Shown here: positions 1-64,000 of the stretch, piece after piece
How positions within the stretch are numbered: the stretch's first letter is position 1
Layout: every line of letters starts with the position of its first letter
Translations under genes and position numbers: made by a program
Notes under the pieces: generated by a model
Databases searched by the model: none
Seen by the model: the letters and a program-made list of their open reading frames with translations, nothing else
Told to the model about the DNA's origin: nothing
DNA from: an uncultured Pseudomonadota bacterium
Lineage (GTDB): Bacteria; Pseudomonadota; Alphaproteobacteria; RF32; CAG-239
DNA length: 64,000 bases
NCBI GenBank assembly: GCA_902763155.1
Contig: CACWQS010000002.1
Span: 137,566-201,565 of the forward strand
Direction of reading: 5' to 3'

Positions 1-558
1 AGCTGTTTTTTCGGCGCTATTATTCGGATTATTATAAGCAATATAAATCGCTGCATCTCTTGGGTTTTGAAGTTTCCCTGTTTTTTTAATATTTTCTAAT
101 AATATAACCAGTTTAAGTGTATCAACTGAAATATTTTCATCATCATACTGCAAATTATCAGTACTCTCGAAAAGGTAGCGCTGTATAAATACAACATTGT
201 TATATAATTCAGTCATACTCGTTGAGCAGACAAAGTAGTTTTTATCACCATTGAAAATATATATGTCTACATCAGATTTTATACTTTTTAAGTGTCCGGA
301 TTGTATATAGCCAACAATCTTTTTGAAATAATCCAACGCATACCAAATTGTTACGCGGTCAAGATAATATTCCCGATTAGCAAATTCAAAATATCGAACC
401 AACAACGGCATAATGCTTTGAGAATATTGTTGCCAATCTTGGTTATCACCAAAATTTTTATTAAATATTTTTTGCACCAAGCCATAATAGCTGGATGCGG
501 TCGATTTGCTAAAATTTTTCTGTAACCATTCCCGAAAATCCGATTTTATATCACTCAT
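1..558 (-). CDS. hypothetical protein, partial. Start ATG is at 558-556 and the gene runs off the window start
   Basis: Uninterrupted minus-strand frame translating MSDIKSDFREWLQKNFSKSTASSYYGLVQKIFNKNFGDNQDWQQYSQSIMPLL... to position 1. Absent from the ORF track because there is no in-window stop. The plus-strand ORF 292..525 is its antisense shadow. Confidence 0.5.
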   Translation of the reverse strand, partial: MSDIKSDFREWLQKNFSKSTASSYYGLVQKIFNKNFGDNQDWQQYSQSIMPLLVRYFEFANREYYLDRVTIWYALDYFKKIVGYIQSGHLKSIKSDVDIYIFNGDKNYFVCSTSMTELYNNVVFIQRYLFESTDNLQYDDENISVDTLKLVILLENIKKTGKLQNPRDAAIYIAYNNPNNSAEKTA

Positions 559-870
559 TGGTCAAACTCCTTATGTTTATCTTATTTTATGCTGTTTTAA
601 GAAAAAGTAAAACCGCAGTTTCCATATTTTTTCATTAAATGACATCAACGACAGATAATCGAATTTTATTCTTTAGTTTCACAAAATCCCAAGTCAGTTA
701 AAATTTTTTGCAATAACCAAATCAAATGCGGACATCAACCATACCGTACTCCAACTGCTTAACTGATTGATTTTATTGTATACTTACCACAACGAGTTCG
801 TAAAAATTCCCAAAATGCTTGTTTTTGAAAACATAACATCCGAACTCGGTTAAGTGATTGATTTAAAAAG

Positions 871-896
871 AAAAAACAGGCTTTTGACAGCCTGCT
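871..896 (-). terminator. rho-independent terminator downstream of tRNA-Glu
   Basis: Minus strand reads CAGGCT-GTCAAA-AGCCTG followed by TTTTTT. Confidence 0.55.
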
Positions 897-904
897 GTTT
901 GTGT

Positions 905-979
905 TGGTGATCCCAACGGGATTCGAACCCATATTGCCACCGTGAAAGGGTGATGTCCTAACCATTAGACGATGGGACC
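905..979 (-). tRNA. tRNA-Glu (anticodon UUC), CCA encoded
   Basis: Reverse complement GGTCCCATCGTCTAATGGTTAGGACATCACCCTTTCACGGTGGCAATATGGGTTCGAATCCCGTTGGGATCACCA. 7-bp acceptor stem; anticodon loop CUUUCAC; T-arm GGTTCGAATCC. Confidence 0.85.
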
Positions 980-1163
980 ATTCGTTTTTTTTCAAAAGCA
1001 TATATACTTGTATTTTTTCATAAGGTCAAGTGTTTTTTTCGCCCAAAAATCATTTTTTTACATTTTTTTGCCTCTATTCCGCTCAAAATCCACTTTTTTG
1101 CTTGCGTTTGCGCATATAGCAGAGTATAAACAAGCAAATTTTAAGGCATAAGGAGCAACGCAA

Positions 1164-2246
1164 ATGAAAGTAGATATTTTTGATTTTGAACTCGATAAAG
1201 AACTTATCGCCAAAAAGCCGGCAAACCCGCGAGATACTTCTCGTCTGCTCGACTTGTCTACGCCAACCGAAATCCATGACTTACATTTTTACGATTTACC
1301 GAAATTGCTCCGTGCCGGTGATGTAATGGTATTTAATGATACAAAGGTTATTCCCGCCCGCCTTTACGGTCAACGCGGCGAAGCTCTAGTGGAAGTAACC
1401 CTCTACCACCCCGATGACGGCATCAGTTGGTGGTCGTTCATCAAAAACTCCAAACGCCTGCATAGCGGCGATATTATCCGCTTTTATACCGATGAAATCA
1501 GCGCCGAAAATTCGACATTTTCCGCCGAAGTGGTGCAAAAAGATCAAGAAGACGGCGTGCTGATAAAATTTAATTGCACTGCTGATGATTTAGGCAAACT
1601 CTTAGAACAATACGGCTCAATGCCTCTGCCGCCATATATCAAGCGCGACAAACCTTTGCCGGGGCTGTGGAACCGCTACAACGATAAAGAAGATTATCAA
1701 ACCGTATATGCCAAGCACGAAGGTGCAGTTGCCGCCCCTACCGCCGGGCTGCATTTTACCGATAATCTGCTACAACAAATCGATTCTATGGGAGTTAAAC
1801 GCGTGTTTCTAACTTTGCATGTCGGCGCCGGCACATTTTTACCGGTTAAAACCGACGATACCGAAAGTCACAAAATGCACGCCGAATATGGTGTTATCTC
1901 TGCACAAACTGCCGATATCATCAACCAAGCCAAGCAGGAAGGCCGTCGCATTATCGCCGTTGGCACTACCTCGGTTCGTCTGCTCGAAAGTGCCGCTGAT
2001 GATAAGGGCATATTACATCCGTTTTGCGGCGAAACTGATATTTTCATCACTCCCGGCTACAAATTCAAAATCCTTGACACCATTATTACCAACTTTCACC
2101 TGCCTAAATCGACTTTGTTTATGCTGATTTGCGCTATCGGCGGCTTAGAACGTATGCAAAAAGCCTACCAACATGCCATCAGCGAAAAATATCGTTTTTA
2201 TTCTTATGGCGACAGTTGCATCATTAAATGTATAAATAAAATTTAA
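1164..2246 (+). CDS. queA: S-adenosylmethionine:tRNA ribosyltransferase-isomerase
   Basis: 360 aa. N-terminal MKVDIFDFELDKELIAKKPANPRDTSRLL and LPPYIKR motifs are characteristic of QueA. RBS AAGGAG upstream. Confidence 0.9.
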   Translation: MKVDIFDFELDKELIAKKPANPRDTSRLLDLSTPTEIHDLHFYDLPKLLRAGDVMVFNDTKVIPARLYGQRGEALVEVTLYHPDDGISWWSFIKNSKRLHSGDIIRFYTDEISAENSTFSAEVVQKDQEDGVLIKFNCTADDLGKLLEQYGSMPLPPYIKRDKPLPGLWNRYNDKEDYQTVYAKHEGAVAAPTAGLHFTDNLLQQIDSMGVKRVFLTLHVGAGTFLPVKTDDTESHKMHAEYGVISAQTADIINQAKQEGRRIIAVGTTSVRLLESAADDKGILHPFCGETDIFITPGYKFKILDTIITNFHLPKSTLFMLICAIGGLERMQKAYQHAISEKYRFYSYGDSCIIKCINKI

Positions 2247-2291
2247 ACTCTTTTATGCTAGCATTTCTATCGAATTTGCAGGAGAAAGAAT

Positions 2292-3467
2292 GTGACGCAT
2301 AATTTTGCCGATAACCTTAAATATACCTTCGGAACTATCAAAAGTTCCTTTATTCCGGCGTTTTTTATCGCCGTAGCATTGATTATGTTTTACGCTCAAA
2401 ATCCGTTTGAATTTCAACTCAGCCAAATTTTTCACGCTGTTTTCTTAGGAATATCGGCCTTTACTGCAGTTTTTTTATATATTACCAATCAAACCAAACC
2501 TTTTTTCAGCTTGTTACAAGGAATAATCGTTTATGCCCTTATCAACTGGTTCAAAAAGGAATACAGCACCGATTTTGCCTTGCAACCGTATTATATTCTG
2601 CTTTGCTTTGCCGTTCCCGTCAATATGATTATCTTTTATTTTTTACCGCCACAACAATTACGCTCGTTACGCGGATTTTGCGTTACTATCGCCTTGTTGA
2701 TAGAAATGGCCATTATTGAGCATTTTAATCGTTGGATATTGCTTATTCCGTATATTGATATAACATGGGAATCCATGCCGCTGTGGTGTGTTTTGCTTTG
2801 GCTTGTCTGCCTTACTATCTTAGCCATTAACATCAGTTTTAAAAATACTATTATCAATACCGGTCTTTTTTATGCCGATTCGGCACTGTTCTTGTGTCTT
2901 GCATACGCTCACCAAGCTTCGGCTCACAGCATCTTCGGCTTGGCCTTTACTGCCATTATTTTTTGCATTACCCTGCTGGATTTATTTTACCGCTATCATC
3001 ACGACAGTTTGGAAAAAGTCAGCAGCTATAATTCATATATCTCCCGCGCCGGCAATAAATTTTTATTCAAATACACCGTTGCGGTATTTTGCATTGATAA
3101 CCGCGAAAAACTGCTGTCTTCTATCGGTGAAGCAAATATACAGGTTTTAGAACAAATGCTGGTCAACAAAATCTGCGAATTTTCTCCGGAAGTAGAACTT
3201 TTCCGCTATAACGAAAACGAACTTATGATGGTGTTCAAAAACGAAGATGCCAAACATGCATTAGAATATTGCGAAAATATTCGCCGCACGATTGCCGCTT
3301 CGGAATTTATTTTTACTTCAGGAAAAACTCTTAAAATCACTATTTCAATCTGTGTTTCCGAACGCACCCGCAAATACATTGATGCAGATGTTGTAGCCGA
3401 ACGCGGTCATAACGGCCTACAAAAAGGTTATCATTTCAACAGTAATATTGCCACTATTGCTTCTTAA
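2292..3467 (+). CDS. polytopic membrane protein with a C-terminal degenerate GGDEF-like domain
   Basis: About 7 predicted TM helices. C-terminal ~160 aa (AVFCIDNREKL...ELFRYNENELMMVF...ITISICVSE) resembles a diguanylate-cyclase fold, with the GG[DE]EF motif replaced by YNENE. GTG start. Confidence 0.5.
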   Translation: MTHNFADNLKYTFGTIKSSFIPAFFIAVALIMFYAQNPFEFQLSQIFHAVFLGISAFTAVFLYITNQTKPFFSLLQGIIVYALINWFKKEYSTDFALQPYYILLCFAVPVNMIIFYFLPPQQLRSLRGFCVTIALLIEMAIIEHFNRWILLIPYIDITWESMPLWCVLLWLVCLTILAINISFKNTIINTGLFYADSALFLCLAYAHQASAHSIFGLAFTAIIFCITLLDLFYRYHHDSLEKVSSYNSYISRAGNKFLFKYTVAVFCIDNREKLLSSIGEANIQVLEQMLVNKICEFSPEVELFRYNENELMMVFKNEDAKHALEYCENIRRTIAASEFIFTSGKTLKITISICVSERTRKYIDADVVAERGHNGLQKGYHFNSNIATIAS

Positions 3468-4263
3468 AGTTGCAACCGGATTTAAGCGCACGCCAAATAA
3501 GATACATTCCCAATAGCACTACCGGCACAGATAAACATTGCCCCATTGTAACATGCCCGAACAAAAATCCTATTTGTGCATCAGGTTCTCTGAACTGTTC
3601 CACAAATGCCCGACAAGCCGCATACAAAAGCAAAAACATTCCGGAAATAAAACCGACACGTTCACGACACCATTTGCTGCGCCACATCAGATTGAGCACC
3701 ACAAATAATAAAATACCTTCCAAACAAGCTTCATAAATCTGCGACGGATGCCGCGGCAAATACCCACCTCGCGGAAAGCGCACTGCCCAAGATACATCAG
3801 TTACCCGCCCCCACAATTCGTCATTAACAAAATTTGCCAAGCGGCCTAAAAAAATCCCTATCGGTACCACCGGAGACACTACATCAGTCAACTTTAAAAG
3901 CGGATACTTTAACTTCCGTGCTAACAAAGCAATTGCAATAATCACCCCGATAATCCCACCATGAAAAGACATTCCTCCGTGCCAAATAGCCAATATCTGC
4001 CATGGTTGCGCCAAATACGCACCGTCGCCATAAAAAAACACATACCCGAGCCGTCCGCCCAAAATAATGCCCAACGTAACGTAAAAGGCCACATCTTCCA
4101 AATTCTGCCGGCTAAAACCCAAATCATATTTTTTGTTTCGGCACGACACTAACCACCAACCGGCAATAATCCCCACCAAATAGGCCAGAGAATACCAGCG
4201 CAATTCAAAAAATCCTAAAGAAAAAAATATTGGCGAAATCGCCGGATATGCCAAACCTGTCAT
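3454..4263 (-). CDS. lgt: prolipoprotein diacylglyceryl transferase
   Basis: 269 aa polytopic protein. Motifs FFSLGFFELRWYSLAYLVG and HGGMSFHGG are Lgt signatures. Confidence 0.9.
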   Translation of the reverse strand: MTGLAYPAISPIFFSLGFFELRWYSLAYLVGIIAGWWLVSCRNKKYDLGFSRQNLEDVAFYVTLGIILGGRLGYVFFYGDGAYLAQPWQILAIWHGGMSFHGGIIGVIIAIALLARKLKYPLLKLTDVVSPVVPIGIFLGRLANFVNDELWGRVTDVSWAVRFPRGGYLPRHPSQIYEACLEGILLFVVLNLMWRSKWCRERVGFISGMFLLLYAACRAFVEQFREPDAQIGFLFGHVTMGQCLSVPVVLLGMYLIWRALKSGCNFKKQ

Positions 4264-4427
4264 TTTTTCAGCCTTCCTTATTCCTAATTGCTTAAAAGTA
4301 TATTAACAAAAAAAAGATAATCCACATCTAAAATTTTTTTATAAACATCTTTCTTTGTAACTATCTGTTTTTACGTTTTTATAAACAAAAGGTTAACATA
4401 AAAATTTCAAAAAAGTGGAAAACTTAT

Positions 4428-4973
4428 TTGTTGAAATTGTTTTTTTGCTCAGAAATGTGTCATCTTAAAACCGAACCAAAAAACAAGGGAATTTTAATGC
4501 TCGCTGAAAATTTATTAAAATATAATCCGATTGACACCATTGAATGTTTGTTTGCCGAAAAACAACATTCGACAGAGCGTCGCAGCACTAACGAGGTGGT
4601 AGTGCAAATTCCCGGTAAATGGGATAATATGCTCCTTTTCTTTGCATGGGAAGAGCAAATGAATTGCCTCCATCTTTCATGCTTAATTAACATTGAACCG
4701 GAAGATGTCGCTCTCCCCAGCATATTTGAATTGCTTGCCTTACTTAACGAAGATTTGTGGGTCGGACATTTTTCGTTTTGGGAAGAAGCCCGCGCACCGT
4801 TGTTCCGCCACTCGCTTTTTGTTGATGAAACCGATAATAATCTGAACAATAAGCTGTCGCAAATCGTCAATATCGCCATCACCGAATGTGAGCGCGCTTA
4901 CCCGATTTTTCACGCCGTATTCAAGCAACATATTTCACCGCGCCGTGCCATGATTCCGATAATGTTAATGTGA
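4428..4973 (+). CDS. YbjN-like putative sensory-transduction regulator family protein (start probably M at 4497)
   Basis: About 160 aa cytosolic protein. Weak family resemblance only. Confidence 0.4.
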   Translation: MLKLFFCSEMCHLKTEPKNKGILMLAENLLKYNPIDTIECLFAEKQHSTERRSTNEVVVQIPGKWDNMLLFFAWEEQMNCLHLSCLINIEPEDVALPSIFELLALLNEDLWVGHFSFWEEARAPLFRHSLFVDETDNNLNNKLSQIVNIAITECERAYPIFHAVFKQHISPRRAMIPIMLM

Positions 4974-4976
4974 TGA

Positions 4977-5714
4977 TTATATTTTCTGCCACCTGATTCG
5001 ACACTGTGCCAATTCATCGCCCGATTTTTTATCTCGAATAGAATGTAGACTTTCATCATTGTGTAAATCGCTCAATACAACTACTGTTTCACCGTATAGA
5101 GCTTCTTTTTTGTAACAAATTTCCATCTCCTGCACAAAATGCGTCAGCCGATACTCATCATCTAAACTTTCACTGGCCCAAAGCGGATATACAGTGTTGT
5201 TAACATGCTGATTCACATCTAAATCATCAAAACGCACTTTAAATTCTACCCGATTCGTCGCCTCACTCACTGCCGGTATTTTGGGAAAATCCGTTTCAAT
5301 TACTCGCTCATGCACCGCTTCATAATCGGGAAAATATTTTTTAATCAACACCGGACGGCGCCGCTCTACATCTATCAACACCCATTGACTACTGGCTTTG
5401 ATTATTTCATCGTTCGATTCGTTTTTAACCACAAAATCGCGCACCGCACCCCAAAGTTTAGCTTCTGCCGGCCAAGTTTCAATTTTAATAACTTCATTTT
5501 GTTTCGGCATACGCATAATCTGCACCAAATAATTAGAACCTACCCACGCCAAATTTTGCTTTAGGCAATCTCTAAGTCCCAACCCGAACGATTCGGCATG
5601 TTCCACAGCAATATCCTGCAATACATTCATTAAACTCAAAACACGCAAAAAGCCATGACAATCTGTTTCATGACTTCTTACCGTATATTCTTTAACGTAT
5701 TTTGAAACACGCAT
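4977..5714 (-). CDS. acyl-ACP thioesterase (hotdog fold)
   Basis: 245 aa. N-terminal HETDCHGFLRVLSLMNVLQDIAVEHAE and a second hotdog half with DVNQHVNNTVY, typical of FatA/B-like acyl-ACP thioesterases. Confidence 0.7.
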   Translation of the reverse strand: MRVSKYVKEYTVRSHETDCHGFLRVLSLMNVLQDIAVEHAESFGLGLRDCLKQNLAWVGSNYLVQIMRMPKQNEVIKIETWPAEAKLWGAVRDFVVKNESNDEIIKASSQWVLIDVERRRPVLIKKYFPDYEAVHERVIETDFPKIPAVSEATNRVEFKVRFDDLDVNQHVNNTVYPLWASESLDDEYRLTHFVQEMEICYKKEALYGETVVVLSDLHNDESLHSIRDKKSGDELAQCRIRWQKI

Positions 5715-5718
5715 TTTT

Positions 5719-6327
5719 TTAGAACAATTCCATATTACGTGTTAAACCGGCAACGCGATAGCTTTCAAAGCGATTTTCCAAACGTTTGGTATAAATCTCA
5801 CCTTCTTTAGAATTACCGGAATGATAACGCTTAGCCGCTTTTTTCCAATCACGACCGTTTGATGAATAAAGCGTGCGCAAAAACTTAGCACTGTATCCGA
5901 CATTTTTATCCGGATCCAAAGCATCTTCAATTGAAGAAAATGCCTTGCCATGATATTTCAGATTAACTTGCATACAGCCCACGTCAATACTGCTAATTCC
6001 CTTAGCCTGAGCCTCTTTAACGGCTTTTACCGCTTCTTCGCGATTAGCAAAGTAATATCCCTTGCCTTTAATATTTACAGTCCACGGCCAAGCCACATAT
6101 CTGTTTTGCAGATTATCCCACTTACCGCTTTCAACCACGGCAATGGTCTGCAACAAATCAAAACTAACGCCGTATTCAGCACCCGCTGATTTAGCAGCTG
6201 CCGAACAAACAGAACTATCGTGAAGTTGTTGTTTTACCGGCAAAACATCAGTATCCTCGTTTGCATAAATAGAATTACTGAAAAGCACGAGCACACTGAT
6301 TAGTAAAATAAAAAATCTATTAAACAC
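5719..6327 (-). CDS. secreted lytic transglycosylase (SLT / IagB-like lysozyme-like domain)
   Basis: Signal peptide. Catalytic-region motifs LLQTIAVVESGKWD and IDVGCMQVN. Confidence 0.7.
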   Translation of the reverse strand: MFNRFFILLISVLVLFSNSIYANEDTDVLPVKQQLHDSSVCSAAAKSAGAEYGVSFDLLQTIAVVESGKWDNLQNRYVAWPWTVNIKGKGYYFANREEAVKAVKEAQAKGISSIDVGCMQVNLKYHGKAFSSIEDALDPDKNVGYSAKFLRTLYSSNGRDWKKAAKRYHSGNSKEGEIYTKRLENRFESYRVAGLTRNMELF

Positions 6328-6640
6328 GAGATGTGTTACCTTTTCCTAACTGTTCAATCAACATTTAGCTTCCCATCTTTTAAGAATTTCCGCCAAACTT
6401 TTACAATTCCGTAGAATTGGTTTCTCAAACAGTTGCCGTTATTTTAACCAACTTTTAAGGTTAATTTAACGAATTGTTAACATTCAGGAACACATATAGC
6501 ACCTATTTTTTATAAAATCCAGTAAAAATATACTTTTTATTAAGTTTTTGCTTTTAATTTATTCTAACCATTTGAATATACTAACTTTATTTTTAAATTT
6601 TTTTTATTTATCGAGATCAATTTCGCCGTTTTTTACATTT

Positions 6641-6672
6641 AAAACTTAAAAAAATACCCGCATAACGCGGGC
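6641..6672 (-). terminator. rho-independent terminator for the deacetylase gene
   Basis: CCCGCGTTATGCGGG hairpin followed by a T-run on the minus strand. Confidence 0.55.
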
Positions 6673-6698
6673 TAAAATAGCAAAAATTGAAATTATAA

Positions 6699-7721
6699 CT
6701 ACTTTCTTACTAAATCAGACAAATGAACCAGAACAAAACCTCTGTCTTCAACTGTTTGCAGCCAATCTTTCAGAGCCTTGTATGTCTGTGTATGCGGATG
6801 TCCTATTGCCACAGCAGCTCCATGCTTTGTTGCAATCTTTTCTGCCTGACGCAACTGTCCCATAACATAATCATAGTCATTTTCATTATCCAAAAACACA
6901 TCTCGACTTATATATGGCACCCCAAACTCTGCCGCAGCCTCGCGCCCTGCCGATTTTCCCGTTGTTTTTGAATCCAAAAAATACCAACCGTTTTCTTTCA
7001 AAACTTCCATCACATAGCCAAGGCTCTTCAAACTTTCGGTAAATTCGCTCCCCATGTGATTATTAGCGCCTTTCATCCCCATACCATCAAAATATGCCAT
7101 AAATTCGCGCAAATTTTTCTGCACTGTGGCTTTATCCATTTCCGGCGCCAAAGTTACCGGCGCCAAAGATGCACGCTGATGCGGCATCATTGGCACATGC
7201 AACATCACCTCAAAACCGGCATCTTTCGCCTGTTGCACTTGTTGCTTATTCGCAGGAGCATAAGGTAAAAACGATGCTGTCAACGGCTTTTTAAGGCTCA
7301 AAATATCTTTGGTATTTTGCGGACTTACCCCCAAATCATCAATAACTATGGCAATATATTTTTTATCTCCTGCTAAAGGCTTATTCGCAGCTTGCTCGTC
7401 CCTATCTTCATCACCGATAATTTCCTCATCAGATGTCTTATTTTGTGCCGATTCGTTAGCAAGTATTTTCAAAAATGCGGCCTGCTCCATATATTCGGCG
7501 ACCGATTCGTCAAGCTCCTGTGCGATTTTTTGCGCCGAATGTTGCTCAAACAGCATCGGTGGCACCATAATATCCCTTTCCGCTACTGCAATTTCAGCCG
7601 TCGCCAACGGAAATCTATCCGTTTCCGGTCGCAACAAATCATAGACCACTACTAAACCTTCTATAAAGGCTATAGCCAGTAGAATATATGTAAAAATCAA
7701 ACCTTTGCTAATCGACTTCAT
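6699..7721 (-). CDS. divergent polysaccharide deacetylase (YibQ-like)
   Basis: 340 aa. N-terminal TM helix, acidic linker, then IAIVIDDLG...HVPMMPH...GHPH, which matches divergent polysaccharide deacetylase / YibQ family architecture. Confidence 0.6.
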   Translation of the reverse strand: MKSISKGLIFTYILLAIAFIEGLVVVYDLLRPETDRFPLATAEIAVAERDIMVPPMLFEQHSAQKIAQELDESVAEYMEQAAFLKILANESAQNKTSDEEIIGDEDRDEQAANKPLAGDKKYIAIVIDDLGVSPQNTKDILSLKKPLTASFLPYAPANKQQVQQAKDAGFEVMLHVPMMPHQRASLAPVTLAPEMDKATVQKNLREFMAYFDGMGMKGANNHMGSEFTESLKSLGYVMEVLKENGWYFLDSKTTGKSAGREAAAEFGVPYISRDVFLDNENDYDYVMGQLRQAEKIATKHGAAVAIGHPHTQTYKALKDWLQTVEDRGFVLVHLSDLVRK

Positions 7722-7725
7722 CTAC

Positions 7726-9198
7726 TTAATCTTTCTTTTTTAAAGTTGGAAAAGCAATCACATCACGAATGGTTTCGGCACCGGTTAAAAGCATAGAAAC
7801 ACGGTCGATTCCCATCCCCATACCGCCAGTCGGAGCAAAACCGTTTTCAAGCGCATTGATAAAATCCTCATCAAGCATTTGCGCCTCATCATCACCATTT
7901 TCACGCGCCGCAACTTCAGCCTCAAAACGCTCTCTTTGTTCAAGCGGATTCGATAATTCGGAATAAGCACATCCGATCTCCATTCCACCCAAATAAGCAT
8001 CAAAATGCTCCACCAAACGCGGATTACTGCGGTGTGTTTTTGCCAGCGGTGAAATATCGCGCGGCATATCCATCACAAATGTTGGTTCAATCAAAGTGTG
8101 TTCCACTTTTTCATCAAACACTTCTTGCACGACTTTACCCCAACAACTGCAAGCACTGGCATCTACTCCTACCGACTTTGCCATTTCTTGAGCTTCTGCC
8201 AAAGTTTGCGCTTTCATTAAATCAATTCCTGTTTCTTCTTTTATCAAATTAACTATCGATTCGCGCTTAAACGGCTTAGATAAATCTATCTCACGTTCGC
8301 CGAACATAATCTTCGGTTCGCCCAGAACTTCGGTTGCCACAAATCGTAACAAATTTTCAATTAAATTTGCCATATCATTATAGTCGGCATACGCCTGATA
8401 CGCTTCCAAGCCGGTAAACTCCGGATTATGATTTTTATCTATACCTTCGTTGCGGAAATTACGCCCTATTTCAAATACACGATCAAAACCGCCGACAATC
8501 AGCTTTTTCAAATACAACTCCGGTGCAATCCGTAAGTATAAATCCATATCTAAAGCATTGTGATGCGTAACAAACGGTTTAGCATTTGCACCACCCATAA
8601 TCGGGTGAAGCATCGGCGTTTCCACTTCCAAAAACTCATTCTGTTCAAAGAACCGCCGCACCGCCGAAGTAATCTGACAACGTTTTTTGAAAATTGCCTT
8701 ACTCTCGTCATTCATGATATAATCAACATAGCGCTGACGATAACGTGCATCAACATCTGTCAGACCATGAAATTTTTCCGGCAACGGTTGCAATGATTTA
8801 GCGATAATATCAAACTTTTCGGCGGCAATCGTCAATTCACCGCGCGGAGTCCGCCGCACAAAACCGCTGACACCGACCATATCTCCCACATCAACACACT
8901 TTAAGCGCTCCATGTCTTCTTCCGGCAAAATCTTTTTGTAGCAAAATGCCTGAATTTTGCCGCTTTTATCTTTAATATCAACAAACATTCCGCTATTACG
9001 CACGGCCATAGCGCGACCGGCAATTGTCACGCGGTCTTCGGTATCAATACCCGCTTCCAAATCCTTATATTTTTCGTGCAATTCTGCCGCATACGCATTC
9101 GGCACAAAACGGTACGGGTACGGGTTATATCCTTTTTCCTGTAAAGCCTTTAACTTGTTTAATCTCGATTCGCGATGGATATTTGTTTCATTTGCCAT
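7726..9198 (-). CDS. lysS: lysyl-tRNA synthetase, class II
   Basis: 490 aa. OB-fold N-domain, class II motifs (FRNEGID..., [14 protein letters not shown]). Confidence 0.92.
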
Positions 9199-9336
9199 AT
9201 TATCTTCCTAACCTAAATTCATTACAATCTTGGCAAACTATAAACCGCTACAAAATATTTTGCAATAAAAATATCTTGCAACACAAACCAAAATATTGTA
9301 GTTATAATTATACATAAACTCGTTGTGGAGGATAAT

Positions 9337-10023
9337 ATGGCAACACAATTTTCTCACTTAAAATATATTTATTTAAGTTTACTTTTTTCTTTAAGCATCA
9401 CTTTTCCGGCTTTTGCCGATGTTTGTTTTTTACCTGACGGCACATGTATGTCCGGTATAAAGATGGAAAAGCAAACGCTTGGTTCAGATGATGATTGTTC
9501 CGGCTATGGTGCTAAGAAAAACGGGAAAGGTTGGGATTGTTCGGATACCTGCCGTGCTCACGGGAATTTGTATTATAATTGCGTCGAAAAAAAGTGCACT
9601 TCTGGCTACACTCCGGGAATTAGCAGTTGTGAAGATGGTTATGTTTTTGATAGCGACAATTCTTATTCAGGCGACTTACTCTGCGGTAGGTGCTTAGAAG
9701 ATAAGTGCCCTAATGGTTCACACTTAAGCCAAGAATGCGAAACTGCCGGATATCTTCCAGTCCAAACCCAATACTACGTAGAAGAATACCCTTGCTATAT
9801 GTGTGTAAATGATAATTGTGATACCGGCTTTAGCAAAAAATGTAATTCTGAAACAGAATTGGCGCTAAAAGTTCAACACACCCAATACGGTTCTATATGC
9901 TACAAATGTTGTAATAATGTTTGTAGTAGAGGTTCTTTAGACGAGCCGATTTGTGATAGCGGAAAAACTTCACAAGAAGTTTCACGCACTGGTTGCGATA
10001 AACCATGCTATGAGTGCCGCTAA
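9337..10023 (+). CDS. secreted cysteine-repeat protein
   Basis: Signal peptide MATQFSHLKYIYLSLLFSLSITFPAFA. The mature part holds about 5 tandem repeats of about 25 aa, C-x-[EN]-[DK]-x-C-x2-G-x4-6-C-[ED]-x-G-Y, with over 30 Cys. RBS GGAGG. Confidence 0.6.
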   Translation: MATQFSHLKYIYLSLLFSLSITFPAFADVCFLPDGTCMSGIKMEKQTLGSDDDCSGYGAKKNGKGWDCSDTCRAHGNLYYNCVEKKCTSGYTPGISSCEDGYVFDSDNSYSGDLLCGRCLEDKCPNGSHLSQECETAGYLPVQTQYYVEEYPCYMCVNDNCDTGFSKKCNSETELALKVQHTQYGSICYKCCNNVCSRGSLDEPICDSGKTSQEVSRTGCDKPCYECR

Positions 10024-10187
10024 AATCGCCAATTTTTAAGCAAAAAAGTTCATTTTTATACATACCTCAAAGACTGTTATTGTGGTATGTATATTTTTTT
10101 ATAAAAAAATCTTGAATTTTGTCAAAAAATAAGTTAATGTAAATTAAAATTCGAATTTTTTAGATAATAAATTAAAACAATCAGATT

Positions 10188-10628
10188 ATGGAAAAAGCAA
10201 ATCGTTTTTGCGCCGTGCTATTGGTAATAGTACTCGCATTGTTGGCTGTCTGCATCTGGCAGGCTCCCAGTGGGACCTTCTCCGTAGCAAATTGTTTTTG
10301 CTACTATTTCATGGCAATAGTCCTCATATTATTTCCTATGAGTTTGAATACCGAAAGCAAAGGTGAACGTAATCTTCCAATCTCCTTTCTAATGGCTTTC
10401 ATAAGCATTGAGATTGGCATCTTTTTTAGTGTTGAGTTCTGGTGCTTACCGATTCTGGCAGCTGTATTACCAACTCTCTATTTTATGAGGTATTCTTGGA
10501 TACACGCACATAAGCTAAACACAGTAGCTTTTGCAAACAACCTGTTCTATTTGCTACTCCTGAGCTATGTTTTTTGCCTTTTGGTAAAAGTAATAATAGA
10601 ACCGACATGGCTCCATTTCCTCGGATAA
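10188..10628 (+). CDS. small polytopic membrane protein
   Basis: 146 aa, about 4 TM helices. Immediately downstream of the Cys-repeat gene. Confidence 0.5.
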   Translation: MEKANRFCAVLLVIVLALLAVCIWQAPSGTFSVANCFCYYFMAIVLILFPMSLNTESKGERNLPISFLMAFISIEIGIFFSVEFWCLPILAAVLPTLYFMRYSWIHAHKLNTVAFANNLFYLLLLSYVFCLLVKVIIEPTWLHFLG

Positions 10629-10640
10629 ATTATTAAAAAA

Positions 10641-10688
10641 CAAAAAAAGAAAGTCGGCGACTCGCTTGAGAGTTCCCGACTTTTCTAT
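10641..10688. terminator. bidirectional rho-independent terminator
   Basis: AGTCGG...CCGACT hairpin with an A-run 5' and a T-run 3'. Lies between convergent genes. Confidence 0.55.
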
Positions 10689-10705
10689 TTATTGCAAAAA
10701 TATAT

Positions 10706-11215
10706 TTATTTTACAGTTAAAATATCCAATAACTTTTGATTGGCTTCTTCAATGCTGCAATTACTATACACCGAAACTTCGCTTGCCAAGCGGCTAACTG
10801 CTTGCTCATAAATCTGGCGCTCGCTATAACTCTGTTCCGCCAAATTATCATTACGATGCAAATCACGCACCACTTCGGCAATCGCCACCGGATTACCGGA
10901 ATTGATTTTGTTTTCATATTCTTGAGCGCGCCGCGACCACATCACCTTTTTGATTTTTGCCTTACCTTGCAAAGTTTCAAAAGCCTCATTCATTGTTTTT
11001 TCATCAGAAATCTTGCGCAGGCCGACATGCGAAATTTTTGCGGTAGGAATACGCAATGTCATTTTATCCTTATCAAAGTTAACAACCAACATCTCCAATT
11101 CCGAACCGGCAATATTTTGTTTGGTAATATCGGCAACTTTGCCCACACCATGGGTAGGATAAACCACATATTCTCCGGCATTGAACGTCAGCGACGGCAA
11201 TTTTTTAATACTCAT
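10706..11215 (-). CDS. cdnL: CarD/CdnL family transcription regulator (RNAP-interacting)
   Basis: The MSIKKLPSLTFNAGEYVVYPTHGVGKV N-terminus is CarD_CdnL_TRCF-like. The track ORF starts 87 nt upstream, but the M at 11215 is the likely start. Confidence 0.75.
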   Translation of the reverse strand: MSIKKLPSLTFNAGEYVVYPTHGVGKVADITKQNIAGSELEMLVVNFDKDKMTLRIPTAKISHVGLRKISDEKTMNEAFETLQGKAKIKKVMWSRRAQEYENKINSGNPVAIAEVVRDLHRNDNLAEQSYSERQIYEQAVSRLASEVSVYSNCSIEEANQKLLDILTVK

Positions 11216-11360
11216 ATTTGCTCCTAAAAAACATAAATTATTCACATAAGACAAGGTTGAATATATCACATTTTTCGACCTAAATCCAGAGGAAAAATGC
11301 AAAAAAAAATAAAATATTTTTTGCTTGCATTTTAATTCTGCCGTTTTAATATAATCATTG

Positions 11361-11517
11361 TCGGCAGGTGTTCTGCCGATGGAGTATCCTAACTCCTTAA
11401 GAGAAAAAATCTCCGTCTAAGGGGAGCCGGCGAAATATATTGAATACGCCGGACTGCTCTCTTACAGTTAGGAACTCCCCTTGCTTTGCATTAAAGCAAG
11501 GTTTTTGTTTAACTTAA
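11361..11517 (+). ncRNA. candidate structured small RNA / cis-regulatory leader
   Basis: Sigma70-like promoter: -35 TTGCAT, -10 TATAAT at 11350-11355. Small hairpin CGGCAG-GTGTT-CTGCCG. A long-range stem pairs GGAGTATCCTAACTCCTTAAGAGA (11381-11404) with TCTCTTACAGTTAGGAACTCC (11458-11478) and encloses two internal hairpins. Ends in terminator hairpin CCTTGC...GCAAGG + TTTTT (11479-11516). Confidence 0.3.
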
Positions 11518-11536
11518 CAAAAGAGGAGTTCTGAAA

Positions 11537-11767
11537 ATGATAAATAATACAATAACATTTGATGAAAATACTATGCATGAAATCGGCAAAGGATTGTGGC
11601 TGGCACGCCAGGAAAAGCATTTGTTTATATATCAGGTAGCAAAACGCTCTCGTGTGCCGATAGATTTAATTGACACAATGGAATTGGGGAAAGCTATAGA
11701 AGACAATGCTCTGATTAAATTACTTAAATTTTACGGCAAAAAAATACGGATTGTAATTGAGGATTGA
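11537..11767 (+). CDS. small XRE-family HTH protein
   Basis: 76 aa. HTH segment LARQEKHLFIYQVAKRSRVPIDLIDTMELGK. RBS GAGGAG. Confidence 0.55.
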   Translation: MINNTITFDENTMHEIGKGLWLARQEKHLFIYQVAKRSRVPIDLIDTMELGKAIEDNALIKLLKFYGKKIRIVIED

Positions 11768-12041
11768 TTTTACTTATAATATTTATACTATTATTTAATA
11801 AGAAAATAATTGATAGCTATGAGCCATAGATGTTATAAAAATCATAGAGTGTATTTCTGTATTTGAAATGCACTCTATTTTTTTCACGTCATACTGACAC
11901 TGAATGACAATGAAGTGGAAGTATCCAGTAATGCCTATAGCATTACATCGTTTCAATGAAACTTTTAATTAAATTTTGTATTAACCACCGAAAACCGTGC
12001 GCTAAACCGTGCGGTTTTCGCATTTTAAAAGGAAAAATAAA

Positions 12042-12533
12042 ATGAGTAATTTATATAAATTCAATCAAGACACGCAAATTGATGAATTTGGTGTCGACCA
12101 TTCCAATTTCTCGCTACGAGATGAAATTGAGTATAACACTATGCGGGCTAATCAATCTATGCCCAAACAGCAAAATCCGGTAAGACAAATTGTTGGCGCA
12201 GTTGCGGATATGACGCGAAATTATTTCGATATGAAACGTGATAACACTGTTGGTGCCGATGACTATTTTCATTGTAAAGCCAATTATGAAGCCGCAAATC
12301 ATGGACCATGGGGCGAATTAACAGCACAAATTGTTGGTGATACTAAAGAAGGATTTGACTATTTAAAAAATAGGTTTTACAAAGGATTTAGCTATCCGGA
12401 TGCTTTATCTGATTATTTGCACGACAAAGATGTTAATCTACAAGGGCGACAATTATCAAAGAATCCGTTGTACTCTAACTCAATAGAAGCTTGTCAATAT
12501 CAACGAGTAAAAGATATAAATGAGAAATATTAA
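12042..12533 (+). CDS. serum amyloid A (SAA)-like domain protein
   Basis: Core VADMTRNYFDMKRDNTVGADDYFHCKANYEAANHGPWGELTAQIVGDTKE aligns by eye to the vertebrate SAA core [54 protein letters not shown]. The C-terminus ends ...EKY, as vertebrate SAA does. No signal peptide. Start chosen at MSNLYK (RBS AAGGAAAA). Confidence 0.6.
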   Translation: MSNLYKFNQDTQIDEFGVDHSNFSLRDEIEYNTMRANQSMPKQQNPVRQIVGAVADMTRNYFDMKRDNTVGADDYFHCKANYEAANHGPWGELTAQIVGDTKEGFDYLKNRFYKGFSYPDALSDYLHDKDVNLQGRQLSKNPLYSNSIEACQYQRVKDINEKY

Positions 12534-12801
12534 AAACTTTATGATAACGCTATTCGTTTTTTACCTTAAGGTATGCACGTTTATCGGTTTTATGTTGGTA
12601 ACACTATGCCTTATCGGCGGTATTTATTTGTTTGTTACAGATTCTGATCTTCTGGCTGTAGATTCATGTTTAGATGCCGGAAAAGTCTGGGATTATGAAC
12701 AAAAAATCTGCCGCGATGACTGCTTGACGTGGAATGAAAAAATCGGTTGCGTGCCGATAACAAAAGAAAATATCGAAAAGAAAGCCAAAGGATTATTGTA
12801 A
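12520..12801 (+). CDS. small membrane protein with C-terminal DSCLDxG Cys-rich tail
   Basis: 93 aa, two TM helices, then DSCLDAGKVWDYEQKICRDDCLTWNEKIGC. Overlaps the SAA-like gene by 14 nt. Paralog of 51801..52211. Confidence 0.5.
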   Translation: MRNIKNFMITLFVFYLKVCTFIGFMLVTLCLIGGIYLFVTDSDLLAVDSCLDAGKVWDYEQKICRDDCLTWNEKIGCVPITKENIEKKAKGLL

Positions 12802-12808
12802 ACGGAAA

Positions 12809-12839
12809 GGGCAAGAGCGAAAAACTCTTGCCTTTTTTT
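12809..12839 (+). terminator. rho-independent terminator
   Basis: GGCAAGAG-CGAAAAA-CTCTTGCC followed by TTTTTTT. Confidence 0.7.
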
Positions 12840-12886
12840 ATGTAATTTGTTACATAATATTCAGATAAAAAATAGGGCTTAGAAAT

Positions 12887-13351
12887 ATGGAAAAGTTTTT
12901 CAAACATTCGGTTAAGGCAATTATTATCAAAAACGGTAAACTGTTAACCGTCAGCGTAGATTATGGGCGCGGGAGGTATTGCAAGTTGCCGGGCGGCGGT
13001 CAAGAATGGGGCGAAACCATGTCAGAAACCATCATCCGCGAGTGCAAGGAAGAATTGAACCTTGATATTAAGCCTTTACGTTTGGTTTTGGCGCGAGATT
13101 ATATCGCCAAGAATCATCAGCAACCGTATGATTTAGATTGTTTTCATTTAGCCGAATTGATGTTTGAGTGTGAAGCGGCTGACTTTTCAACTCTCGGCAA
13201 CGGCTCTGAACCGGATAGTAACGAGCAAAAAATCAAGTGGATAGATTTAAATGATTTGGAAAGCTCTGATTTTTACCCGAAGGCAATAATCCCTTATTTA
13301 AAAAATCTCAAAAACATTAAAGAAACGATCGTTTTGGGTGATGTGAATTAG
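12887..13351 (+). CDS. NUDIX hydrolase
   Basis: Nudix box LPGGGQEWGETMSETIIRECKEELNL. Confidence 0.8.
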   Translation: MEKFFKHSVKAIIIKNGKLLTVSVDYGRGRYCKLPGGGQEWGETMSETIIRECKEELNLDIKPLRLVLARDYIAKNHQQPYDLDCFHLAELMFECEAADFSTLGNGSEPDSNEQKIKWIDLNDLESSDFYPKAIIPYLKNLKNIKETIVLGDVN

Positions 13352-13517
13352 TCAATGGCGAAAATAAATATCATTGCTCCTTACATCGGCATCATCTTCG
13401 CACTATAAGCCGTAAAAGTTGTTTTTTAATTTTCCTATCTATCTATTAAATTCTTGACTTTAGCAAATATCTGATTATACTAAAAATTGACAAATTTATT
13501 ATCTAAATATAAACATT

Positions 13518-14150
13518 ATGAAAAAGTTATTATTTATGATGGCTTTGACAACGGTGTTGTTCACGGCCTGCGAAGTTGAAGACCCTGTTGCCGAGGCACA
13601 GGAGCGGGAAAATGCCTTTTGGCTTGATGCCGAGGCTCAAACCGGTGAAAAATCGTATGAAGCCACAATAACGCGGCTTTATGCGGTGGTGTTCCGTCAG
13701 AACTTAATTGTTCCGACTCACGCTTATGTGATGGAGTTGAACTCTAAGCGCTATTTTTATATGTTCCGTTCTCGTTTCGGTATGGACTTAAAGGTTGGCG
13801 ACAAGATTAGCTTCAAAACCAATCCCAATAATCCTTATGAGATTATAGCCATCAACGGTTATGATTTGAGCGGGACCGAAAGTGCCAACGGCGGGAATAA
13901 TTCCGGTGCCGGACAGTATTTGGTAGCTTCTAACCCGATTGAGGCAACCATTCAAGGTATCTTCTCAATGAAGGTGAAATATTTATTGCCACAGCTTGTT
14001 GATATGGTGTTTATCGCCACAACTGACGGTAACCTCATCTACATTAAGCGTGAGAAATTAAATATTGACTTAAAACCCGGAGATCGCATCGTTTATAGCG
14101 TATATACGTTTGTGCCAAATTCGGTAGTGGAACTTAAAAAGCTTCGCTAA
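13518..14150 (+). CDS. putative lipoprotein, unknown function
   Basis: Lipobox LFTAC at the end of the signal peptide. 210 aa, no recognisable domain. Confidence 0.55.
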   Translation: MKKLLFMMALTTVLFTACEVEDPVAEAQERENAFWLDAEAQTGEKSYEATITRLYAVVFRQNLIVPTHAYVMELNSKRYFYMFRSRFGMDLKVGDKISFKTNPNNPYEIIAINGYDLSGTESANGGNNSGAGQYLVASNPIEATIQGIFSMKVKYLLPQLVDMVFIATTDGNLIYIKREKLNIDLKPGDRIVYSVYTFVPNSVVELKKLR

Positions 14151-14156
14151 TTAACA

Positions 14157-14196
14157 ACAAAAAAATCCCTGTCACAAATCAGCGACAGGGATTTTT
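14157..14196. terminator. bidirectional rho-independent terminator
   Basis: ATCCCTGTC...GACAGGGAT hairpin flanked by an A-run and a T-run, between convergent genes. Confidence 0.65.
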
Positions 14197-14213
14197 CTTG
14201 CTTCAAACAAAAA

Positions 14214-14486
14214 TTATTTCAAAGAATCCTTCAAAACTTTACCAGCTTTAAAGCGCGGAGCCTTAGAAGCAGGAATTTTGATTTCTTTACCGTTAGCCGG
14301 ATTGCGACCCATACGAGCAGCACGCTTAGCTACATCAAATGTACCAAAACCGGTAATTTGAACAGCATTACCTTTTTTCAAAGACTTTGTAATAACAGCA
14401 ATAGCAGCATTAACAACTTGAGTGGTAGCAGCTTTAGATGCTTTAGCTTCAGCAGCAACTGCATCAATGAATTCAGTCTTATTCAT
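14214..14486 (-). CDS. hupB: DNA-binding protein HU
   Basis: 90 aa. MNKTEFIDAVA...GFGTF...RNPxTGxxIxIP signature. Confidence 0.92.
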   Translation of the reverse strand: MNKTEFIDAVAAEAKASKAATTQVVNAAIAVITKSLKKGNAVQITGFGTFDVAKRAARMGRNPANGKEIKIPASKAPRFKAGKVLKDSLK

Positions 14487-14582
14487 GTTTATTCCTTTCT
14501 AATGTTTAAAGTCTGGGGCATACCGCCCTTTCACCTGTAATATTCCAAACATTTTTTACAAATGTCAAATAAATTCGTATGT

Positions 14583-15368
14583 TTATAACAATAACTTTCG
14601 TTTTTTTAGCAATTTTTCTTCTTTTTCGCGTCTCAAACGCTCTTTTTCCTCTTTTGCACGCTTATCTTCAATGAGTCCGGCGGCTCTGAAACTGAAATCA
14701 TCATACTGCGAAATAATCACGTGGTCATAAACTTCTATGTCTAAAATTTCCAAGGCCTGAACAATTTCATCCGTTGTCCAGCGGTCAGCATCTGAAGGTT
14801 TGCATCTCCCTGACGGATGATTATGCACTAAAATAACAATCGGAGCCTTAAAATCTAAAGCCATTCTGGCAACTGTTTGCGCCGGAGCATAAGTGCTGTT
14901 CAGCGTTCCGCCGCTTATCTGTTTTTCTCCCAACAACTCCAATCTGCTGTTTAAGAAAAAAGCCCAAAATTCTTCGGTATCTTTATAGCCGATTCTCTTA
15001 CGGCAATAATCAATAAAAATATCCCATACTTCAAATATCGGACGATTACCCTCGGCGAAACACGAGCTGGAAGTGCGCAACCCGCAAGTTGCAATCGCTT
15101 TCAGCAAAGTTACTACATTTTCAGTCAGTTCACCCTTTTCGACCAAATCGTGCTTTGATGCGTTCAAAATCTGCGCAAGATTACCAAAATTTTTAATCAA
15201 TTTTTTAGCCAGCGGTTTCACATCACGACGCGGTATGGCATACATCAACAAAAGTTCCAACAACTCATAGTCCGGCATACTCATACCGTCATCAACCAAA
15301 AATCTTTCTTTTAATCTGGCACGATGCCCTAAATAATCCGGCTTTTGGTCATTATTTTGCGCTGTCAT
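14583..15368 (-). CDS. radC: RadC-like JAB/MPN domain protein
   Basis: HhH N-domain and JAMM motif HNHPSG. Confidence 0.85.
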   Translation of the reverse strand: MTAQNNDQKPDYLGHRARLKERFLVDDGMSMPDYELLELLLMYAIPRRDVKPLAKKLIKNFGNLAQILNASKHDLVEKGELTENVVTLLKAIATCGLRTSSSCFAEGNRPIFEVWDIFIDYCRKRIGYKDTEEFWAFFLNSRLELLGEKQISGGTLNSTYAPAQTVARMALDFKAPIVILVHNHPSGRCKPSDADRWTTDEIVQALEILDIEVYDHVIISQYDDFSFRAAGLIEDKRAKEEKERLRREKEEKLLKKRKLLL

Positions 15369-15388
15369 AGTCCAAGTCCCTGTTATAC

Positions 15389-16189
15389 TTATTTATATGG
15401 TGGCTTATCAAGCCCTTTAGGAGAATATGTGAACACCTCAACCCCGTCTTTGGTTACTCCCATCGAATGTTCAAACTGCGCTGACCATTGATGGTCACAT
15501 GTAACCGCCGTCCAACCGTTAGAAAGGATAACCCCGTCTTTCTTTCCCATATTTATCATCGGCTCTATAGTGAACAGCATACCTTCTTCCATAGCCGGAC
15601 CTGTCCCCTTGCGCCCGCAATGCAACACATTCGGCTCATCATGAAAAACTTTGCCCAAACCATGTCCGCAAAACATATCTACCACCGAATATCCGTATTT
15701 ATGCGCATATTCTTCAATCACGGCACCAATATCCCCAAAATGCGCTCCCGGTCTTACCACATCTATCCCGCGCATCAAACATTCGTAGGTAACTTCACAC
15801 AAGCGCTTACCTTTTATCTTCGGTTTTCCGGCAAAATACATCCGGCTGGTATCACCGTAATAACCGTCAACAATCGCCGTAACATCAATATTCAAAATAT
15901 CGCCGTCAGCTAATTTACGTTCATAATCCGGAATACCGTGGCAAATCACCTGATTGATGGAAATACATGTTGCCTTCGGATACCCGTGATACCCCAAACA
16001 AGCCGAAACTGCGCCATGTTCTTCCATAAATTTCAGGCACAAATCATCAAGCTCACCCGTTGTAACACCTACCTGCACATAATCGGTGATAAAATCCAAG
16101 CATTCGGCCGCCACCCTGCCGGCTTTGCGCATACCTTCAAAATCGGCCGGTTCATCATATATTTTGATATTGTCTTTATTTACCCGCAA
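15389..16189 (-). CDS. map: methionine aminopeptidase type I
   Basis: 266 aa. Metal-binding residues in conserved contexts (DVTAIVDGYYGDTSRMY, FCGHGLG). Confidence 0.9.
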   Translation of the reverse strand: MRVNKDNIKIYDEPADFEGMRKAGRVAAECLDFITDYVQVGVTTGELDDLCLKFMEEHGAVSACLGYHGYPKATCISINQVICHGIPDYERKLADGDILNIDVTAIVDGYYGDTSRMYFAGKPKIKGKRLCEVTYECLMRGIDVVRPGAHFGDIGAVIEEYAHKYGYSVVDMFCGHGLGKVFHDEPNVLHCGRKGTGPAMEEGMLFTIEPMINMGKKDGVILSNGWTAVTCDHQWSAQFEHSMGVTKDGVEVFTYSPKGLDKPPYK

Positions 16190-16260
16190 CGTTTTTCTCC
16201 TTTACAAAGCAAGGAATATAACATTTGCGCACAAAAAACAAGAGCTATTTTGCAATAATC

Positions 16261-18495
16261 CTATCTGCTACCATAACCGCCGTTTTTGAAATTTCGCTCC
16301 AAGCGGCGTTGCTCTTTTTGTTCTCTTTTCTTTTCGTGGCGAGATTTTTTGCCTGATTTATCTTTTTTGCTCAGCTTTTCTTTACCGGCGTTTTTGCCTA
16401 TAGTGATAATCTTGCCGGCTTCGCGCTTACCGTAATTATGCTTTTTACCGAATTCTTTCTGACTTTCCTCAGCTTTGCGCTGATGGTTTGATTGCACCCG
16501 CGGGGTTTCTTCTTCCAACAGCAAGGCTTTTTCAAGCATATCGTCTTGCTTGGTCATCAGCCGTTCGCCGGTTTTGCTCAAAAGGGCTATAACCACATCG
16601 GCACGGTTGGTTTCCTGATACAGTCCGTTCATAGATTTCAGCACAATTTGTCCGCTGCCCGGAGTGCGTTCCAGCGCCAAAAAGCATTGGTCTTCAATGT
16701 TTATACGGCGGATAACGTTTGAATATCCCGGCTTTAGCTCAATTATATCACCGTTGGCAAAATTATGAAATTCAATGCGTTTGTTGTCTTGCAGGGCGCG
16801 GGCGCTGTTTTCGCGCTGGTCAAAGTTGCCGTGCAGGCCGATAACCTGCAGCTTTTTGCCTTTGCGCGCCATAAGTTTGAAGGCATTTTTGCAGTGTTTC
16901 ATCACATTGCTGATAGATTGTCTTAAGCCGCCGGCTTTGTTGTGGCCGCTCATCTGGCGTTTTTTAACAAAATGACACATCTTGAGCAGGTCGGCAACCT
17001 TGTGTTTTTCCAGCTCGGCTTTGCTCAGTTCGTTTAGGAAAATGGTAGCACCGCAACGTGCAGCTCCGCGATAGGTTTCCACCGTTTGCCAAAAGCGCAC
17101 ACCGCCGATAAGGCGTTGACAGCCGTCTATCACGCATTTGCGACCCAAAGGAAAATGCCCTTCGTCGCCGCGTATCATATGCACCAAACCGGAAACCTGG
17201 TCGCCAGACTCTTTTTCATAGCCTTCGCCAAATGCCCCGCTAACGAAAAGATTTTGCTTATTAAAGTCCACATCTTGGTTATATTTTTCGGCATCAGGTT
17301 TTATAATATTATTATAGCTCCACACCACATCTTTGAAATCTTCGGCGCGATACATTTTCACATTTTGCTCGCGCAAAGCATTCAAGTTCTTTTCCGAAGT
17401 TTTTTGCAAATGGCCGCGTTTATCAATATAGAATATTTCATTACATTCCTGCCAAGCACGAAAAGATTCGCGCATCTGCCAGCCGTCGATAAACACTTTT
17501 TTGCCTTGTTCGGCACAAACCACCAAAGATGGCAGCCAGTTTTCAATGCTGCGCGAAATGAGCGGGGTGATGATGCGCGCTTCTTTGTTGTAATTAAAAA
17601 TTTCTCTTACGGCATTACAACTGTCTTCAAAACTAAACTCTTCTTCGGCGTTTTCGTTGCCGTAATCATCAAATTCAGCAAGGACTTCTTCCATTCCGGT
17701 AGAAGTAGAATCAGCCCCGATATGGGTAATATCGTGCTTAGAAAGGAACTTTTGCGCTTCCGGATTATCGCCGGAAAGGCCGGTGAGAGAAGCTGATACC
17801 CGATTATCGCCGGGGTTCAAATATCCCACGCCAGACGGGCTGGAAAGAATGTATCCGTATGAGCCGACGGTGGGGTGCGAAACCGGCAGCGAGCCCACTT
17901 TCAGCTCTTTGATTTTTTCGTCTTTATACGGAGCCAAAATTTTGAACTGCGGAAAAGAGCCTTTCGGCAAATGATATTGCTTTAAGAGAGAATAGAATCT
18001 TTTTTGGGTATATTCGCTACCGAACAGCGGCGGCATTTGCAGCTTATGTTCGTGGGCATACAGGGTCATATAAATGAGCGAATCCAAATGGTCGGCATGG
18101 CAATGGGTAATAAAAATGGCGTCAAGCGGATATTTGGCTTTTTCTCCGTCCGGCGAGGGCAAAAACATTCTGAAATCGGGCATATAAGAATCATATTGGG
18201 AATTTTTTTCAATATATTCTTGGGCTTGTTCTTCGTTTTGCTCTTCGTTTTTGCCGGAAGAAAGTTTGACTCCGGCATCTATCATAATTCGACGTGTTTT
18301 ACCGTTTTCTTCATACTCAAACACTTGGCAATTTGCACCAATCCCGTCATTATTGCCGGCCGGAACCCCCCCCCACAAGCCATAATCTCGTTTGTTCGTT
18401 TTGCTGTGCCATGTCATTAACTCCGCTAATATATTTTTCACGTTTGCTTCATTATACACAAATATTGACAAAATGCAAACATTTTTATTCCGCAT
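16261..18495 (-). CDS. rnj: ribonuclease J-like metallo-beta-lactamase/beta-CASP nuclease with large insertions and a Lys-rich C-terminal tail
   Basis: MBL motifs (IDAGVK; ITHCHADHLDS; PVSHPTVGSYGY). DSTST and ISRSIENW segments resemble beta-CASP. HGNFDQRE and NGDIIEL resemble the RNase J C-terminal region. At 744 aa it is about 190 aa longer than typical RNase J. The C-terminal 60 aa are K/R/E-rich. Confidence 0.55.
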   Translation of the reverse strand: MRNKNVCILSIFVYNEANVKNILAELMTWHSKTNKRDYGLWGGVPAGNNDGIGANCQVFEYEENGKTRRIMIDAGVKLSSGKNEEQNEEQAQEYIEKNSQYDSYMPDFRMFLPSPDGEKAKYPLDAIFITHCHADHLDSLIYMTLYAHEHKLQMPPLFGSEYTQKRFYSLLKQYHLPKGSFPQFKILAPYKDEKIKELKVGSLPVSHPTVGSYGYILSSPSGVGYLNPGDNRVSASLTGLSGDNPEAQKFLSKHDITHIGADSTSTGMEEVLAEFDDYGNENAEEEFSFEDSCNAVREIFNYNKEARIITPLISRSIENWLPSLVVCAEQGKKVFIDGWQMRESFRAWQECNEIFYIDKRGHLQKTSEKNLNALREQNVKMYRAEDFKDVVWSYNNIIKPDAEKYNQDVDFNKQNLFVSGAFGEGYEKESGDQVSGLVHMIRGDEGHFPLGRKCVIDGCQRLIGGVRFWQTVETYRGAARCGATIFLNELSKAELEKHKVADLLKMCHFVKKRQMSGHNKAGGLRQSISNVMKHCKNAFKLMARKGKKLQVIGLHGNFDQRENSARALQDNKRIEFHNFANGDIIELKPGYSNVIRRINIEDQCFLALERTPGSGQIVLKSMNGLYQETNRADVVIALLSKTGERLMTKQDDMLEKALLLEEETPRVQSNHQRKAEESQKEFGKKHNYGKREAGKIITIGKNAGKEKLSKKDKSGKKSRHEKKREQKEQRRLERNFKNGGYGSR

Positions 18496-18555
18496 ATTGA
18501 ATTTTTTTAATCTGCAAATACATTGTAAATAAATTTTTCATGTCAGGAGAAAAAA

Positions 18556-19044
18556 ATGTTCAAAAATTCTTATTTAAATTTTGTTTTCAGCCTTATTGTT
18601 GTCCTCATCACCGGTGCACTATGCAGTTGGTTTAATCGCGTCGGTATGGCATCTTTCTATGAGCAAATTGAAAAATCACCACTCACACCTCCAAATATCG
18701 TTTTTCCGATTGTTTGGACTATCCTCTACATTTTACTGGTTTTGGCGTTTGATATTATCCTTAATATCCATGAAAAACCTATAAAACCGGCTGTTTGGTT
18801 GTTTATTGGTAATATGATTTTGCAAATTTTGTGGTGTTGGGCATTTTTCAACAACGGACAATTTTTGATAGCTCTTATTATTTTAATGATACTCGATATT
18901 GCCACCGCCATTTTAGTAAGCCAATTTTACAAACTCGATAAGGCGGCCGGCTGGCTTTTGGCGCCATATATGCTCTGGGTATTGTTTGCCACATATCTGA
19001 ATTGGGAAGTTGTCGCACTAAACGGTAATGTTTTTACATACTAA
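18556..19044 (+). CDS. tspO: tryptophan-rich sensory protein TspO/MBR family
   Basis: 162 aa, 5 TM helices, Trp-rich (WTILYILL..WCWAFFN..WLLAPYMLWVLFATYLNWEVVALN). Confidence 0.8.
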   Translation: MFKNSYLNFVFSLIVVLITGALCSWFNRVGMASFYEQIEKSPLTPPNIVFPIVWTILYILLVLAFDIILNIHEKPIKPAVWLFIGNMILQILWCWAFFNNGQFLIALIILMILDIATAILVSQFYKLDKAAGWLLAPYMLWVLFATYLNWEVVALNGNVFTY

Positions 19045-19871
19045 AAAGCATAGCGCAAAGCAAACGAGCATAAATCCTTGCTACCGCATGCACAACCGGC
19101 AATAGCATCATCTTCCAAGAACGGCGTCGGCTGAAATCTGTCATTAGGCCGCGCCACATTTAACAGATATTGCGGTCTCGGTTGCACTAAAATCCACCGT
19201 CCGCCGGCATCTTGCACCCGTTGCGGCTTAGCTTCCGCAACCTGTCTGTCGATGTCTTCCAATGCCTTATCATACCCGTCATCACCGACAACACCGAGTG
19301 CCACCGCCTGCAAACCTTGCTCTTCATTTCCCCAATTCATCTGTGCCAATGCCACACAAATTTTATGCGATAACCCTTGATACGAAAGCTTAAAAGTCGG
19401 CGTTGCATCTTCCGTCGGCAAAGACGGCATAATCACTATTTTTCCGCCAAAAGCATGACGCAGTTCTCCATTTCGCTTAACCATAGATGGTGAAATTACC
19501 CCCGACTGCACCAAATACTGCGGTTCCATCTGCAATTTTAGCCCCTTTGCGGCATAGGCCTGTCGAATATTATCCACTAATTGTGAAATTTGCGCCGTTG
19601 TCACATTGAGCCGGTTTTGGTCGCGAACATGGACATAGGCTGTTTGTATCAGCTTAGCTCCATAAATAAGCACTGCGCACACCAAAAAAATCAACACTAT
19701 TTTTCCCGCCGTTTTCCAACGCTTAACTTCAATATCGTTTTCTTCACGGTTGGCGCGATCCCAGTAAGCCCGCATCCGCTCCAAGCTCTCCATTGCCTGT
19801 TGCTCTTTAGATTTATGTTCCTCTGCGCTTTCTTCAACCATAAATCTTACCCTGTAATACGCCCGTGGCAA
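19041..19871 (-). CDS. membrane-anchored periplasmic protein of unknown function, overlaps the secA 3' end
   Basis: One TM helix ([16 protein letters not shown]), then about 200 aa with a C-terminal CACGSKDLC. The first 10 aa are Arg-rich, so the true start may be the internal MVEES. Confidence 0.45.
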
Positions 19872-22537
19872 TGTTTAAACTTTTTACCGCTACCGCACGG
19901 ACATAAATCATTACGTGCCACGTTGGCAAACATCGATTCATTAGGCTGTTTCGCCGGTTGTGTCGCATCATCGCCAACTACTGCACCATCATGCACTGCC
20001 GACATCTTGCGATTCTGTTCCTTATCCATAGCCTGCTGCATTTTCGCCTGCGAATTATCTTGAATCAACGTATGACAACTGACTACCGTTACTCGCTCTT
20101 TTAAAACATCAAGCAAATCCGAAAACATATTGAATGCTTCTTTTTTGTATTCGTTAAGCGGATCTTTCTGCCCGTAGGCCCGTAAACGAATGGTGTGGCG
20201 CATCAAATCAAGCGTAGCAATATGCTCTTTCCACAGTTGGTCTAAAACCTGCAACAAAATGTATTTTTGTGCCATTTTTTTCACGTTCTCCGGTAAGGCA
20301 GCATTACGCTCTTCCAAGCGATTATCTACTTCCTGCAAAATACGTTCTTTTAAGCCCTCGCTGGTCATATCCGGCTCGTTGCACCAATTAGACAGCGGTA
20401 AAACAAAACCGGTTGTTTGTTGCAAATCTTGTTTCAAGCCATCAATATTCCATTCTTCAGCCGAAGTCCCATAAGGAATATGCGCATCAATAATTCCGCC
20501 TAAATATTCATCACGCATATCTTTCAAAGTTTCCGACAAATCGTCCTCTTCTAAAATTTCGCGGCGTTCCTCGTAAATAATTTTACGCTGGTCATTCATC
20601 ACATTGTCGTACTTTAAAATATCTTTACGAGCATCAAAATGGCTTTCTTCCACGCGTTTTTGTGCTTTTTCCAAAGCCTTGGTAATCCACGGATGCACCA
20701 GCGCCTCTCCTTCCGGCAAGCCTAAACGGTGTAACACGTTAGACATCTTATCCGAACCAAAGATGCGCATTAAATCATCTTGCATTGAAAGGAAGAACTT
20801 GGATGTCCCCGGATCGCCCTGACGCCCCGAACGTCCGCGCAACTGATTGTCGATTCGTCGACTTTCGTGACGTTCTGTTCCCAAAATATACAAACCTCCG
20901 GCCGCCAAAACTTTTTCCTTATCTGCCGCCACTTCGGCTTCTATCTTTTTCTTCAATTCGGCAATTTGCTCCGGTGTTTCATCTCCTTTGAGAAGCTCTT
21001 TCAGCTTCATATCCGGATTACCGCCGAGCTGAATATCCGTACCGCGTCCGGCCATGTTGGTAGCAATCGTTACGGCACCGGAAACACCGGCTTGCGCCAC
21101 AATTATCGCCTCGCGCTCATGATAACGGGCATTCAGCACTTCGAACTTTATATCCGGTGCGGCCTTGCGCAATAATTCCGCCACAATCTCCGACTTTTCT
21201 ACCGAAGTCGTACCCACCAAAACCGGCTGTCCGCGCTTATGGCAATCAATAATCGTGTTAATAATCGCCCGATATTTTTCATCTTCGGTCCGATATACTT
21301 CATCCTGCAGATCTTGACGTTGCACCGGCTTATTGGTCGGAATTTCTACGCACATCAAGTTATAAATGTCGTTAAATTCGGCTTCTTCGGTCATCGCCGT
21401 TCCGGTCATACCCGCTAGCTTCGGATAAAGCCGGAAATAATTTTGGAAGGTAATCGATGCCAAGGTTTGGTTCTCCGACTGAATCTGCACCCCCTCTTTA
21501 GCCTCTAACGCTTGATGCAAACCGTCGCTGAAGCGGCGTCCTTCCATAATACGACCGGTAAATTCATCAACAATCACCACTTTGCCGTCTTTTACAATAT
21601 AGTCCACATCACGCTGAAACATCTTGTGCGCCCGCAAAGCATTGTTCACGTGCTGCACCAAATTAACATTACCGATATCATAAAGCGAACCTTCCTTAAT
21701 CAATCCGGCTTCGTGAAGCAAACTTTCCACATGTTCCATACCGGTTTCAGTCAAAGTAATGTTTTTAAACTTTTCGTCTTTTTCATAATCTGCTTCCGTC
21801 AAATGGCTGATAAGTTTAGAAACCGTGATATATGTCATAGACGAGTCTTCCGCTTGACCGGAAATAATCAGCGGTGTTCTGGCTTCATCAATCAAAATGG
21901 AATCTACTTCATCAACAATGGCAAAATTAAAATCACGCTGAACTTTTTCTTCCAAGCTGTATTTCATGTTGTCGCGCAAATAATCAAACCCCAGTTCATT
22001 ATTGGTGCCGTAAACAATATCGGCGGCGTACGCTTGCTTACGCTCCATATCGTTTTTACCATGCACAATATAATCTACCGTCAAACCCAAAAAACGGTAA
22101 ATTTTTCCCATCCACTCGGCATCGCGCTGTGCCAAATAGTCATTAACCGTAACTACGTGCACACCTTTGCCTTCAAGCGCATTCAAATACGCCGCCAGCG
22201 TTGCCACCAAAGTTTTACCTTCACCGGTCTTCATTTCGGCAATCATGCCCTTATGCAAAACTATACCGCCGATAAGTTGCACATCATAATGGCGTTGTCC
22301 CATCACTCGCTTTGCCGCTTCACGCACCGTGGCAAAAGCCTCCGGCAAAATATCATCCAACGATTCGCCTTTTTTCAGGCGTTCGCGAAATTCGTCGGTC
22401 TTAGCTCGCAGTTCTTCGTCGGAAAGTTTAATAAAATCAGGCTCTAGAGCATTGATTTGATTAACGATTTTATATTGTTTTTTTACAAAACGATCATTGG
22501 CACTGCCAAAAATCTTACGCGCGATTTTCCCTAACAT
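19847..22537 (-). CDS. secA: preprotein translocase ATPase SecA
   Basis: 896 aa. DEAD-like motor motifs and the C-terminal zinc-binding motif [14 protein letters not shown]. Confidence 0.95.
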
Positions 22538-22702
22538 TTATCTTCCTTATTATACATTTGTTCTTCTTACATTTAGTTTGAATAAAACATAAAGTCAAGA
22601 CGTCAAGCAAAAGTTATAAACCTCTTATAAAAAATCCTTTGAATTTTTCACAGAATTATATATCATAACGCTGAATTGTTTTTTTATTTTTGGGAGGTAT
22701 AT

Positions 22703-23539
22703 ATGCAAAAAAAATATTTATTCGCAACGACCGCAGCAATAGTTGTTCTTGTGGCCGGAGCTCTTACCTATAAAGTATCGGCGGAAAAAAATAACGGTGT
22801 TGCCGCAATAATTAACGGAGAAAAAGTTACCGTAGCGGAAATCAAAGAGGCCTATGACCAAAATCCGCAATTAAAACAAATTCCGTTTGAAGAATTTTAT
22901 AATCACGCACTTGATGTAATGGTTAACAGTAAATTGGCTTTGCAAGCTGCAGATAAAGCAAACATTAAACAATCTGCCGAATATTTGGAACAATTAAAAC
23001 AGGTTGAAGATGATTTGGCTCGCCAAATCTATTTGGATAAACGCGTGCAAGAAAGCATAACCGATGAAGCAGTGCAAAAAATCTACGATGAATATGTTGC
23101 CAAATTTGAACCGCAAAAAGAAGTGAGTGCCAAACATATTTTGGTAGATACCGAAGATGAAGCTAACGAAGTTATTGCCAAATTAGAAGCCAAAGAAGCC
23201 TCTTTTGATGATTTAGCTCGTCAATATTCCAAAGATAATCCGAATTTAGGTTATTTCACTGCTGAAATGATGGTACCGGAATTTTCTGATGCCGCGTTCA
23301 AAATGAACAAAGGCGAACACTCTAAAGAACCGGTTAAGACTGAATTTGGCTATCATGTTATTTTAATTGAAGATATTCGCGAAACCAAACCTTTAGACTT
23401 AGCCGAAGTTGAACCGCAAATTAAAGCCGGTTTGGCACAAGAAGCAATTGCTAAGATTGTTGAAGATTTGAACAACAATGCCGAAGTTGAAAAGTTTGAC
23501 TTAAACGGTAAAAAAATCGAAAACAAAAAAGCTGAATAA
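22703..23539 (+). CDS. periplasmic parvulin-type peptidyl-prolyl isomerase (SurA/PpiC-like)
   Basis: Signal peptide. Parvulin domain KHILVDTEDEA...FGYHVILIEDIR. RBS GGGAGG. Confidence 0.8.
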   Translation: MQKKYLFATTAAIVVLVAGALTYKVSAEKNNGVAAIINGEKVTVAEIKEAYDQNPQLKQIPFEEFYNHALDVMVNSKLALQAADKANIKQSAEYLEQLKQVEDDLARQIYLDKRVQESITDEAVQKIYDEYVAKFEPQKEVSAKHILVDTEDEANEVIAKLEAKEASFDDLARQYSKDNPNLGYFTAEMMVPEFSDAAFKMNKGEHSKEPVKTEFGYHVILIEDIRETKPLDLAEVEPQIKAGLAQEAIAKIVEDLNNNAEVEKFDLNGKKIENKKAE

Positions 23540-23575
23540 TCTCTGATGCTTTTAATTTATTGCTTAAGACTATTT

Positions 23576-23610
23576 CCCCGAGATGCAAATTTCGGGGCTT
23601 TATTTTTTTT
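23576..23610 (+). terminator. rho-independent terminator
   Basis: CCCCGAGATGCAAATTTCGGGG followed by a T-run. Confidence 0.7.
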
Positions 23611-23783
23611 CTTCACAGGAGAAGCAAAACGCTGTTTTTTATATTACTTCCACGTCATCGCGAGTTTTTAAGGCGTGATGTCTGCGAAATAAGACAATTT
23701 TTGAGAGCCTAAAACGCCTTAACTCACGAAACAATCCAGGACAATATAGCCGTATTTTCTCTGAATTACTACACGCAAAAAAA

Positions 23784-24347
23784 TTACAACCGTTTTAACT
23801 GCTCGGCGATAGCTTTCGAAAGCTGATGAACCGCCGCATTTTGCGCCTTTACAACATCTTCCATGGTATTGCCGCTCATCGGCACTTCAAATTTTTCCTG
23901 ACTGCGTTTAACCACACGCCCCGAAGCATTGGCAATATTCCACCACGCGCTTAATACCACTTTGTCGCCGACATAAGCCGCCATTTGGTTAATCTCAATA
24001 TTAACGCTATAATCTAAATTACCACTATCAAAATAAGTGCGTTTGATAAAAGCATTCGGCAAATATGCCATTAAATCGTTGGTAACCGTTGCCTGCAACA
24101 CTTCCGGAAACGCCTCTCCCCAACGATTGAACTCATCAATTTTCACTTCGCCATCATTTTTTTCATATACGACAATCTGCGAACGGTCTAATAAATCAGG
24201 CACCTTTATCCGCGCCACTGAAACACTGATTTTTCGATTCGATACCGGTTCCAAACCATCGCTGTTCATCATATAAAAAGTCGAATTCGGTGTGCGCCAA
24301 CTGCACGCACAAAGCACTAAAAACAGTCCTAAAATCCATTTTTTCAT
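23784..24347 (-). CDS. ABC-type transport auxiliary lipoprotein (PqiC/DUF330-like)
   Basis: Lipobox LVLCAC. About 185 aa. Sits directly downstream of the mce-domain gene. Confidence 0.6.
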   Translation of the reverse strand: MKKWILGLFLVLCACSWRTPNSTFYMMNSDGLEPVSNRKISVSVARIKVPDLLDRSQIVVYEKNDGEVKIDEFNRWGEAFPEVLQATVTNDLMAYLPNAFIKRTYFDSGNLDYSVNIEINQMAAYVGDKVVLSAWWNIANASGRVVKRSQEKFEVPMSGNTMEDVVKAQNAAVHQLSKAIAEQLKRL

Positions 24348-24348
24348 C

Positions 24349-25125
24349 TTACTTTTCCTTTCCCATTAACAGAGCTTCCGGATGCCGCTCTAAATAATCG
24401 GTCAAATTCTTAATTGAACGACTGGTCTTACTGATTTCTTCCATAGCGGCATTAAAACTATTCATAGATTTAGATGCTTCTCCGCTCTTTCTATCCAAAA
24501 CTCTGTCGATTTTTTGCGTAATCTGCGTTGTATTTTCCAAAATCTGCGGCAAATTTTCTTCTAGATCTTGAATAATATTTCCCAAACGCGACAACGTTTC
24601 CCGCAGCGGAACTTCTTCCAAATCTTGTGACAACATGGCAAAAGATGAGAGCTCGGTCGGAATTTCCCAATATTTGCCAGTACCGCGTAAAACGGCCGGT
24701 GTTTTTGCGTCCATCACCAGTTCAATCATCAGTTGACCGGTCAAATAATTTGCTGAAATAAGCCGCGCCCGCAACCCCTTGGCTATCAAATTATCCAGCA
24801 TTTTTTTATCGTCCCACTCGGTGAGTCCTATTGTGGTCATACTATTTTCAAGATCAAATAATACTAAAACCGGTGTTTTAAATGTGCCTTCTTTCAAATT
24901 CGCCAACAAACTGATATCAGCTACTTTGCCAACTTCTACTCCCTTGAAAACCACCGACGAACCCACGCTCAAGCCTCGTATGGATTCTTCAAAATACATC
25001 ACCACTAAATCTTCTTGGTTAGTGGTAAACCTCTGAGAAGCATAGTTCAAAACAACACCGATAAGGCTTGCCAGCCCGACCATTACAAAAAGTCCGACCA
25101 TTTTATATGTTTTTTTCTGTTGCAT
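24349..25125 (-). CDS. mlaD: MlaD-like mce-domain substrate-binding protein
   Basis: N-terminal TM anchor plus Mce domain (ESIRGLSVGSSVVFKGVEVGKV). Confidence 0.8.
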   Translation of the reverse strand: MQQKKTYKMVGLFVMVGLASLIGVVLNYASQRFTTNQEDLVVMYFEESIRGLSVGSSVVFKGVEVGKVADISLLANLKEGTFKTPVLVLFDLENSMTTIGLTEWDDKKMLDNLIAKGLRARLISANYLTGQLMIELVMDAKTPAVLRGTGKYWEIPTELSSFAMLSQDLEEVPLRETLSRLGNIIQDLEENLPQILENTTQITQKIDRVLDRKSGEASKSMNSFNAAMEEISKTSRSIKNLTDYLERHPEALLMGKEK

Positions 25126-25126
25126 C

Positions 25127-25882
25127 TTACTTTTTTTCTCCTCGTGTCAAAAATTCATACACTTCCTTATTTGGCGGATTCTTCAGCAATTCTTTCGGAT
25201 TCCCTCGCGCCAAAATCGTTTTACTTGCGGCATCTAAAAAAATCGAATTATTCCCTATAGCAAAAATAGATGCCAATTCATGCGTTACCACCACAATAGT
25301 TGTGCCTAAACTGCGATTAAGCTCAATAATCAACTCGTCCAAATTATGCGAGCTTATAGGATCCAACCCTGCCGATGGCTCATCAAAATACACAATATCC
25401 GGATCTAAAGCCAAAGCCCTGGCCAAACCGGCACGTTTTTTCATACCGCCGCTAATCTCGGACGGATAAAAATCATCAAAACCTTTTAAACCGACAAGCG
25501 CTAACTTCAATCCGGCTAATTCTCTCATAGTTGCCGCTGAATAATCGGAATATTGCTGCATCGGCAACATAATATTTTCGGCCAACGTCATCGAGCTGAA
25601 AAGCGCTCCGCTTTGATATAATATTCCGGATTTTTCGCGGATTTTTTGAATATCATCAACCTTGCCGTTAATCATATCCACGCCGTTAATTATTACTTCC
25701 CCTTTAAGCGGCGGTAATAATCCGGTTAAAACTCTGAGCATACTGCTCTTACCGCAACCGCTGCCACCCATAATAATAAAAATATCACCTTTATTAACCT
25801 GATAATCGGCGTCATGCAGCAACACATAATCACCATATCCGACAGATAATCCTTTAACATCTATGGCAACCGGCGCACTCAT
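25127..25882 (-). CDS. mlaF: MlaF-like ABC transporter ATP-binding protein
   Basis: Walker A GGSGCGKSS, signature LSGGMKKRAGLARAL, Walker B IVYFDEP. Start set at MSAPVAIDV, which overlaps the mlaE stop (ATGA). Confidence 0.85.
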   Translation of the reverse strand: MSAPVAIDVKGLSVGYGDYVLLHDADYQVNKGDIFIIMGGSGCGKSSMLRVLTGLLPPLKGEVIINGVDMINGKVDDIQKIREKSGILYQSGALFSSMTLAENIMLPMQQYSDYSAATMRELAGLKLALVGLKGFDDFYPSEISGGMKKRAGLARALALDPDIVYFDEPSAGLDPISSHNLDELIIELNRSLGTTIVVVTHELASIFAIGNNSIFLDAASKTILARGNPKELLKNPPNKEVYEFLTRGEKK

Positions 25883-27009
25883 ACCCCAATCTCCTGACAG
25901 ATAACGGTAATTATACCGGTAATTACAATCATCCAAACAATGGCATTAACCACCGAACTTGTTGTCGCTACCCCCACGCTGTCAGCATTACGCCCGCAGG
26001 TCAATCCGCTGTAACAACCGCACATCGCAATAATGATTCCAAAACAGAAACCATGAAAAATTCCAACTAAAAAATTATTCAAAGTAAAAGCATTAATCGC
26101 AAATTTCCAATATTCCTGATATGGTAATCCCATTATGAAAACGCCGACAAATCCCCCGCCAAGCATACCCATAAAATCTGCCAACATCGTCAATATCGGC
26201 ATTGCTAAAATCAAAGCCAATAACCGTGGCATTACTAAAAAATCTATCTGCGAAAGCCCCATTGTTTGCAATGCGTCAAGTTCCTCATTAACCTGCATTG
26301 TTCCTATCGTTGCGGCGTATGCCGAACCGGTACGACCGGCCATAATAATCCCCACCATTATCGCTCCCATAATCCGACACATACCAACGGTTACCAAACT
26401 CGCCACATAAATTTGTGCACCAAAAATCTGCAATTGCACCGCACCGACAAATGCCAAAATCAGCCCTACCAAAAAGCTGATAAGCGACACAATTGCCAAT
26501 GCTTTCGGGCCACAATCATCCAATGCAGCACAAAAGTCAATCCGCCGCATAATCGAGCGAAAACTCAAAAATCTGCCGATTCCTAAAGTTACCGCACCCA
26601 AGAAATTAAAGAAATTGCTTATAACAGAGCATAAATTTACAACTATCCGACCGACTGTTTCTAAAAAACCGCCACCGGTTGCGCTCTTATGCTCCGGCTT
26701 ACGGTCAACTTCAAAAGCCATTTTTACCAAATCTTGCAAATTTTTCGGCAACTTAGATAAATCTGTTTCAACACCTTTATCTTTGGCGATTCGCACTGCC
26801 TCATAAATCAATAAAATCAGTGAAGAATCCCAACTGCCTAAGCCATCAGGCATAAATTTAATTTGCTGTCCGCTTTTTTGCACAATATCGGCTATTTTTT
26901 TCAGCGCACTTTCGCTATTATAGGTCAAAATATCCCCGCTGAGAGCTACATAAACCACCCCGCCTTTAGAAAGAACCTCGACCGGATTATTTATCTGACT
27001 TATGCGCAT
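25879..27009 (-). CDS. mlaE: MlaE-like ABC permease with an N-terminal fused STAS (MlaB-like) domain
   Basis: The first ~100 aa look like a STAS/anti-sigma-antagonist fold (VVYVALSGDIL...). The remaining ~270 aa are a typical MlaE permease. Confidence 0.75.
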   Translation of the reverse strand: MRISQINNPVEVLSKGGVVYVALSGDILTYNSESALKKIADIVQKSGQQIKFMPDGLGSWDSSLILLIYEAVRIAKDKGVETDLSKLPKNLQDLVKMAFEVDRKPEHKSATGGGFLETVGRIVVNLCSVISNFFNFLGAVTLGIGRFLSFRSIMRRIDFCAALDDCGPKALAIVSLISFLVGLILAFVGAVQLQIFGAQIYVASLVTVGMCRIMGAIMVGIIMAGRTGSAYAATIGTMQVNEELDALQTMGLSQIDFLVMPRLLALILAMPILTMLADFMGMLGGGFVGVFIMGLPYQEYWKFAINAFTLNNFLVGIFHGFCFGIIIAMCGCYSGLTCGRNADSVGVATTSSVVNAIVWMIVITGIITVICQEIGV

Positions 27010-27235
27010 TTTCTAAAGCCTCACCCAGTTCTTCCACTTCCAGTTCATCCAAGTCTTCTGAAGCCACCGCATAACTGCCGTTAAACCATCGTCCCAAATC
27101 GACATCGGCACAACGCTTTGAACAAAAAGGAGCATACGCCGTATCGGTGTATATTTTTTTACAAATCGGACATTTGTGGATTTCGACAACTTCGCTCACG
27201 GCTCCACCCTTCCCGTACCGCTGCAAGTCGGACAT
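26987..27235 (-). CDS. yacG: zinc-ribbon DNA gyrase inhibitor YacG-like
   Basis: CPICKKIYTDTAYAPFCSKRCADVDLGRW. Confidence 0.65.
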   Translation of the reverse strand: MSDLQRYGKGGAVSEVVEIHKCPICKKIYTDTAYAPFCSKRCADVDLGRWFNGSYAVASEDLDELEVEELGEALENAHKSDK

Positions 27236-28359
27236 TCTACCGTATATAAATCACGCAGACTTGGACGCCGACGCTGCCGCAAAATTTCAATATTGCCACC
27301 GCGGCTCAGACCTAAAACCCTGCTATGCGCCGCATCATCGGCCAATTCTTCTTCCAAAACATCTATCACTGCTTTCATGAAACGATATTCTGACGAACCG
27401 GCAAAATCAACCACAATTTTTCCGGCCAAATTACGCAACCGTATCTGCCGTGCAATCTCTTTGGCGGCTTCCAAATTCAGCGCATCTACTTCGCCGCCGC
27501 CGTGCACACCTCCGCTATCCACGTCTATTGCCACGCAAGCCCGTGTTTCTTCAATATGCAAAGCACCGCCGTGTTTTAATTTAACGGTTCTGTTCAGAGC
27601 TTCGACAATCGCATCGTCAACTCCATATTCTTCAAAACCTTCACGTTGCAAAGTTACCGCACCATCAAAAACAGCTTTAACTTCTTCTGCCAAATTCGGC
27701 GAGTCAACCACTACTTCATTTAAGCTGTCTTTATAGCGCCGCACATATTCCAAAAGCGGATTTTCCTTAGCATACAACAATGCCGGTGCGCTTAAAGTTC
27801 TGGCCTTTTTGCGAATATTTTCATATATTTCACGCAAATTTTTCATCTCATCAATAATCTGCTGTTCGTCAGCTTCCACCGCTGCTGTTCGCAAAATCCA
27901 ACCTTCTTGCCCAACGCAATTTTCTCTTACCAGACGTTGATATTCTTCTGCTTTTTTCACATCTTCAATCTTGCGCGAATATTCAACATCATACTTAAAT
28001 GGACAATACACCAAATTAACTCCGACAAGTTGCACATTACGCACCACCTTGGCGCCCTTTTCGGCATGTTTTTCTTGTGCCACCTGCACTACAACACTTT
28101 GCCCTTCGCTCATATTCGCTTCTTTAAGCGCCGGCTCATAAGAATTCAAAAACGCTTCCATTCCATCGCCGATTTCTACCATAAAACCGAATTTATCGTG
28201 CGCTAAATTTATTTTTTTAACAATACGCCCTAAATAAACATTACCTTCCATCGCTCGATTTTCATTATAGATATCAATCTCTGCTAAACCATCGGCATCA
28301 AATACGGCAATCCCGAACGACGATTCGTTATGGTCATAAACGATTTTTTCTGCCTGCAT
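27196..28359 (-). CDS. rng: ribonuclease E/G family protein (short)
   Basis: S1 domain, DNase I-like region and catalytic aspartates. At 387 aa it is shorter than canonical RNase G. Confidence 0.75.
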   Translation of the reverse strand: MQAEKIVYDHNESSFGIAVFDADGLAEIDIYNENRAMEGNVYLGRIVKKINLAHDKFGFMVEIGDGMEAFLNSYEPALKEANMSEGQSVVVQVAQEKHAEKGAKVVRNVQLVGVNLVYCPFKYDVEYSRKIEDVKKAEEYQRLVRENCVGQEGWILRTAAVEADEQQIIDEMKNLREIYENIRKKARTLSAPALLYAKENPLLEYVRRYKDSLNEVVVDSPNLAEEVKAVFDGAVTLQREGFEEYGVDDAIVEALNRTVKLKHGGALHIEETRACVAIDVDSGGVHGGGEVDALNLEAAKEIARQIRLRNLAGKIVVDFAGSSEYRFMKAVIDVLEEELADDAAHSRVLGLSRGGNIEILRQRRRPSLRDLYTVECPTCSGTGRVEP

Positions 28360-28932
28360 CTAAATTCCCTCCCCTTTTAATATATTCAATGTATCATAAA
28401 GCGGCAAGCCCACCACACCGGAATATGAACCCACTATCCGTTTCACATAGCCGGCAAGCCGTCCTTCAATCTTGTATCCGCACACGCCGCACCACTCTTT
28501 ACAAGCCACATAGTCTTCTATTTCCTGCGGTGTCAAAACCTTCATCGTAATCTTGGTGCTGATTGTGCGCTGTGATATTTTCCCTTGCTTATTTATCAAA
28601 CAAACTGAGCTGATAACACGATGCGTTTTACCGGAGAGCATCTGCATTACTTTGCGCTGTTCATCTTCATCTTTTGATTTATGCAAAATTTTCTGCCCGA
28701 CCACCACTACCGTATCGCAAGCCAAAATATTTTCACCTTCACGCAATACTGCTACATGTTTAGCTTTGTTCAACGCCATGCGCCGCACATAAGGAAGCGC
28801 CTTTTCATACAGCAAACAACTTTCATCAATATCCGCCGGTAAAATTTCTTTCGGTTCATAACACACCTGCCGCAATAAAGCAATTCGCTGCGGCGAACCC
28901 GAGGCTAAAATATAATCTTTTGCCGCCATCAT
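28360..28932 (-). CDS. maf: Maf-like nucleotide pyrophosphatase
   Basis: ILASGSPQRIALL N-terminus typical of the Maf family. Confidence 0.85.
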   Translation of the reverse strand: MMAAKDYILASGSPQRIALLRQVCYEPKEILPADIDESCLLYEKALPYVRRMALNKAKHVAVLREGENILACDTVVVVGQKILHKSKDEDEQRKVMQMLSGKTHRVISSVCLINKQGKISQRTISTKITMKVLTPQEIEDYVACKEWCGVCGYKIEGRLAGYVKRIVGSYSGVVGLPLYDTLNILKGEGI

Positions 28933-28941
28933 AAAATCAGC

Positions 28942-29367
28942 CTAAGCTTCGTCATCAAAAGTTTTTTCCATACGCTCATGGCGCTCTTGCGCTTCAATGG
29001 AAAGTGTGGCTACCGGACGTGCTTCCAAACGCTCAATTCCTATCGGTTCCCCAGTTTCTTCACAATAACCGTATGAACCGTCTTCGATGCGTTCTAATGC
29101 TTCGTCAATTTTGTTAATTAGCTTTCTGATTCTGTCTTTTGTTCTCAAATCAAGTGCCTTATCGGTTTCCAGCGATGCGCGATCAATCTCGTCCGGCTGG
29201 CTCAAACCACCCTGACGCAAATCTTCTAAGGTGTCAACCGATTGCGAAACTATCGATTTTTTCCAATTAACCAACTTCTGGCGGAAATATTCAAGTTGCA
29301 TTTCATTCATATATTCTTCGTCTGCCGAAGGTTTATAATCCGGTGGTAAAACAATAGATGTAGTCAT
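28942..29367 (-). CDS. dksA: DksA-family RNAP-binding transcription factor (lacking the Cys4 zinc finger)
   Basis: Coiled-coil with the conserved DxxDxA tip (DEIDRAS). The C-terminal domain has a single Cys (GYCEETGEPIG). Confidence 0.8.
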   Translation of the reverse strand: MTTSIVLPPDYKPSADEEYMNEMQLEYFRQKLVNWKKSIVSQSVDTLEDLRQGGLSQPDEIDRASLETDKALDLRTKDRIRKLINKIDEALERIEDGSYGYCEETGEPIGIERLEARPVATLSIEAQERHERMEKTFDDEA

Positions 29368-29460
29368 AACCTTATCTCCTCTATACTAATATATTTTCAT
29401 AATTTTAACAATATTTATCCCTAACTTCAAGCACTATCTTAGCAAAACCCCATAAAGCTG

Positions 29461-30114
29461 TTAATTAAACACCCACATAATCGAGTTATTGTTATTATCT
29501 TTACACTGTCCGTCATCTTCGGTAGCGCTGGTACCTGCCACTGCCGAGCGCTTAACCGGCAAAACATTATCCCCGCCTGCCGCGGTATATGCCGGCCAAT
29601 ACCATGCTGCACCGCTGGTACCGTTAATAATGATCGCATATAAATCCGTATATTTGCTTTTCAACCAATCTTTAACCGCTAAATCAATACATTGATTACG
29701 ATTCAAATTATAAAAAGTAATATAAAATTTATTTTCATAATTAGTGCCGGAAACATCGTCGGAAGCCGGAATCCCTATCTTAACTTCTCCACCGAAGGCA
29801 TGGAAAATCTTACGCCCTTTTACCCGAAAAGATGAGGGGATAAGCTTCAATCCCTCCGCTTTTTGTGTATTGGTAACCTCTCCCGTTCCGTTTATCATAT
29901 CAATAATGAGTGAATAATTTTCCTCAATAGCACCGGCTTTACTTATAGAGTTTGCCAAATCGGTAATTTGCATATTTGCCTTGCTGAATTTATAATCACC
30001 GTAAGCACCGGAAATCATGTGTCCAATTCCCACGGTAAAAGCCATTACCACGGCAATATAGCCCATCATCTCAATCATTGAACGCCCGTATTGCTGTTGC
30101 TTTCTATCTGTCAT
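29461..30114 (-). CDS. type IV pilin/pseudopilin-like protein (class III signal peptide)
   Basis: N-terminus ...QQYG|RSMIEMMGYIAVVMAFTV, with Gly-1, Glu+5 and a hydrophobic stretch as in prepilins. Confidence 0.6.
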   Translation of the reverse strand: MTDRKQQQYGRSMIEMMGYIAVVMAFTVGIGHMISGAYGDYKFSKANMQITDLANSISKAGAIEENYSLIIDMINGTGEVTNTQKAEGLKLIPSSFRVKGRKIFHAFGGEVKIGIPASDDVSGTNYENKFYITFYNLNRNQCIDLAVKDWLKSKYTDLYAIIINGTSGAAWYWPAYTAAGGDNVLPVKRSAVAGTSATEDDGQCKDNNNNSIMWVFN

Positions 30115-30242
30115 AATTTTCCTCGCTCCGAATCTTCGTTTTAATATACCATAAAATCTGCTTATTCACAACAAATTATTAACAATTTACTTTTTGTAAT
30201 AAATCATTTATGATACCTTATCAACATTTAGAGGAATGATAT

Positions 30243-30794
30243 ATGAAAAAGATTACCTTTTTTTTAACATCGGCAATATTGACAAGTATAACTTTTTCAG
30301 CCAGAGCCGATACCTATAATTACCGCCCGTATATCGGTATAGATTACGTTTACGATCAAATTTCCGCCCGTGGCTTTTCTCCGCATCATTCGGTGGGCGG
30401 ATTACACTTCGGTTCCACATACAGCTCATATTTTGCTACCGAATTATTTTATAATGCCAGCGATTCGGACAAGCATAATAAACAAAACACAAAGATAAAA
30501 ACTTCTTACCAATCTTATGGTTTAGATTTGCTCGCCATGCTTCCGCTGGATTGCGAAAAAAGATTTTCGCTGCTTGTAACCACCGGTATAGGAGAATATG
30601 TAGTTAGGCAAAAGCCTGCTTTTCAAAAACACCAAACCGAACACGGCTGGGGCTACCGTTTCGGCGGCGGCATGCAATACGCGTGGTCAAGTGCATGGCA
30701 AACACGCCTCTTAACACGATATGTTAATTTTGACCGGTTAAGCGGTTATGATCATGCTGTCGAATACAATTTAAGCTTGGAATACCATTTTTAA
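30243..30794 (+). CDS. outer-membrane beta-barrel protein (OmpW/OmpA-like small porin family)
   Basis: Signal peptide, alternating amphipathic beta-strands, C-terminal aromatic signal ...EYHF. Confidence 0.6.
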   Translation: MKKITFFLTSAILTSITFSARADTYNYRPYIGIDYVYDQISARGFSPHHSVGGLHFGSTYSSYFATELFYNASDSDKHNKQNTKIKTSYQSYGLDLLAMLPLDCEKRFSLLVTTGIGEYVVRQKPAFQKHQTEHGWGYRFGGGMQYAWSSAWQTRLLTRYVNFDRLSGYDHAVEYNLSLEYHF

Positions 30795-30805
30795 GGAATA
30801 AACAA

Positions 30806-31300
30806 ATGAAGAAGAAATTGATTGTTATTTTATGTATGTTGGTTCTTTTAGGTTTTAGCATTTACCTGATAACCCAAACCAAAGATGCCGATAGAACGGT
30901 GACAGAAGAAAGCGTTGTCGAAATTGAAATGCCGAAATTACCTGAACAAATTTTCGATTTTGAAAAGGATTCGCTTACAGAAAATTGTTCGATTGACGAC
31001 CCTATGTTTTGCGCCATAGAAATCGCCGTCAAATGCACAATAAATCCGGAATTTTCTCTTTGTGCCAAAGCCGACTTACCTAAGTTTATATTCATGAACG
31101 AACCTGGATTAGACCGCCCGACCGAGATGAATTATAAAATTGTCGATAAAAAAATCTTAGGCAACGGCACCACCGAAATCTATACCGAAAGTAACTGTAA
31201 CGGTAACTGGTTCGGCCTATGCCAAGGCACTATTATCTACGTCATGGCGCAAAAACCGGAGAACGTATGGTATGTTAAAGATATTTACGGTATTGAATAA
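30806..31300 (+). CDS. secreted hypothetical protein (Cys-containing)
   Basis: Signal peptide or TM. 164 aa. No recognisable domain. Confidence 0.5.
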   Translation: MKKKLIVILCMLVLLGFSIYLITQTKDADRTVTEESVVEIEMPKLPEQIFDFEKDSLTENCSIDDPMFCAIEIAVKCTINPEFSLCAKADLPKFIFMNEPGLDRPTEMNYKIVDKKILGNGTTEIYTESNCNGNWFGLCQGTIIYVMAQKPENVWYVKDIYGIE

Positions 31301-31322
31301 GCTGTAAATATTTAAAAAATTA

Positions 31323-31353
31323 AGGCGTTCTCCTCACGGAGAGCGCCTTTTTT
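31323..31353. terminator. bidirectional terminator hairpin
   Basis: GGCGTTCTCC-TCAC-GGAGAGCGCC with T-runs on both strands. Confidence 0.6.
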
Positions 31354-31356
31354 GAT

Positions 31357-31599
31357 TCAGTAATTTAGTGGCTTACGCTTGCCGGTCCGATTAAACGAAC
31401 GGGCTTTAGCAATCACTCGGCTAAAGAGCCGCTTTTTCTTAGAAGGACGCGAACTCGGTCGTTCTTCTTCCTCCTCATTTTTCACCACCACAATCTCAAT
31501 TCTGCGTCCGAGCAGACCTTCGCGATTAGTGGGCATTTCGGTTAACGGTTGCGGCTGCGGTGAAAGCATTGCCACAATCCAAACAAGAACATTCAGCAT
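31357..31599 (-). CDS. small basic hypothetical protein
   Basis: 80 aa. N-terminal hydrophobic stretch, a poly-Glu run, then a K/R-rich tail. Confidence 0.35.
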   Translation of the reverse strand: MLNVLVWIVAMLSPQPQPLTEMPTNREGLLGRRIEIVVVKNEEEEERPSSRPSKKKRLFSRVIAKARSFNRTGKRKPLNY

Positions 31600-31611
31600 A
31601 GGCTATCTGGA

Positions 31612-32334
31612 TTAAAGTCTGTGCAATACACGCATCGCTGCCGTAACAATAGGTCCATTGATGGAGAGTCGCTTGCGCAGGCTCTTTTTTGCCTCTTTTA
31701 TCTGCGCATAACGAGCAAATCCGTCTATCGTATCCTTCTTGGCATAGGTCACTCCGTCAATGGTAAAGCGGTTGTCCGTCAACTTAACTTCAGACACCAC
31801 ATCCTCGTTAGCAAACACACGCGCTTCACCGGTCTTAACGTTAACAACAGCCTTCACTTCCCCTGCCTGCTTCACAAAAGCGAAAAAAGGCTTACTCTTA
31901 GTCGGAGCTGTTTCTCCAAAGCTGAGTTTTTTCGAGCGTTTGCGCGCTGTTTCACGAACTACTACCTTGCGCAAATGAATGTTCTCCTCAACTTCCTTTG
32001 GCACAATCGCCGTCGCCAACTGTTCCATAGCAGGAGCCTTGGTCGCCGTAAAATCAATCTCCGATACCAAAGTTGCCTTACCGCTCTCAATACTCACAAT
32101 GGCTTTAAACTTCCCTGCCGATTTGACATAAGCCAAAAATTCGACACCGTTCATCGCCACCTTGCGCAATGCAATACCTTGCTCGGGCTGAAGCTTCTGA
32201 TAAGGATACTCCTCATCATACCGATTGATTACCTCTTGAGCCTTTGAGTCGGCAAAATACTTGTTGATTACTTCCACTGCCTTTCGGTTAGCCAAATAAC
32301 CGTTTAGCTTTTCACTGCAAATTCTTTTCTGCAT
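31612..32334 (-). CDS. hypothetical protein with two internal about 70 aa repeats
   Basis: Repeats VEFLAYVKSAGKFKAIVSIESGKATLVSEIDF and FFAFVKQAGEVKAVVNVKTGEARVFANEDV. No family recognised. Confidence 0.5.
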   Translation of the reverse strand: MQKRICSEKLNGYLANRKAVEVINKYFADSKAQEVINRYDEEYPYQKLQPEQGIALRKVAMNGVEFLAYVKSAGKFKAIVSIESGKATLVSEIDFTATKAPAMEQLATAIVPKEVEENIHLRKVVVRETARKRSKKLSFGETAPTKSKPFFAFVKQAGEVKAVVNVKTGEARVFANEDVVSEVKLTDNRFTIDGVTYAKKDTIDGFARYAQIKEAKKSLRKRLSINGPIVTAAMRVLHRL

Positions 32335-32588
32335 AAGCGTTAATAATTTAAAGTTAATTTTTAAGCAAACATCATCAATGCTTGCAAGTTAATAATAAAT
32401 TTATCGAAAGTACTTATACTTTATTTTTTTGTCAAAGTCAATAAAAATCAGCAAATATTTCTACATCTTTCCATCTTTCAAAATATCTTATACAACATAT
32501 ATAAAAGGTTGAATTTTTTTTAATTGACAATAAAACTACTAATAAATATATTCAAAATATAATATATTATTGAAGAAGGACTAATAAA

Positions 32589-33077
32589 ATGAAACAAGGC
32601 AATAAGATAAAAGAAGATAACGAACCTAACTTAGTTGATGTCCATGTCGGCAAGAGGATTCGCCTGCGTCGCAATATTTTGCACATCACCCAACAACAAT
32701 TGGCTGAAATGCTCGGTTTGACCTTTCAACAAGTGCAAAAATATGAAAAAGGTCTAAATCGTGTAGGTGCAAGCCGTTTATGGGATATCAGTCGCGTTTT
32801 AGATGTGCCGATGAACTTTTTCTTTGAAGATATGGACGAGCTTTCGGCCGCCAGAAGCCCGCGCATGTTGCGCCGTAATTACGAAGAAAGAGGATATTTG
32901 CGCGAAGATCGTCCGGTTATTGATAATGACCCGATGAAACGAGCTGAAACTTTGGAATTAGTCCGCGCTTACTATAAAATTCCTAATCGGGCAATCGCCA
33001 AAAAGCTTTTTGATGCCATTGTTCTACTCTCAAAATCGACATACAATCTGCCGGATTCCGATAGCGATGATGAATAA
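32589..33077 (+). CDS. XRE-family HTH transcription regulator with an acidic C-terminal tail
   Basis: HTH ITQQQLAEMLGLTFQQVQKYEKGLNRVGASRLWDISRVL. Tail DSDSDDE. Confidence 0.7.
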   Translation: MKQGNKIKEDNEPNLVDVHVGKRIRLRRNILHITQQQLAEMLGLTFQQVQKYEKGLNRVGASRLWDISRVLDVPMNFFFEDMDELSAARSPRMLRRNYEERGYLREDRPVIDNDPMKRAETLELVRAYYKIPNRAIAKKLFDAIVLLSKSTYNLPDSDSDDE

Positions 33078-33810
33078 TCAAGACGAACTACACAAACCTA
33101 AATTTTTCGGTCGGCGTAAAGGACGCACTATCCGTAAAACCAAAAATTTCCTTTTAGAAAATTTTTTGCCGCGTATTCGCTTGTCTGCGGGTAAAAAAAT
33201 TGATTTACCTGCTTGCTTTCCTGAACCTAAACAAAAATTCTGCTTAGAAATAGGTTTTGGTGACGGGGAACATTTGGCCGCTATCGCCCAAGACTGCCCG
33301 CAAAATGGTTTTATCGGTGTTGAGGTATATCAAAACGGGGTGGCAAATTTGCTTAATTTACTGACCGGCATTAAAGAAGGGGACGAATGTGGTAATGCCG
33401 ATGACATCAGCTTACTGCCGGACCGAACCGATAATATCCGTGTTTTTGATGATGACGTGCGCCTACTGTTCGCTTCCTTACCATCAGCATCATTTGATAA
33501 AGTTTATTTGTTGTTTCCTGACCCGTGGCCAAAGAAAAAACACGCTTCCCGCCGATTCGTTAATCCAGAAAATCTGCAAGAATTGGCTCGATTGATAAAA
33601 AAAGGCGGTATTTTACAAATTGCCACCGATCACGCGGTATATAAGCGTTGGGTTATGGAACAGATGCGCAACAATAAAGACTTTGTTTGGACGGCAAAAT
33701 GCTCCGACGATTGGCGTAATCCGCCTGCCGACTGGCACGAAACCAAGTATCAACGCAAAGCCATTCGCGAAGGACGCAAACCGGTATTTTTTGAATACAA
33801 AAGAATCTAG
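33067..33810 (+). CDS. trmB: tRNA (guanine-N7)-methyltransferase
   Basis: SAM-binding LEIGFGDGEHL and the FPDPWPKKKH motif. The likely start, MMNNQ, overlaps the upstream gene end. Confidence 0.8.
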   Translation: MMNNQDELHKPKFFGRRKGRTIRKTKNFLLENFLPRIRLSAGKKIDLPACFPEPKQKFCLEIGFGDGEHLAAIAQDCPQNGFIGVEVYQNGVANLLNLLTGIKEGDECGNADDISLLPDRTDNIRVFDDDVRLLFASLPSASFDKVYLLFPDPWPKKKHASRRFVNPENLQELARLIKKGGILQIATDHAVYKRWVMEQMRNNKDFVWTAKCSDDWRNPPADWHETKYQRKAIREGRKPVFFEYKRI

Positions 33811-34370
33811 CTTATGCTCAATCCGCGCAACACTGCCTCAAAATCATCGCGTTGCGGTGCACAAATATAAGCGCCGACTTTTATATCATCAACATCATGT
33901 ATCAAATAAAATTTACGCAACTGCACATACTCCTCACCATCTAAAGAATAGCTGGCAATATAGCAACCGTTGCGTCTTTTCAGTCTATACCACACATGCT
34001 TGGTCCCGCGCGGCAGCGGCACTGTTGCTAAATCAGAAAAACCGTCATTAGTCAAACTGGTAGCCAGCATCGGGCTTTCTTCATTATCATACATAATCGA
34101 TGCCTTAAACCAATTATTAACGTCGGAACGAAGCATAATTCCGCACTGGTCATATTGTCCGGTTGAAGCAAACTCCCAATCCAAATTACAGCAAAAATCC
34201 CCCAATGCGTAACAATGGAAAAAATGTCCGTCATCTTTGCGAAAATTAAATCTTGAACAACACCAAAAATCCGTGCGATACTTAGCCGTAACATACATAC
34301 CGTCATCATCGAATCGCACTCGCTGCGGTTCATTCATCCAATCAAACTGTTTCAGCATTTCCAAAAGCAT
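33807..34370 (-). CDS. DUF1349-like beta-sandwich protein (tentative)
   Basis: 187 aa. Family resemblance only. Confidence 0.4.
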   Translation of the reverse strand: MLLEMLKQFDWMNEPQRVRFDDDGMYVTAKYRTDFWCCSRFNFRKDDGHFFHCYALGDFCCNLDWEFASTGQYDQCGIMLRSDVNNWFKASIMYDNEESPMLATSLTNDGFSDLATVPLPRGTKHVWYRLKRRNGCYIASYSLDGEEYVQLRKFYLIHDVDDIKVGAYICAPQRDDFEAVLRGLSIS

Positions 34371-35302
34371 TAAAAACTCCTCACGGCATAATTTTCCATT
34401 TTTTCAGCGGCATCAGCTAAATTTGCACCTTTATCTTTCGGCAGCATAATCTGCAAATTTATAATTTCGTCTCCTTGAGAGGTTTTAGATTTCATTCCTT
34501 GCCCTTTTAAGCGTAGTTTTTCACCGCTCGATGAATACGGCGGTATCGTAACTGCTACCTTACCTCTGATTGTCGGCACGGTAATTTTGGCTCCTTTAAT
34601 TGCTTCTACTACCGAAATCGGCAAATCCAGCAAAACATTCAATCCGTCATTTTTAAAATACGGATGTTCCTCCACATTAACCGTAATTAGGGCATCTCCG
34701 GCTGCTCCACCATTTGTTCCGGCATAGCCCAAACCTTTCAAACGCAAAGTTTGCCCGTTTTGCATACCTGCCGGAATCTTGACATTAACACTCTTACCGC
34801 CCAGATTGACCTTTTTTTCAACCCCGTTTGCCGCTTCCAAAAAACTTACCCGCATATTGTAGGCAATATCTTGTCCTTTGCGTGCCGTATTACGCCTACT
34901 GCCAAACGGATTACCACCCGCCTGCGCCCCTCCGGTAAATTGCGAAAAGAAATCGGAATCAAAAATTGAAGAAAAATCAAACCCTTCCGCACCGCCAAAA
35001 CCATTCCCCGAAGCCCGAAATCCGCCACCGAACGGATTGCCGCCGGCTCCGCCGAAACCGGCACCAAAACCGGTTGGTTTTCCCTCGGCATCTATTTCGT
35101 TATTATCATATTTCTTACGCTTTTCGGTATTACCGATAATATCATAAGCATTTGAAATTTCTTTGAATTTTTCTGCAGCGTTCGCATCGTCTTTATTCAA
35201 ATCGGGATGATATTTACGCGCCAACTTACGATACGCCGACTTTATTTCGGCTTCCGTTGCCGTTTTACTGACACCCAAAATTTGATATAAATCTTTATTC
35301 AT
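34370..35302 (-). CDS. cbpA: DnaJ-class co-chaperone without zinc-finger domain (CbpA-like)
   Basis: J-domain with HPD ([33 protein letters not shown]), G/F-rich linker, two C-terminal DnaJ_C beta domains, no CxxCxGxG repeats. Confidence 0.8.
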
Positions 35303-35338
35303 AGTCTTTTCTCCCTATCTGATTATATAGGGATAAAC

Positions 35339-35782
35339 TTATTGCGATGCAAGGTTCACACAATCAAAAGTAGCGCGCCGTTTATGATTACGATACATAT
35401 AAATATCGCGCAAATATGCTTTTTTACCCATGCTGTATTCGTAGCAATACGCCGAGGCCAACGATGCCACATCGTCAATCCGAACGTCGGAATACTCGTA
35501 TACCACATAGTTTTCACCGGCAACTTTCATTACAATATTTTGACGCAAGCGCTCAACATCTGAGGCATATTTCGGTGTTGGCACAATCTTCGGTTCTGAA
35601 ATCTTATCTGATCTTATCTGTTCTACCGAAACCATCGGCTCAATAACTTTCGGCTCCTGCGTTCCATTATCATTCCACATATCGCTCAAAGTGCCGTATT
35701 TACTATTCTCCAATTGGCACGAAGCGCACACTAGCGCCATAATACCGATGCTCAAAAATTTTTTCATCTTTGCTCTCCTCAT
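35339..35782 (-). CDS. putative lipoprotein
   Basis: Signal peptide with lipobox ...LVCASC. 147 aa. Confidence 0.5.
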   Translation of the reverse strand: MRRAKMKKFLSIGIMALVCASCQLENSKYGTLSDMWNDNGTQEPKVIEPMVSVEQIRSDKISEPKIVPTPKYASDVERLRQNIVMKVAGENYVVYEYSDVRIDDVASLASAYCYEYSMGKKAYLRDIYMYRNHKRRATFDCVNLASQ

Positions 35783-35838
35783 AACCTATAGGCTACACTC
35801 TTATGCTCGGAGTATAAAACAAAGATATTAAACTTTCC

Positions 35839-36369
35839 TTAATTCGCCAACAGATTATACAGCTTGTTGCCTGCATCATCTAAAATACGAATTACCTCAC
35901 GGTTTTTGGTATTACGCATACGATTATTGCTTAAATTTTCCATAATTTGCTGCATTTTACGTTCAAATTCGGCATTATCCTCAACTTTTTCAAACTGTTT
36001 AGCCAGTTTCTCATCACCCAATTTATAATTTACCACAGCCTGAACCACCATAATATTGCGTGCTTCACGCTGATCTCCATAGCTGGCCAAGCGCATTCCT
36101 GATTTCTTTTTCTCGGTGTCATAGACTTTATCATCAACCTTAGCCTCATTTTCGAGCACTACCTGTGCAGCCTGTTGACGTTCTGCTTGCTCCATTTTAT
36201 TATTTTGCGGCAAAAGCTGCTCATAGGTTGGTGCCGCCGAACGTTGATATCTCAAGTTTTTAGCATCAGTTGCATAAGAGACGCCGCCATCAGCGGAAAT
36301 TTTACCGACTTGTGCCTGAACCGCCGAACTGCACAATATTGCCACCAACAAAACCCAAACTATTTTCAT
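35839..36369 (-). CDS. secreted hypothetical protein
   Basis: Signal peptide MKIVWVLLVAILCSSAVQA. 176 aa, charged/coiled-coil. Confidence 0.5.
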   Translation of the reverse strand: MKIVWVLLVAILCSSAVQAQVGKISADGGVSYATDAKNLRYQRSAAPTYEQLLPQNNKMEQAERQQAAQVVLENEAKVDDKVYDTEKKKSGMRLASYGDQREARNIMVVQAVVNYKLGDEKLAKQFEKVEDNAEFERKMQQIMENLSNNRMRNTKNREVIRILDDAGNKLYNLLAN

Positions 36370-36457
36370 TGCGCATACCTTTCAAAAAAAACTTGCTTAA
36401 CCCTTTTTATATCATATATGCTGTAAAAAGCAAAAGAAAAGAATACGAGGCACTGAA

Positions 36458-37426
36458 ATGGTTAAAACAATATGGGCGTTGATGGACGATCGCCGTGGCA
36501 GCGTAGGGCAAGCCAAAGGAATTTTAAATGCGCTCGATACCACAAAATTCAATATTATTGAAAAAAATATCAAATACACTCGTTTGGCCGGATTGCCGAA
36601 TATTTTACGCGGGCGCAGCCTGCTGGGTGTGGCCTCGGAAAGCCGACAGCATATAACCGCTCCTTATCCCGATATTGTGCTTTCCATCAGCCGCCGCACT
36701 GCCCCAATCGCTCGTTATGTTAAGAAAAAATCGCCACAGACAAAGTTGGTGCAACTGATGCACGCCGGCTCGGCCGGAATTAACGAATTTGATTTAATTG
36801 TGGTGCCGGAACACGACAAAAATAAGAAACAAACTCCGCAAATGTATTATATTATCGGTTGCCCGCATCGTATAACCGCCGAATATTTGCAAGAAGCACG
36901 CGCTAAATGGGAAAAAGAATTTGCCGATTTACCTAAACCGCTAACTGCGGTTATTGTCGGCGGAGCTATTAAAAAACATCAATTCAGCGCAGAAAATGCA
37001 ACTGCTTTGGCAACAGCGGTCAAAAGGCTCAAAAGCCAAATTGGCGGTTCCATCTTGCTTACCACCTCGCGTCGCACCGGTGAACAAGCACAAAAAATTA
37101 TAGTTAATGCCTTAAAAGATATCCCGCAATATAATTACCTGTGGGGCGATACACGTGAAAATCCGTATAGCGGTTTTTTGGCTTGTGCCGATAATATCAT
37201 TGTTACCGGCGATTCGGTTTCTATGTGTTGCGAAGCTACCGGTAGTGGTAAACCGATTTATGTGTTTAGAGGGCAAAATTGGCTTACTCCGAAACATGAA
37301 CGTTTTGTGCAATCTCTTTTGGATAATGGCTGTGCCGCACTTATAGAAGACGCCGATGCCAGCTTTAAGCCGCAAAAAAGCTTAAACGCCGCTGCTGAAG
37401 TAGCTGAACTGATTGAAAATTTATAA
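36458..37426 (+). CDS. ELM1/GT-B-like family protein (bacterial homolog of the mitochondrial fission ELM1 family; putative glycosyltransferase)
   Basis: The N-terminus TIWALMDDRRGSVGQAKGILNAL and its 322 aa length fit the family. Tentative. Confidence 0.45.
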   Translation: MVKTIWALMDDRRGSVGQAKGILNALDTTKFNIIEKNIKYTRLAGLPNILRGRSLLGVASESRQHITAPYPDIVLSISRRTAPIARYVKKKSPQTKLVQLMHAGSAGINEFDLIVVPEHDKNKKQTPQMYYIIGCPHRITAEYLQEARAKWEKEFADLPKPLTAVIVGGAIKKHQFSAENATALATAVKRLKSQIGGSILLTTSRRTGEQAQKIIVNALKDIPQYNYLWGDTRENPYSGFLACADNIIVTGDSVSMCCEATGSGKPIYVFRGQNWLTPKHERFVQSLLDNGCAALIEDADASFKPQKSLNAAAEVAELIENL

Positions 37427-37727
37427 ATCTTCTTCCGCCTCGTCCATTTGCGCCACATATAAGTCAATTACCTGCTGCAGTTGGCTGTTTTGCTTATTTT
37501 CAGCGTCATCAACGGGAGGGAAAATATCGGTCTCGGTAAAAATACTTATAGTCCCCCAAATACACAAACTCCAAACACTTTGCCGCATACCTTCCTCCAC
37601 CGCCGAAAAAATATAGTAACCGATAAAAGTTTTTCAATCACAAAATGTAATGAATATTGACGTTTTATTAAATTGTCGCTATTATACTGCACATATTGAA
37701 TTATCAAATATAACAAGGATATTTAAG

Positions 37728-39104
37728 ATGCAGATGTTTGCTTTTTTTCTTGCGATGTTTTCTTCCCTGAGTTGGCTGATTTACGCCGTTATGTTTGTCC
37801 GCTCCAAACTCGAAGCCGATAGTTTGTGGGAACAAAGTCCCGAAATGATGTTGATGCTGATTGCGGTTGTAGCCTTACCGCTTTTAACAATATGGATGGT
37901 ATTCGGCTATGTTAACCAATATATCAACAACAAACAAATAAATCGCAAACAAACTGAGCTTTTAAGACAACTGCAAAAGAATCAAGACTATACCGACTTG
38001 GTGGTACGGGTAATGCTTGATGCCGAACACGAAATTAAAGACGGATTCGTCATCAATAAATTTGAAGTTCTGATTAACGATATGAACGAGGCTTTAAGCG
38101 AAATTATCCAACGCTGCAACCTTGCCTCAACTTCCCAACTGGAACAACTGTGGCAACGTGTGGGCAGAGGTGAACGCTGGACGCTTGGCAAAACCATTTT
38201 AGAAGCCAGTAAAAGCCGTAGCACTTTTGACGCTTGGGCACGCGAAAAAGTCAGCCGTGACAAAGTTTTCCGCGGCTCGCTATTGGAATTTTGCTCGCGC
38301 TACCAAAATTTATTGCAACTTTTGGAAAAACATGACCGTGACCGCGTCTTTTTGAATATGATAGAAATGGGGGTCTTGGGTAAGGTATATTCCATTATTG
38401 CTCCTCTTAGCTCGGGTATAGATTCCTTAACCGCTACTAAAAACACAACTGACGAACCGCCGGCAAACGATTATACTTCCGTCTTAAAATTGGCCACCAT
38501 GGCAGAACCGGCAGCCCAAAATACTATCATGAACATTGATAAAAATGACACCGATGAGCCGGAAGATAACGAAGAATATGAACCAAAACCATCTATTCTT
38601 TCCCGTTTCAAACTTTTTGGGCGCAAAGAAGAACCGCAAGCACCGTCTATGGCCGACCAAGATCCGTTTTTCCGTGCTCTGCATAACAGTTTTCAAACCG
38701 AAACAAATGCAAATGAACCGACATTCGGCGCTTCTTCATTAGCGTCAGAAGAACCGAGCTTAAAAACAGATTCACTTTCACCGACAAACGAAAGCATTGA
38801 TTTAACCTCTGTAAACAATGATTTTATGAAAGATTTTAACACCGATTTTTCGGCCGCAGATGAATATAACAAAACACTCAAAGAAACAACTCCGTTAACC
38901 GGATTAAGCGATTTTGCCGCTCGTCTGGCGGCGGTGCGCGGTGAAGCCATACAAACAGCACCTTCTGTTGAAACTCCTTTTTCGGATACTGTTAAACCGG
39001 AACCCGAACCTTCAGCACCGATAGAAAATAAAAATGATGACGACAACGAAGATTTAGTATATCCGTTTGGCGGGTGGGACAATGAAGTCGGTAACGATAA
39101 ATAG
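37728..39104 (+). CDS. membrane-anchored protein with a coiled-coil region and a long acidic disordered C-terminal region
   Basis: Two N-terminal TM helices, a helical region (residues about 100-260), then about 200 aa rich in D/E/S/T/P. Start set at MQMFAFF. Confidence 0.5.
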   Translation: MQMFAFFLAMFSSLSWLIYAVMFVRSKLEADSLWEQSPEMMLMLIAVVALPLLTIWMVFGYVNQYINNKQINRKQTELLRQLQKNQDYTDLVVRVMLDAEHEIKDGFVINKFEVLINDMNEALSEIIQRCNLASTSQLEQLWQRVGRGERWTLGKTILEASKSRSTFDAWAREKVSRDKVFRGSLLEFCSRYQNLLQLLEKHDRDRVFLNMIEMGVLGKVYSIIAPLSSGIDSLTATKNTTDEPPANDYTSVLKLATMAEPAAQNTIMNIDKNDTDEPEDNEEYEPKPSILSRFKLFGRKEEPQAPSMADQDPFFRALHNSFQTETNANEPTFGASSLASEEPSLKTDSLSPTNESIDLTSVNNDFMKDFNTDFSAADEYNKTLKETTPLTGLSDFAARLAAVRGEAIQTAPSVETPFSDTVKPEPEPSAPIENKNDDDNEDLVYPFGGWDNEVGNDK

Positions 39105-40887
39105 TCTATTTGCCATTATTCTCGGTTGTCTGTTTTGCAATATCGCCGCTGCAAAGATTTATGACCATATCGCTCTTTACGGACAGTCTAAATACTCACC
39201 GAATTTTAAGGCTTTTGAATATATTAATCCCAATGCTCCGCAAGGCGGCAAAATTATTTTGCCGGCCTATGGCACGTTCGATAATTTTAATCCATATATT
39301 TTTAAAGGTGTTGCGGCTTCGTTTGTACCGGCACTGACTATGGAAACACTGGGTTTTTCGCCCACCGATGACCCGTTCACGGTTTATCCGTTGTTGGCAA
39401 AAAAGTTTGACCTACCGGAAGATAAATCGTATGTAGGGTTTATTTTGAACGAAAATGCTCGTTTTGCCGACGGCTCACCGGTAACTGCTGACGATGTGGT
39501 ATTCAGCTTCAACGCCATTATGCAAAAAGGCTCTCCTGTTTATAAAATGTATTATGCCGATGTTGATAAGGTAGAAAAAATAAATGACCGCGAAGTTCGT
39601 TTTTATTTTAAGCCAAATACCGAGAACAAAGAGTTGCCGATGATCTTATCGCAATTTACTATTTTTTCCGCTAAAGACTGGGAAGGACGCGAATTTGACA
39701 CACCTTCTTTGCAACCGCCATTAGGTAGCGGACCTTACGTGGTGGAAGATTTTCAAGTCAACAAATATGTCGCTTTTAAAAAAAATCCTCACTATTGGGG
39801 CAAAGACCTGCCAACTCGCCGTGGTTTTTACAACTTCGAACAAATCCGTTATGACTATTACCAAGATACTACCGTAACTCTGCAAGCCCTGTTTTCCGGT
39901 AATATTGATGCCCGAGAAGAATATATTGCCAAGATTTGGATGACCGGCTATGATAACGACTTAATCAAATCCGGTAAAATCATCAAAGAAACGGTGAAAC
40001 ACAATAATCCCGCCACTTTGCAAAATTTTGCTTTTAATGTACGGCATGATAAATTTAAAGACCGCCGCGTGCGTCAAGCGCTTGATTTGGCGTTCAATTT
40101 TGAATGGGCGAATGAAAAACTGTTTTATAATCAATACAAGCGTCTTACCAGTTATTTTACCAATACCGGAATGGAGGCAACCGGCTTACCCGAAGGGCGA
40201 GAATTGCAAATTTTAAGCGCTTATAAAGACCAACTGCCCGATGATGTCTTTACCGAAGAATATCAACCTACGGTTAATCCGCAAATCAACAACCCGCGCG
40301 AAAATCTCAAAAAAGCCGTGGCATTGCTTAAAAGTGCCGGCTACGATTTCAAAGACGGAAAAATGGTAAATTTAACCACCGGTGAACCGCTGGAAGTGGA
40401 AATTTTGAGCAATTCCGCCAACGGCACCACTTTTACCAAAGTGATGTTGCCGTATATCGAAAATCTGCGTAAAATCGGCATCAAAGCCGTATTTCGTAAT
40501 CTAGAAGTTAATATCTTCAAAAATCGGCTCGATAATTTTGATTTTGATATGGCGATAATCTCCTATCCGGTATCACAACTCCCCGGCAACGAACAGCGTG
40601 AATACTGGGGTTCTCAGGCCGCCGACATGAATGGTAGTAATAACGTTATAGGTATTAAAAATCCGGTGGTTGATGGGTTAATCAAAGGGCTTGTATCTGC
40701 TCAGCAAAAAGAAGATTATGTGGCTTATGTCCGTGCGCTCGACCGTGTTTTACTCCATGAAAATTATATGATTTTTCAGTGGTATTCGCCGGTGCAACGG
40801 GTGGCATATTGGGATAAATTCGGTCAACCGCAAACCGAAATAAAAACCGGTTTTCAACCGTTCACATGGTGGGCAAAGGAGCAATAA
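39082..40887 (+). CDS. ABC transporter substrate-binding protein, family 5 (YejA/OppA-like peptide binding)
   Basis: Signal peptide, about 600 aa, and family-5 SBP features, e.g. WGKDLPTRRGFYNFEQIRYDYY. Confidence 0.8.
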   Translation: MKSVTINSLFAIILGCLFCNIAAAKIYDHIALYGQSKYSPNFKAFEYINPNAPQGGKIILPAYGTFDNFNPYIFKGVAASFVPALTMETLGFSPTDDPFTVYPLLAKKFDLPEDKSYVGFILNENARFADGSPVTADDVVFSFNAIMQKGSPVYKMYYADVDKVEKINDREVRFYFKPNTENKELPMILSQFTIFSAKDWEGREFDTPSLQPPLGSGPYVVEDFQVNKYVAFKKNPHYWGKDLPTRRGFYNFEQIRYDYYQDTTVTLQALFSGNIDAREEYIAKIWMTGYDNDLIKSGKIIKETVKHNNPATLQNFAFNVRHDKFKDRRVRQALDLAFNFEWANEKLFYNQYKRLTSYFTNTGMEATGLPEGRELQILSAYKDQLPDDVFTEEYQPTVNPQINNPRENLKKAVALLKSAGYDFKDGKMVNLTTGEPLEVEILSNSANGTTFTKVMLPYIENLRKIGIKAVFRNLEVNIFKNRLDNFDFDMAIISYPVSQLPGNEQREYWGSQAADMNGSNNVIGIKNPVVDGLIKGLVSAQQKEDYVAYVRALDRVLLHENYMIFQWYSPVQRVAYWDKFGQPQTEIKTGFQPFTWWAKEQ

Positions 40888-41978
40888 TGCGCAACTATAT
40901 CTTAAAAAGACTTTTACTCATTCCGTTCACTTTGTGGGGCATCATCACGGTTAATTTTGCCATTATCCAATTGGCTCCCGGCGGACCGGTGGACTATATG
41001 TTGGCGCAATATCGCGGTATGAATACCGACACCACCGCCCAACTGACTTCGCGCGTTGAAGCCAGTCAAAGCACCGCCGCGGCAAACACAACAAGCAATT
41101 CCAAATATGTCGGTGCCCAAGGCGTACCGGAAGATTTAATCAAGGCCTTAGAACAGCAATTCGGCTTTGATAAACCTTGGTATGTGCGCTACGGCAAAAT
41201 GCTTAAGGACTATATTTGCTTTGATTTCGGTAAGAGTTACTACCGCGACAAAACCATTTTGGAGCTGATAAAAGAGCGCCTACCCGTTTCGATTTCGCTC
41301 GGGCTATGGTCAACCTTGCTTATTTACCTCATCGCCATACCGCTCGGCATTAAAAAAGCACAAAAAGACGGTTCAAAATTCGATATTATTACCTCATTTG
41401 CCATAGTTATCGGTTCGGCAATGCCGGTATTTTTGCTGGCGGTATTTTTTATAGTGTTCTTTGCCGGCGGCATATATTGGCAATGGTTCCCTTTGCGGGG
41501 ATTAACCGGTGATAATTGGGCAAACTTGAGCTTTTGGGGGCAAATAAAAGATTATTTTTGGCATATAACATTACCGGTTTTAACTATGGTTATCGGTGGT
41601 TTTGCCGGCTTGACCATGCTGACCAAAAACTCATTTTTGGATGAAATCAATAAACAATACGTACTTACGGCACGCGCCAAAGGTGCCTCGGAAAATCGCA
41701 TTCTTTACGGCCACATTTTCCGTAATGCCATGCTGATTATCATCGCCGGTTTCCCGTCATTGTTAATAAAAATGCTGTTCACCGGTTCACTATTGATAGA
41801 AGTTATTTTTTCGCTTAACGGTCTGGGACTGCTCGGCTATGAAGCCATTACCACCCGCGATTATCCGGTGGTGTTCGGCACATTATATATCTTTGCCCTG
41901 CTCGGATTGATTTTGAAACTCATCAGCGATATTACCTATTCTCTGGTTGACCCGCGCATCAATTTTGAAAAGATATAA
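40887..41978 (+). CDS. ABC peptide-transporter permease (YejB/OppB-like)
   Basis: 6 TM helices. The ABC permease EAA-like loop region (TARAKGASENRILYGHIFRNA) is present. Confidence 0.8.
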   Translation: MRNYILKRLLLIPFTLWGIITVNFAIIQLAPGGPVDYMLAQYRGMNTDTTAQLTSRVEASQSTAAANTTSNSKYVGAQGVPEDLIKALEQQFGFDKPWYVRYGKMLKDYICFDFGKSYYRDKTILELIKERLPVSISLGLWSTLLIYLIAIPLGIKKAQKDGSKFDIITSFAIVIGSAMPVFLLAVFFIVFFAGGIYWQWFPLRGLTGDNWANLSFWGQIKDYFWHITLPVLTMVIGGFAGLTMLTKNSFLDEINKQYVLTARAKGASENRILYGHIFRNAMLIIIAGFPSLLIKMLFTGSLLIEVIFSLNGLGLLGYEAITTRDYPVVFGTLYIFALLGLILKLISDITYSLVDPRINFEKI

Positions 41979-42048
41979 AATCTTACAACTAATTTATGCC
42001 TTTTTAACCAAAATTACCCTAATATTACCCTTAAAATAGGAGAAAATA

Positions 42049-42546
42049 ATGAAAAAAGCAGTTTTTATGGTATTTTTAGGGGTTGCCGGATTAAGCGCAA
42101 TTTCGGCACAAACGATGATCAATCCATGGATAGAATGCGGAGATGATATCAGTTGCGGCGTAGCGAAAGCCGGATTTAATTTTCCGCTTAAGGTAAAAAA
42201 CTATACGGTTCGGGCAATGGATGATATGATGGAATTTCGCTTTCCGTTGGATGAAAAGCGTCATGTTATTGTGCGCAAATCCGTAACGCCGGAAGGCGAA
42301 CCTGATGAAAACGGGATTATAGACATCTCCGGAGATTATAACCGATATCCGGCCAATAAAACCGTTACATTGGAAAATGGTGTAAAATTCAGTGTCAGAG
42401 GCAAAGAAGACAACTACAAAGTTGTGAACTTTGCGGCTGAAAGCGGATATTACAGCATAATGTGCAACGAAGGCTTGGACTTACAAGATATAGAATATTT
42501 CTATAAATTGCTGGAAGAAGCGGAAGCCCCAAGAAATAACAGATAA
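42049..42546 (+). CDS. secreted hypothetical protein
   Basis: Signal peptide MKKAVFMVFLGVAGLSAISA. 165 aa. Confidence 0.5.
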   Translation: MKKAVFMVFLGVAGLSAISAQTMINPWIECGDDISCGVAKAGFNFPLKVKNYTVRAMDDMMEFRFPLDEKRHVIVRKSVTPEGEPDENGIIDISGDYNRYPANKTVTLENGVKFSVRGKEDNYKVVNFAAESGYYSIMCNEGLDLQDIEYFYKLLEEAEAPRNNR

Positions 42547-42565
42547 GAAACAAAAGGCAAAAAAA

Positions 42566-43489
42566 ATGAAAACTATTCAGAACTTTTTTGTTAAATATAT
42601 GGCATTGATTGTATTGGTTGTTGCTTTGATTTCCCTTTTTGCTCCGCAAAGCGCTTTATGGATTTCAACCTCGTGGATAAACTATCTTTTGATGGTGGTT
42701 ATGTTCGGTATGGGATTGACCTTGAAGCCGGAAAGTTTTGTCTTGGTATTCAAACGTCCCAAAGATATTCTTTGCGGTGTTTTTGCCCAATATACGATTA
42801 TGCCGCTGTTAGCCTTTGCCTTGAGCCGTTTGTTCGGGCTAGATGCCGCCTTAACCGCCGGTGTCATTTTGGTCGGAACTTGCCCGGGTGGTACGGCAAG
42901 TAATGTGATTACCTATTTTGCCAAAGGAGATATTGCTCTTTCGGTTTCCATCACCAGTGTAAACACAATATTGGCTCCGATATTGACACCGCTCGTGACC
43001 TACCTTTTGCTCAATACAACGGTTGAAGTGAATATGATGAGTATACTTATCGCCATAATTAATGTGATTCTAATCCCGATTGTGCTTGGTTTTATTATTA
43101 ATCGGTTCTTTGCAAGCATCACGCAAAAACTGGTGGATTTGTTACCGATAATTTCGGTGGTAGCAATTTGTATGATTGTGGCCACAGTGGTTTCGCACAA
43201 TGCCGAAAAAATCTATACTTGCGGATTTTTGGTGTTGAGTGTTGTCGTATTGCATAATCTTTTGGGCTATTTATGCGGCTTTACACTCGGCAAGATACTG
43301 AAAATGGAACCTGCAAAGATTAAGGCATTTTCGGTGGAAATCGGTATGCAAAACTCCGGCTTAGCGACAAGTTTGGCCGGCACCGCATTCCCAACACTTG
43401 CAATGGCAACCGTGCCAGGAGCGATTTTTTCGGTATGGCATAACATTTCCGGTGCAATTCTCGCCGAAATATACCGACATTGGGATTAA
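42566..43489 (+). CDS. bile acid:sodium symporter (BASS/SBF) family transporter
   Basis: 307 aa polytopic protein. Motifs GTCPGGTASNV and GMQNSGLA match the SBF family. Confidence 0.8.
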   Translation: MKTIQNFFVKYMALIVLVVALISLFAPQSALWISTSWINYLLMVVMFGMGLTLKPESFVLVFKRPKDILCGVFAQYTIMPLLAFALSRLFGLDAALTAGVILVGTCPGGTASNVITYFAKGDIALSVSITSVNTILAPILTPLVTYLLLNTTVEVNMMSILIAIINVILIPIVLGFIINRFFASITQKLVDLLPIISVVAICMIVATVVSHNAEKIYTCGFLVLSVVVLHNLLGYLCGFTLGKILKMEPAKIKAFSVEIGMQNSGLATSLAGTAFPTLAMATVPGAIFSVWHNISGAILAEIYRHWD

Positions 43490-43576
43490 GCCAATCCGAA
43501 TATGCGAACTCCCAGTCCGCTTGGTGTTTTTATAATATATTAACTCTTGGTTGATATAACAAAATTGAGGTGTGTT

Positions 43577-45625
43577 ATGAAAAAATTACTCTTAATGCTT
43601 GGAATATTCTTTGCTTTGCTTAAAAATGCGCAGGCTATTGATGAAAAAGAAAAAGAGATGTTTGACCGGTTTATTAATTTTACCGGAACTTATGAAGAAG
43701 ATTTACATCGTTTTAAGCAAAAACCATTGGTTGATTTAACCAAAGAAGAGCAAAAATCTGTTGCCGATTTTTCAATAGAGCGCAAAATTAATCCGCAATA
43801 TATTGAGAAATATGAGCAAGATACCAAACAGCAATATTCTCCAGCCGCAAAATTAAATCCATGGTTGGCAAGTTATTATGACACCGCATATTTTATTGAA
43901 TATTTGGAAAAAATTCCGGCACGCACTTTGGCACAAAAATATCAATTGTTGATTTTGTGGCAGATTTATAAACCGGAAAAAGTCGGTTCTGAAGAGTATA
44001 AAAAAATTGCCGAGTCCGCTCATGCCAAAACAATGGAATATTTGGCTGATGATGATAATTGGCAGGCTTCGTGGCGCCGTGAGGAATATGAAGAAATTGT
44101 GCAAGATGATTTTCAAAAGTGTTATGCCGATAAAAATTGCTTGGTAAAAGCTATTCCATATTGGATGGACTTACGTATTCCGATGAAAGTGATTTTGCCG
44201 TGCGATTTTGCTAAAGAGCATAATTTGTTATATTATTATGACGGTGCTGCAGGCGGTTCCGGTACTCAGGCAATTATGGTTTCTACATGTATTGCCGATG
44301 AAAAGTATAATTTTACACCGGAGCTTGATGCTTACATAGATAATGTGATTTCCGAAACCATACCTTACAGTTCTGGCTCAATAGTTAATGTATTTTATGC
44401 CAATGCCGATGCCCATTATTGGGATATAAAATATCAGCCGAATTTTAAAATCGATAAAATTGCCAATTGGCAGGAGTTTCCTTATACCGAATGGGCGGTG
44501 CAATCATATTATAATTTCAAAAAATTCAATAGTGTTATCAATAAAGGTGTCGGTTATAAGAAGGCCGTTGATATGCTTAAAGACCATTATGTAAAAGTAT
44601 TTAAAGCCAAACCGGAACAGGCCTTAAACGCAGCTTTAGTAACACTGAATCCACCGTCTTCATACGATTTTAAACGCATTACGCCGGATAATTTGAACTA
44701 TCTTTTGCTAATCGGAGCCGATTGGGAAAAAATTAAAGAGCAATTACCTGAAAACAATGACATAGCAGAATTGTTGGAATTAAGTATTGCCCATCCGCAG
44801 AACTTAAAACAACTCGTAAAACTAACAAAAAATGTCGATAAACCAAACAGTTTCGGTAAAACTCCATTGCAAACCGCCGCACAATACGGCTATTTTGAAA
44901 GTATTAAAATTTTACTTGATGCCGGTGCGGATATCAATCACCAAACTGTTGACTCCAATTGTTTTTCGGATTTTGAAATTGAGTGTATTCATAACGGCAA
45001 ACGCACGGCTTTAATGTATGCCTTACAAGAAAATCAGTATGAAACAGCAAAATATTTACTAGAAAAAGGTGCCGATATAACTTTAACCGATTCACAAGAA
45101 ATGACGGCACTTGATTATTTGATGAAAAAAGCGCCGAAATTCAGTACACACCGAACCGGAACAATTTACGGAGGTGAAGCTAATTGGCGAGAGCCGGAAG
45201 ATAATGAGAAACTGCCGACCGAACAATATGATGAGTTGTATAAACGTTTATTTTTCCATCAACAACCGCAAATCGCCGATGTTTTGGCTGGAAAATGGGA
45301 ATCAGAAGAAAAAGAAGAAACGGCTGTTTTTGAAAAAAATAACGATACCGATAAGCCTTTGTTAATTATTAAAAATGAACGTGGCGTATGGGCTGAATGT
45401 GATGCACAAGAAGATTCCCGCAACGTTTTTAATTGTATTTTTGAGCCGGATAAAGGCGATAAAAATAAATTTGATGTTTATTTTGCAATTTCTCATTATT
45501 ATAAGGATAAAGTAATCATATATTACAGTCTGGAACCGAATGTGCTTGATCGCTGTGTACAAGATGACGCTTGCGAACCTGAAATTTTAGCAACGCTGGA
45601 ACGAGAGGTAGAACACGATAAATAA
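43577..45625 (+). CDS. secreted ankyrin-repeat protein
   Basis: Signal peptide MKKLLLMLGIFFALLKNAQA. Ankyrin repeats, e.g. GKTPLQTAAQYGYFESIKILLDAGADINHQ and RTALMYALQENQYETAKYLLEKGADITL. Confidence 0.75.
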   Translation: MKKLLLMLGIFFALLKNAQAIDEKEKEMFDRFINFTGTYEEDLHRFKQKPLVDLTKEEQKSVADFSIERKINPQYIEKYEQDTKQQYSPAAKLNPWLASYYDTAYFIEYLEKIPARTLAQKYQLLILWQIYKPEKVGSEEYKKIAESAHAKTMEYLADDDNWQASWRREEYEEIVQDDFQKCYADKNCLVKAIPYWMDLRIPMKVILPCDFAKEHNLLYYYDGAAGGSGTQAIMVSTCIADEKYNFTPELDAYIDNVISETIPYSSGSIVNVFYANADAHYWDIKYQPNFKIDKIANWQEFPYTEWAVQSYYNFKKFNSVINKGVGYKKAVDMLKDHYVKVFKAKPEQALNAALVTLNPPSSYDFKRITPDNLNYLLLIGADWEKIKEQLPENNDIAELLELSIAHPQNLKQLVKLTKNVDKPNSFGKTPLQTAAQYGYFESIKILLDAGADINHQTVDSNCFSDFEIECIHNGKRTALMYALQENQYETAKYLLEKGADITLTDSQEMTALDYLMKKAPKFSTHRTGTIYGGEANWREPEDNEKLPTEQYDELYKRLFFHQQPQIADVLAGKWESEEKEETAVFEKNNDTDKPLLIIKNERGVWAECDAQEDSRNVFNCIFEPDKGDKNKFDVYFAISHYYKDKVIIYYSLEPNVLDRCVQDDACEPEILATLEREVEHDK

Positions 45626-45647
45626 TGATATTTCACATGCAAATCAA

Positions 45648-46097
45648 CTATAACTTTTTCACATACACCCGGGTTGGTTTACCCTCGCGGGTGGGCATGG
45701 TCTGCCAAAAGGTAAAGCCGTATTTCTCGTAAAGGCCGACCTCGTCGGTGGAAATATATACTTTTTCGGTTCCGGCGGATTTTAACACTTCGCAAATGTG
45801 GGCAATTAACTTGCCGGCGTTGCGATGACCGCGATAGGCCGGAAAGGTATATACAAACCCGATCCACGGCGACAGTTCCGGTGCGTCAATTTCATCTTGC
45901 GGCGCCAAAGTGGCAAACGAAACCAGCTTATCGCCGGCGGTCAGCATATAAACCTCGGCCGCATCTCCGCTTATCTGCTTTAATTTATCGCTCTTCAACC
46001 AGTTGTGCAACAATTCCGCCGCCGACCAATCGCCTTTGCCGATTTCTTCCCGCCAATGTGCCTGATTTTCCGATTGATAATACTTGATAACCTGCAT
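45648..46097 (-). CDS. GNAT family N-acetyltransferase
   Basis: Acetyl-CoA binding motif RGHRNAGKLIAHICEVLK. Confidence 0.75.
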   Translation of the reverse strand: MQVIKYYQSENQAHWREEIGKGDWSAAELLHNWLKSDKLKQISGDAAEVYMLTAGDKLVSFATLAPQDEIDAPELSPWIGFVYTFPAYRGHRNAGKLIAHICEVLKSAGTEKVYISTDEVGLYEKYGFTFWQTMPTREGKPTRVYVKKL

Positions 46098-46168
46098 TTT
46101 GCCTCATACTTCATAGTTGCGATATTTGCAAACTATAAACCTTTAAATATAACTTGCCAAGTACATAG

Positions 46169-46198
46169 TTCATAGTTTTGAAATTTTAAAACTATGAA
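46169..46198. promoter_or_regulatory. 30-bp near-perfect palindrome in the divergent GNAT/dinB intergenic region
   Basis: TTCATAGTTTTGAAATTTTAAAACTATGAA. 14 of 15 positions are self-complementary. A CATAGTT direct repeat lies immediately 5'. Confidence 0.3.
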
Positions 46199-46267
46199 GT
46201 TAGAAAAAATTTCCTCTTTTTAACTCACCAAATATTATTGACTCTCAAAATTTCTGCGCTAATAATA

Positions 46268-46282
46268 GAACAGAAATAGAAC
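46268..46282 (+). promoter_or_regulatory. candidate alphaproteobacterial LexA (SOS) box GAAC-N7-GAAC upstream of dinB
   Basis: GAACAGAAATAGAAC, 15 nt upstream of the dinB ATG. Confidence 0.55.
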
Positions 46283-46296
46283 ATTGAAGAGGTAAA

Positions 46297-47454
46297 ATGC
46301 GCCAGCACGTTATTGCATTGGTTGATTGCGACTGCTTTTTCGTTTCTTGCGAACGAAAGGATAACCCCGATTTGCAGGGCAAGCCGGTGTGCGTTATGAC
46401 TGGTGCCACCAGTAAAGGTATTATCGTTTCCCGTTCCAAAGAAGCCAAAGCACTCGGGATTAAAATGGGGCAGCCGTATTTTCAGGTTAAACCGAACTTT
46501 CCGACCGCGATTTGTATTCCGGCGCGCCACCACCGCTATACCGAAATTTCCAAAGAAGTGATGGACACCATCAAAACTTTCAGTCCGGATGTCGAAGTGA
46601 CTTCGGTTGATGAAGCTTTTATTGATTTAACCAGCCTCAACAAAGTTTATCACTCGACATATACCGATATTATCAAAAATATCCGCCAGACGGTGTGGGA
46701 CAAGGTCGGAATTCCGGTATCTATCGGGTTGGGAACTTCTAAAACATTGGCTAAATTGGCGAGCGATAAGGCCAAGAGCAACAACGGCATTTTCGTTATT
46801 TCGCCGGATAAAATCTTGGATATTGTGGGCGAAATGCCGATTGAGGACGTTAGCGGTATCGGGCGCAAAAACAGCGAGCACATGAAGTTCAGCGGTATCT
46901 TTACGATTAAGGATTTTGTGGAGAAAGAAAACGGCTGGATACGGAAAGCCTTCGGAATTAACGGATTAAATTTGAAAAGTGAGTTGACTGGTGTTGCGAC
47001 ATCTTTGGTCAACAACGAACCCACCGCCCCACAGAGCATACAGGTAACGCGGAGTTTTGAGGACTTTACGCAGAGTTTGGAGTATTTAGAACATGAACTG
47101 AACCGGCATGTTCACGAGGCTTGTCAGAAGTTGCGGCAGTGGAACGGATTTTGCCAAGGGGTGGAAGTTATGCTCCGTACGAAAGACTTCAAATATCTCG
47201 CCATCGAGGCGAAACTGCCGAACCCGACCAACGGCGACCAGGAAGTTCGCATAACCGCCATAAACCTCTTAAAACAACTCTACCGCCCGAATTTAATTTA
47301 TCGCTCCACCGGCGTAACTCTGACACACTTAACCTACGGCGAAATCCAACAATCGTTGTTTGAGGAGGTAAAACCGCACGACGACAAACTCTCGCACCTC
47401 GTTGATGAACTGGAAGCCAAATTCGGCAAAGGCATTGTTAAGACCGGGGTGTAA
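46297..47454 (+). CDS. dinB: DNA polymerase IV (Y-family)
   Basis: Start of protein ALVDCDCFFVSCE, and motif SIGLGTSKTLAKLAS. Confidence 0.9.
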   Translation: MRQHVIALVDCDCFFVSCERKDNPDLQGKPVCVMTGATSKGIIVSRSKEAKALGIKMGQPYFQVKPNFPTAICIPARHHRYTEISKEVMDTIKTFSPDVEVTSVDEAFIDLTSLNKVYHSTYTDIIKNIRQTVWDKVGIPVSIGLGTSKTLAKLASDKAKSNNGIFVISPDKILDIVGEMPIEDVSGIGRKNSEHMKFSGIFTIKDFVEKENGWIRKAFGINGLNLKSELTGVATSLVNNEPTAPQSIQVTRSFEDFTQSLEYLEHELNRHVHEACQKLRQWNGFCQGVEVMLRTKDFKYLAIEAKLPNPTNGDQEVRITAINLLKQLYRPNLIYRSTGVTLTHLTYGEIQQSLFEEVKPHDDKLSHLVDELEAKFGKGIVKTGV

Positions 47455-47490
47455 AAATAAATCCACGTAACCCGCATATTTTACTGAACG

Positions 47491-47733
47491 ATGCGCAAAT
47501 ATAAGGATATCAAGCCAAGCAACCGGACAAACTTTGTGATGGTCTATTATCACGCCGGACGCACATTAACTCAAATCGAAACTTTACTAAAAAAGGCCTA
47601 CGGCAACCCACTACCGGTCAGACCTCGCGACCGCTTGAACCGCCTGCAATTCAAACTCGAACAAATGGCTGTCCGGTATAAACAATGCCAAAATGAGCTT
47701 CATATTCAGTATCAAAAACAGAAAGAAAAATAG
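47491..47733 (+). CDS. small basic hypothetical ORF (possible remnant of a mobile-element HTH)
   Basis: 80 aa, K/R-rich. Uncertain whether it is expressed. Confidence 0.25.
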   Translation: MRKYKDIKPSNRTNFVMVYYHAGRTLTQIETLLKKAYGNPLPVRPRDRLNRLQFKLEQMAVRYKQCQNELHIQYQKQKEK

Positions 47734-47759
47734 TTATTGTTTTTTTAAGATTCCTTGTT

Positions 47760-48010
47760 TATAGTTAATTTCGTTAGGACAGCCCAAGTCCTGACAGGAC
47801 ATTGACAGTCTAATCGCTATGGGCAAAACATAACTTTTGTGTTACGTTGTAATATAAAAGACGATTGCCATATTGGGCATCTCACCGTAACGGGTGGATG
47901 CCAGTGAATAAGGCATATACCCAATAGCTGGGCTACTTATCATAGCGATTGTAGTGTCAACGTCCACCCACCTTACAAGGTGGGTGAATTTGTTTGGGCT
48001 GATTGGTAAT
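47760..48010. ncRNA. GC-enriched, highly self-complementary noncoding stretch (candidate structured RNA or decayed element)
   Basis: Long-range pairing AATCGCTATG (about 47812) with CATAGCGATT (about 47943). Hairpins GGCATCTCACC..GGGTGGATGCC and CACCCACC-TTACAA-GGTGGGTG. Local GC is clearly above its surroundings. Confidence 0.2.
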
Positions 48011-48015
48011 TCAGT

Positions 48016-48468
48016 TTGAGCATATGCGCGTTTTTCGGCCACCGCGACACCCCGATGTCATCTTCAATAGAAAACCATTTATCGGAAGTTGTCAGAGGCT
48101 TAATTATAAATCATGATGTAACTGAATTTTGGCTTTGTGAACAAGGAACGTTTGACTGCTTGTCGCGTCTTGTAATGAATGAACTAAAAAAAGAATTTGA
48201 ATATATAACTCTTTGCATATTTCCCGCATATTATCCAAATAACGCCAAACTTGATTGGATGGATGATAATAATTACGATTTGATGTATCCTGATGAAGTA
48301 GCCAAAGCGCCACCGCAAGTTGCTATTTTACGTCGCAACGAATATATTGCTAAAAATGCCGATTATATTGTTTGCTACATAAACCGTAAATCAGGCGGAG
48401 CCTATAAGGCAGTTGAAATTGCGAGAAAATACGATAAAAAAATAATCAACCTCGCCGAGTATATTTAA
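48016..48468 (+). CDS. YpsA/DUF1273-like (SLOG superfamily) protein
   Basis: The AFFGHRDTP N-terminus and 150 aa length resemble YpsA/YoqJ-type SLOG proteins, often phage-associated. Tentative. Confidence 0.45.
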   Translation: MSICAFFGHRDTPMSSSIENHLSEVVRGLIINHDVTEFWLCEQGTFDCLSRLVMNELKKEFEYITLCIFPAYYPNNAKLDWMDDNNYDLMYPDEVAKAPPQVAILRRNEYIAKNADYIVCYINRKSGGAYKAVEIARKYDKKIINLAEYI

Positions 48469-48512
48469 TTCAAGCCTTACAGCTTCAAATGTTCTAAAAA
48501 CGCCTGATTATC

Positions 48513-49097
48513 TCAACAAATTTTACGGACACTTTTGCAAGGAACGCCATAAGCTAAAGTGTTGGCAGGAACATCTTTTGTAACAACACTTGCGGCACCG
48601 ATGATTGAATTATCGCCTATGCTGACACCCGGAAGGATTGTAACATTTGCGCCAATCCATACATTTTTACCGATTTTAACCGGTTTAGGCATAGCATTAC
48701 ATCTTTTTTCAGGGGCAAATTCATGGTTCAGTGTAACAATCGTAACATTACTACCCAGCATTGAATTATCACCGATTTCTATTCCGCCATTATCTTGAAA
48801 ATGGCAACAGGTATTGATAAAAACCTTTTTCCCCAGTTTGATATTTTTGCCGAACTCGGTGTAAAAAGGTGGCAATATCAGGCAATCTTTATCGACTTTG
48901 CGCGCAATCAGCTCAGAAAACAGCGCTCTGACTTCTTCAGGTGTGTGGTATTTATTATTCAATTCCATCGTGATTTTTAGAGCTTCTTGACCATATTCAT
49001 AAAAAGATTGTAACAAATCCGTCCCGAATATCATCGGTGTTCCTTTTTTCATTATAGCTCTGATTTGCGGTATGCTTAATATTTTTTTACCCATCAT
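48513..49097 (-). CDS. hexapeptide-repeat sugar O-acetyltransferase (Maa/LacA-like)
   Basis: Left-handed beta-helix repeats and IGDNSMLGSNVTIV...GKNVWIGANVTILPGVSIGDNSIIGAASVV. Confidence 0.8.
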   Translation of the reverse strand: MMGKKILSIPQIRAIMKKGTPMIFGTDLLQSFYEYGQEALKITMELNNKYHTPEEVRALFSELIARKVDKDCLILPPFYTEFGKNIKLGKKVFINTCCHFQDNGGIEIGDNSMLGSNVTIVTLNHEFAPEKRCNAMPKPVKIGKNVWIGANVTILPGVSIGDNSIIGAASVVTKDVPANTLAYGVPCKSVRKIC

Positions 49098-49560
49098 TAT
49101 TCTCCTTAAGTAAATACTCTAAAAATGCCTGACAGCCTTCATAAATATCCCAATAGCTCTCGTCAAAGTTTCCGGTATACCAAGGGTCGCGGATGTTGCG
49201 TGGGTGGTCTGTAAAATCTAATAAGCGGTGGATTTTGTGCTCTGTATCCGGACCGACGAGCGATTGAATGTCCTCAATGTTGCTGTCGTCCATCGCCAGA
49301 ATATAGTCATAATAAGCGTAATCGCGCAGGCGAATTTGCCGCGAATAATGCTCCTCGAACGGAATTTGCATGGCTTTCAGCTTGTCGCGGGTGCCGTGAT
49401 GAATGCCGGCATGACACATCTCATTGTAACTTTCGGTCGCGGCGGAATCTATTTCAAACTGATCGGATAAACTGCGCTCCTCAACCATCTGCTTAAACAC
49501 AAACTCCGCCATCGGCGACCGACAAATATTCCCCAGACATACAAACAAAACTTTAATCAT
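49087..49560 (-). CDS. low-molecular-weight protein-tyrosine phosphatase
   Basis: P-loop VLFVCLGNICRSPMAE and a DP motif further down. Confidence 0.85.
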   Translation of the reverse strand: MIKVLFVCLGNICRSPMAEFVFKQMVEERSLSDQFEIDSAATESYNEMCHAGIHHGTRDKLKAMQIPFEEHYSRQIRLRDYAYYDYILAMDDSNIEDIQSLVGPDTEHKIHRLLDFTDHPRNIRDPWYTGNFDESYWDIYEGCQAFLEYLLKENNDG

Positions 49561-49679
49561 AAAGACATCTCCCAACCTTAGAGTATATGATTAATTTAAA
49601 ATTACAAGATTCTTTTTGACATCTCGCATTTTGCGATGATAATTAAAGCAACTGATATTTTTGGAAAAGGAGATAAAAA

Positions 49680-50024
49680 ATGCCGTACATTGAAGCAAAA
49701 ATGAGCATTAAACTGGATGAAAACCAGAAAGACGCGTTGCAAAAGAAGTTAACCTGCGCCGTATCGGTCGCATTTGGCAAGCCGAAAGCCTACATTATGG
49801 CGTGCATAGAGGACGACAAATCGCTGTATATGGCGGAGCGGAAGCTCGAAAAAGGTGCCTACATCGCTATTCGGCTGCTTGGTTCGGCGTCTAAATCGGC
49901 GTGTCAGGGCTTAACTGGCGAAATTTGCCGCATTTTACAAAGCGACTATGGTATTGATGGCGCAAATGTTTATATCACCTACCACCCAACCGACCTTTGG
50001 GGTTGGAACGGCGGAATGTTTTAA
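49680..50024 (+). CDS. MIF (macrophage migration inhibitory factor)/tautomerase-family protein
   Basis: 114 aa with Pro at position 2 (MPYIE...). AFGKPKAYIMACI resembles MIF ATGKPPQYIAVHV. The C-terminus NVYITYHPTDLWGWNGGMF resembles MIF [22 protein letters not shown]. Confidence 0.55.
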   Translation: MPYIEAKMSIKLDENQKDALQKKLTCAVSVAFGKPKAYIMACIEDDKSLYMAERKLEKGAYIAIRLLGSASKSACQGLTGEICRILQSDYGIDGANVYITYHPTDLWGWNGGMF

Positions 50025-50039
50025 TTATATATAGCAAAA

Positions 50040-50726
50040 TCAAGCATATTGTGCCAATAAATCTTTCCAAACCTGCGGCGCATCTATTTCATCAAAATAG
50101 GTTTTCAAAAAATTGACAATTACTTCATGTCTTTTTTCTATAAATCTGCGCCCCGGTTCGGTCAAAGCCATACTGCGCAACCGAAACAGTTTATCAAAAA
50201 AATGATTTACAATCGGGCAATAAGTTATTTTCTTATATTTTTCCGCATCCATTTCTACCGGCAGATAATCGGGATCAAAAAACGGCTCATTACCACCCGA
50301 ACGATGGGCGCGGTATTCAATACAACGAATAACCCCTATTAAGCCGGTTGCATCGGCCATATCCGCATCAGAAACTATCTTGCCTTCTATACAATCCGGC
50401 ACAATCCCGCTCAAACGCTTGCTGTAGCCGATTGTTTTAACAATTTTGAGACAATTATTGATAAAATCATCGTCAAATCCCGATTTTGCCAATATACGAC
50501 ACGTATTTGTTAGCAAACGCGCAGATTCTTCTCCGAATAATTTATAATCGTCGCAGTCATGCAACAGAGCCGCGGCAGCAACCAAATCACGATTGGCATC
50601 ATTAATCTCATCGCAAAATTTCATGGCATTTTCATAAACGCGAAATACATGCTTATCATCATGCCCGCTAAAATCATTATGCAACAACTCAAAAACAGCT
50701 TGTTTTATATACTCTATACCGCTCAT
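50040..50726 (-). CDS. HD-domain phosphohydrolase
   Basis: H...HD motif region (AAALLHDCDD) and a conserved D further down. Confidence 0.7.
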   Translation of the reverse strand: MSGIEYIKQAVFELLHNDFSGHDDKHVFRVYENAMKFCDEINDANRDLVAAAALLHDCDDYKLFGEESARLLTNTCRILAKSGFDDDFINNCLKIVKTIGYSKRLSGIVPDCIEGKIVSDADMADATGLIGVIRCIEYRAHRSGGNEPFFDPDYLPVEMDAEKYKKITYCPIVNHFFDKLFRLRSMALTEPGRRFIEKRHEVIVNFLKTYFDEIDAPQVWKDLLAQYA

Positions 50727-50744
50727 ATAAATCTCCTCTGATGT

Positions 50745-51434
50745 TTATATTTTAAGTCGGCGCCTGTGTTTTACAACCGCAAAAGCGTGGCTTTCTTTGA
50801 GTAGCTCAAACAAAACCTCGTCCGGCACAGTATCGTCAAGTGTAATTGTAAGCCAATTTTTCTTATTCATATGATACGCCGGATAAAAGCCGGCCTGCTT
50901 GTGCAATTCCGGTATTTTCGCCTCATTTAATTTAATATTCATTACCTCAACTTCACAGGAAAGCTTTTTATTTAACTTGCTTCGATCGATGCTCATAATC
51001 AGCGCATACCATTTGCCGTTATCCGGATTTTTGAAAACTCCGTAATTGCAGTTTTCCCACGGGAAAACCGGCGCGTCACCGTAAGCGTCAAAAATTGCCT
51101 GCGTTAAGCGGTTGGCCTGCGAATGCACAAAATAGTTAATCCGGCAACAATTTGCTTTGATTCTTTCCAAAATCTTTTGATATTCGGCACGCACTTCGCC
51201 GGCAAAACCCTCCATATCTTCAACGCGCAACGGCAAAAATTCATCATCGGTGGCTGTTTCAAGCACTTTTCCGGAAACATTACTTTGCGGGGTAATATTT
51301 ACCACTGCTTTAAAATCGCCATCCATAAACAGCTCGCTATACGTCCACTTGCCGTCAGACTTGATAAATCCGAACTTTTCAAGCCGACCAAAATCAATAA
51401 TCGTGCGTTTAAATATCTTATCTTCTATGGTCAT
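50745..51434 (-). CDS. MmcQ/YjbR-family protein with an N-terminal extension
   Basis: The C-terminal ~120 aa (PWENCNYGVFKNPDNGKWYALIMSID...KKNWLTITLDD) resemble MmcQ/YjbR. Confidence 0.55.
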   Translation of the reverse strand: MTIEDKIFKRTIIDFGRLEKFGFIKSDGKWTYSELFMDGDFKAVVNITPQSNVSGKVLETATDDEFLPLRVEDMEGFAGEVRAEYQKILERIKANCCRINYFVHSQANRLTQAIFDAYGDAPVFPWENCNYGVFKNPDNGKWYALIMSIDRSKLNKKLSCEVEVMNIKLNEAKIPELHKQAGFYPAYHMNKKNWLTITLDDTVPDEVLFELLKESHAFAVVKHRRRLKI

Positions 51435-51460
51435 AATTTACCTCTTGTCTCTGAGCATAA

Positions 51461-51799
51461 ATGTTTCTGCGCAAAATTGCAAATCTATTCAAAAAATTTT
51501 TACATTTCGCTACCGATTATGCCGTTATTACGGAAGACAGAAAATCCCAAGCAAAAAAGCGCGGCAAAGCAAGAGACAACAAATACGCACCGTTTCGCAA
51601 ATATTTTAAAAATTTGCAACAACAAAAATTTATAGAATTTAAAAATGCAGGACTTGTATTAAAAGCAAGCGAATTCTTGTATTGGTTTTTAGAAAATAAA
51701 ACAGAAGAAATCGTAATACCATATAAAAAAAGTAATCAATATTATAAATTGATAGGGTTAGCTCAAGAAAATAACAGAGAGTTTAAAAAGTACCTATAG
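51461..51799 (+). CDS. basic hypothetical protein
   Basis: 112 aa, K/R-rich. Its stop abuts the start of the next gene. Weak RBS. Confidence 0.3.
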   Translation: MFLRKIANLFKKFLHFATDYAVITEDRKSQAKKRGKARDNKYAPFRKYFKNLQQQKFIEFKNAGLVLKASEFLYWFLENKTEEIVIPYKKSNQYYKLIGLAQENNREFKKYL

Positions 51800-51800
51800 A

Positions 51801-52211
51801 ATGCAAGAGGCACTTACCTCGCTTCGCAGTATATTTTATTTGACGTGTTTTGATGTATTTTTTGTTTATGCTTTTTTATTAAAGAAAATGAAAGAACAAC
51901 AGAAGATATCTTATTTATTTTCCAGCAAACATATAAAATTACTTGAAGTCGTTATCAGTAATTTGTTTTATTACTTATGTTGGGTTATAATAGGATTTTA
52001 TTTTATAAGTATGAGTATAAATATAATTTCTTTGTATTTTGACCCTTACGATATGGATAGTTGCTTGGATACGGGTATTTGTAGAGAAGGTATTACTTTT
52101 GACAATTGCGAAGACGGTCTACCATGTACCATAACCAAAGAAAGTTGTATAGAAAATAGCAATATATGGCTTGAGGATATCCGTAGTTGTGACATTAGGC
52201 ACAACATTTAA
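51801..52211 (+). CDS. small membrane protein with C-terminal DSCLDxG Cys-rich tail (paralog of 12520..12801)
   Basis: TM helices, then MDSCLDTGICREGITFDNCEDGLPCTITKESCIEN. Compare VDSCLDAGKVWDYEQKICRDDCLTWNEKIGC at 12.7 kb. Confidence 0.45.
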   Translation: MQEALTSLRSIFYLTCFDVFFVYAFLLKKMKEQQKISYLFSSKHIKLLEVVISNLFYYLCWVIIGFYFISMSINIISLYFDPYDMDSCLDTGICREGITFDNCEDGLPCTITKESCIENSNIWLEDIRSCDIRHNI

Positions 52212-52444
52212 AATATCAATATTTGGGAATTTTTACTTGCGTATTAGGTAATTATTCGGTAACTATCCGGTAAATATTCGGAAATAAAACGCAAAAAACT
52301 TGCGCTTAGGGCTTTGCTAAGCAAGGAATTGCCGAAGAAAACTACCCGCAGTATGGCACAAATTTTTGGGGTGGTTCGCCGGAAAATAACTACGGTTTCG
52401 GCACTTCAAACATAAGCGGCAATATTGAAAATGTTACAAACCAG

Positions 52445-53155
52445 TTGAATAATGATGGATTTGGTGGCGGAGTAAGCAACGGTTTCGGTAGCGGAGCGAG
52501 TAATAGCGGTTTTGGTAACGCACCAACCAACAGCTACGGAAATAATCTCAACAATAATCAAACCAATAACGGATATAATTATACAACTGATATTCAAAAA
52601 CAGCAGTGTATTGATTCGTCTGGAATGCAATGCACACCGCAAAATAACAATAATTCTGCCAATATGACATCTAGGTATCCGGATTATTCACAACCGGCAT
52701 CTTTGGAATTTGACGGGCAGAATTTGGTTTGGTTGCAAAATGGTCAACCGGTAAAGTATTATCCGGCAGTATCAGGAAGAGCAGATTATCAAAGTGCTCA
52801 ATACACAAATGAAAGGAAAAGGGGTCCTATTCCTGAAGGAGATTATTTGTTAGGTCAAGGGACCGGAGAAGATTATAACAATAAAGAAGAAATGTCTTGG
52901 TGGAGAAAATTTGTACCATGGAATGATAATCCTTGGTATGAAAATCCTGCGGCATGGGGGAAATCTCGTATTCCTATTCAACCGCTCCCTACCACGAATA
53001 CATTCGGCCGGCATAGTATGTATGTCCATGGTGGGAATGTTCCCGGTTCGGCAGGTTGCATAGATTTAACTTATGCTAATGATGATTTCTATAATGATTT
53101 TAAAAATTATAATGGAACTTTACCTCTCAAAGTCAAGTACAAAAAAGGTTGGTAA
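52445..53155 (+). CDS. L,D-transpeptidase-fold (YkuD/Tlde1-like) domain protein with a Gly/Asn-rich N-terminus. Likely a toxin cassette, and the 5' end may be truncated
   Basis: The C-terminal domain carries YYPAVSGRADY...GPIPEGDYLLG...GRHSMYVHGGNVPGSAGCIDL, a His/Cys catalytic pair in LD-transpeptidase-like spacing. The only in-frame start is TTG at 52445. The frame stays open and is still G/N-rich (NYPQYGTNFWGGSPENNYGFGTSNISGN) back to a stop at 52307, with no ATG. Confidence 0.5.
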   Translation: MNNDGFGGGVSNGFGSGASNSGFGNAPTNSYGNNLNNNQTNNGYNYTTDIQKQQCIDSSGMQCTPQNNNNSANMTSRYPDYSQPASLEFDGQNLVWLQNGQPVKYYPAVSGRADYQSAQYTNERKRGPIPEGDYLLGQGTGEDYNNKEEMSWWRKFVPWNDNPWYENPAAWGKSRIPIQPLPTTNTFGRHSMYVHGGNVPGSAGCIDLTYANDDFYNDFKNYNGTLPLKVKYKKGW

Positions 53156-53162
53156 TTTTAAG

Positions 53163-53193
53163 GAAGGCAGGGAAAAATTCCTTGCCTTTTTTA
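53163..53193 (+). terminator. terminator-like hairpin after the toxin-domain ORF
   Basis: AAGGCAGG-GAAAAATT-CCTTGCCTT followed by TTTTTT. Confidence 0.45.
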
Positions 53194-53244
53194 TTATTTA
53201 TTTTATATATTGAATCACAATACATTATTAGCAGAAGGTGTGAA

Positions 53245-53580
53245 ATGTTTACAAAATTTAAAAAATATATGAAGGTTATTGCATATATTATCTTTACTTT
53301 GGTTGAACTCTTTTATATTAGAATAATCTTTGCACTTTATAATGCTATTCAAATCACCAGAGATGGTGGCTTTGTTAAATCCATTGATGAGAATAATCCC
53401 GTTTGGTATTATCAGTCTGAAGATAATATGATTTTACATGATAAAGTATTAATTGGTGGCTTTTTGTTATTTTTGATATTACCATTTATTTTTATCCGTA
53501 AACCGCAATGGGCTATATTATTGCAAGTCTTTTGGCTGGTGTTGGCTATTATCGAAGGATACTATATAAAATCATTATGA
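53245..53580 (+). CDS. small 3-TM membrane protein (candidate immunity/accessory)
   Basis: MFTKFKKYMKVIAYIIFTLVELFYI.... RBS AGGTG. 111 aa. Confidence 0.45.
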   Translation: MFTKFKKYMKVIAYIIFTLVELFYIRIIFALYNAIQITRDGGFVKSIDENNPVWYYQSEDNMILHDKVLIGGFLLFLILPFIFIRKPQWAILLQVFWLVLAIIEGYYIKSL

Positions 53581-53606
53581 CAAAACAGCCTTTTAGGAGC
53601 AATCAA

Positions 53607-53933
53607 ATGAAAATCACCTTTCAAAAAATTAAGAATGTAGGTAAATACTTTATTTTTGGTCTTTTATACATCTTTGGAATACTCAACTTATATTTCTTTT
53701 GGTTAAGAGCATGGCGCGTAAAGGATGTTATGAATTATACTGATGCAAATTATAAAGGATATCTTGATATCATTGAAATGTACGTTGGTTATATAAGCGG
53801 ATGGTCTATTTTATTTATAATATCATTTGTGTATTCGCTTATTTATATTAAAAATAAATCCTTATATGCATTCATGTGGCTATTTTTACCCGTAATTTAT
53901 TTGTTAACTTTAGCATATCATGAATATTTATAG
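53607..53933 (+). CDS. small 3-TM membrane protein (candidate immunity/accessory)
   Basis: MKITFQKIKNVGKYFIFGLLYIFGI.... RBS AGGAG. 108 aa. Confidence 0.45.
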   Translation: MKITFQKIKNVGKYFIFGLLYIFGILNLYFFWLRAWRVKDVMNYTDANYKGYLDIIEMYVGYISGWSILFIISFVYSLIYIKNKSLYAFMWLFLPVIYLLTLAYHEYL

Positions 53934-53972
53934 GAAGATTTCTTGGCAGTAAATATCCGAAGGAGGATTGCG

Positions 53973-54185
53973 ATGAACTCATACGACGATATATTAAAAA
54001 GAATTGGTAAATATATAGGATATACTATACTCTTTATTCTTTCTTTGATTATAATAGGTGTAGTTGCAGGTATTACTTGGTACGCACTAACCGAACATAG
54101 CTATAAAGATTGTGATAATCAATTTATCAATGGTTGTATGTCAGCAGGGTTAAGTGAAGAAGTCTGTAAAGGCAGAGTTTATTAA
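53973..54185 (+). CDS. small 1-TM membrane protein with YKDC...C tail
   Basis: RBS GGAGG. TM helix, then HSYKDCDNQFINGCMSAGLSEEVCKG. Paralog of the next gene. Confidence 0.45.
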   Translation: MNSYDDILKRIGKYIGYTILFILSLIIIGVVAGITWYALTEHSYKDCDNQFINGCMSAGLSEEVCKGRVY

Positions 54186-54203
54186 GCTGTGAGGATTTAT
54201 TGG

Positions 54204-54431
54204 ATGACAGAAGAACACCAAATATGCGTAAAGCAAATATTAGATAAAGCAGTTAGCGGTATTTATAAAATTGCACTTTATTGTATCGTATTTGTTTTAA
54301 TCTGTGTTATAGCTTTCTTTTTCTTATATCCGCATTATCAGGAATATGCATACAAAAAAGATTGCTTGCAAAACGGGCACCAAAAAGAATGGTGCGAGAA
54401 GACGTGGCAGGAATTATTAGAGTTGGATTAA
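54204..54431 (+). CDS. small 1-TM membrane protein with YKKDC...C tail
   Basis: TM helix, then YAYKKDCLQNGHQKEWCEKTW. Paralogous to 53973..54185. Confidence 0.4.
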   Translation: MTEEHQICVKQILDKAVSGIYKIALYCIVFVLICVIAFFFLYPHYQEYAYKKDCLQNGHQKEWCEKTWQELLELD

Positions 54432-54837
54432 ATCTATCAAGCAGGCTTGTCAGAAATGGCAAGCCTTTAAAATACAACACATTAATTTAAAGGTATCCGG
54501 TTTCGCCTTTGGTATATGATTGCCATGTATATGGCACGTTTCGGAAGATTTTTGCCATTGCCGCGGAATTATATCGCAAATTCAAAGCATTATAAAGAGA
54601 GTTATTTTCCACTACCGTTTCAGGCGTTTTAGTACAAATCAAGCGGATTTACGGAATTTCAAAAGACAAAGACATCGTGGTTTTGATTATTAAGGGCGAC
54701 GAGATTGGCTTGATTTTTTGTTAAAAAATCTGCGCCGCTGCGTCGGCTTTATACGGCGATACTCCCGTCTCGCCAAGCCTCCTTGTCAAACACGCTCCCT
54801 TGCGTGTTCGCACCTTATTGCACGCAATCTACAAATG

Positions 54838-54867
54838 CAAAAAAGCCACCTAAAATGGTGGCTTTTT
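54838..54867. terminator. bidirectional terminator hairpin 3' of tRNA-Pro
   Basis: AAAAAGCCACC-TAAAAT-GGTGGCTTTTT. Confidence 0.7.
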
Positions 54868-54874
54868 GTGTTTG

Positions 54875-54951
54875 TGGTCGGGGCGACATGATTCGAACAC
54901 GCGACATCTTGGACCCAAACCAAGCGCTCTACCAGGCTGAGCTACGCCCCG
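54875..54951 (-). tRNA. tRNA-Pro (anticodon UGG), CCA encoded
   Basis: Reverse complement CGGGGCGTAGCTCAGCCTGGTAGAGCGCTTGGTTTGGGTCCAAGATGTCGCGTGTTCGAATCATGTCGCCCCGACCA. Acceptor CGGGGCG/CGCCCCG. Anticodon loop UUUGGGU. Confidence 0.85.
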
Positions 54952-55112
54952 TCGCAGAACATATATTTACACCATATTTATTTTTTTGCAAGCATTTTTT
55001 TTATAAAAAATTAAGTAGTAAAAATGGTACCGAAAACACACATTTTTGGTAACAAAAAGCACCTAAAAAGAGTATTTTTATACATACCTCGACGACTGTA
55101 TATCATTTTTAC

Positions 55113-55160
55113 AAAAAAACTCCCGCGCGAACCACCAAAATCGGCAATTCATCGCGGGAG
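55113..55160 (-). terminator. rho-independent terminator for the GC-rich gene
   Basis: CTCCCGCG...CGCGGGAG hairpin with a T-run on the minus strand. Confidence 0.55.
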
Positions 55161-55176
55161 CTAAAGTATTTTATCT

Positions 55177-56358
55177 TCAGAAGAACTTCTTTTCAGTTGT
55201 TCTCAAAAGATAGTCCTCAAATTTCTGAGATGTCCTGTCATACCCACCACCGAGGAAGTACTTATAGTCCTCGAGCATCATGCTGATACCGGAATCGTAG
55301 TCCTCCGGTGTGAACGATGCGCGGGCAAACAAGTCGCTGAGGATAATGTTCTCTACTGCGGTCTCGTGATCCACTCCATAGAGCAACTCCTGATAGTTGG
55401 GCCATCCCATATTGGAATAGTTCACAATAAGGTCGTAGAACATTTCCCAATCAGCCTCTGCCACGCCTGGCATAAGGTAACGCTCGGGGCGCTCGCTTGT
55501 GGTCTTGCCATCAAACGTGATGGTGTCCTTATACAAAGGACCAAGACTGGCGGCGATATAACCCATGGCAATCTCCGAACCTACCTGAGCCTCGGGAATT
55601 ACGTAACGATTATACGAATACCACATTGGGCAATGAGCCAAAACCAGATTGATGCGCACCTCGGAGAACTTTTCCTGGCGCAGTTGCCACATCCACTCGG
55701 CAAGCAAACGCTTGTCGTAATATGGATTGCCGCTAACCATAACGAAGGTTACCTCGTCAAGGCTACGCATTTTAGCGAACTCATAGAGTTCAACAAGATT
55801 TCCCTCGGTGTCATCATCATCACACAAGGTATAATTCTCATACACCCAATTACGATCACCCAACTCGTCCATAATTGCATAATAAGAGTCATACTCCGTT
55901 TTGCGAATCAGACCTTCCATGCGGTAGAATAGGTCGACAAATAATCCTTTGTTTCCCTCCTTACCGGAAGAAATAAAAGGAAGCAACTGACCGGTCTTCT
56001 TGGCGTAGAAACGCAGAGCCTCGAAAGCATACAGCGGGGCGTGCATAACACCTGAGAAGCAGTAGAGGAATGGGTTCACCATACCCTCCGGCAAGTCGTA
56101 GAGATCAACCACGCGAGCGATTGATATACCGCCCTGTGCATTGGGATATGTAAACTCTTCACCGGGCTTCAAACCACCCAATTCTTCGGCGGCATTAAAG
56201 AGAGCTGCTGACCACTCAATGCGGCGCGGCTTAAGTACATTAACGCGTTCAGCCATGAAGGCACGACCGGCAGCGTTACAACGAGATTTGTTCTCACCAT
56301 GTAGGAGTTCTTTGAACTCCGCCTCAGAAACATTGAGGCAGTCATAATACTTTTTCAT
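55177..56358 (-). CDS. hypothetical protein with atypical (GC-rich) codon usage. Has an acidic DDDD segment, possibly a DxD-type transferase
   Basis: 393 aa. GC-ending codons are enriched, and local GC is about 10 points above the neighbours by eye. YTLCDDDDTEGNL segment. No family recognised. Confidence 0.5.
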   Translation of the reverse strand: MKKYYDCLNVSEAEFKELLHGENKSRCNAAGRAFMAERVNVLKPRRIEWSAALFNAAEELGGLKPGEEFTYPNAQGGISIARVVDLYDLPEGMVNPFLYCFSGVMHAPLYAFEALRFYAKKTGQLLPFISSGKEGNKGLFVDLFYRMEGLIRKTEYDSYYAIMDELGDRNWVYENYTLCDDDDTEGNLVELYEFAKMRSLDEVTFVMVSGNPYYDKRLLAEWMWQLRQEKFSEVRINLVLAHCPMWYSYNRYVIPEAQVGSEIAMGYIAASLGPLYKDTITFDGKTTSERPERYLMPGVAEADWEMFYDLIVNYSNMGWPNYQELLYGVDHETAVENIILSDLFARASFTPEDYDSGISMMLEDYKYFLGGGYDRTSQKFEDYLLRTTEKKFF

Positions 56359-56460
56359 AATCCTTAATTTTAATTTATAATAATATTTTTTAATCAGCTA
56401 GATATTAGCACTTTTTGCCATATTTGTCAAATAAAATAAATAAAAAGAAAAATCAAGTAA

Positions 56461-57285
56461 TTATAAAACCGGTTCAACCATATCGCATATCTCGGCATAA
56501 TCTTGCGGATAGCACAAAATACAGTGTTTTTTCATCATCATTTCATCATCAAAATATTGCGCAGAAATGCAATCATACACCCTATCAGTACCATATTCAA
56601 AAATTTTCATTCCCAAATATTGCGCAATCGGCAACACTCCGGCCATGTCCCACAAGTGCATATACATACAATATGCCTTCGATTTTCCTACCAATGTATA
56701 AATGCTTTGGCTGACTGCCGAAAAAAAGTTCAAAAACAATGCTTTTTCTATATTATAGCCTTTTTTCAAGCGCCATTTCCACGCATGCCCGAAAATAATC
56801 GGCGATTGCGAATGTGTTTGCGGCTTTAATTCCGTTATTACCTGATTTTCGGTAAACGCCTCGGTTACATAATATGCTTTTTTATCACAATACGCCAACT
56901 CACGGGTTTCCGGCAAATAAATAAGCCCGATTAACGGCTTTCCTTTTTTATAAACCCCTATTGTAATTCCATACAGCGGCAAACCGTTAGTATATAAAAT
57001 TGTCCCGTCTATCGGATCTATCACAAATTGATATTCGCTCTCATTTATTTTTTTGAAAATATCTTTACCGTATTGCTCAATTTTTTCTTCATCTATAATC
57101 ATATAGTTAAGTGTCGAAAAATGTTTTTCTATTGTTTTAGCAAATAAATCGGAAACATAAATATCAACCTCGGTAACCACCGAACATACCGTTTTATCTT
57201 TATTTTTTTGTAAATGCAGATTCTTTTGCCTGCGCTTCATTTCTGCACCGGCTTTTTGCGCAAAATCCAATAAAACATCTATCAT
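56461..57285 (-). CDS. inositol monophosphatase family protein (SuhB/CysQ-like)
   Basis: Metal-binding motifs EVDIYVSD...FVIDPIDGT and the C-terminal WD motif (HLWDMAG). Confidence 0.7.
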   Translation of the reverse strand: MIDVLLDFAQKAGAEMKRRQKNLHLQKNKDKTVCSVVTEVDIYVSDLFAKTIEKHFSTLNYMIIDEEKIEQYGKDIFKKINESEYQFVIDPIDGTILYTNGLPLYGITIGVYKKGKPLIGLIYLPETRELAYCDKKAYYVTEAFTENQVITELKPQTHSQSPIIFGHAWKWRLKKGYNIEKALFLNFFSAVSQSIYTLVGKSKAYCMYMHLWDMAGVLPIAQYLGMKIFEYGTDRVYDCISAQYFDDEMMMKKHCILCYPQDYAEICDMVEPVL

Positions 57286-57289
57286 AATT

Positions 57290-58549
57290 TTACCTTTTAT
57301 CTTTTATTAAAAAATATATAATTAACAAACTAGGCAAGCTCATCAATGCCGAAACGATAAAGAAAATTTTCCATCCCAAAAACTGTGCCACCACCCCGCT
57401 GGTAGAAGAAAAAATATCGCGTGAAGCTCCCATTACTGATGATAAAAGCGCATATTGCGTGGCGGTATATGCCTTGTTGCACAACGAAGAAATATATGCA
57501 ACCAATGCTGTTGTTGCCATACCGGAAATAAAGTTTTCAACCGTTACCACTATAATAAATAACGGCATATTATGCCCGTAAATTGCTTGCAAAGAAAACA
57601 ACATTGTTGACAGACATTGCAAAATTCCGGCATATAACAAACCTTTTTTCAAACCTATCTTAGTTATAATCAGACCACTGACAATACCGCCCATTATTGC
57701 CGCAATCATACCATAAAGCTTCATCACATTGGCAATTTCTATCTTAGAAAATCCCATATCATCATAAAAAGGATTTAATAGCGGATTAACATAAGCATTA
57801 CTTAAATGATAAGTAAAAATCAGCACCACAATCCAACCCCAGTGCTGTTTTTTTATAAAATCCTTAAACGGCGCAACTACCGACGTGTTTAAAAAATCTT
57901 TCATTCTTTGTTTTTGCTTTTTATATTGGTAGGTTACCGCCTCATTGGCATAAATCATAGCCACCAACCCGACCAAAGCACCTATTGCCATAAATTTATA
58001 TGCCACATTCCAATCATAAAGCGCAGCAAAATAAAGCGCTCCGGCGCCGGAATATATCAACCCTAACCTATACCCAAGCACAAATATTGCTACTCCGTTG
58101 GCTTGCTCATCAGGATTTTTTTCAAAACACTCTACCCTATATGCGTCTAAAACTATATCTTGCGAAGCTGATAAAAACGCCGTTACACAAGCCAAAATAG
58201 CCATTAAAGCCGAATTTTGCGCCGGATCTATACACGACATCACAAAAATAGCTGTTAATAACAATATTTGAATAACCATTGCCCACGAGCGCCGACGACC
58301 TAATTTATGTAAATAAGGTAATTTTATATTATCTATCAGCGGTGACCACAACCATTTTACTGAATAAGGAATTTTTACTAAAGAAAAAGTTCCTATTATC
58401 GCTAAAGTAAGTCCGGCTTGTTTAAGCCATAATGTTAATGTTCCGAAAACCAATAAATAAGGAAATCCGCTCGAAAAACCAAGTGCCAATAATATAAGCA
58501 TTTGTTTATTTATATAAGTTTTATATATATATTTCAGATATTTAAGCAT
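57290..58549 (-). CDS. ampG: MFS transporter, AmpG-like muropeptide permease family
   Basis: 12 TM helices. N-terminal signature G..PY....TL..WL...G.....IG......KIPYSVKWLWSPLID...GRRRSW. Confidence 0.65.
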   Translation of the reverse strand: MLKYLKYIYKTYINKQMLILLALGFSSGFPYLLVFGTLTLWLKQAGLTLAIIGTFSLVKIPYSVKWLWSPLIDNIKLPYLHKLGRRRSWAMVIQILLLTAIFVMSCIDPAQNSALMAILACVTAFLSASQDIVLDAYRVECFEKNPDEQANGVAIFVLGYRLGLIYSGAGALYFAALYDWNVAYKFMAIGALVGLVAMIYANEAVTYQYKKQKQRMKDFLNTSVVAPFKDFIKKQHWGWIVVLIFTYHLSNAYVNPLLNPFYDDMGFSKIEIANVMKLYGMIAAIMGGIVSGLIITKIGLKKGLLYAGILQCLSTMLFSLQAIYGHNMPLFIIVVTVENFISGMATTALVAYISSLCNKAYTATQYALLSSVMGASRDIFSSTSGVVAQFLGWKIFFIVSALMSLPSLLIIYFLIKDKR

Positions 58550-59246
58550 TTTCAGCCTTTACCTCATCTTCAAGCCATAGCGGATTTTTCAAATTTTTTT
58601 CCATGAAAGCACGGTGTGTATTTTCATCTTCTTCAGATAATTTAAAATGTCTTTCTAATATTTCTACTTTTGGTGTATTTACCTTAAATAAATTATTATT
58701 ATTTTCAATTCGCGTGAATTTTATACTCGGCTCATCACCGCCCAAAAGTTGTAAATAAACTTCTGCCAAAAGCTGTGCATCAAGCAAAGCTCCGTGATAT
58801 GTTCGCGCTGAATTATCTATATTAAAACGCTTACATAGTGCATCAAGGTTATTACGCGCACCCGGAAATTCATTACGTGCAATAGTTAAAGTATCGACAA
58901 CTCTATCCCAATCATAAGTTTCAAATCCGCATTTTTTAAGCTCAAAATTGATAAATTTCATATCAAATTGGGCATTATGTGCTACAAAAATACCATCTTT
59001 ACCGATAAAATCTATCCATTTTTGTGCTATTTCCGCAAACTTTGGTTTATCTGCCAAAAATTCATTAGTTAGTCCGTGCACTTTAACTACTTCTTCCGGT
59101 ACATCGCGTTCCGGATTTATATATTCATGAAAAATTTTTCCCGTCGGTAGATGGTTTATAAGTTCAACCGCACCTATTTCTACCAATCTGTCTCCGGTTT
59201 CCGGATCTAAACCCGTTGTTTCCGTATCAAAACAAATTTCTCTCAT
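58542..59246 (-). CDS. dnaQ: DNA polymerase III epsilon subunit-like 3'-5' exonuclease
   Basis: Exo motifs ICFDTETTGLDP (Exo I), AHNAQFDMKF (Exo II), YHGALLDAQLL (Exo III). Confidence 0.85.
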   Translation of the reverse strand: MREICFDTETTGLDPETGDRLVEIGAVELINHLPTGKIFHEYINPERDVPEEVVKVHGLTNEFLADKPKFAEIAQKWIDFIGKDGIFVAHNAQFDMKFINFELKKCGFETYDWDRVVDTLTIARNEFPGARNNLDALCKRFNIDNSARTYHGALLDAQLLAEVYLQLLGGDEPSIKFTRIENNNNLFKVNTPKVEILERHFKLSEEDENTHRAFMEKNLKNPLWLEDEVKAENA

Positions 59247-59824
59247 TCTAATATCTCTTTTATAAATTTTATCAGTTGCACTTTTAATAAATTTTCATCG
59301 GCGCCGGTATCTATTATCCAATCGGCGTATTCATTTTTTTCTGATTTTGGCATTTGCACCGCCACAATTTTTGCAAAATCGGCAGCTGTTATACCATCGC
59401 GAACCATTACTCTTTGTTGTTGTGTCAGATCATCTACATCGGCCACTACTATATAATCACAATATTTATCCCATCCGAATTCCAATAATAAAGCTACATC
59501 TAAAAACAAAATTTCCTGTTTAACGGCAAATTTATGAATAGTCTTTTTTAACCTCTTATTTAAAAACGGATGAATTATTTTTTCCAATTTTTTCAATTCT
59601 TTATTATCATTGAAAACCAAATTACGCAATGCACGCTTGTTTAACTTATCTTTATCAAAAACCTGCGGAAATTGTTTTCTTATCAAATTTAAAAACGATT
59701 CTTTTCTATATAAATCACGCGTCCATTCATCAGGATTATACACACTATAACCTAGCTTTTTTATTATATTTGCCAAATATGTTTTACCGCAACCTATAGA
59801 ACCGGTTATACCGACAATTATCAT
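59243..59824 (-). CDS. coaE: dephospho-CoA kinase
   Basis: P-loop GITGSIGCGKT. About 190 aa. Confidence 0.85.
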   Translation of the reverse strand: MIIVGITGSIGCGKTYLANIIKKLGYSVYNPDEWTRDLYRKESFLNLIRKQFPQVFDKDKLNKRALRNLVFNDNKELKKLEKIIHPFLNKRLKKTIHKFAVKQEILFLDVALLLEFGWDKYCDYIVVADVDDLTQQQRVMVRDGITAADFAKIVAVQMPKSEKNEYADWIIDTGADENLLKVQLIKFIKEILE

Positions 59825-60237
59825 TTTTTTACCTTATATCAAAATATTACGAAACTTATACACATTGTAAATATTAATTTGTGTATAAATCTGCCGCTCT
59901 TGAAATTTTTAGCAAAATATATACATATTGTCCAAACCATAAACAAACTTATTAACATGTTAAAAACTTTATCAACATATTGTGAAAAACGTGTATATAT
60001 TTTATAACACTTTGAAAATAAATAAATTTTTACTTTATTTATTATAATAAAAATGTTTATAAAATTTAATTTACAGTTTTAACAAAATATTCAATAACTA
60101 AAATATTTTTAAAATATTATTTGATTAGCAAAAAAACTGTGTAAAAAAATATTGACTTTCAAAACTCTTTTTTATATAAGCAACATATCCGATATTTCAA
60201 GGCGGATTTCTATTTTAATAATCAATAAAAGGTAACA

Positions 60238-61491
60238 ATGCATTTAAGAGAATTAAAAGATAAGTCTCCGACCGAGCTTTTAACGCAGGCTGAAGATTTA
60301 GGAGTGGAAGACGCATCATCTATGCGTGTTCAAGATTTGGTTTTTGCCATTATGAAAAAACTGGCCGAAGATGACACGGTTATTTGCGGTGATGGTGTAA
60401 TTGAGGTAATGCAAGATGGGTTTGGGTTTTTACGTTCGTCAAATTCTAACTATTTAGCCAGTGCCGATGATATATATGTATCTCCGCAACAAGTCAAAAG
60501 ATTTGGTTTGCGTACCGGTGATACGGTTGAAGGGGAAATCAGAGCGCCAAAAGATAATGAACGTTATTTTGCTTTAACCAAAGTTAATACCATCAACTTT
60601 GATGATCCGGAAAAATCTAAACTGCGGGTAAATTTTGATAATTTAACTCCGCTTTATCCTACTGAAAAGCTTAATTTTGATATAATTTGCGGTGATAAAG
60701 ATTATACCACTCGCGTGATAGATTTAATTTCTCCGCAAGGTAAAGGGCAACGCGGTCTTATTGTGGCTCCTCCGCGTACCGGTAAAACAGTGATGTTGCA
60801 AAATATTGCTCATGCTATTGCTACCAACCATCCGGAAGTTTTTTTAATGGTTTTATTGATTGATGAACGTCCGGAAGAAGTAACCGATATGACTCGCTCG
60901 GTGAAAGGTGAAGTTATTTCTTCAACATTTGATGAGCCGGCTACGCGTCATGTTCAGGTTGCTGAAATGTGTATTGAAAAAGCCAAGCGTTTGGTGGAAA
61001 ATAAAAAAGATGTGGTAATTTTACTTGATTCCATTACTCGTTTAGGACGCGCTTATAATGCAGTTGTTCCATCTTCAGGTAAGGTATTAACCGGCGGTGT
61101 AGATGCTAATGCTTTACAACGTCCGAAGCGTTTATTGGGAGCGGCGCGTAATGTTGAAGAAGGTGGTTCTTTAACTATTATTGCCACAGCTTTAATAGAT
61201 ACAGGTTCACGTATGGATGAAGTTATTTTCGAAGAATTTAAAGGAACTGGTAATTCTGAAATTATCTTAGATAGAAAACTTACAGATAAACGCCTATTCC
61301 CTACCATTGATATTACTCGTTCCGGTACGCGCAAAGAAGAATTACTTGTTGATAAAGCAACACTCACAAAAATGTGGGTATTACGTCGCGTGCTTATGCA
61401 GATGGGTATGACAGACGGTATGGAGTTCTTACTTGATAAGTTGCGTCAAACTAAGAATAATGAGGATTTCTTCCAGAACATGAATTCGTAA
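60238..61491 (+). CDS. rho: transcription termination factor Rho
   Basis: The N-terminus [15 protein letters not shown], cold-shock-like RNA-binding domain, Walker [13 protein letters not shown], and the Q and R loops. The ~400-nt AT-rich leader is consistent with rho autoregulation. Confidence 0.95.
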
Positions 61492-61593
61492 AAATTTGTA
61501 TAATTGCTTTCCACTTGCTATTTTTCTCCTCGCGTAGTTTTATCTACGCGTCGTCGAAAAATAACTGCGTATAAACCTAATTATCCAAATTTT

Positions 61594-62136
61594 TTATTCC
61601 ACAGTATGTGCTTCTTCATTAAAATCACTGATCATCTGTTCAAGACGCGGATTTTGAACAGGTAATCCTTTACTGATATTTTCTAAATCACTATTATATT
61701 CATATATTATTTGTTCATAACCTTGAAAAGTAGGTTCTTCAATAATTTCAGGTTTTAATATTTCTTCTTTTACAGTATTAACTTTTTGTTTTTCAATTAT
61801 TTTTTCAGTTTTTTCTTTTAACTGACTTTTTTGCATTTGTTCTAAGGCTTTTTTCTCAATATATTCTTTGCGTTTTTCTTTTTCTAAACGTTCTTTTTCA
61901 GCTTTTTGTTTAGCTAATTTTTCTTCTTCAATTTCCATTATTACCGGTGCTTGATTGCCTTGATAGTGCATTTGTTCTACGGTGGGTAATTTTTCTATTT
62001 TTTTTGCAGATTTAAAAGCTCCGGTAGGAATAAAAAAATCAGCATTTTTATCAGTGCGCCGTAAACTTTGTGCATTATTTAAAAATAAGCAACTGCAAAA
62101 CAAAATAAATGACAAACTGTAAAATAACTTACGCAT
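61594..62136 (-). CDS. secreted K/E-rich coiled-coil protein
   Basis: Signal peptide, then KQKAEKERLEKEKRKEYIEKKALEQMQKSQLKEK. Confidence 0.45.
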   Translation of the reverse strand: MRKLFYSLSFILFCSCLFLNNAQSLRRTDKNADFFIPTGAFKSAKKIEKLPTVEQMHYQGNQAPVIMEIEEEKLAKQKAEKERLEKEKRKEYIEKKALEQMQKSQLKEKTEKIIEKQKVNTVKEEILKPEIIEEPTFQGYEQIIYEYNSDLENISKGLPVQNPRLEQMISDFNEEAHTVE

Positions 62137-62223
62137 TATCTAAAACCCTTTACTATAAACATAAAACAAAATAATTAACGCAGATTTAATAAATAGAGGA
62201 TAAACTTTTTCAAAGAGGTAAAA

Positions 62224-62931
62224 ATGGTAAAATTTGTTGTTTTTCTACTGATAGTTTTGTCTTATTTTAATTCGGTAAATGCCGCTTCTTATGATTATTT
62301 ACGTCGTGAATGTCGTCAGCTTATGCAACAAAATCCTCCGCAAATAGAAGTAGAATATGTGTATGGAAAACTGAAAATAGATAATAGTAAAAACAGTGAA
62401 CAATTATTAAAATTATCAAAAAAAATTAATCCTTTAATTACAGAAACACATAAAATTCAAGGTTTAACCAGGTTAATGTTTTCAACCACAATGAATATTG
62501 AAACTAAAGCTGAAATGCTTGATGAAAATACTGTTTGTGTAATTCCTAAAGTAGTTAGTCTGCACCTCTATTATAATAACCCGACAATTTATTTGGTTGA
62601 TACCTTAAAACCGGATACCTGTCGTTGGAATTTGGTATTACGTCATGAACAAACTCATTTGGATATAGGACATTTTGCATTCAAAGAAATGGCTTATGAA
62701 TTAAAGAAAAAATTGCAAAATATAGTAAATTTACGCGGTTCAAAAATATACAGCTATAAAGAATATACCAAAGATGATCAAAGTGTGGCACAAAATATGC
62801 TTAAAGATTATGAAAAATCTCTAAAAACAACAGTAAAAATATTAGAAAATAAATTATTAAGAAAACAAGCCGAATTGGATACTGCGGAAAATTATCGAAA
62901 AGAAACACAACTTTGTTCTGATGAAGAATAA
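62224..62931 (+). CDS. secreted HExxH protein (DUF922-like putative Zn-dependent protease)
   Basis: Signal peptide. RHEQTHLDIGH has an HExxH...H arrangement. Tentative. Confidence 0.4.
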   Translation: MVKFVVFLLIVLSYFNSVNAASYDYLRRECRQLMQQNPPQIEVEYVYGKLKIDNSKNSEQLLKLSKKINPLITETHKIQGLTRLMFSTTMNIETKAEMLDENTVCVIPKVVSLHLYYNNPTIYLVDTLKPDTCRWNLVLRHEQTHLDIGHFAFKEMAYELKKKLQNIVNLRGSKIYSYKEYTKDDQSVAQNMLKDYEKSLKTTVKILENKLLRKQAELDTAENYRKETQLCSDEE

Positions 62932-62999
62932 AAAATAATTGTAAAAATTAAAAAATTAGGCTATAATCATGGCATTGTTGTTTTGAAGGAATATAAACA

Positions 63000-64000
63000 A
63001 TGACTGATTTCGGTAAAAAACATCAAAATACGGGCGGTGTTATTTCTAATAAAGAAAACGCCGATGGTGTTCTTGGCCGCAGTCAATCATGGCAGGCAAT
63101 TTCTGAACAGATTGAAAAATATGATAATGTGCCGGTCGGTGGTTCGCTGACGCAAGATATTATTTTCAGCGGAAAAGTTTTGCAAGGCGGTAATTTTGCC
63201 GGCGAAAATTTTGAAAATGCCGATTTTTCCGGTAGCAATATGCAAGAAGTTAATTTGGCACATGCCAATTTGAAAAATGTTAACTTTACCGGTACAGATT
63301 TAAGCGGAGCCGATTTGACCGATGCCGATTTGACCGGTGCAACTTTTTCCGGTGCCAAACTTATCGGGGTTAATTTTACCGGTGCTAAATTACATGGTGT
63401 TAGGCTGATTGATGCCGATATTCAAGATGCTTTGCTGATTGACGCCGATTTGGACCAACTCACCATTGAAGAACTGCAAGAGCTGGTTGAATATTTGGCA
63501 AAATATTATCCGCATAAACTTAATTTGAGCCGGCTGAATCTGTCTCTTTTGGATTTAAAACGCATTGATTTGCGCCAAGTCAGTTTGCGTGGGGTTGATT
63601 TGCGCGGGTGCGATTTGACCGGCGTGAATATTTTTGAACTTGATTTAAGTGAATGTTTGATTTCGCCGGAGCAAATTGCACAAGCCATCGGACACATGCC
63701 GACACCTGATGAGTTAGCTAAAATTTTGGCGCCGAAAAAGAAGGGGCAAAAAAAGCAATCAGGCGGTATTGATTTTGGTGATTTGTTTGATTCGCGAGGT
63801 GGTTTTGATTGGGATACCACAAAATCCGGTTCGGATATGAAAAAAATGTTCAAAACCGGTCAAGAGATTATCAAGTCTTTTCAAAAAGGCGGTAAAAACG
63901 ACAAAGAAGATGATAAAACGCAGGCTTTAGAAAAAGAAAACACCAAGTCTAAAGAAAATGATGTGGATGAATTACGCAAATCTATTGAAGAACACAAGCG
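63000..64000 (+). CDS. pentapeptide-repeat protein with a Lys-rich C-terminal region, partial (runs off the window end)
   Basis: Frame is open from the ATG at 63000 to the window end. Tandem A(D/N)LxG-type pentapeptides (NFAGENFENADFSGSNMQEVNLAHANLKNVNFTGTDLSGADLTDADLTGATFSGAKLIGVNFTGAKL). The track's minus-strand ORFs here are antisense shadows. Confidence 0.65.
   Translation, partial: MTDFGKKHQNTGGVISNKENADGVLGRSQSWQAISEQIEKYDNVPVGGSLTQDIIFSGKVLQGGNFAGENFENADFSGSNMQEVNLAHANLKNVNFTGTDLSGADLTDADLTGATFSGAKLIGVNFTGAKLHGVRLIDADIQDALLIDADLDQLTIEELQELVEYLAKYYPHKLNLSRLNLSLLDLKRIDLRQVSLRGVDLRGCDLTGVNIFELDLSECLISPEQIAQAIGHMPTPDELAKILAPKKKGQKKQSGGIDFGDLFDSRGGFDWDTTKSGSDMKKMFKTGQEIIKSFQKGGKNDKEDDKTQALEKENTKSKENDVDELRKSIEEHK

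Follow-up and report, generated by a model that had tools for sequence, protein, structure and literature searches.

Among described systems, those closest to the locus reported here are the Ephrin-receptor-like, GCC2_GCC3 and TNFR repeats (PF07699, PF23091), extracellular modules of ~35–48 aa that start with C-P-x-G-[YT], fold as short disulphide-pinned hairpins and are arranged in tandem to give rods. Comparable disulphide-rich modules are the hairpin stacks of the granulin type which, like those of the VWC and von Willebrand factor (VWF) C4 domains, are small, all-beta and extracellular. Knottins, or inhibitor cystine knots, hold six Cys and three disulphides, in a knotted topology, within ~30 aa. 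As regards gene order, the immunity loci of bacteriocins and pore-forming colicins classically have the gene of a small exported protein first and that of a small polytopic membrane protein next. The passengers of classical autotransporters form beta-helices in which Cys are few or lie close together; disulphides hinder translocation, and passengers rich in them are in general poorly handled by autotransporters (PMC1533851).

In the window (i.e. the whole stretch of 64,000 nucleotides analysed here, from an uncultured gut or rumen alphaproteobacterium), the gene of an exported Cys-rich protein and that of a polytopic membrane protein lie between lysS (class II, NF001756, 665 bits) and a CarD/CdnL-type gene (Table 1). 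The initial annotation of this locus, which was made from the sequence alone, is partly confirmed, as it had the kind of protein largely right and the numbers wrong. Its description of a 228-aa product with a signal peptide agrees with the length of the ORF and with the N-terminus, and its placing of the product outside any housekeeping family agrees with the absence of any match in Pfam, NCBIfam, PADLOC and PHROGs. In contrast, the Cys, which it had put at over 30, are actually 24 (10.5%), and the symbiont relatives that it had evoked are not indicated, the closest genomes being free-living-type gut and rumen MAGs.

Table 1. Features of the Cys-rich locus, in window coordinates (dot, no strand assigned).
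Feature	Position	Strand	Evidence
Divergent lysS/Cys-rich intergenic region with promoters	9199..9336	.	SD GGAGGA 9327-9332; TTGCAA direct repeats
Exported Cys-rich hairpin-repeat protein CDS, 228 aa, 24 Cys	9337..10023	+	ORF list; conservation; dN/dS; AF2
Signal peptide, aa 1-27, predicted signal peptidase I cut AFA|DV	9337..9417	+	Read from sequence
N-terminal head, aa 28-86	9418..9594	+	Conservation; AF2 strands; N-terminal motif common to family
Repeat 1, aa 87-122, CTSGYTPGISSCEDGYVFDSDNSYSGDLLCGRCLED	9595..9702	+	Repeat HMM E = 1.2e-14; clade-excluded HMM E = 4.8e-15; hairpin 103-111 / 114-121
Repeat 2, aa 124-159	9706..9813	+	Repeat HMM E = 1.5e-15; clade-excluded E = 4e-7; hairpin 139-148 / 151-158
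Repeat 3, aa 161-194, extra Cys C192	9817..9918	+	Repeat HMM E = 2.3e-10; clade-excluded E = 2.4e-4; hairpin 174-181 / 187-193
Repeat 4, aa 196-227, extra Cys C220	9922..10017	+	Repeat HMM E = 3.3e-9; clade-excluded partial match E = 1.6e-5
Intrinsic-terminator-like hairpin ATACATACC...GGTATGTAT and T-run, directly 3' of Cys-rich gene	10057..10100	+	Inverted repeat (10057-10093); fold
Conserved palindrome TTGAATTTTGTCAA, TTGA-N6-TCAA, upstream of membrane gene, promoter-like region	10112..10125	.	Present in window, L001, L083, L085
Polytopic inner-membrane protein CDS, 146 aa, 4-5 TM, orphan, very fast-evolving	10188..10628	+	ORF list; syntenic copies
Bidirectional terminator-like hairpin between membrane gene (+) and cdnL (-)	10649..10685	.	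A-run upstream, T-run downstream

The Cys-rich ORF is preceded by a Shine-Dalgarno sequence. All of its 24 Cys are invariant in four close homologues (70–99% identity), and its pairwise dN/dS is 0.11–0.18. The gene is real and under purifying selection, and a spurious ORF was rejected on conservation and dN/dS. The hydrophobic N-terminus of the product ends in AFA|DV, and P24, A25, A27 and D28 are invariant in the same four homologues; the product would leave the cytoplasm by the Sec route, with signal peptidase I cutting behind AFA. The residues up to the first Cys are F-A-D-V-C (D at -2, V at -1), so that no lipobox [LVI][ASTVI][GAS]C is present at the end of the signal peptide. A bacterial lipoprotein was discarded, because the junction AxA|[DER][VI]C fits signal peptidase I across the family; in the extended form AxA|[DER][VI]CFLP it recurs in many family members. 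No outer-membrane-crossing signal is recognisable in the 228-aa protein, which may therefore simply stay periplasmic.

The mature protein contains four canonical tandem repeats with a period of 36–37 aa, ahead of which are one variant hairpin module (aa 54-86) and, at the N-terminus, a small loop of the form CFLPxGxC. In detail, the head is composed of a DVCFLPDGTC loop (C30, C37), a low-confidence linker (pLDDT <50 for residues 43-50) and the variant module, whose four Cys are C54, C68, C72 and C82 and whose strands in the AF2 model are 66-74 / 77-84. When the repeats were compared in pairs as single sequences, only some of the scores rose above those of Cys-rich shuffles, and a profile test was therefore needed. 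A clade-excluded HMM, built from 95 repeats of distant relatives only with the close clade left out, gave 54.2 bits for the whole 228-aa protein, whereas none of 500 shuffles of the same composition scored above 4.9 bits. The repeat signal therefore exceeds chance. The initial annotation had described about five tandem 25-aa repeats: the repetitiveness stands, as four copies plus the variant module, while the period does not, and the C-x4-C pattern that had been read as part of each unit is the junction between successive repeats.

The repeat consensus of the family is CPxGY-x6-C-xxGY-x6-8-YSG-x3-C-G/Y-x-C, with a Cys spacing of C-x7-10-C-x13-18-C-x2-C. These four framework Cys columns are invariant in all 45 aligned repeats, and every repeat of the 228-aa protein ends in a CxxC, which makes four such motifs. 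Two Cys beyond the four-per-repeat framework, C192 and C220, are both invariant. Full-length repeats in the family nearly always retain four of four Cys. The sole hint of a Cys-loss variant is a repeat of P0011/P0014, a single lineage, in which by eye the second and the fourth Cys appear to have been lost together.

This arrangement sets the protein apart from the described modules. A knottin, as the initial annotation had suggested, does not fit the four framework Cys in a unit of 36–37 aa, where a knottin would have six in ~30 aa. The repeat shares with the Ephrin-like and TNFR modules their size, start motif and, presumably, pinned hairpins, but it has four Cys, and both Cys count and spacing differ from theirs. 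Neither PF07699 nor PF23091 matched the window protein (E up to 1) or nine of its relatives (E up to 0.1). A bacterial Ephrin-like example does exist, a 528-aa protein encoded divergently beside lysS in a related genome (L026:122-1708), in which Pfam/NCBIfam found Ephrin_rec_like/TNFR domains; the hhalign comparison of the repeat profile with this protein returned a probability of 9.5%, and homology to Ephrin-like repeats is unsupported.

The AF2 model of the 228-aa protein has a mean pLDDT of 81, with values >90 for most of residues 60-228, and consists of five long beta-hairpins; its pTM is 0.52, so that the mutual arrangement of the modules is uncertain. No significant match to this model was obtained with Foldseek against the PDB, the top one being VWF C4 (6fwn), which is likewise a stack of small disulphide-rich hairpins but scores E = 0.94 with a TM of 0.14-0.29. 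When the PDB was searched by sequence, neither the profile of the whole protein nor that of the repeat (the latter up to E 10) matched any chain.

The family to which the repeat belongs is a rare one, with 35 clusters out of 1.84 billion representatives; it is undescribed and comes from gut and rumen bacteria. All the matches to it were without a name and without a Pfam domain, and homology provides no function for any family member. When 17 other proteins (16 family members and the Ephrin-like protein mentioned above) were searched with Pfam/NCBIfam, the family members showed only accessory domains. In a protein from a related gut alphaproteobacterium (L064:7814-12928), six repeat domains occupy the N-terminal 1,100 residues, ahead of an Autotransporter beta-domain (PF03797, E = 4.7e-16), and all 76 Cys are in the passenger. 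The repeats are combined with BspA-type LRRs in P0036, and weak adhesive domains, Lcl_C and pectate-lyase-like, were seen in P0037 and P0017. The N-termini of P0026 and P0028 look pilin-like, as judged by eye.

From these architectures, the repeat appears to be a building block of the extracellular parts of large surface proteins of Gram-negative animal-gut bacteria. Its presence in a passenger with a bona fide beta-domain implies that the repeat is displayed on the surface and acts in an adhesin-like way, and the adhesin-like character proposed by the initial annotation fits this family context of autotransporter passenger and BspA-type LRR proteins. The 228-aa protein is not itself a type Va autotransporter, an identity ruled out by the absence of PF03797, the 12-stranded beta-barrel that serves such proteins as C-terminal translocator: it ends right after repeat 4, with no beta-barrel. 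It would represent the minimal soluble form of the family, made of the head and four repeats and devoid of both anchor and catalytic domain. It should be noted that, because disulphide-rich passengers are as a rule poorly exported, the architecture of the autotransporter relative is itself unexplained.

As to the state of the Cys, a cleavage site could be recognised in 21 family members, 18 of which have an even mature Cys number, and one of the three odd-Cys members looks C-terminally truncated, its sequence stopping mid-repeat. On the basis of this parity and of co-conservation, the Cys of the 228-aa protein probably form disulphides rather than metal sites. The sequence features expected of a disulphide-rich extracellular repeat protein were all found: the protein has a signal for export, its conserved Cys are even in number, and its tandem modules keep one Cys framework. 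A periplasmic metal-binding or redox-buffering protein, metallothionein- or zinc-knuckle-like, in which the Cys including the four CxxC would ligate metal, is suggested by the high Cys content and by the CxxC at each repeat end, since CxxC-bearing beta-hairpins resemble the knuckles of zinc ribbons. Moreover, the probable habitat of the host is a largely anoxic gut, in which its envelope may be less oxidising. We nevertheless regard this reading as very improbable. There is one CxxC knuckle per repeat, and the other two Cys, 7-10 residues apart, do not make a second one; the parity speaks for disulphides, as does the occurrence of the extra Cys as an invariant pair; His residues are only four, and no metal-binding family matched; and the same repeats are found in a cell-surface passenger. 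A metallothionein-like protein, which the initial annotation had named as the finding that would overturn its reading, is ruled out by the signal peptide, the even Cys count, the 24 aromatic residues (~10%, 16 Tyr among them), the five confidently predicted regular hairpins and the absence of a metallothionein match in Pfam/NCBIfam. Metallothioneins are small and usually cytoplasmic, have clusters of CxC, CC or CxxC and few aromatics, and in the metal-free state show hardly any regular secondary structure.

The reading that we favour, and to which we would give an even chance, is that of an exported, disulphide-stabilised hairpin-repeat protein with a binding or scaffold role, secreted or envelope-associated and adhesin-like. 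After cleavage, the mature protein would fold under the oxidising conditions of the envelope, and its five beta-hairpin modules (one variant, four canonical) would line up as a rod or strip. Each module would be pinned by two disulphides, to which an inter-repeat C192-C220 bond and the N-terminal C30-C37 loop would be added, for a putative total of ~12 disulphides. The result would be a protease-resistant module facing the host or other microbes; Cys bonding, final location and binding function are what we infer here.

If this is true, a new structural repeat of bacterial surface and secreted proteins would be at hand, confidently predicted and with neither a PDB counterpart nor a Pfam/NCBIfam model, in uncultured gut and rumen Alphaproteobacteria, a group about whose host-facing proteins next to nothing is known. 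Its occurrence in an autotransporter passenger would offer a natural test of disulphide-rich passenger export, and the short protein (~200 aa mature, ~12 disulphides) would be small enough to be expressed and solved, making the family tractable. The importance would be moderate, considering that core pathways are not touched and that function is inferred.

The second gene of the locus encodes a very different protein. The initial annotation had called it a 146-aa 4-TM protein; the polytopic ORF holds, whereas five helices are likelier than four, from hydropathy and from a low-confidence AF2 model (five helices, pLDDT 57) for which two near-identical sequences were the only input. Among 5.8 billion clusters only one homologue was found (99% identical), while the syntenic copies in L001, L082/83, L085 and L089 are 33-45% identical, and the identity is 40-45% where that of the flanking genes is 97-99%. 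The dN of the gene is 0.47-0.56 and dS is saturated, for which reason allelic replacement is not claimed. The five syntenic copies retain the length of the ORF and its helices, and 19 residues are invariant among them, E75 and those of an FW-LP motif included. No family in Pfam, NCBIfam, PADLOC or PHROGs matched: a hit to Na+/H+ antiporter subunit E is spurious (18 bits, compared with a cut-off of 190 bits). The hallmark of DsbB and VKOR is two conserved Cys pairs, one of them a CxxC, in the periplasmic loops of a 4-5-TM protein, and these enzymes were also discarded, as C36 is the sole invariant Cys of the five syntenic copies, with no CxxC and no Pfam match.

The Cys-rich and the membrane gene are adjacent in five loci and two genomic contexts; the pairing is kept in L001, L082/83, L089 and L085, and it holds even where the Cys-rich protein is only 50% identical. 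In L085 the upstream neighbour is a ppdK-like gene in place of lysS, and the two genes are still adjacent. Because the adjacency is kept in this second genomic context, functional coupling of the two proteins is plausible. The membrane protein, co-inherited with the Cys-rich gene and separately transcribed, may act as a membrane partner, in protection or as an export helper.

On the other hand, the two genes may be functionally unrelated neighbours, the Cys-rich protein being as in the favoured reading and the membrane protein an independent and poorly constrained orphan in a rearrangement-prone gap beside lysS. Across the clade, synteny breaks at the flank of lysS that borders the Cys-rich gene, where the neighbours are many and varied, and in 0 of ~70 related genomes does cdnL adjoin lysS. 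Longer family members have no membrane-protein neighbour, and distant ones (P0039, P0010, P0012) have no tm4-like neighbour. Between the two genes there are a conserved promoter-like region and, directly after the Cys-rich gene, a terminator-like hairpin (10057-10093; -14 kcal/mol, z = -2.4) that carries compensatory substitutions, C>T with G>A in L089 and T>C with A>G in L083. With its own terminator after the Cys-rich gene, the pair is not a simple operon, and, taken with the distant members, these elements mean that the pairing may reflect narrow-clade synteny and not function. The very different evolutionary rates of the two genes point in the same direction. However, the persistence of the adjacency to 50% identity and beside a different upstream gene, and the retention of length, helices and invariant residues by the membrane ORF, argue against mere proximity, and we consider unrelated neighbours a possible but somewhat doubtful explanation. 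The initial annotation had the pair inserted between lysS and cdnL; the flanking genes are as stated, but insertion is not supported, considering the breakpoint, the relatives without lysS-cdnL adjacency, and the absence of flanking direct repeats and of a nearby tRNA gene at the locus.

The two genes also differ in the way they vary. The dN of the Cys-rich gene is ~7x that of lysS, and its product is 72-82% conserved where the membrane protein is 40-45%. The window and L089, a near-identical strain, are 99-100% identical except in 9900-10100, where identity drops to 72-77%, and the repeat-4 segment of L089 is an L001-like allele instead. The Cys-rich gene is therefore shuffled by recombination between strains and outpaces its housekeeping neighbours.

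A mosaic 3' end of this kind would fit diversifying or frequency-dependent selection, as in a bacteriocin-like toxin-immunity pair, in which a stable effector against bacteria or eukaryotes, the Cys-rich protein, would be released and the membrane protein would protect the producer. The gene layout, the fast-diverging membrane partner, the recombination at the locus and the adjacency kept in L085 are all shared with, or expected from, bacteriocin and pore-forming-colicin loci. Nevertheless, no toxin or immunity family was matched in Pfam, NCBIfam, PADLOC or PHROGs, and no killing domain can be recognised in the Cys-rich protein; the locus matched nothing in plasmid and phage records (tblastn); the two proteins do not co-vary, the putative immunity protein being the far less conserved one; the dN/dS of the Cys-rich gene is well below 1; the genes form two separate transcription units; and large surface proteins without a neighbour of this kind use the repeat as a generic building unit. 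A toxin-immunity pair therefore appears unlikely to us. A broader proposal would join a new disulphide-pinned hairpin fold without a solved counterpart, surface-deployed even via autotransporters, to a diversifying two-gene module made of the short form and its hypervariable membrane neighbour (e.g. a secreted effector or bacteriocin with its cognate membrane partner), and would see in the mature N-terminus [DER][VI]CFLPxGxC (YWLPDY in other subfamilies) a new sorting or docking tag; as a whole, we hold it to be improbable.

The intergenic sequences deserve a few further remarks. The divergent region upstream of the Cys-rich gene is 98% identical to that of L001 and 85% to that of L083, exceeding the Cys-rich CDS (82% and 75%, respectively). 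A 17-nt inverted repeat (9192-9208 / 9327-9343) arises because lysS and the Cys-rich gene share the SD+ATG+GCAA region. The palindrome upstream of the membrane gene presumably resembles an FNR/CRP-type site; TTGA-N6-TCAA is not enriched within the window (5 found, 2.4 expected), and no regulon is therefore claimed. Rfam gave no match in the intergenic regions. Finally, the bidirectional terminator that had been thought to close the pair is indeed present at 10649-10685, even though the pair is divided by the separate terminator described above. In its fold z is -4.4 on the (+) and -3.7 on the (-) strand, with 0 of 200 shuffles as stable, and it is kept in L001 and L083, where the two sides of the inner stem both differ in ways that preserve the pairing, as judged by eye on three sequences.

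The Cys-rich protein belongs to a rare and undescribed family of exported proteins with Cys-framework beta-hairpin repeats, of which it is the minimal member; the small membrane protein encoded beside it is co-inherited and hyper-variable. The feature is real and well defined. The Shine-Dalgarno sequence upstream of ATG 9337 favours this codon, over GTG 9325, as the start of the Cys-rich gene. All 24 Cys residues of the product are retained in its four close homologues (70-99% identity), with pairwise dN/dS of 0.11-0.18, which shows the gene to be translated and under constraint. Between the window and L001, a locus of a related genome, its non-synonymous rate (dN 0.104) is about seven times that of lysS (0.015). 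The N-terminus of the protein, with one Lys and a hydrophobic stretch up to A-F-A followed by D-V, would by its sequence be a typical signal peptidase I substrate; a lipobox was rejected, the residues up to and including the first Cys being F-A-D-V-C. No model of Pfam, NCBIfam, PADLOC or PHROGs matched the protein at E up to 1.

The units were used to seed a repeat HMM, which after iteration over the family converged to 36 positions (consensus CPSGYSLSKTSCSAGYTAVETSGYSGGSVCYKCVND) and assigns four tandem copies to aa 87-122, 124-159, 161-194 and 196-227. The tandem periodicity proposed in the initial annotation thus holds, but the period is 36-37 aa and not 25. This test is circular; the model was therefore rebuilt without the window protein and its clade, using just 95 repeats from distant relatives. 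The rebuilt model recovers the four copies (E = 4.8e-15, 4e-7, 2.4e-4 and 1.6e-5) and scores the whole protein at 54.2 bits, whereas the mature sequence, shuffled 500 times, reached 4.9 at most. It is this profile evidence that counts for the repeats, because single-unit pairwise scores separate only partially from Cys-rich shuffles. The framework of the unit is four Cys, C-x7-10-C-x13-18-C-x2-C, with all four columns invariant in 45 diverse repeats. The C-x4-C pattern reported earlier is present, but it is the junction between successive units and not a motif within them; similarly, the count of about five units is reached if the variant module is included (five hairpins are predicted), while the canonical repeats are four.

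Features of the locus and of the adjoining segment (window positions; nucleotide identity is that between the window and L001)
Feature	Position	Strand	Description	Identity
lysS, class II		-	flanks the Cys-rich gene; NF001756, 665 bits	88%
lysS/Cys-rich intergenic region				98%
Shine-Dalgarno GGAGGA	9327-9332	+	4 nt 5' of the ATG of the Cys-rich gene	
Cys-rich gene	9337-10023	+	ORF, 228 aa	82%
N-terminal loop DVCFLPDGTC	9418-9447 (aa 28-37)		upstream of the four units; C30, C37	
Variant module	aa 54-86		upstream of the four units; C54, C68, C72, C82	
Cys-rich/membrane intergenic region				78%
Membrane gene	10188-10628	+	ORF, 146 aa	54%
Membrane/cdnL intergenic region				70%
cdnL (CarD/CdnL-type)		-	other flank, beyond the membrane gene; PF02559 and PF21095	92%
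Small HTH-like ORF	11537-11767		in segment 11321-13447	
Serum amyloid A domain protein	12009-12533		174 aa; PF00277, E = 2e-17, above cut-off	
Membrane protein, 4-Cys tail	12520-12801		93 aa; overlaps the Serum amyloid A ORF	
ORF	12887-13351		154 aa; in segment 11321-13447	

The AlphaFold2 model of the Cys-rich protein, built on a 12-sequence alignment (mean pLDDT 81, pTM 0.52; pLDDT > 90 for most of residues 60-228), gives each module one long beta-hairpin, five in all (66-74/77-84, 103-111/114-121, 139-148/151-158, 174-181/187-193 and 212-217/223-227). Foldseek gave no significant match among 350,542 PDB chains (best VWF C4, E = 0.94), a BFVD search with the protein gave no match, and PDB sequence-profile searches gave none either for the whole protein or for the repeat alone, the latter up to E 10.

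The protein contains 24 Cys (10.5%), and not the more than 30 first counted, together with 16 Tyr and only 4 His. Of the 21 family members in which an AxA cleavage site can be recognised, 18 have an even mature Cys number; P0007, one of the three exceptions, appears truncated at the C-terminus, its sequence stopping mid-repeat. C192 and C220, which lie beyond the four-per-repeat framework, are both invariant in 12 sequences and are located in neighbouring repeats, where the two ends of an inter-repeat bridge should lie. In one lineage (P0011/P0014) the second and fourth Cys of a repeat appear, by eye, to have been lost together, which hints at first-to-third and second-to-fourth pairing. Because of the even counts, the invariant pair, the joint loss, and the aromatic and beta character of the protein, we favour a disulfide-bonded protein with about 12 disulfides. 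That the cysteines instead serve metal binding is very unlikely, considering the same parity and co-conservation and that the aromatic-rich protein, with its predicted regular beta structure, is unlike metallothioneins.

A word-indexed search of 5.8 billion clusters returned just the four close homologues, while exhaustive phmmer over 1.84 billion representatives returned 35 proteins at E up to 1e-3. A profile search added P0039, a 765-aa paralogue from the same assembly as the related locus L089, and therefore at least two family members are present in a genome near-identical to that of the window. Members range from 111 to 1,315 aa, with up to seven significant repeats, and among those scanned no Pfam or NCBIfam model covers the repeats. 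In a 1,704-aa protein encoded directly downstream of lysS in a related gut alphaproteobacterium (L064:7814-12928), the first 1,100 residues (the passenger) contain all of its six repeat matches and 76 Cys, and an Autotransporter beta-domain (PF03797, E = 4.7e-16) comes after them. Such a passenger is unusual, because disulfide-bonded autotransporter passengers generally translocate poorly (PMC1533851). P0036 combines the repeats with BspA-type leucine-rich repeats, weak matches were found to an Lcl_C domain (P0037) and to a pectate-lyase-like adhesive domain (P0017), and the hydrophobic N-termini of P0026 and P0028 look pilin-like by eye. These accessory parts suggest a cell-surface setting; OMP beta-barrel and RND efflux genes on the contigs of P0033 and P0026 show that the hosts are Gram-negative. 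Judged by these surface-protein contexts, the likeliest function of the Cys-rich protein, at about an even chance, is that of a binding or scaffold module, secreted or associated with the envelope and stabilised by disulfides.

Right after the AxA site, the mature N-terminus reads [DER][VI]CFLPxGxC in one subfamily and [KG][IV][YH]WLPDY in another, and is conserved across members (P0006-P0035) otherwise differing in length and domains. In the AlphaFold2 model a low-confidence linker parts this motif (aa 28-37) from the body. A structural cap is one possible role for it, a docking or sorting tag another. The protein is alike in kind to TNFR- and ephrin-type Cys-rich repeats, but failed every membership test run. 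A distinct secreted Cys-rich protein with Ephrin_rec_like/TNFR-like repeats (528 aa, 56 Cys) is encoded at L026:122-1708 (-), in the same orientation as the Cys-rich gene of the window and divergently upstream of a lysS 87% identical to the window's, with one small ORF between; hhalign of the repeat with this protein gave 9.5% probability, so that homology is not demonstrable.

The membrane protein has the length first reported, whereas its four transmembrane segments become four to five by hydropathy and five helices in a low-confidence AlphaFold2 model (pLDDT 57). No recognisable Shine-Dalgarno sequence precedes its gene. It is an orphan, its sole homologue in the 5.8 billion clusters being the 99%-identical L089 copy; the copies translated from the syntenic loci L001, L082/83 and L085 are 33-45% identical. 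The complete ones do not differ in length, and 19 residues, E75 and an FW-LP motif among them, are invariant across the copies. A DsbB/VKOR-type oxidase was ruled out, only one Cys being conserved. At 0.47-0.56, the dN of the gene is higher than that of the Cys-rich gene by a factor of about 5 and than those of lysS and cdnL by a factor of about 35; its dS, being saturated, was not interpreted.

Adjacency of the two genes is kept in five loci. In the L085 locus, with a Cys-rich protein of about 50% identity, the two genes adjoin the start of a ppdK-like gene and not lysS, and have therefore been kept together in a different context. Against coupling, a hairpin with a T-run (10057-10100), showing compensatory base changes in L089 and L083, directly follows the Cys-rich gene, and after it comes a conserved promoter-like stretch with the palindrome TTGA-N6-TCAA (10112-10125), conserved in four loci (window, L001, L083, L085). 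Also counting against it, no membrane-type neighbour is found beside the longer members P0039, P0010 and P0012. That the two genes form a toxin-immunity pair appears improbable. The palindrome, which we take to resemble FNR/CRP-type sites, is not over-represented within the window; a similar TTGAC-N7-GTCAA lies upstream of the Cys-rich gene of L085. The bidirectional terminator said to close the pair is supported as a structure: the hairpin at 10649-10685 has a strong fold on either strand (z = -4.4 and -3.7) and is kept in L001 and L083, where, judged by eye, the changes on the two sides of the inner stem preserve pairing.

Proteins 94-95% identical to the LysS of the window occur in MAGs of uncultured Alphaproteobacteria (cattle rumen, roe deer, yak and human (Hadza) gut), probably of the lineage commonly named RF32; going by the isolate prefix, the RGIG genomes presumably derive from the catalogue of ruminant gut genomes PMC8199421. 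Downstream of lysS, the polysaccharide-deacetylase partner is retained in about 70 related loci. The upstream side carries many different genes across species, and neither cdnL nor the Cys-rich or the membrane gene lies there in any of these loci. The gene order lysS, Cys-rich, membrane, cdnL is therefore specific to a narrow clade (window, L001, L082/83, L089). The flanking genes named at first are right, but the locus lies at a synteny breakpoint rather than being inserted into an ancestral lysS-cdnL junction. No nearby tRNA gene, flanking direct repeat, Rfam element, or plasmid or phage match was found at the locus.

Over 4.7 kb, the strain of L089 (GCA_045605045.1) matches the window at 99-100% identity outside a sharp patch of 72-77% identity (window 9900-10100, L089 7712-7912), which spans the last repeat and the terminator and where L089 carries the L001-like allele; from the alignment, the patch looks like a recombination mosaic. 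A smaller dip (88%) falls at 9100-9199, the 5' end of lysS. The divergent lysS and Cys-rich genes have almost one initiation region in common (GGA[AG]GATAAT-ATG-GCAA), and a 17-nt inverted repeat (94% complementary) lies at 9192-9208 and 9327-9343. The whole 138-nt region between them is more strongly conserved than the Cys-rich coding sequence, and its TTGCAA direct repeats may be operator sites.

A 2.1-kb segment adjoining cdnL (11321-13447) is missing from the otherwise collinear L001. A bacterial SAA-domain protein on a strain-variable island of a gut organism may deserve its own look. In L001, the annotation of 11150-16699 comprises a Bundlin/PilS-type pilin gene flanked by large Pfam-less proteins, plus TspO; by collinearity this region corresponds to about 16261-22537 of the window, some 6-12 kb downstream of the Cys-rich/membrane pair, and may be a type IVb pilus-like cluster.

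Follow-up and report, generated by a model that had tools for sequence, protein, structure and literature searches.

The window, i.e. the whole 64,000-nucleotide stretch of DNA analysed here, carries on its forward strand at positions 11360-11510 a strongly structured RNA of ~150 nt, composed of a 5' hairpin, a P1 helix that closes a three-way junction, and an intrinsic terminator, and followed at 11537-11767 (stop codon included) by the gene for a 76-aa XRE-type helix-turn-helix (HTH) protein, supported by its open reading frame and orthologues. The promoter, as read from the sequence, spans 11311-11355 (+) and comprises an A/T-rich UP-like tract, a -35 element (C)TTGCAT at 11324-11331 (TTGCAT itself at 11326-11331), a spacer of 18 nt and the -10 element TATAAT at 11350-11355. 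The RNA opens with hairpin P0 (11360-11380; fold and covariation), in which GUCGGCAG is paired with CUGCCGAU around a GUGUU loop, a part that does not appear in the list of an earlier note on this DNA. In the predicted fold the long P1 helix then closes a junction of P1b, P2 and P3. The 5' strand of P1, GGAGU-A-UCCUAACU (11381-11394; fold and covariation), has a near invariant GGAGU part resembling a Shine-Dalgarno (SD) sequence, and is succeeded by the P1b 5' strand UAAGAGA (11398-11404; fold, covariation and top mutual-information pairs), the P2 hairpin UCUCCG-loop-GGGGAG (11410-11426; fold and family alignment), the P3 hairpin CCGGCG/CGCCGG (11427-11452), which encloses a conserved 14-nt loop AAAUAUAUUGAAUA (11433-11446), and the junction strand J3/1b ACUG (11453-11456; alignment of protein-anchored leaders). 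Positions 11458-11478 hold the P1b 3' strand UCUCUUA, an unpaired C and the P1 3' strand AGUUAGGAACUCC (fold, covariation and inverted repeat I2), whose final 7 nt, GAACUCC, are SD-complementary. The long-range stem pairs GGAGUAUCCUAACU plus UAAGAGA (11381-11404) with UCUCUUA plus AGUUAGGAACUCC (11458-11478). The terminator (11479-11510) has a 10-bp stem at 11479-11501 with a 3-nt loop, followed by UUUUUGUUU at 11502-11510, and is separated from the HTH gene by a spacer and extended SD (11511-11536) that include AACAAAA at 11516-11522, an A-rich tract with complementarity to the terminator U-tract, and GGAGUUC at 11525-11531 (GGAG at 11525-11528). The earlier note had read the TTGCAT/TATAAT pair, a long-range stem enclosing two hairpins, an intrinsic terminator after the stem and an HTH ribosome binding site shortly beyond it, and all of these parts were recovered at the positions given above, the promoter pair with a spacing that is fixed in 115 copies, and the stem and terminator with support from covariation.

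The transcription unit is conserved well beyond this locus. Among 115 copies of the RNA family described below, the promoter consensus aaattTtt-cTTGCa-N17-tTTAATATAA lies at a fixed distance from the RNA, and the -35 (CTTGCA/TTGCAA) and -10 (TAATATAA) elements keep their spacing. A generic promoter scan did not call the RNA promoter in the window, because TTGCAT matches TTGACA at only 3 of 6 positions. The terminator was detected by an independent terminator scan as a G+C-rich stem-loop with a U-run directly after it. Throughout the family the terminator is followed by a ~25-nt spacer, a near-invariant SD GGAGUU and the start codon of the XRE gene; in the window the U-tract ends at 11510, the SD begins at 11525 and the ATG at 11537, leaving a gap of only ~25 nt between U-tract and ATG. 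The XRE gene is predicted to have no promoter of its own, with promoter, spacer and SD conserved as one block. A candidate HTH promoter between terminator and ATG (scan match TTAACA-16-AATGAT) overlaps the start codon, is not conserved, and was rejected. The GGAGUU motif is conserved at ≥90% in 110 copies, and a GGAGUU-type extension occurs at only 3 of the 25 GGAG SDs of other genes in the window; it is thus not how SDs are generally extended in this genome. A small open reading frame inside the RNA (ATG at 11379, 13 codons) was also discarded, as its ATG is missing from most copies.

The fold is far more stable than expected by chance, with a minimum free energy of -65.4 kcal/mol for the window RNA compared to -38.2 ± 4.0 kcal/mol for 200 dinucleotide shuffles (z = -6.86), none of which was as good. 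Comparison with orthologous leaders, proposed in the earlier note as a check, upheld the structure: when 7 protein-anchored orthologous leaders were aligned with MAFFT, 25 of 45 pairs showed compensatory changes, and among 106 model-aligned copies, in which 97.8% of cells pair, 35 of 45 pairs showed compensatory double changes. The covariation score of these 106 copies was 0.606, versus 0.202 for shuffles and ≤0.10 when partners were slid by 1-3 columns. In the same set, compensatory changes were seen at 6/6 modelled pairs of P0, at 8 of the 13 pairs of P1 (helix 2; 98.3% paired), at 6/6 pairs of P1b (helix 3), at 6/6 pairs of the P3 stem and at 7/8 modelled pairs of the terminator stem, while P2 (helix 4; family consensus ACUCCUC...GGGGAG) is nearly invariant, with G-C/G-U changes only. 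An MI/APC scan placed all top mutual-information pairs within the proposed nested fold, and revealed no pseudoknot or tertiary pairs, returning only the nested helices, with a single additional pair in each of P0 and P1b. The ACUG of J3/1b is invariant across the 7 protein-anchored leaders, and the P3 loop has the consensus AAUAU-NNN-(G/A)AAUA in an unbiased set; for loci L015-L129, the invariance of GGGGAG, loop and ACUG was partly imposed by the search pattern. There are three structural subtypes within the family, and a human-gut subtype retains both halves of the P3 loop with a covarying hairpin of 20 nt inserted between them, which indicates that the loop is constrained at the RNA level. 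Comparative sequence analysis confirms that the element is a real structured RNA, equipped with a promoter of its own and an intrinsic terminator. Conservation at the DNA level, i.e. operators or palindromes for the HTH protein with no RNA structure, could draw on the palindromic loop core AATATATT and the palindromic pair TTTTGTTT...AACAAAA, but both partners vary at 35 of 45 helix positions with Watson-Crick or G-U complementarity kept, including strand-specific G-U pairs, and one subtype has its conserved loop split by the 20-nt hairpin; as an account of the helices this explanation is effectively refuted, and overall its likelihood is close to negligible.

The RNA family comprises at least 128 copies in ~35 metagenome-assembled genomes (MAGs), with 5-10 or more per genome (at least 10, 9 and 8 loci in UBA3307, RGIG4780 and RGIG4347, respectively), and all hosts are uncultured rumen or human-gut Alphaproteobacteria. 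The element is thus not a one-off leader; the earlier note missed this multi-copy family and its tie to paralogous XRE genes. Within the 64-kb window we found no second RNA copy, by pattern or by model, and no second member of the HTH family. An intact XRE HTH open reading frame lies at a fixed distance downstream in 88 of the 100 copies with enough downstream DNA, the remaining copies being orphans or pseudogenes, and a loop-independent scan of metagenomes returned the same linkage. All HTH orthologues of the window gene carry the RNA despite differing flanking genes: the units are scattered among housekeeping genes, their neighbors in relatives are unrelated (thyA, queH, uvrA and others), and the next gene is usually convergent. 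The earlier suggestion of an sRNA or riboswitch/attenuator controlling an HTH-SAA-like operon stands with respect to its set of options and is not supported with respect to the operon, since an SAA-like gene is found downstream in no relative, and in the window a terminator-like hairpin (11844-11885, with the hairpin at 11844-11878; a 14-bp stem plus TTTTTTT by scan) intervenes between the HTH gene and the SAA-like gene. Taken as a whole, the earlier interpretation is partly supported. Searches with R1, the covariance model of the family, upstream of XRE orthologues in Azospirillum, Asticcacaulis and Sinorhizobium gave no match, and the idea of a broader class of XRE leaders was rejected on these grounds.

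Several copies depart from the simple arrangement of leader and gene. Orphan tandem first copies that lack an open reading frame are kept in three species (L020, L060 and L080) with compensatory stem changes, intact RNAs lie beside decayed XRE genes or pseudogenes (L036, L067, L107 and L122), and two copies from the metagenome set (L162 and L166) precede non-XRE secreted proteins; the RNA is therefore not only a cis leader. Family comparison further revealed that copies are mosaic between one another. Multiplicity and mosaicism, together with a layout formally like that of type III toxin-antitoxin loci, might speak for a selfish or addiction-type repeat, either a ~500-bp mobile cassette or a toxin-antitoxin-like pair. 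We regard this as highly improbable, as the units lack terminal repeats and tandem RNA repeats, adjoin no transposase or toxin-like gene, encode an XRE DNA binder rather than an endoribonuclease, and are stable as orthologous units across species; moreover, blastn of the window RNA against plasmid and phage collections gave no matches, and a pattern scan of IMG/VR viral contigs no copies.

The window HTH protein has 8 orthologues at 67-97% identity, and the XRE gene of the family is typically small and monocistronic (~75 aa, mostly 73-80 aa), with a longer class of 163-164 aa downstream of some copies. A Pfam search with the window protein alone gave no match; Pfam HTH_25/HTH_31/HTH_3/HTH_19 match 29 of 35 paralogues, and the family profile matches PDB 2ewt, the N-terminal domain of BldD (1.4e-6), as well as HigA, DdrO and SinR. 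These matches assign the predicted protein partner to the XRE / Cro-CI helix-turn-helix family. The inheritance of RNA and XRE gene as a unit raises the possibility of a protein-binding leader, in which the XRE protein (by autoregulation) or a common RNA-binding protein would act on loop or junction to control termination or translation, and the conserved AAUAU/GAAUA loop, which has a self-complementary core of 8 nt (AAUAUAUU), could serve as a protein or kissing site. However, the profile points to XRE-type DNA-binding domains, the conserved RNA nucleotides are identical across paralogues whose predicted recognition helices differ, identical XRE proteins in one MAG are accompanied by different RNA stems, and the locus shows no link to an RNA-binding protein, all of which make this explanation improbable.

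A scan of Rfam 15 (E up to 10, plus strand) found no family that matches the RNA as a whole, and at the gathering threshold the window holds two tRNAs only. The best-scoring match, to SQ2397 ('cis-regulator of HTH transcription factor'), scored 25.8 bits where the gathering score is 100 and extended only to 11396, and with its sub-gathering score and its position mainly over the A/T-rich promoter region it was taken as a chance match. Rfam scans of eight other copies and of Bartonella Brt loci yielded no matches or no consistent ones. The view of the earlier note that signature motifs of the TPP, cobalamin, SAM, glycine and FMN riboswitches are absent here is borne out and extends to the known riboswitch classes and to the families of Rfam 15, from which this family is, as far as these scans indicate, absent and so uncatalogued.

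We favor, with somewhat better than even confidence, a two-part module consisting of an XRE gene and an RNA that serves as its transcription-attenuating leader and is released as a stable RNA. By default the RNA would fold into P1/P2/P3 and the terminator would form, and most transcripts would therefore end with the U-tract and build up as a stable RNA of ~150 nt, with the XRE gene held low and XRE protein made from read-through transcripts only. On such transcripts the state of P1 would set translation: with P1 closed the SD would be free, and with P1 open its 3' strand GAACUCC would pair with the SD GGAGUUC. A common input (small molecule, protein or RNA) would set read-through and/or P1 opening by acting on the conserved junction and loop, and would thereby control every paralogous XRE regulator of a genome in concert. 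Since orphan copies are retained, the released RNA probably has a role in trans as well. The same logic has been proposed for the Brt sRNAs and Trp XRE proteins of Bartonella, where Brt RNAs are found in abundance, transcription of the trp genes is poor, and deletion of the Brt1 3' stem-loop de-represses trp1 (PMC5387305; PMC8070961). Of such attenuation by a 3' stem-loop, the window family displays the prerequisite at the level of sequence, a covarying intrinsic terminator.

The alternative pairings were assessed in silico. With P1 formed, the SD has an unpaired probability of 0.38 (0.75 in the window), which drops to 0.05 when the P1 5' strand is blocked. Under that block the P1 3' strand becomes the partner of the SD (0.85 per nt) for just ~8 kcal/mol, and the helix GGAGUU(C)/(G)AACUCC has a mean contiguous length of 7.1 bp. 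The predicted masking of the SD by the P1 3' strand is thus robust in silico. At the decision point, P1 has a probability of 0.86 and the candidate antiterminator one of 0.003, which favors termination by default. This antiterminator (P2 3' strand plus terminator 5' arm) carries a sequence association, with a position that pairs in 75% versus 47% in a count made without phylogenetic control, but it is energetically not competitive and was rejected. No thermodynamically competitive antiterminator was found, the gap being ~26 kcal/mol under crude constraints, and the sequence therefore gives no clear sign of regulated read-through; the terminator may just leak. A local 5' hairpin GGAGU/ACUCC in place of P1 is possible, but shows only 7 compensatory cells. 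At its third position, the SD/anti-SD helix is paired in 84% of cases versus 76% of shuffles, and covariation for the alternative pairings (SD/anti-SD, antiterminator and 5' hairpin) is weak. In a few copies G/C to A/U co-changes are seen in the U-tract and A-tract.

If the input were a metabolite, the cis-regulatory reading would become the special case of a small-molecule riboswitch, with the junction (A-rich joining strand, ACUG and AAUAU/GAAUA loop) as aptamer and a ligand that tunes P1/P2, termination and SD access. The RNA has an aptamer-like fold, with covarying helices that surround conserved unpaired nucleotides, its conserved P3 loop tolerates a variable hairpin, the terminator and SD-masking strand lie directly 3' as elements of an expression platform, and Brt1 has been reported to respond to haem concentration (PMC8070961). 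Against this, the copies mark no single metabolic or transport pathway: XRE regulators, found at 88 of 100 copies, are the only associated genes, and no transporter or enzyme hints at a ligand. Moreover, 5-10 copies per genome on one gene family are atypical, the antiterminator is not competitive in silico, and orphan copies with no downstream gene are kept. Because the family is multi-copy and tied to paralogous XRE genes, a metabolite riboswitch serving a single pathway is less likely and the Bartonella Brt/Trp type is indicated; we consider the riboswitch explanation unlikely.

Another explanation, compatible with the attenuating leader, is that of a primarily trans-acting sRNA family, in which the terminated RNA of ~150 nt would be the product and the XRE protein would stem merely from terminator leak, while three ACUCC-type strands per RNA, or the loop, would pair with targets, notably the GGAGUU SDs of sibling genes. 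It would account for the RNA having its own promoter and terminator, for the conservation of first copies that lack an open reading frame, for intact RNAs next to XRE pseudogenes and for copies before unrelated secreted proteins; the extended SD GGAGUU is common to all paralogues and complementary to invariant RNA segments, and Brt1 has been reported as a trans regulator of badA (PMC5387305). The anti-SD segments are, however, buried in the very stable helices P1 and P2 instead of being displayed in loops, and a pure trans sRNA has no need for the exact cis arrangement with fixed XRE spacing seen in 88% of copies. We hold this explanation to be possible but doubtful as the primary role. More speculative, and in our estimate rather unlikely, is a new class of sensor RNA. 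In this scenario, the junction and the AAUAU/GAAUA loop would recognize a single shared signal (a metabolite or cellular factor) and so gate the whole paralogous XRE family (5-10 or more per genome) in parallel, the ~150-nt product would use its ACUCC strands to target sibling GGAGUU SDs in trans, and Brt/Trp would be a convergent or extremely diverged instance. Were that true, the RNA would be a 'master input' for a transcription-factor family; more generally, if a common ligand or factor exists, one RNA sensor would control such a family as a whole.

Several known systems resemble the RNA-XRE module in part. Orphan riboswitch candidates and terminator-type attenuator leaders share the covarying junction fold with conserved unpaired nucleotides, an immediately following intrinsic terminator and SD of the regulated gene, and one strand common to the closing helix and the SD-masking helix; they differ in that the regulon here is a single paralogous transcription-factor family at high copy number, with orphans, no competitive antiterminator and no ligand clue. 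The alphaproteobacterial alpha-r14/'cuckoo' and CcsR1-4 RNAs are simple two- or three-hairpin sRNAs that occur as paralogous, often tandem copies with their own promoter and terminator, and carry CUCC-type anti-SD motifs (CCUCCUCCC) in hairpin loops. Going by this general description, they resemble the family in being multi-copy, in their SD-complementary CUCC motifs and in having their own promoter and terminator, whereas in the window family the CUCC segments form part of stable helices within a three-way-junction fold; the RNA is also tied in cis to an XRE gene and has no Rfam match. Type III toxin-antitoxin systems (ToxIN) consist of a promoter, a non-coding RNA, a terminator that sets the RNA:protein ratio, and a protein gene. 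The likeness is confined to this order: the window RNA has no short tandem repeats, and in place of a ToxN-type endoribonuclease the unit encodes an XRE HTH domain, which places the family outside the type III systems.

To our knowledge, tandem modules of RNA and XRE gene were previously known only from Bartonella (Brt/Trp). This is the closest known system, with the same architecture and no detectable sequence or model similarity. In both, the hosts are Alphaproteobacteria, and an XRE HTH gene devoid of a promoter of its own is immediately preceded, in the same orientation, by a highly structured 150-200-nt RNA built of a 5' hairpin, a multi-branch junction closed by a long helix, and a stem-loop at the 3' end. 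In both, too, copies are numerous (0-34 per genome in Bartonella, at least 5-10 in the window family), XRE pseudogenes and orphan RNAs occur occasionally, and a CUCC-type segment is able to pair with the SD; the 163-164-aa XRE class of the window family resembles the Bartonella Trp-family HTH (56% over 41 aa). They differ in that the GC-rich 3' hairpin of Brt includes the SD and has no clear U-tract, whereas the window family has a canonical terminator, a spacer and then the SD, in that the proteins of the window family are mostly 73-80 aa, and in that Brt copies are clustered in a plastic 277-kb region (PMC5387305) and the units described here are scattered. Brt has been reported as Bartonella-specific (Tu et al. 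2016, PMC5387305; review PMC8070961), and its members Brt1-9 are 74-100% identical and recoverable by BLAST (PMC5387305). On genuine Brt loci obtained through Trp proteins (L130-L133; alignment A6), R1 with filters off gave at best 15-16 bits, inconsistently between copies, compared to 82-165 for full-length family members; no shared motifs were seen, and blastp of the window HTH protein against Trp1 returned no pairwise similarity. These searches thus reveal no detectable homology to Brt. The window family represents an independent and much better resolved set of RNA-XRE modules, with >100 diverse copies and near-complete covariation support, and adds a well-supported RNA family that Rfam lacks. 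It offers a clean terminator, a defined (predicted) SD-masking strand and a consensus structure with precise nucleotides to mutate, in Alphaproteobacteria that are abundant in rumen and human gut yet uncultured. With such an independent family, the RNA-XRE architecture emerges as a recurrent alphaproteobacterial solution, and not an oddity of Bartonella.

The leader RNA upstream of the XRE-type (HTH) gene holds all of the elements that an earlier note had read by eye, i.e. a promoter, a long-range stem enclosing two hairpins, a terminator and the Shine-Dalgarno sequence (SD) of the HTH gene, at 11311-11540 of the window. On the forward strand, a -35 TTGCAT (11326-11331) and a -10 TATAAT (11350-11355), separated by an 18-nt spacer, precede a 5' hairpin, P0 (11360-11380), that the note had not listed. 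The long helix P1/P1b (11381-11404 with 11458-11478) encloses the hairpins P2 (11410-11426) and P3 (11427-11452), the latter with a 14-nt loop, AAAUAUAUUGAAUA, and is followed by a 10-bp terminator stem (11479-11501) with UUUUUGUUU, and by the SD GGAGUUC (11525-11531) and ATG (11537) of the 76-aa ORF. Using RNAfold, this P0-P1-P2-P3-terminator structure was both the MFE and the centroid fold, with an energy of -65.4 kcal/mol vs -38.2 +/- 4.0 in dinucleotide shuffles (z = -6.86). The terminator was also called by an independent scan, which missed the promoter because its -35 agrees with TTGACA at just three of six positions. No Rfam 15 family reached its gathering score over the leader RNA, and no match to the whole RNA on the forward strand was found at E up to 10. 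The sole Rfam gathering-level matches in the window are two tRNA genes on the reverse strand (908-979 and 54878-54951).

Within a collection of 5.8 billion proteins the HTH ORF has just eight relatives (67-97% identity), and those with a source name all come from 'Alphaproteobacteria bacterium' MAGs. Genes flanking the RNA-HTH unit vary (carD in the window; thyA, or queH and uvrA, in relatives), and upstream of every orthologue lies an unannotated 300-540-bp gap holding the leader RNA. Aligning seven distinct leaders anchored in this way with MAFFT and folding them with RNAalifold returned the structure proposed earlier, with compensatory changes at 25 of 45 pairs. The observation of a structured RNA with its own promoter and terminator is confirmed, and its interpretation is supported in part: the RNA does belong upstream of the HTH gene, but the suggested HTH-SAA linkage did not hold, as the SAA-like gene follows the unit in the window alone among the contigs compared (window and fetched orthologue contigs). 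In the bacterial protein encoded by that gene (12042-12533, +), a serum amyloid A domain is clearly recognisable (Pfam PF00277, E = 1.9e-17). Just 5' of it (11985-12030, +), a direct repeat, AAACCGTGCG x2 (11992-12013), lies within an inverted repeat, CGAAAACCG...CGGTTTTCG, with CATTTT 3' of it; these repeats could be a hairpin, a terminator or a regulatory site. A cysteine-rich 232-aa ORF at 9325-10023 (+), with a hydrophobic segment at its N-terminus, had no Pfam match; the closest relatives, loci L001 and L002, have the same gene (228 aa).

The leader RNA of the window belongs, as one copy among many, to a new and well-supported RNA family. Scanning one genome per GTDB species with the pattern GGGGAG-N-AATATATYGAATA-N-ACTG gave at least 115 DNA stretches, those among the matches listed all being from uncultured rumen or gut alphaproteobacterial MAGs, with at least ten stretches in UBA3307, nine in RGIG4780 and eight in RGIG4347. 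A covariance model made from the seven protein-anchored leaders, R1, detected a single copy in the window (161.8 bits) and 106 copies over 100 loci (66-165 bits); two of these copies had escaped the pattern. In the resulting 106-copy alignment 97.8% of cells were paired, 35 of 45 pairs had double changes, and the covariation score was 0.606; shuffles gave 0.202, and partners slid by 1-3 columns no more than 0.10. Every top pair of a mutual-information scan fell within the nested fold, with one extra pair each for P0 and P1b, and the scan found no pseudoknot in the family alignment. The promoter is kept at fixed spacing in 115 copies (UP-like AAATTTTT, -35 CTTGCA, -10 TAATATAA), and upstream conservation ends approximately 65 nt 5' of P1.

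Among at least 128 copies, 100 had enough 3' DNA to judge what lies downstream. An intact XRE-type ORF follows the terminator, after a spacer of approximately 25 nt and an SD, in 88 of these; 84 such ORFs have 73-80 aa (one of them 101 aa) and four have 163-164 aa. The remainder comprises XRE pseudogenes (4/100), decayed or orphan cases (5/100) and ORF-less first copies of tandem pairs (3/100; L020, L060 and L080); L071 holds a fourth such first copy, left out of the 100 because it lies too near the end of its block. Several divergent paralogue types can be told apart among the XRE proteins, with 20-84% identity to the window protein; Pfam HTH_25, HTH_31 and HTH_3 match 29 of 35 family members, and the best match of the family profile to solved XRE domains was the BldD N-terminal domain (1.4e-6), followed by HigA, DdrO and SinR. 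RNA-XRE units are monocistronic and sit among unrelated housekeeping genes, usually with a convergent gene next. The tandem first copies (L020 6500-6654; L060 4578-4732, reverse strand; L080 2056-2211; L071 5599-5757) each have their own promoter and terminator and no ORF, approximately 75 nt 5' of a complete unit of RNA and HTH gene; three species keep this layout, and differences between orphan copies are compensatory. In L036, L067, L107 and L122 the protein partner is decaying, with in-frame stops or a lost start or SD, and the RNA is intact (134-156 bits). L114 (HGM16772, human gut) has two truncated, partly duplicated RNA fragments beside one full unit, and at L115 5212-5417 (-) the 5' two-thirds of the RNA seem to run directly into the C-terminal part of an HTH ORF, as a deletion would leave them.

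Because the search pattern itself imposed the invariant GGGGAG, P3 loop and ACUG of L015-L129, we scanned a metagenome collection with an unbiased P1/P2-based pattern that ignores P3, and rumen and human-gut samples yielded 33 copies. The canonical loop was present in 17, six deviated in its middle alone, and the true consensus is AAUAU-NNN-(G/A)AAUA. Thirteen human-gut copies (among L137-L168, e.g. L138 416-625) form a structural subtype 2, in which the loop halves GAUAUAA ... CGAAUAA are kept and a covarying hairpin lies between them (folds at z = -8.0 and -5.2). The hairpin inserted between kept halves speaks for a structural motif at the RNA level, and against a DNA operator. The UAA/GAA flanks of this loop are reminiscent of a UAA/GAN internal-loop motif. 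Genes behind the metagenome copies again encode XRE proteins (74-116 aa; in subtype 2 longer, 79-116 aa, with C-terminal tails), save at L162 1949-2200 and L166 47-290, where variant P3 loops, a longer spacer and no GGAGUU SD precede signal-peptide proteins. In eight loci (L024, L033, L064, L072, L079, L084, L114, L117) GGUGU...ACAUC replaces the P1 5' GGAGU...ACUCC, with lower R1 scores (82-94 bits); judged by their pairing, these changes would keep both a local 5' hairpin and P1. The family also appears mosaic. Copies in UBA3307 are almost identical to one another in promoter, P0, spacer, SD and HTH gene; their mid-P1, P1b, P3 stem and terminator vary by fully compensated changes, and stem 'alleles' reappear in varying combinations across genomes. 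The L075 copy shares the P1 and P1b alleles of the window and has nearly the same R1 score (161.5 vs 161.8 bits), yet has a different paralogue downstream.

From these features we infer a leader that would attenuate transcription and be set free in stable form; in read-through transcripts P1 would determine whether the SD is accessible, and some common input would govern the RNA. Termination is predicted, with support from sequence, to be the default state: in a transcript cut in silico 5' of the terminator's 3' arm, the probability of P1 is 0.86 and that of pairing between the terminator 5' arm and the P2 3' strand 0.003, and a forced antiterminated fold is approximately 26 kcal/mol worse. 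The P1 3' strand, (G)AACUCC, complements the extended, near-invariant SD GGAGUU(C) (mean contiguous helix 7.1 bp), and GGAGUU is uncommon as an SD extension in the window genome (3 of 25 GGAG SDs). With P1 formed, the SD of read-through transcripts is unpaired with probability 0.38 (window 0.75), and with the P1 5' strand blocked, 0.05, the SD then pairing the P1 3' strand (0.85 per nt) at a cost of approximately 8 kcal/mol. The nucleotide 5' of GGGGAG pairs the third nucleotide after CUCC in 75% vs 47 +/- 3% in shuffles, phylogeny being uncontrolled in this comparison. Immediately 5' of the SD lies an A-rich tract that could pair by complementarity with the U-tract, with G/C to A/U co-changes in a few copies, and a local GGAGU/ACUCC hairpin, a possible P1 competitor, has just seven compensatory cells. 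Since orphan copies retain structure, a trans function besides the cis role is likely.

The closest known system is Brt/Trp of Bartonella, of which B. henselae has nine RNAs of 194-203 nt, each 10-18 nt 5' of an XRE gene; Brt RNA is abundant and trp poorly transcribed, and the family, with 0-34 copies per genome, was reported as genus-specific (PMC5387305). In B. henselae trp1 is de-repressed when the 3' stem-loop of Brt1 is deleted, and a haem response has been suggested (PMC8070961). Brt is absent from Rfam 15, and we reached its loci by tblastn with the 164-aa XRE class, which led to a Bartonella plasmid HTH protein, then by a protein search with the latter, which gave Bartonella XRE proteins, and lastly through the contigs of the 118-aa and 128-aa B. 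henselae XRE proteins (L131-L133), assumed from size and source name to be Trp1 and Trp4. The regions 5' of XRE in these three loci align at 82% mean identity and share no common motifs with the leader RNA family; R1 gave matches of 15-16 bits at most on Brt loci, inconsistent from copy to copy, and the window HTH protein has no similarity to the 118-aa protein, presumably Trp1. Likeness to Trp is limited to the long XRE class behind four copies, which matches the plasmid HTH protein, of the same family as Trp, at 56% over 41 aa, and which leaves room for a deep common ancestry. The architecture of the RNA-XRE module is the same, and the folds have in common a hairpin at the 5' end and a multi-branch junction closed by a long helix, whereas the Brt 3' end (L130 28760-29000; L131 and L132 985-1200) is a GC-rich hairpin without a clear U-tract. 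There, the trp SD (GGGG) faces a CCCC/CUCCC segment around the GCGAGGGCGCUCGC hairpin, which suggests that the SD may be sequestered in Brt as well. With a like architecture, a different 3' end and no similarity by sequence or model, membership in the Brt family is not demonstrable, and by analogy the leader RNA would work like Brt. With the new family, modules of this kind extend to uncultured Alphaproteobacteria of the gut and rumen.

Follow-up and report, generated by a model that had tools for sequence, protein, structure and literature searches.

Predicted membrane-anchored immunity proteins of a polymorphic toxin system in an uncultured alphaproteobacterium

Four short ORFs (A to D) in a 64,000-nucleotide stretch of DNA (the window) from a low-GC uncultured alphaproteobacterium are probably, at about three chances in four, immunity proteins that are anchored in the inner membrane with periplasm-facing tails, as part of a polymorphic toxin system found in gut and rumen Alphaproteobacteria. 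They would act most likely against SAA-like (Lipocone) toxins, with which these bacteria attack one another. The immunity role is drawn from gene order, which supports it: in about 90 related loci one small-protein subtype is encoded directly 3' of one particular SAA-like tip subtype, often overlapping it. With this order conserved and partner subtype following tip subtype, the dedicated partner or immunity role proposed in the initial annotation is well supported.

All four ORFs exist where that annotation had placed them, and they are conserved and called as genes: each is present in a public protein collection, in 90%-identity clusters of 7 to 20 members. In each protein the N-terminus is basic and the C-terminal tail acidic and cysteine-containing, with one TM helix in front of the tail and, in B, one further TM helix upstream; the positive-inside rule predicts an N-in/C-out topology for all of them. 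The TM helix before a Cys tail, which had been proposed as their common architecture, is retained, but not the count of three to four cysteines: there are four in A, six in B, three in C and two in D.

The ORFs had also been sorted into two paralog pairs. C and D are true paralogs, whereas homology between A and B is only moderately supported: pairwise BLASTP gave E=8e-4 and full-length hhalign a probability of 70% (P=4e-5, 56 columns), with P=0.011 for the ectodomains alone, and an HMM of the A ectodomain matched neither B nor C/D. A link of A and B to C/D is weakly suggested: ectodomain-only hhalign aligned just 9 columns around C[LM]xxG (P=0.03 for A, P=0.005 for B), the full-length comparison gave probabilities of 60-69% for A and 21% for B, and in a search with the full-length A HMM the C/D-type proteins ranked directly below the A-types (E=0.0045-0.9). 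In the window there are 21 occurrences of C[LMV]xxG, so that the motif alone is without significance and family-level evidence decides.

The SAA toxin and ORF A

The window holds pieces of a polymorphic toxin system, whose toxins combine a common N-terminal module of about 100 aa, a low-complexity linker and an exchangeable C-terminal tip; the module is common to 74 loci with diverse tips, and there are several loci per genome. Many of the tips are prok-SAA (Lipocone) domains: Pfam SAA was matched above threshold by the window toxin and by tips upstream of C-type, B-type and long A-type genes, the 'YYHPLLQC' tips matched a local SAA-tip HMM (E=2.6e-9 to 2e-6), and the same tip subtypes appear as Prok-SAA in the study of Burroughs, Nicastro and Aravind 2025 (eLife, PMC12419801). 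The toxins would presumably be secreted; no secretion system genes were seen in the window.

The intact SAA toxin of the window (12042..12533, + strand) is a short-form polymorphic toxin with a prok-SAA tip, matching PF00277 with 63.8 bits against a cutoff of 30.8. It carries the N-terminal 'GVDHSNFSLRDEIEY' motif common to the toxin family, its tip is of the subtype '...DDYFHCKANYEAA...NLQGR...INEKY', and the prok-SAA H-x-K/x-A-N helix and sNxxGR motif are kept as 'YFHCKANYEAA' and 'VNLQGR'. Near relatives are tabulated as Prok-SAA in supplementary file 18 of PMC12419801. The ORF as listed starts at an alternative GTG, at 12009.

ORF A (12520..12801, + strand), which overlaps the stop of the toxin gene by 14 nt, encodes a membrane-anchored protein with a four-Cys ectodomain. 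From this overlap, the cysteines and the AF2 model it is predicted to be a partner of the Imm-SAA type (see below), and it fits as the cognate partner of the intact toxin. Of its 69 cluster-level relatives, 33 were aligned, and C50, C64, C68 and C77 do not vary among them. The model (pLDDT 89) consists of a TM helix (2-40), a helix (44-52), four strands (56-58, 63-65, 68-72 and 76-79) and a short helix; relatives P0149-P0152 have three TM helices ahead of the same domain. Among 12 assessable short A-type genes, 11 follow a '..IN[ED]KY' tip, mostly with the 14-nt overlap, and a toxin-immunity overlap of this kind was found also in locus L053 and in nine of the ten assessable metagenome loci. 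Long A-type genes follow 'DDYHHCKAN..NPAFPK.YW' tips (L012, L013, L063, L075). An intrinsic-terminator-like hairpin (12804..12838, + strand), a 14-pair stem followed by a T run, begins 3 nt past the stop of A, at the end of the toxin-A bicistron.

Orphan genes in the island beside tRNA-Pro

For three of the four ORFs, B, C and D, the cognate toxin is absent from the window. Genes of these types follow SAA tips in relatives and are without such tips here; B (truncated), C and D are therefore predicted to be orphan immunity genes, which persist in a toxin island that has decayed and adjoins a tRNA-Pro gene. Arrays of orphans, in L015 for example Tlde1-E2-C-D67-C66-D, are typical of polymorphic toxin loci. 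The tRNA-Pro (TGG) gene, located by ARAGORN at 54875..54951 on the - strand, is the conserved end of a variable island, whose content between a MIF gene and the tRNA-Pro flank differs among contigs. A repeat of about 290 bp that lies at cassette borders in relatives is found at 54482..54773, with 88% identity to L003 4473..4758, a copy situated upstream of the L003 toxin fragment.

Each ORF had been described as adjoining a candidate cargo gene, which holds for A only: B follows a truncated accessory gene, C follows a gene named here E2, and D follows C. Most partner assignments within the window were thus wrong, A alone adjoining its own toxin. The 'basic protein' upstream of B (51461..51799, + strand) is not a cargo but a partial homolog, with a different N-terminus, of an accessory gene of about 155 aa that precedes full-length toxin genes in relatives. 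It is similar to L007 4211..4675 and L003 3205..3672, and blastn aligned window positions 51519..51811 with L018 at 71% identity. The protein had no significant match in Pfam or NCBIfam, and its full-length L007 homolog had none in Pfam, PHROGs or PADLOC.

ORF B (51801..52211, + strand) is a 5'-truncated multi-TM gene with a six-Cys ectodomain, corresponding to the 3' 388 bp of a gene for 231-260 aa: window positions 51817..52204 match the 3' part of a full-length gene, itself an orphan, in L084 with 98.7% identity. Six cysteines are invariant in the family, whose longer members include P0021, L041 7182..7964 and L070 2400..3167. A distance of 69 nt separates the L041 gene from a Pfam-positive SAA tip upstream of it, and likewise the L070 gene from an upstream remnant of this tip. 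From these two loci only, where B-type genes follow 'DNYYHCVGN' SAA tips, the B type is predicted to be the immunity for such tips. The AF2 model of the B ectodomain was unreliable (pLDDT below 55).

C and D belong to a family with the signature K.IL.K, a TM helix and C[LMIV]xxGxxxExC, comprising 94 clusters at 90% identity; the two are joined by significant intermediate matches and by a full-length alignment with an invariant Cys-Gly-Cys. The 'NGC' of C is aligned with the 'KDC' of D, and therefore the 'YK(K)DC' that had been noted as common to both does not contain the homologous cysteine.

ORF C (53973..54185, + strand, 70 aa) is preceded by a strong Shine-Dalgarno sequence (AAGGAGG). C-type genes in relatives come directly after 'DKYKHA' SAA tips and share 37-50 nt with the 3' ends of SAA tips that are Pfam-positive (L007, L018, L082, L034, L037, L070, L084), and the C type is predicted to be the immunity for 'DKYKHA..NC' SAA tips. 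ORF D (54204..54431, + strand, 75 aa) encodes a protein that, in identical form, ends the variable island in four different locus types. D-type genes come directly after YYHPLLQC tips in L002, L003, L017, L019, L024 and L034, the immunity variant co-changing with the tip variant ('YYH[PA]LLQC'), and the D type is predicted to be the immunity for 'DNYYH[PA]LLQC' SAA-like tips. Both genes are under purifying selection, with dN/dS of 0.09-0.25: 0.09-0.23 for C in informative pairs (0.5 for the window-L015 pair, which has 3 differences) and 0.12-0.25 for D.

The LDT-like toxin that had been assigned C and D as partners is a 5'-truncated gene of the Tlde1/YkuD L,D-transpeptidase type (52310..53155, + strand; Pfam YkuD 31.7 bits, Tlde1_dom 27.2 bits). 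Its frame, open from 52310, begins right after a stop and inside the conserved N-terminal module, 'GFAKQGIAEENYPQYG...' being equivalent to residue 53 in the toxin of L007; a TTG at 52445 is the first start codon. Two genes for proteins with three predicted TM helices stand between this toxin and C: E1 (53245..53580, + strand, 111 aa) and E2 (53577..53933, + strand, 108-118 aa), the start of E2 overlapping the stop of E1 in an ATGA arrangement. E1-like proteins are encoded directly after Tlde1 tips in L016 and L023, and an E2-like protein in L015. Altogether, in L010, L015, L016 and L023 the gene after the Tlde1 tip encodes a 3-TM protein of 108-118 aa, of the E1 type, the E2 type or a third type. 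E1 and E2 are thus candidate immunity proteins and the likely partners of the window Tlde1 toxin. C and D were rejected in this role, given that their types come after SAA tips in relatives.

It could be argued that A is the only functional one of the four, and that B, C and D are what past cassette exchanges have left behind, decaying and without present function. The island is visibly degraded: the Tlde1 toxin is without its first ~52 codons, the accessory gene is partial, B is without about 98 codons, and there are sharp breakpoints at ~51812-51817 and 52204-52310. This explanation is nevertheless unlikely, since C and D have intact frames with good Shine-Dalgarno sequences, identical or near-identical copies on many contigs (31 for D) and the low dN/dS given above. 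The truncated B of the window may be non-functional; the 136-aa form of B recurs, however, on at least four contigs, and relative P0155 retains only the last TM helix and the ectodomain, so that these two parts together may be the functional unit.

Proposed mechanism and alternative roles

On the basis of homology with TelC, VanZ/Llp1 and YfiM, the SAA tips would act on lipid-linked cell-wall precursors at the outer face of the inner membrane, cleaving their pyrophosphate-linked head group. YfiM is a lipid-linked oligosaccharide pyrophosphatase (bioRxiv 10.64898/2026.09.16.752124), and TelC is a lipid II-cleaving Lipocone toxin with TipC as its extracytoplasmic immunity protein (PMC12419801). 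Each tip subtype would be encoded together with its own small partner, whose single membrane anchor would set a small ectodomain, presumably stabilised by disulfides, at the same membrane face as the target of the toxin; no Dsb genes were seen in the window. By binding to the incoming toxin the ectodomain would block it, in the way TipC blocks TelC. Since tips cognate to B, C and D occur at the same or similar loci in related genomes, these orphans would protect against the toxins of neighbours. D, on the other hand, keeps its place at the 3' end of many island variants, which a locus-wide accessory function would also explain.

Small membrane proteins of this kind might instead assist release, lysis or export, in the manner of colicin lysis proteins or holin-like proteins, and not neutralise a toxin. 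Such a helper would suit their very small size, their single membrane pass and the position of their genes just 3' of toxin genes, and also the unchanged presence of D at the island end whatever toxin lies upstream. One would, however, expect a helper to accompany the N-terminal module that the toxins have in common; instead, partner subtype tracks tip subtype. Strings of several different partners occur without an intact toxin (L015, L083 and the window), orphan partners are still under purifying selection, and A matches a domain already assigned as immunity, which together make a helper role quite improbable.

Least credible of all is a reading of the hydrophobic N-termini as signal peptides that are cleaved off and of the Cys-rich tails as secreted disulfide peptides (bacteriocins or signalling peptides): the basic n-region, hydrophobic stretch and short, acidic Cys-containing tail superficially resemble such precursors, but the hydrophobic stretches measure 19-35 residues and show no evident cleavage site of the AxA type, A has one long TM helix in its AF2 model, relatives with three or more TM helices in place of the single one (P0149-P0152, full-length B) point to an anchor and not a leader, and the conserved cytoplasmic 'K.IL.K' motif of C and D indicates that the N-terminus belongs to the mature protein.

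Comparison with described systems

A 'TM+[TM+TM+]Imm-SAA' protein coupled to prok-SAA toxins has been described computationally, with an alpha-helix and four beta-strands, four absolutely conserved cysteines and a gene position immediately after a prok-SAA or Min-Wnt toxin (Burroughs et al., PMC12419801). ORF A fits this type, as matched by the verbal description and not by family sequences: it has a single TM anchor (three in P0149-P0152), a helix followed by four strands, four invariant cysteines, a gene directly after a prok-SAA toxin and a predicted action at the periplasmic membrane face. The statement that no described family has these motifs has thus to be given up for A, but no description was found that fits the C/D type.

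Genes of the B, C and D types are encoded directly 3' of prok-SAA tips in relatives only. B departs from the four-Cys description literally because six of its cysteines are invariant, and the full-length B-types differ also in joining a multi-TM N-terminal part to the Cys-rich domain. C and D have just two conserved cysteines and an ectodomain of about 30 residues, too short for a helix and four strands. The N-terminal module of the window toxins lies outside the prok-SAA delivery domains of that work (RHS, MuF, T6SS).

TelC-TipC of Streptococcus intermedius resembles the present system in a toxin of the same superfamily as the window SAA toxin and in a membrane- or lipid-anchored immunity protein acting outside the cytoplasm (PMC12419801); it differs in that TipC has another fold and no sequence similarity to A-D, and in being Gram-positive and T7SS-delivered. 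In Salmonella, Tlde1-Tldi1 pairs a T6SS L,D-transpeptidase effector with a periplasmic immunity protein. The window gene likewise has a YkuD/Tlde1 domain and is followed by candidate immunity genes, but these are the 3-TM E1 and E2 and not C/D, the toxin has lost its 5' end, and the window showed no T6SS genes. The island shares with Rhs/CDI orphan arrays the displaced toxin fragments without an N-terminal delivery part and a stack of retained immunity genes at the 3' end of the locus, and differs in delivery module, in toxin and immunity families, and in its place beside a tRNA gene in Alphaproteobacteria.

It is conceivable, if somewhat doubtful, that the C/D type is a distinct, so far undescribed minimal immunity module for divergent SAA/Lipocone tips which, with the unannotated ~100-aa N-terminal toxin module and the ~155-aa basic accessory gene, forms a new system of toxin delivery and immunity that is specific to Alphaproteobacteria of gut and rumen. 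Among representatives at 50% identity the C/D profile had 75 matches; those to repeat proteins, at least two or three, are probably spurious. The hairpin motif of C/D may also serve as an extracellular repeat, in an actinobacterial Ser/Thr-kinase-like protein.

Four small genes and their family relationships

The four ORFs proposed in the initial annotation were confirmed, the exact sequences of all four being called genes in a public protein collection: A (12520..12801; 93 aa, four cysteines in the tail), B (51801..52211; 136 aa, six tail cysteines and an additional upstream hydrophobic segment), C (53973..54185; 70 aa, three tail cysteines) and D (54204..54431; 75 aa, two tail cysteines). 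The clusters at 90% identity containing them have 7-20 members, and such names as they carry are 'MAG: Alphaproteobacteria bacterium'. A basic N-terminus, a hydrophobic anchor and an acidic cysteine tail occur in all four, as had been described, but the cysteines number four, six, three and two instead of three to four; the observation is real, although imprecise. The tails are predicted to be periplasmic, the positive-inside rule giving an N-in/C-out topology.

The rest of the window (GC ~40%) is occupied by housekeeping genes, namely LysRS, SecA, DnaJ, RNase G and MlaE, with Rho identified from the identical locus L001; no secretion system, T6SS genes included, was seen within the window. 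An origin from Bacteroidales with a T6SS, at first suggested by the GC content and the Tlde1 match, was discarded for this reason and because the source names and all 74 related loci (below) point to Alphaproteobacteria MAGs. Scans of Pfam, NCBIfam, PHROGs and PADLOC gave no significant match for A, B, C and D, or for E1 and E2, two ORFs with three TM helices located upstream of C.

The ORFs had been sorted into two paralog pairs, A/B and C/D. C and D are clearly homologous: significant phmmer matches connect C, the 66- and 71-aa forms, the 67-aa form and D, and the alignment is collinear over the full length (K.IL.K, the TM helix and C[LMIV]xxGxxxExC, with Cys-Gly-Cys invariant). The family comprises 94 clusters at 90% identity, and an exhaustive profile search yielded 75 representatives at 50% identity, nearly all of them unnamed proteins of 42-95 aa, with a few long repeat proteins. 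The eukaryotic FN2-repeat proteins P0249 and P0276 and the repeat protein P0287 were rejected as artefacts, in which many weak repeat matches to the C/D profile were summed. Values of dN/dS among C- and D-type genes were 0.09-0.25; these low values indicate that the genes are maintained, orphans included.

The A/B pair is less secure. The two proteins have DSCLDxG...ICR...ITKE in common and were aligned over their full length by hhalign with 70% probability (P=4e-5, 56 columns), but the ectodomains alone gave P=0.011. B was not detected in an HMM search with the A ectodomain, and the AlphaFold2 model of B, for which 7 sequences were aligned, had an ectodomain pLDDT below 55, too poor for a fold comparison with A. 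Between A/B and C/D, the alignment was confined to the surroundings of C[LM]xxG, with probabilities of 21-69%; a common origin of all four is possible but unproven. With 21 occurrences in the window, the shortest common motif, C[LMV]xxG, is uninformative by itself and was discarded as evidence.

Similar motifs were also observed in P0288, an actinobacterial-looking Ser/Thr-kinase-like protein of 584 aa, in which a single TM helix precedes four extracellular repeats (residues ~400-584). The repeats, 'YI[DE]EC..DGHSESECE.SW', closely resemble the D-type ectodomain, and the first, 'DCLDAGYDEEAC', resembles the CLDAG motif of A.

Toxins with SAA-type tips and their downstream partners

A is preceded by a toxin gene (12042..12533) matching Pfam SAA above threshold (63.8 bits). 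The start of A overlaps the stop codon of this 163-aa toxin by 14 nt, and downstream of A is a strong hairpin of the terminator type. The toxin retains the 'YFHCKAN' helix and the 'NLQGR' motif. A separate scan of metagenomes gave ten assessable A-type genes; nine of them have an SAA tip of the '...DDYFHCKAN...IN[ED]KY' subtype directly 5', mostly with the same 14-nt overlap.

The toxin belongs to a family with a shared N-terminal module of about 100 residues, MDIWDEIKKL.GYQSG.GGVDSYGVDHSGFS.RDELEYQ...NYPQYGTNFWG..PENNYGFG, the core of which reads 'GVDHSNFSLRDEIEY' in the toxin upstream of A (module at 12042..12180). Alphaproteobacterial MAGs from rumen and gut contain the module in 74 loci, with several loci in each genome (for example L007 4775..5677 and L009-L082). 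It is followed by an N/G/Q-rich linker and by very diverse C-terminal tips, among them several SAA subtypes, Tlde1, pesticin/lysozyme-like, 'NYGLDK', 'AYKYANY', 'THREGA' and others. A basic gene of ~155 aa often precedes the full-length toxin genes; neither its full-length product nor the module had a match in Pfam, PHROGs or PADLOC.

The upstream ORF was listed for every A, B and C/D family member in all loci retrieved. The short form of A follows the '...IN[ED]KY' SAA tip (the window, L053 and nine metagenome loci), and the long form, of 132-134 aa with an extra Cys-rich extension, follows 'DDYHHCKAN...NPAFPK.YW' (L012, L013, L063, L075). The B-type gene lies 69 nt downstream of a 'DNYYHCVGN' SAA tip in L041 and at an equal distance from a remnant of the same tip in L070. 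C-type genes (C and its 66- and 71-aa relatives) overlap 'DKYKHA..NC' SAA tips by 37-50 nt (L007, L018, L082, L034, L037, L070, L084), and D-type genes (D and its 67-72-aa relatives) follow 'DNYYH[PA]LLQC' tips (L002, L003, L017, L019, L024, L034). A fifth partner type of 122-123 aa, with three TM helices and a C-terminal end 'H.[AQ]CIE.S..PCP[ED]G[IV]VL.GG', follows 'NFFHCKANYEAA' SAA tips (L055 5870..6238; L084 1494..1865). Tips paired with long A, B and C match Pfam SAA; the YYHPLLQC tip has no Pfam match and was recognized by a local SAA-tip HMM (E=2.6e-9 to 2e-6, database of 4100 ORFs). Small genes with no toxin upstream have another small partner gene there instead.

Functional context firmly unites the four types, each being the downstream partner of an SAA-type tip, and the immunity role suggested at the outset is judged most likely right on gene order. 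The partners assigned within the window were mostly wrong: only A adjoins its own toxin. C and D had been attributed to the Tlde1/YkuD (LDT-like) toxin gene at 52310..53155. However, Tlde1 tips in L010, L015, L016 and L023 are directly followed by 3-TM proteins of 108-118 aa of the E1 and E2 types, and E1 (53245..53580) and E2 (53577..53933, with an ATGA overlap with E1) separate the toxin fragment from C. Gene order thus excludes C and D as Tlde1 immunity proteins, and E1 and E2 are probably the membrane-embedded proteins with this role.

The variable region beside tRNA-Pro

In contigs encoding an identical D protein, D lies at the end of a region, bounded by a MIF gene and tRNA-Pro, that is variable and has at least four different contents. 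In L007 it contains, in order, the ~155-aa basic accessory gene, a 300-aa SAA-tipped toxin, C overlapping the toxin end, and D; in L015, an orphan string of Tlde1, E2-like, C, D67, C66 and D was found (D67 and C66 being length variants).

The second locus of the window is a decayed polymorphic-toxin island. The LDT-like gene lacks its first ~52 codons: the frame opens directly after a stop codon, at the position of residue 53 of the full-length module, and has no start codon before TTG 52445, which makes the gene an orphan toxin truncated at its 5' end. The 'basic protein' (51461..51799) is partly homologous to the accessory gene. The body of B (51817..52204) matches the 3' part of a full-length multi-TM gene of 231-280 aa in L084 with 98.7% identity, so that B is a copy truncated at the 5' end and fused to the accessory-gene remnant. 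The same rearrangement that brought in the B fragment left the Tlde1 gene as an orphan remnant. That the small ORFs are themselves remnants of decay is plausible for the truncated B only.

A sequence of ~290 bp between D and tRNA-Pro (54482..54773) recurs with 88% identity in L003 (4473..4758), upstream of a toxin fragment; L041 and L007 contain shorter pieces of it. The sequence may mark cassette borders or serve in recombination.

The window also encodes a 692-aa ankyrin-repeat protein (43547..45625; Pfam Ank_2 and related families). Such repeats are unusual in bacteria and frequent in host-associated species.

Proposed action and relation to described systems

SAA belongs to the Lipocone superfamily, and prok-SAA is a polymorphic-toxin tip (Burroughs, Nicastro and Aravind 2025, PMC12419801); the published Prok-SAA table includes close relatives of the toxin upstream of A. 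Judged from the published description and not from sequences, A has every testable feature of the Imm-SAA immunity domain. The statement that no described family has these motifs therefore does not hold for the A type, already described computationally (PMC12419801), but stands for the two-cysteine C/D type, which does not fit the definition as published and may constitute a new family of small immunity proteins in an otherwise expected kind of system, polymorphic toxins with immunity genes.

The A family has 69 relatives at cluster level, of ~80-100 aa, with a TM helix and CLDxGK[IV]YDPxQKICRDDCLTWxxKIGCVPITKENIEKK, the four cysteines being invariant; some relatives have three TM helices ahead of the same domain. 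In an AlphaFold2 model of A from the family alignment (pLDDT 89), the TM helix is followed by one further helix, four strands and a short helix at the end, and Foldseek found no match for the model in the PDB (best E=3.9). Two A-type genes, 3-TM and single-TM, stand side by side in L083 (3001..3390 and 3802..4038) and have no toxin gene nearby, which makes them a further orphan immunity pair.

The Lipocone enzymes studied cut pyrophosphate-linked head groups off lipid-linked precursors (PMC12419801; bioRxiv 10.64898/2026.09.16.752124). TelC has lipid II as its substrate, and TipC counteracts it outside the cytoplasm (PMC12419801); YfiM is a pyrophosphatase of lipid-linked oligosaccharides, as is VanZ/Llp1 according to the preprint (bioRxiv 10.64898/2026.09.16.752124). 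By homology, the SAA tip would work at the periplasmic face of the inner membrane. The signal-anchor would position the small cysteine domain at this face, where disulfides can form, and the most likely action of the partner would be direct, subtype-specific binding of the toxin tip. A role of the small proteins in toxin release or export is disfavoured: changes in the partner go with the tip rather than with the common delivery module, and strings of orphan partners are retained where no toxin is intact. Long anchors, multi-TM variants and a conserved cytoplasmic motif argue against the tails being secreted peptides.

The loci form a natural matrix of SAA-like (Lipocone) toxin subtypes and matched tiny partners, with at least five partner types in one clade. 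To our knowledge, neither prok-SAA toxins nor Imm-SAA proteins have been tested experimentally to date. Short pairs such as the 163-aa toxin with A are easily synthesised and would be convenient reagents for asking whether lipid-linked cell-wall precursors are a target of bacterial SAA homologs, a question relevant to the action of animal serum amyloid A against bacteria, and how specificity arises from a disulfide domain of ~30-50 residues. The orphan immunity string beside tRNA-Pro would be a record of strain-level warfare in rumen and gut communities.

Genes resembling small and large terminase subunits are located immediately 3' of a toxin gene and its 3-TM partner in L063 (4938..8162). 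MuF (phage-head) fusions occur in the published prok-SAA set (PMC12419801), and a connection with phage or gene-transfer-agent particles is conceivable.
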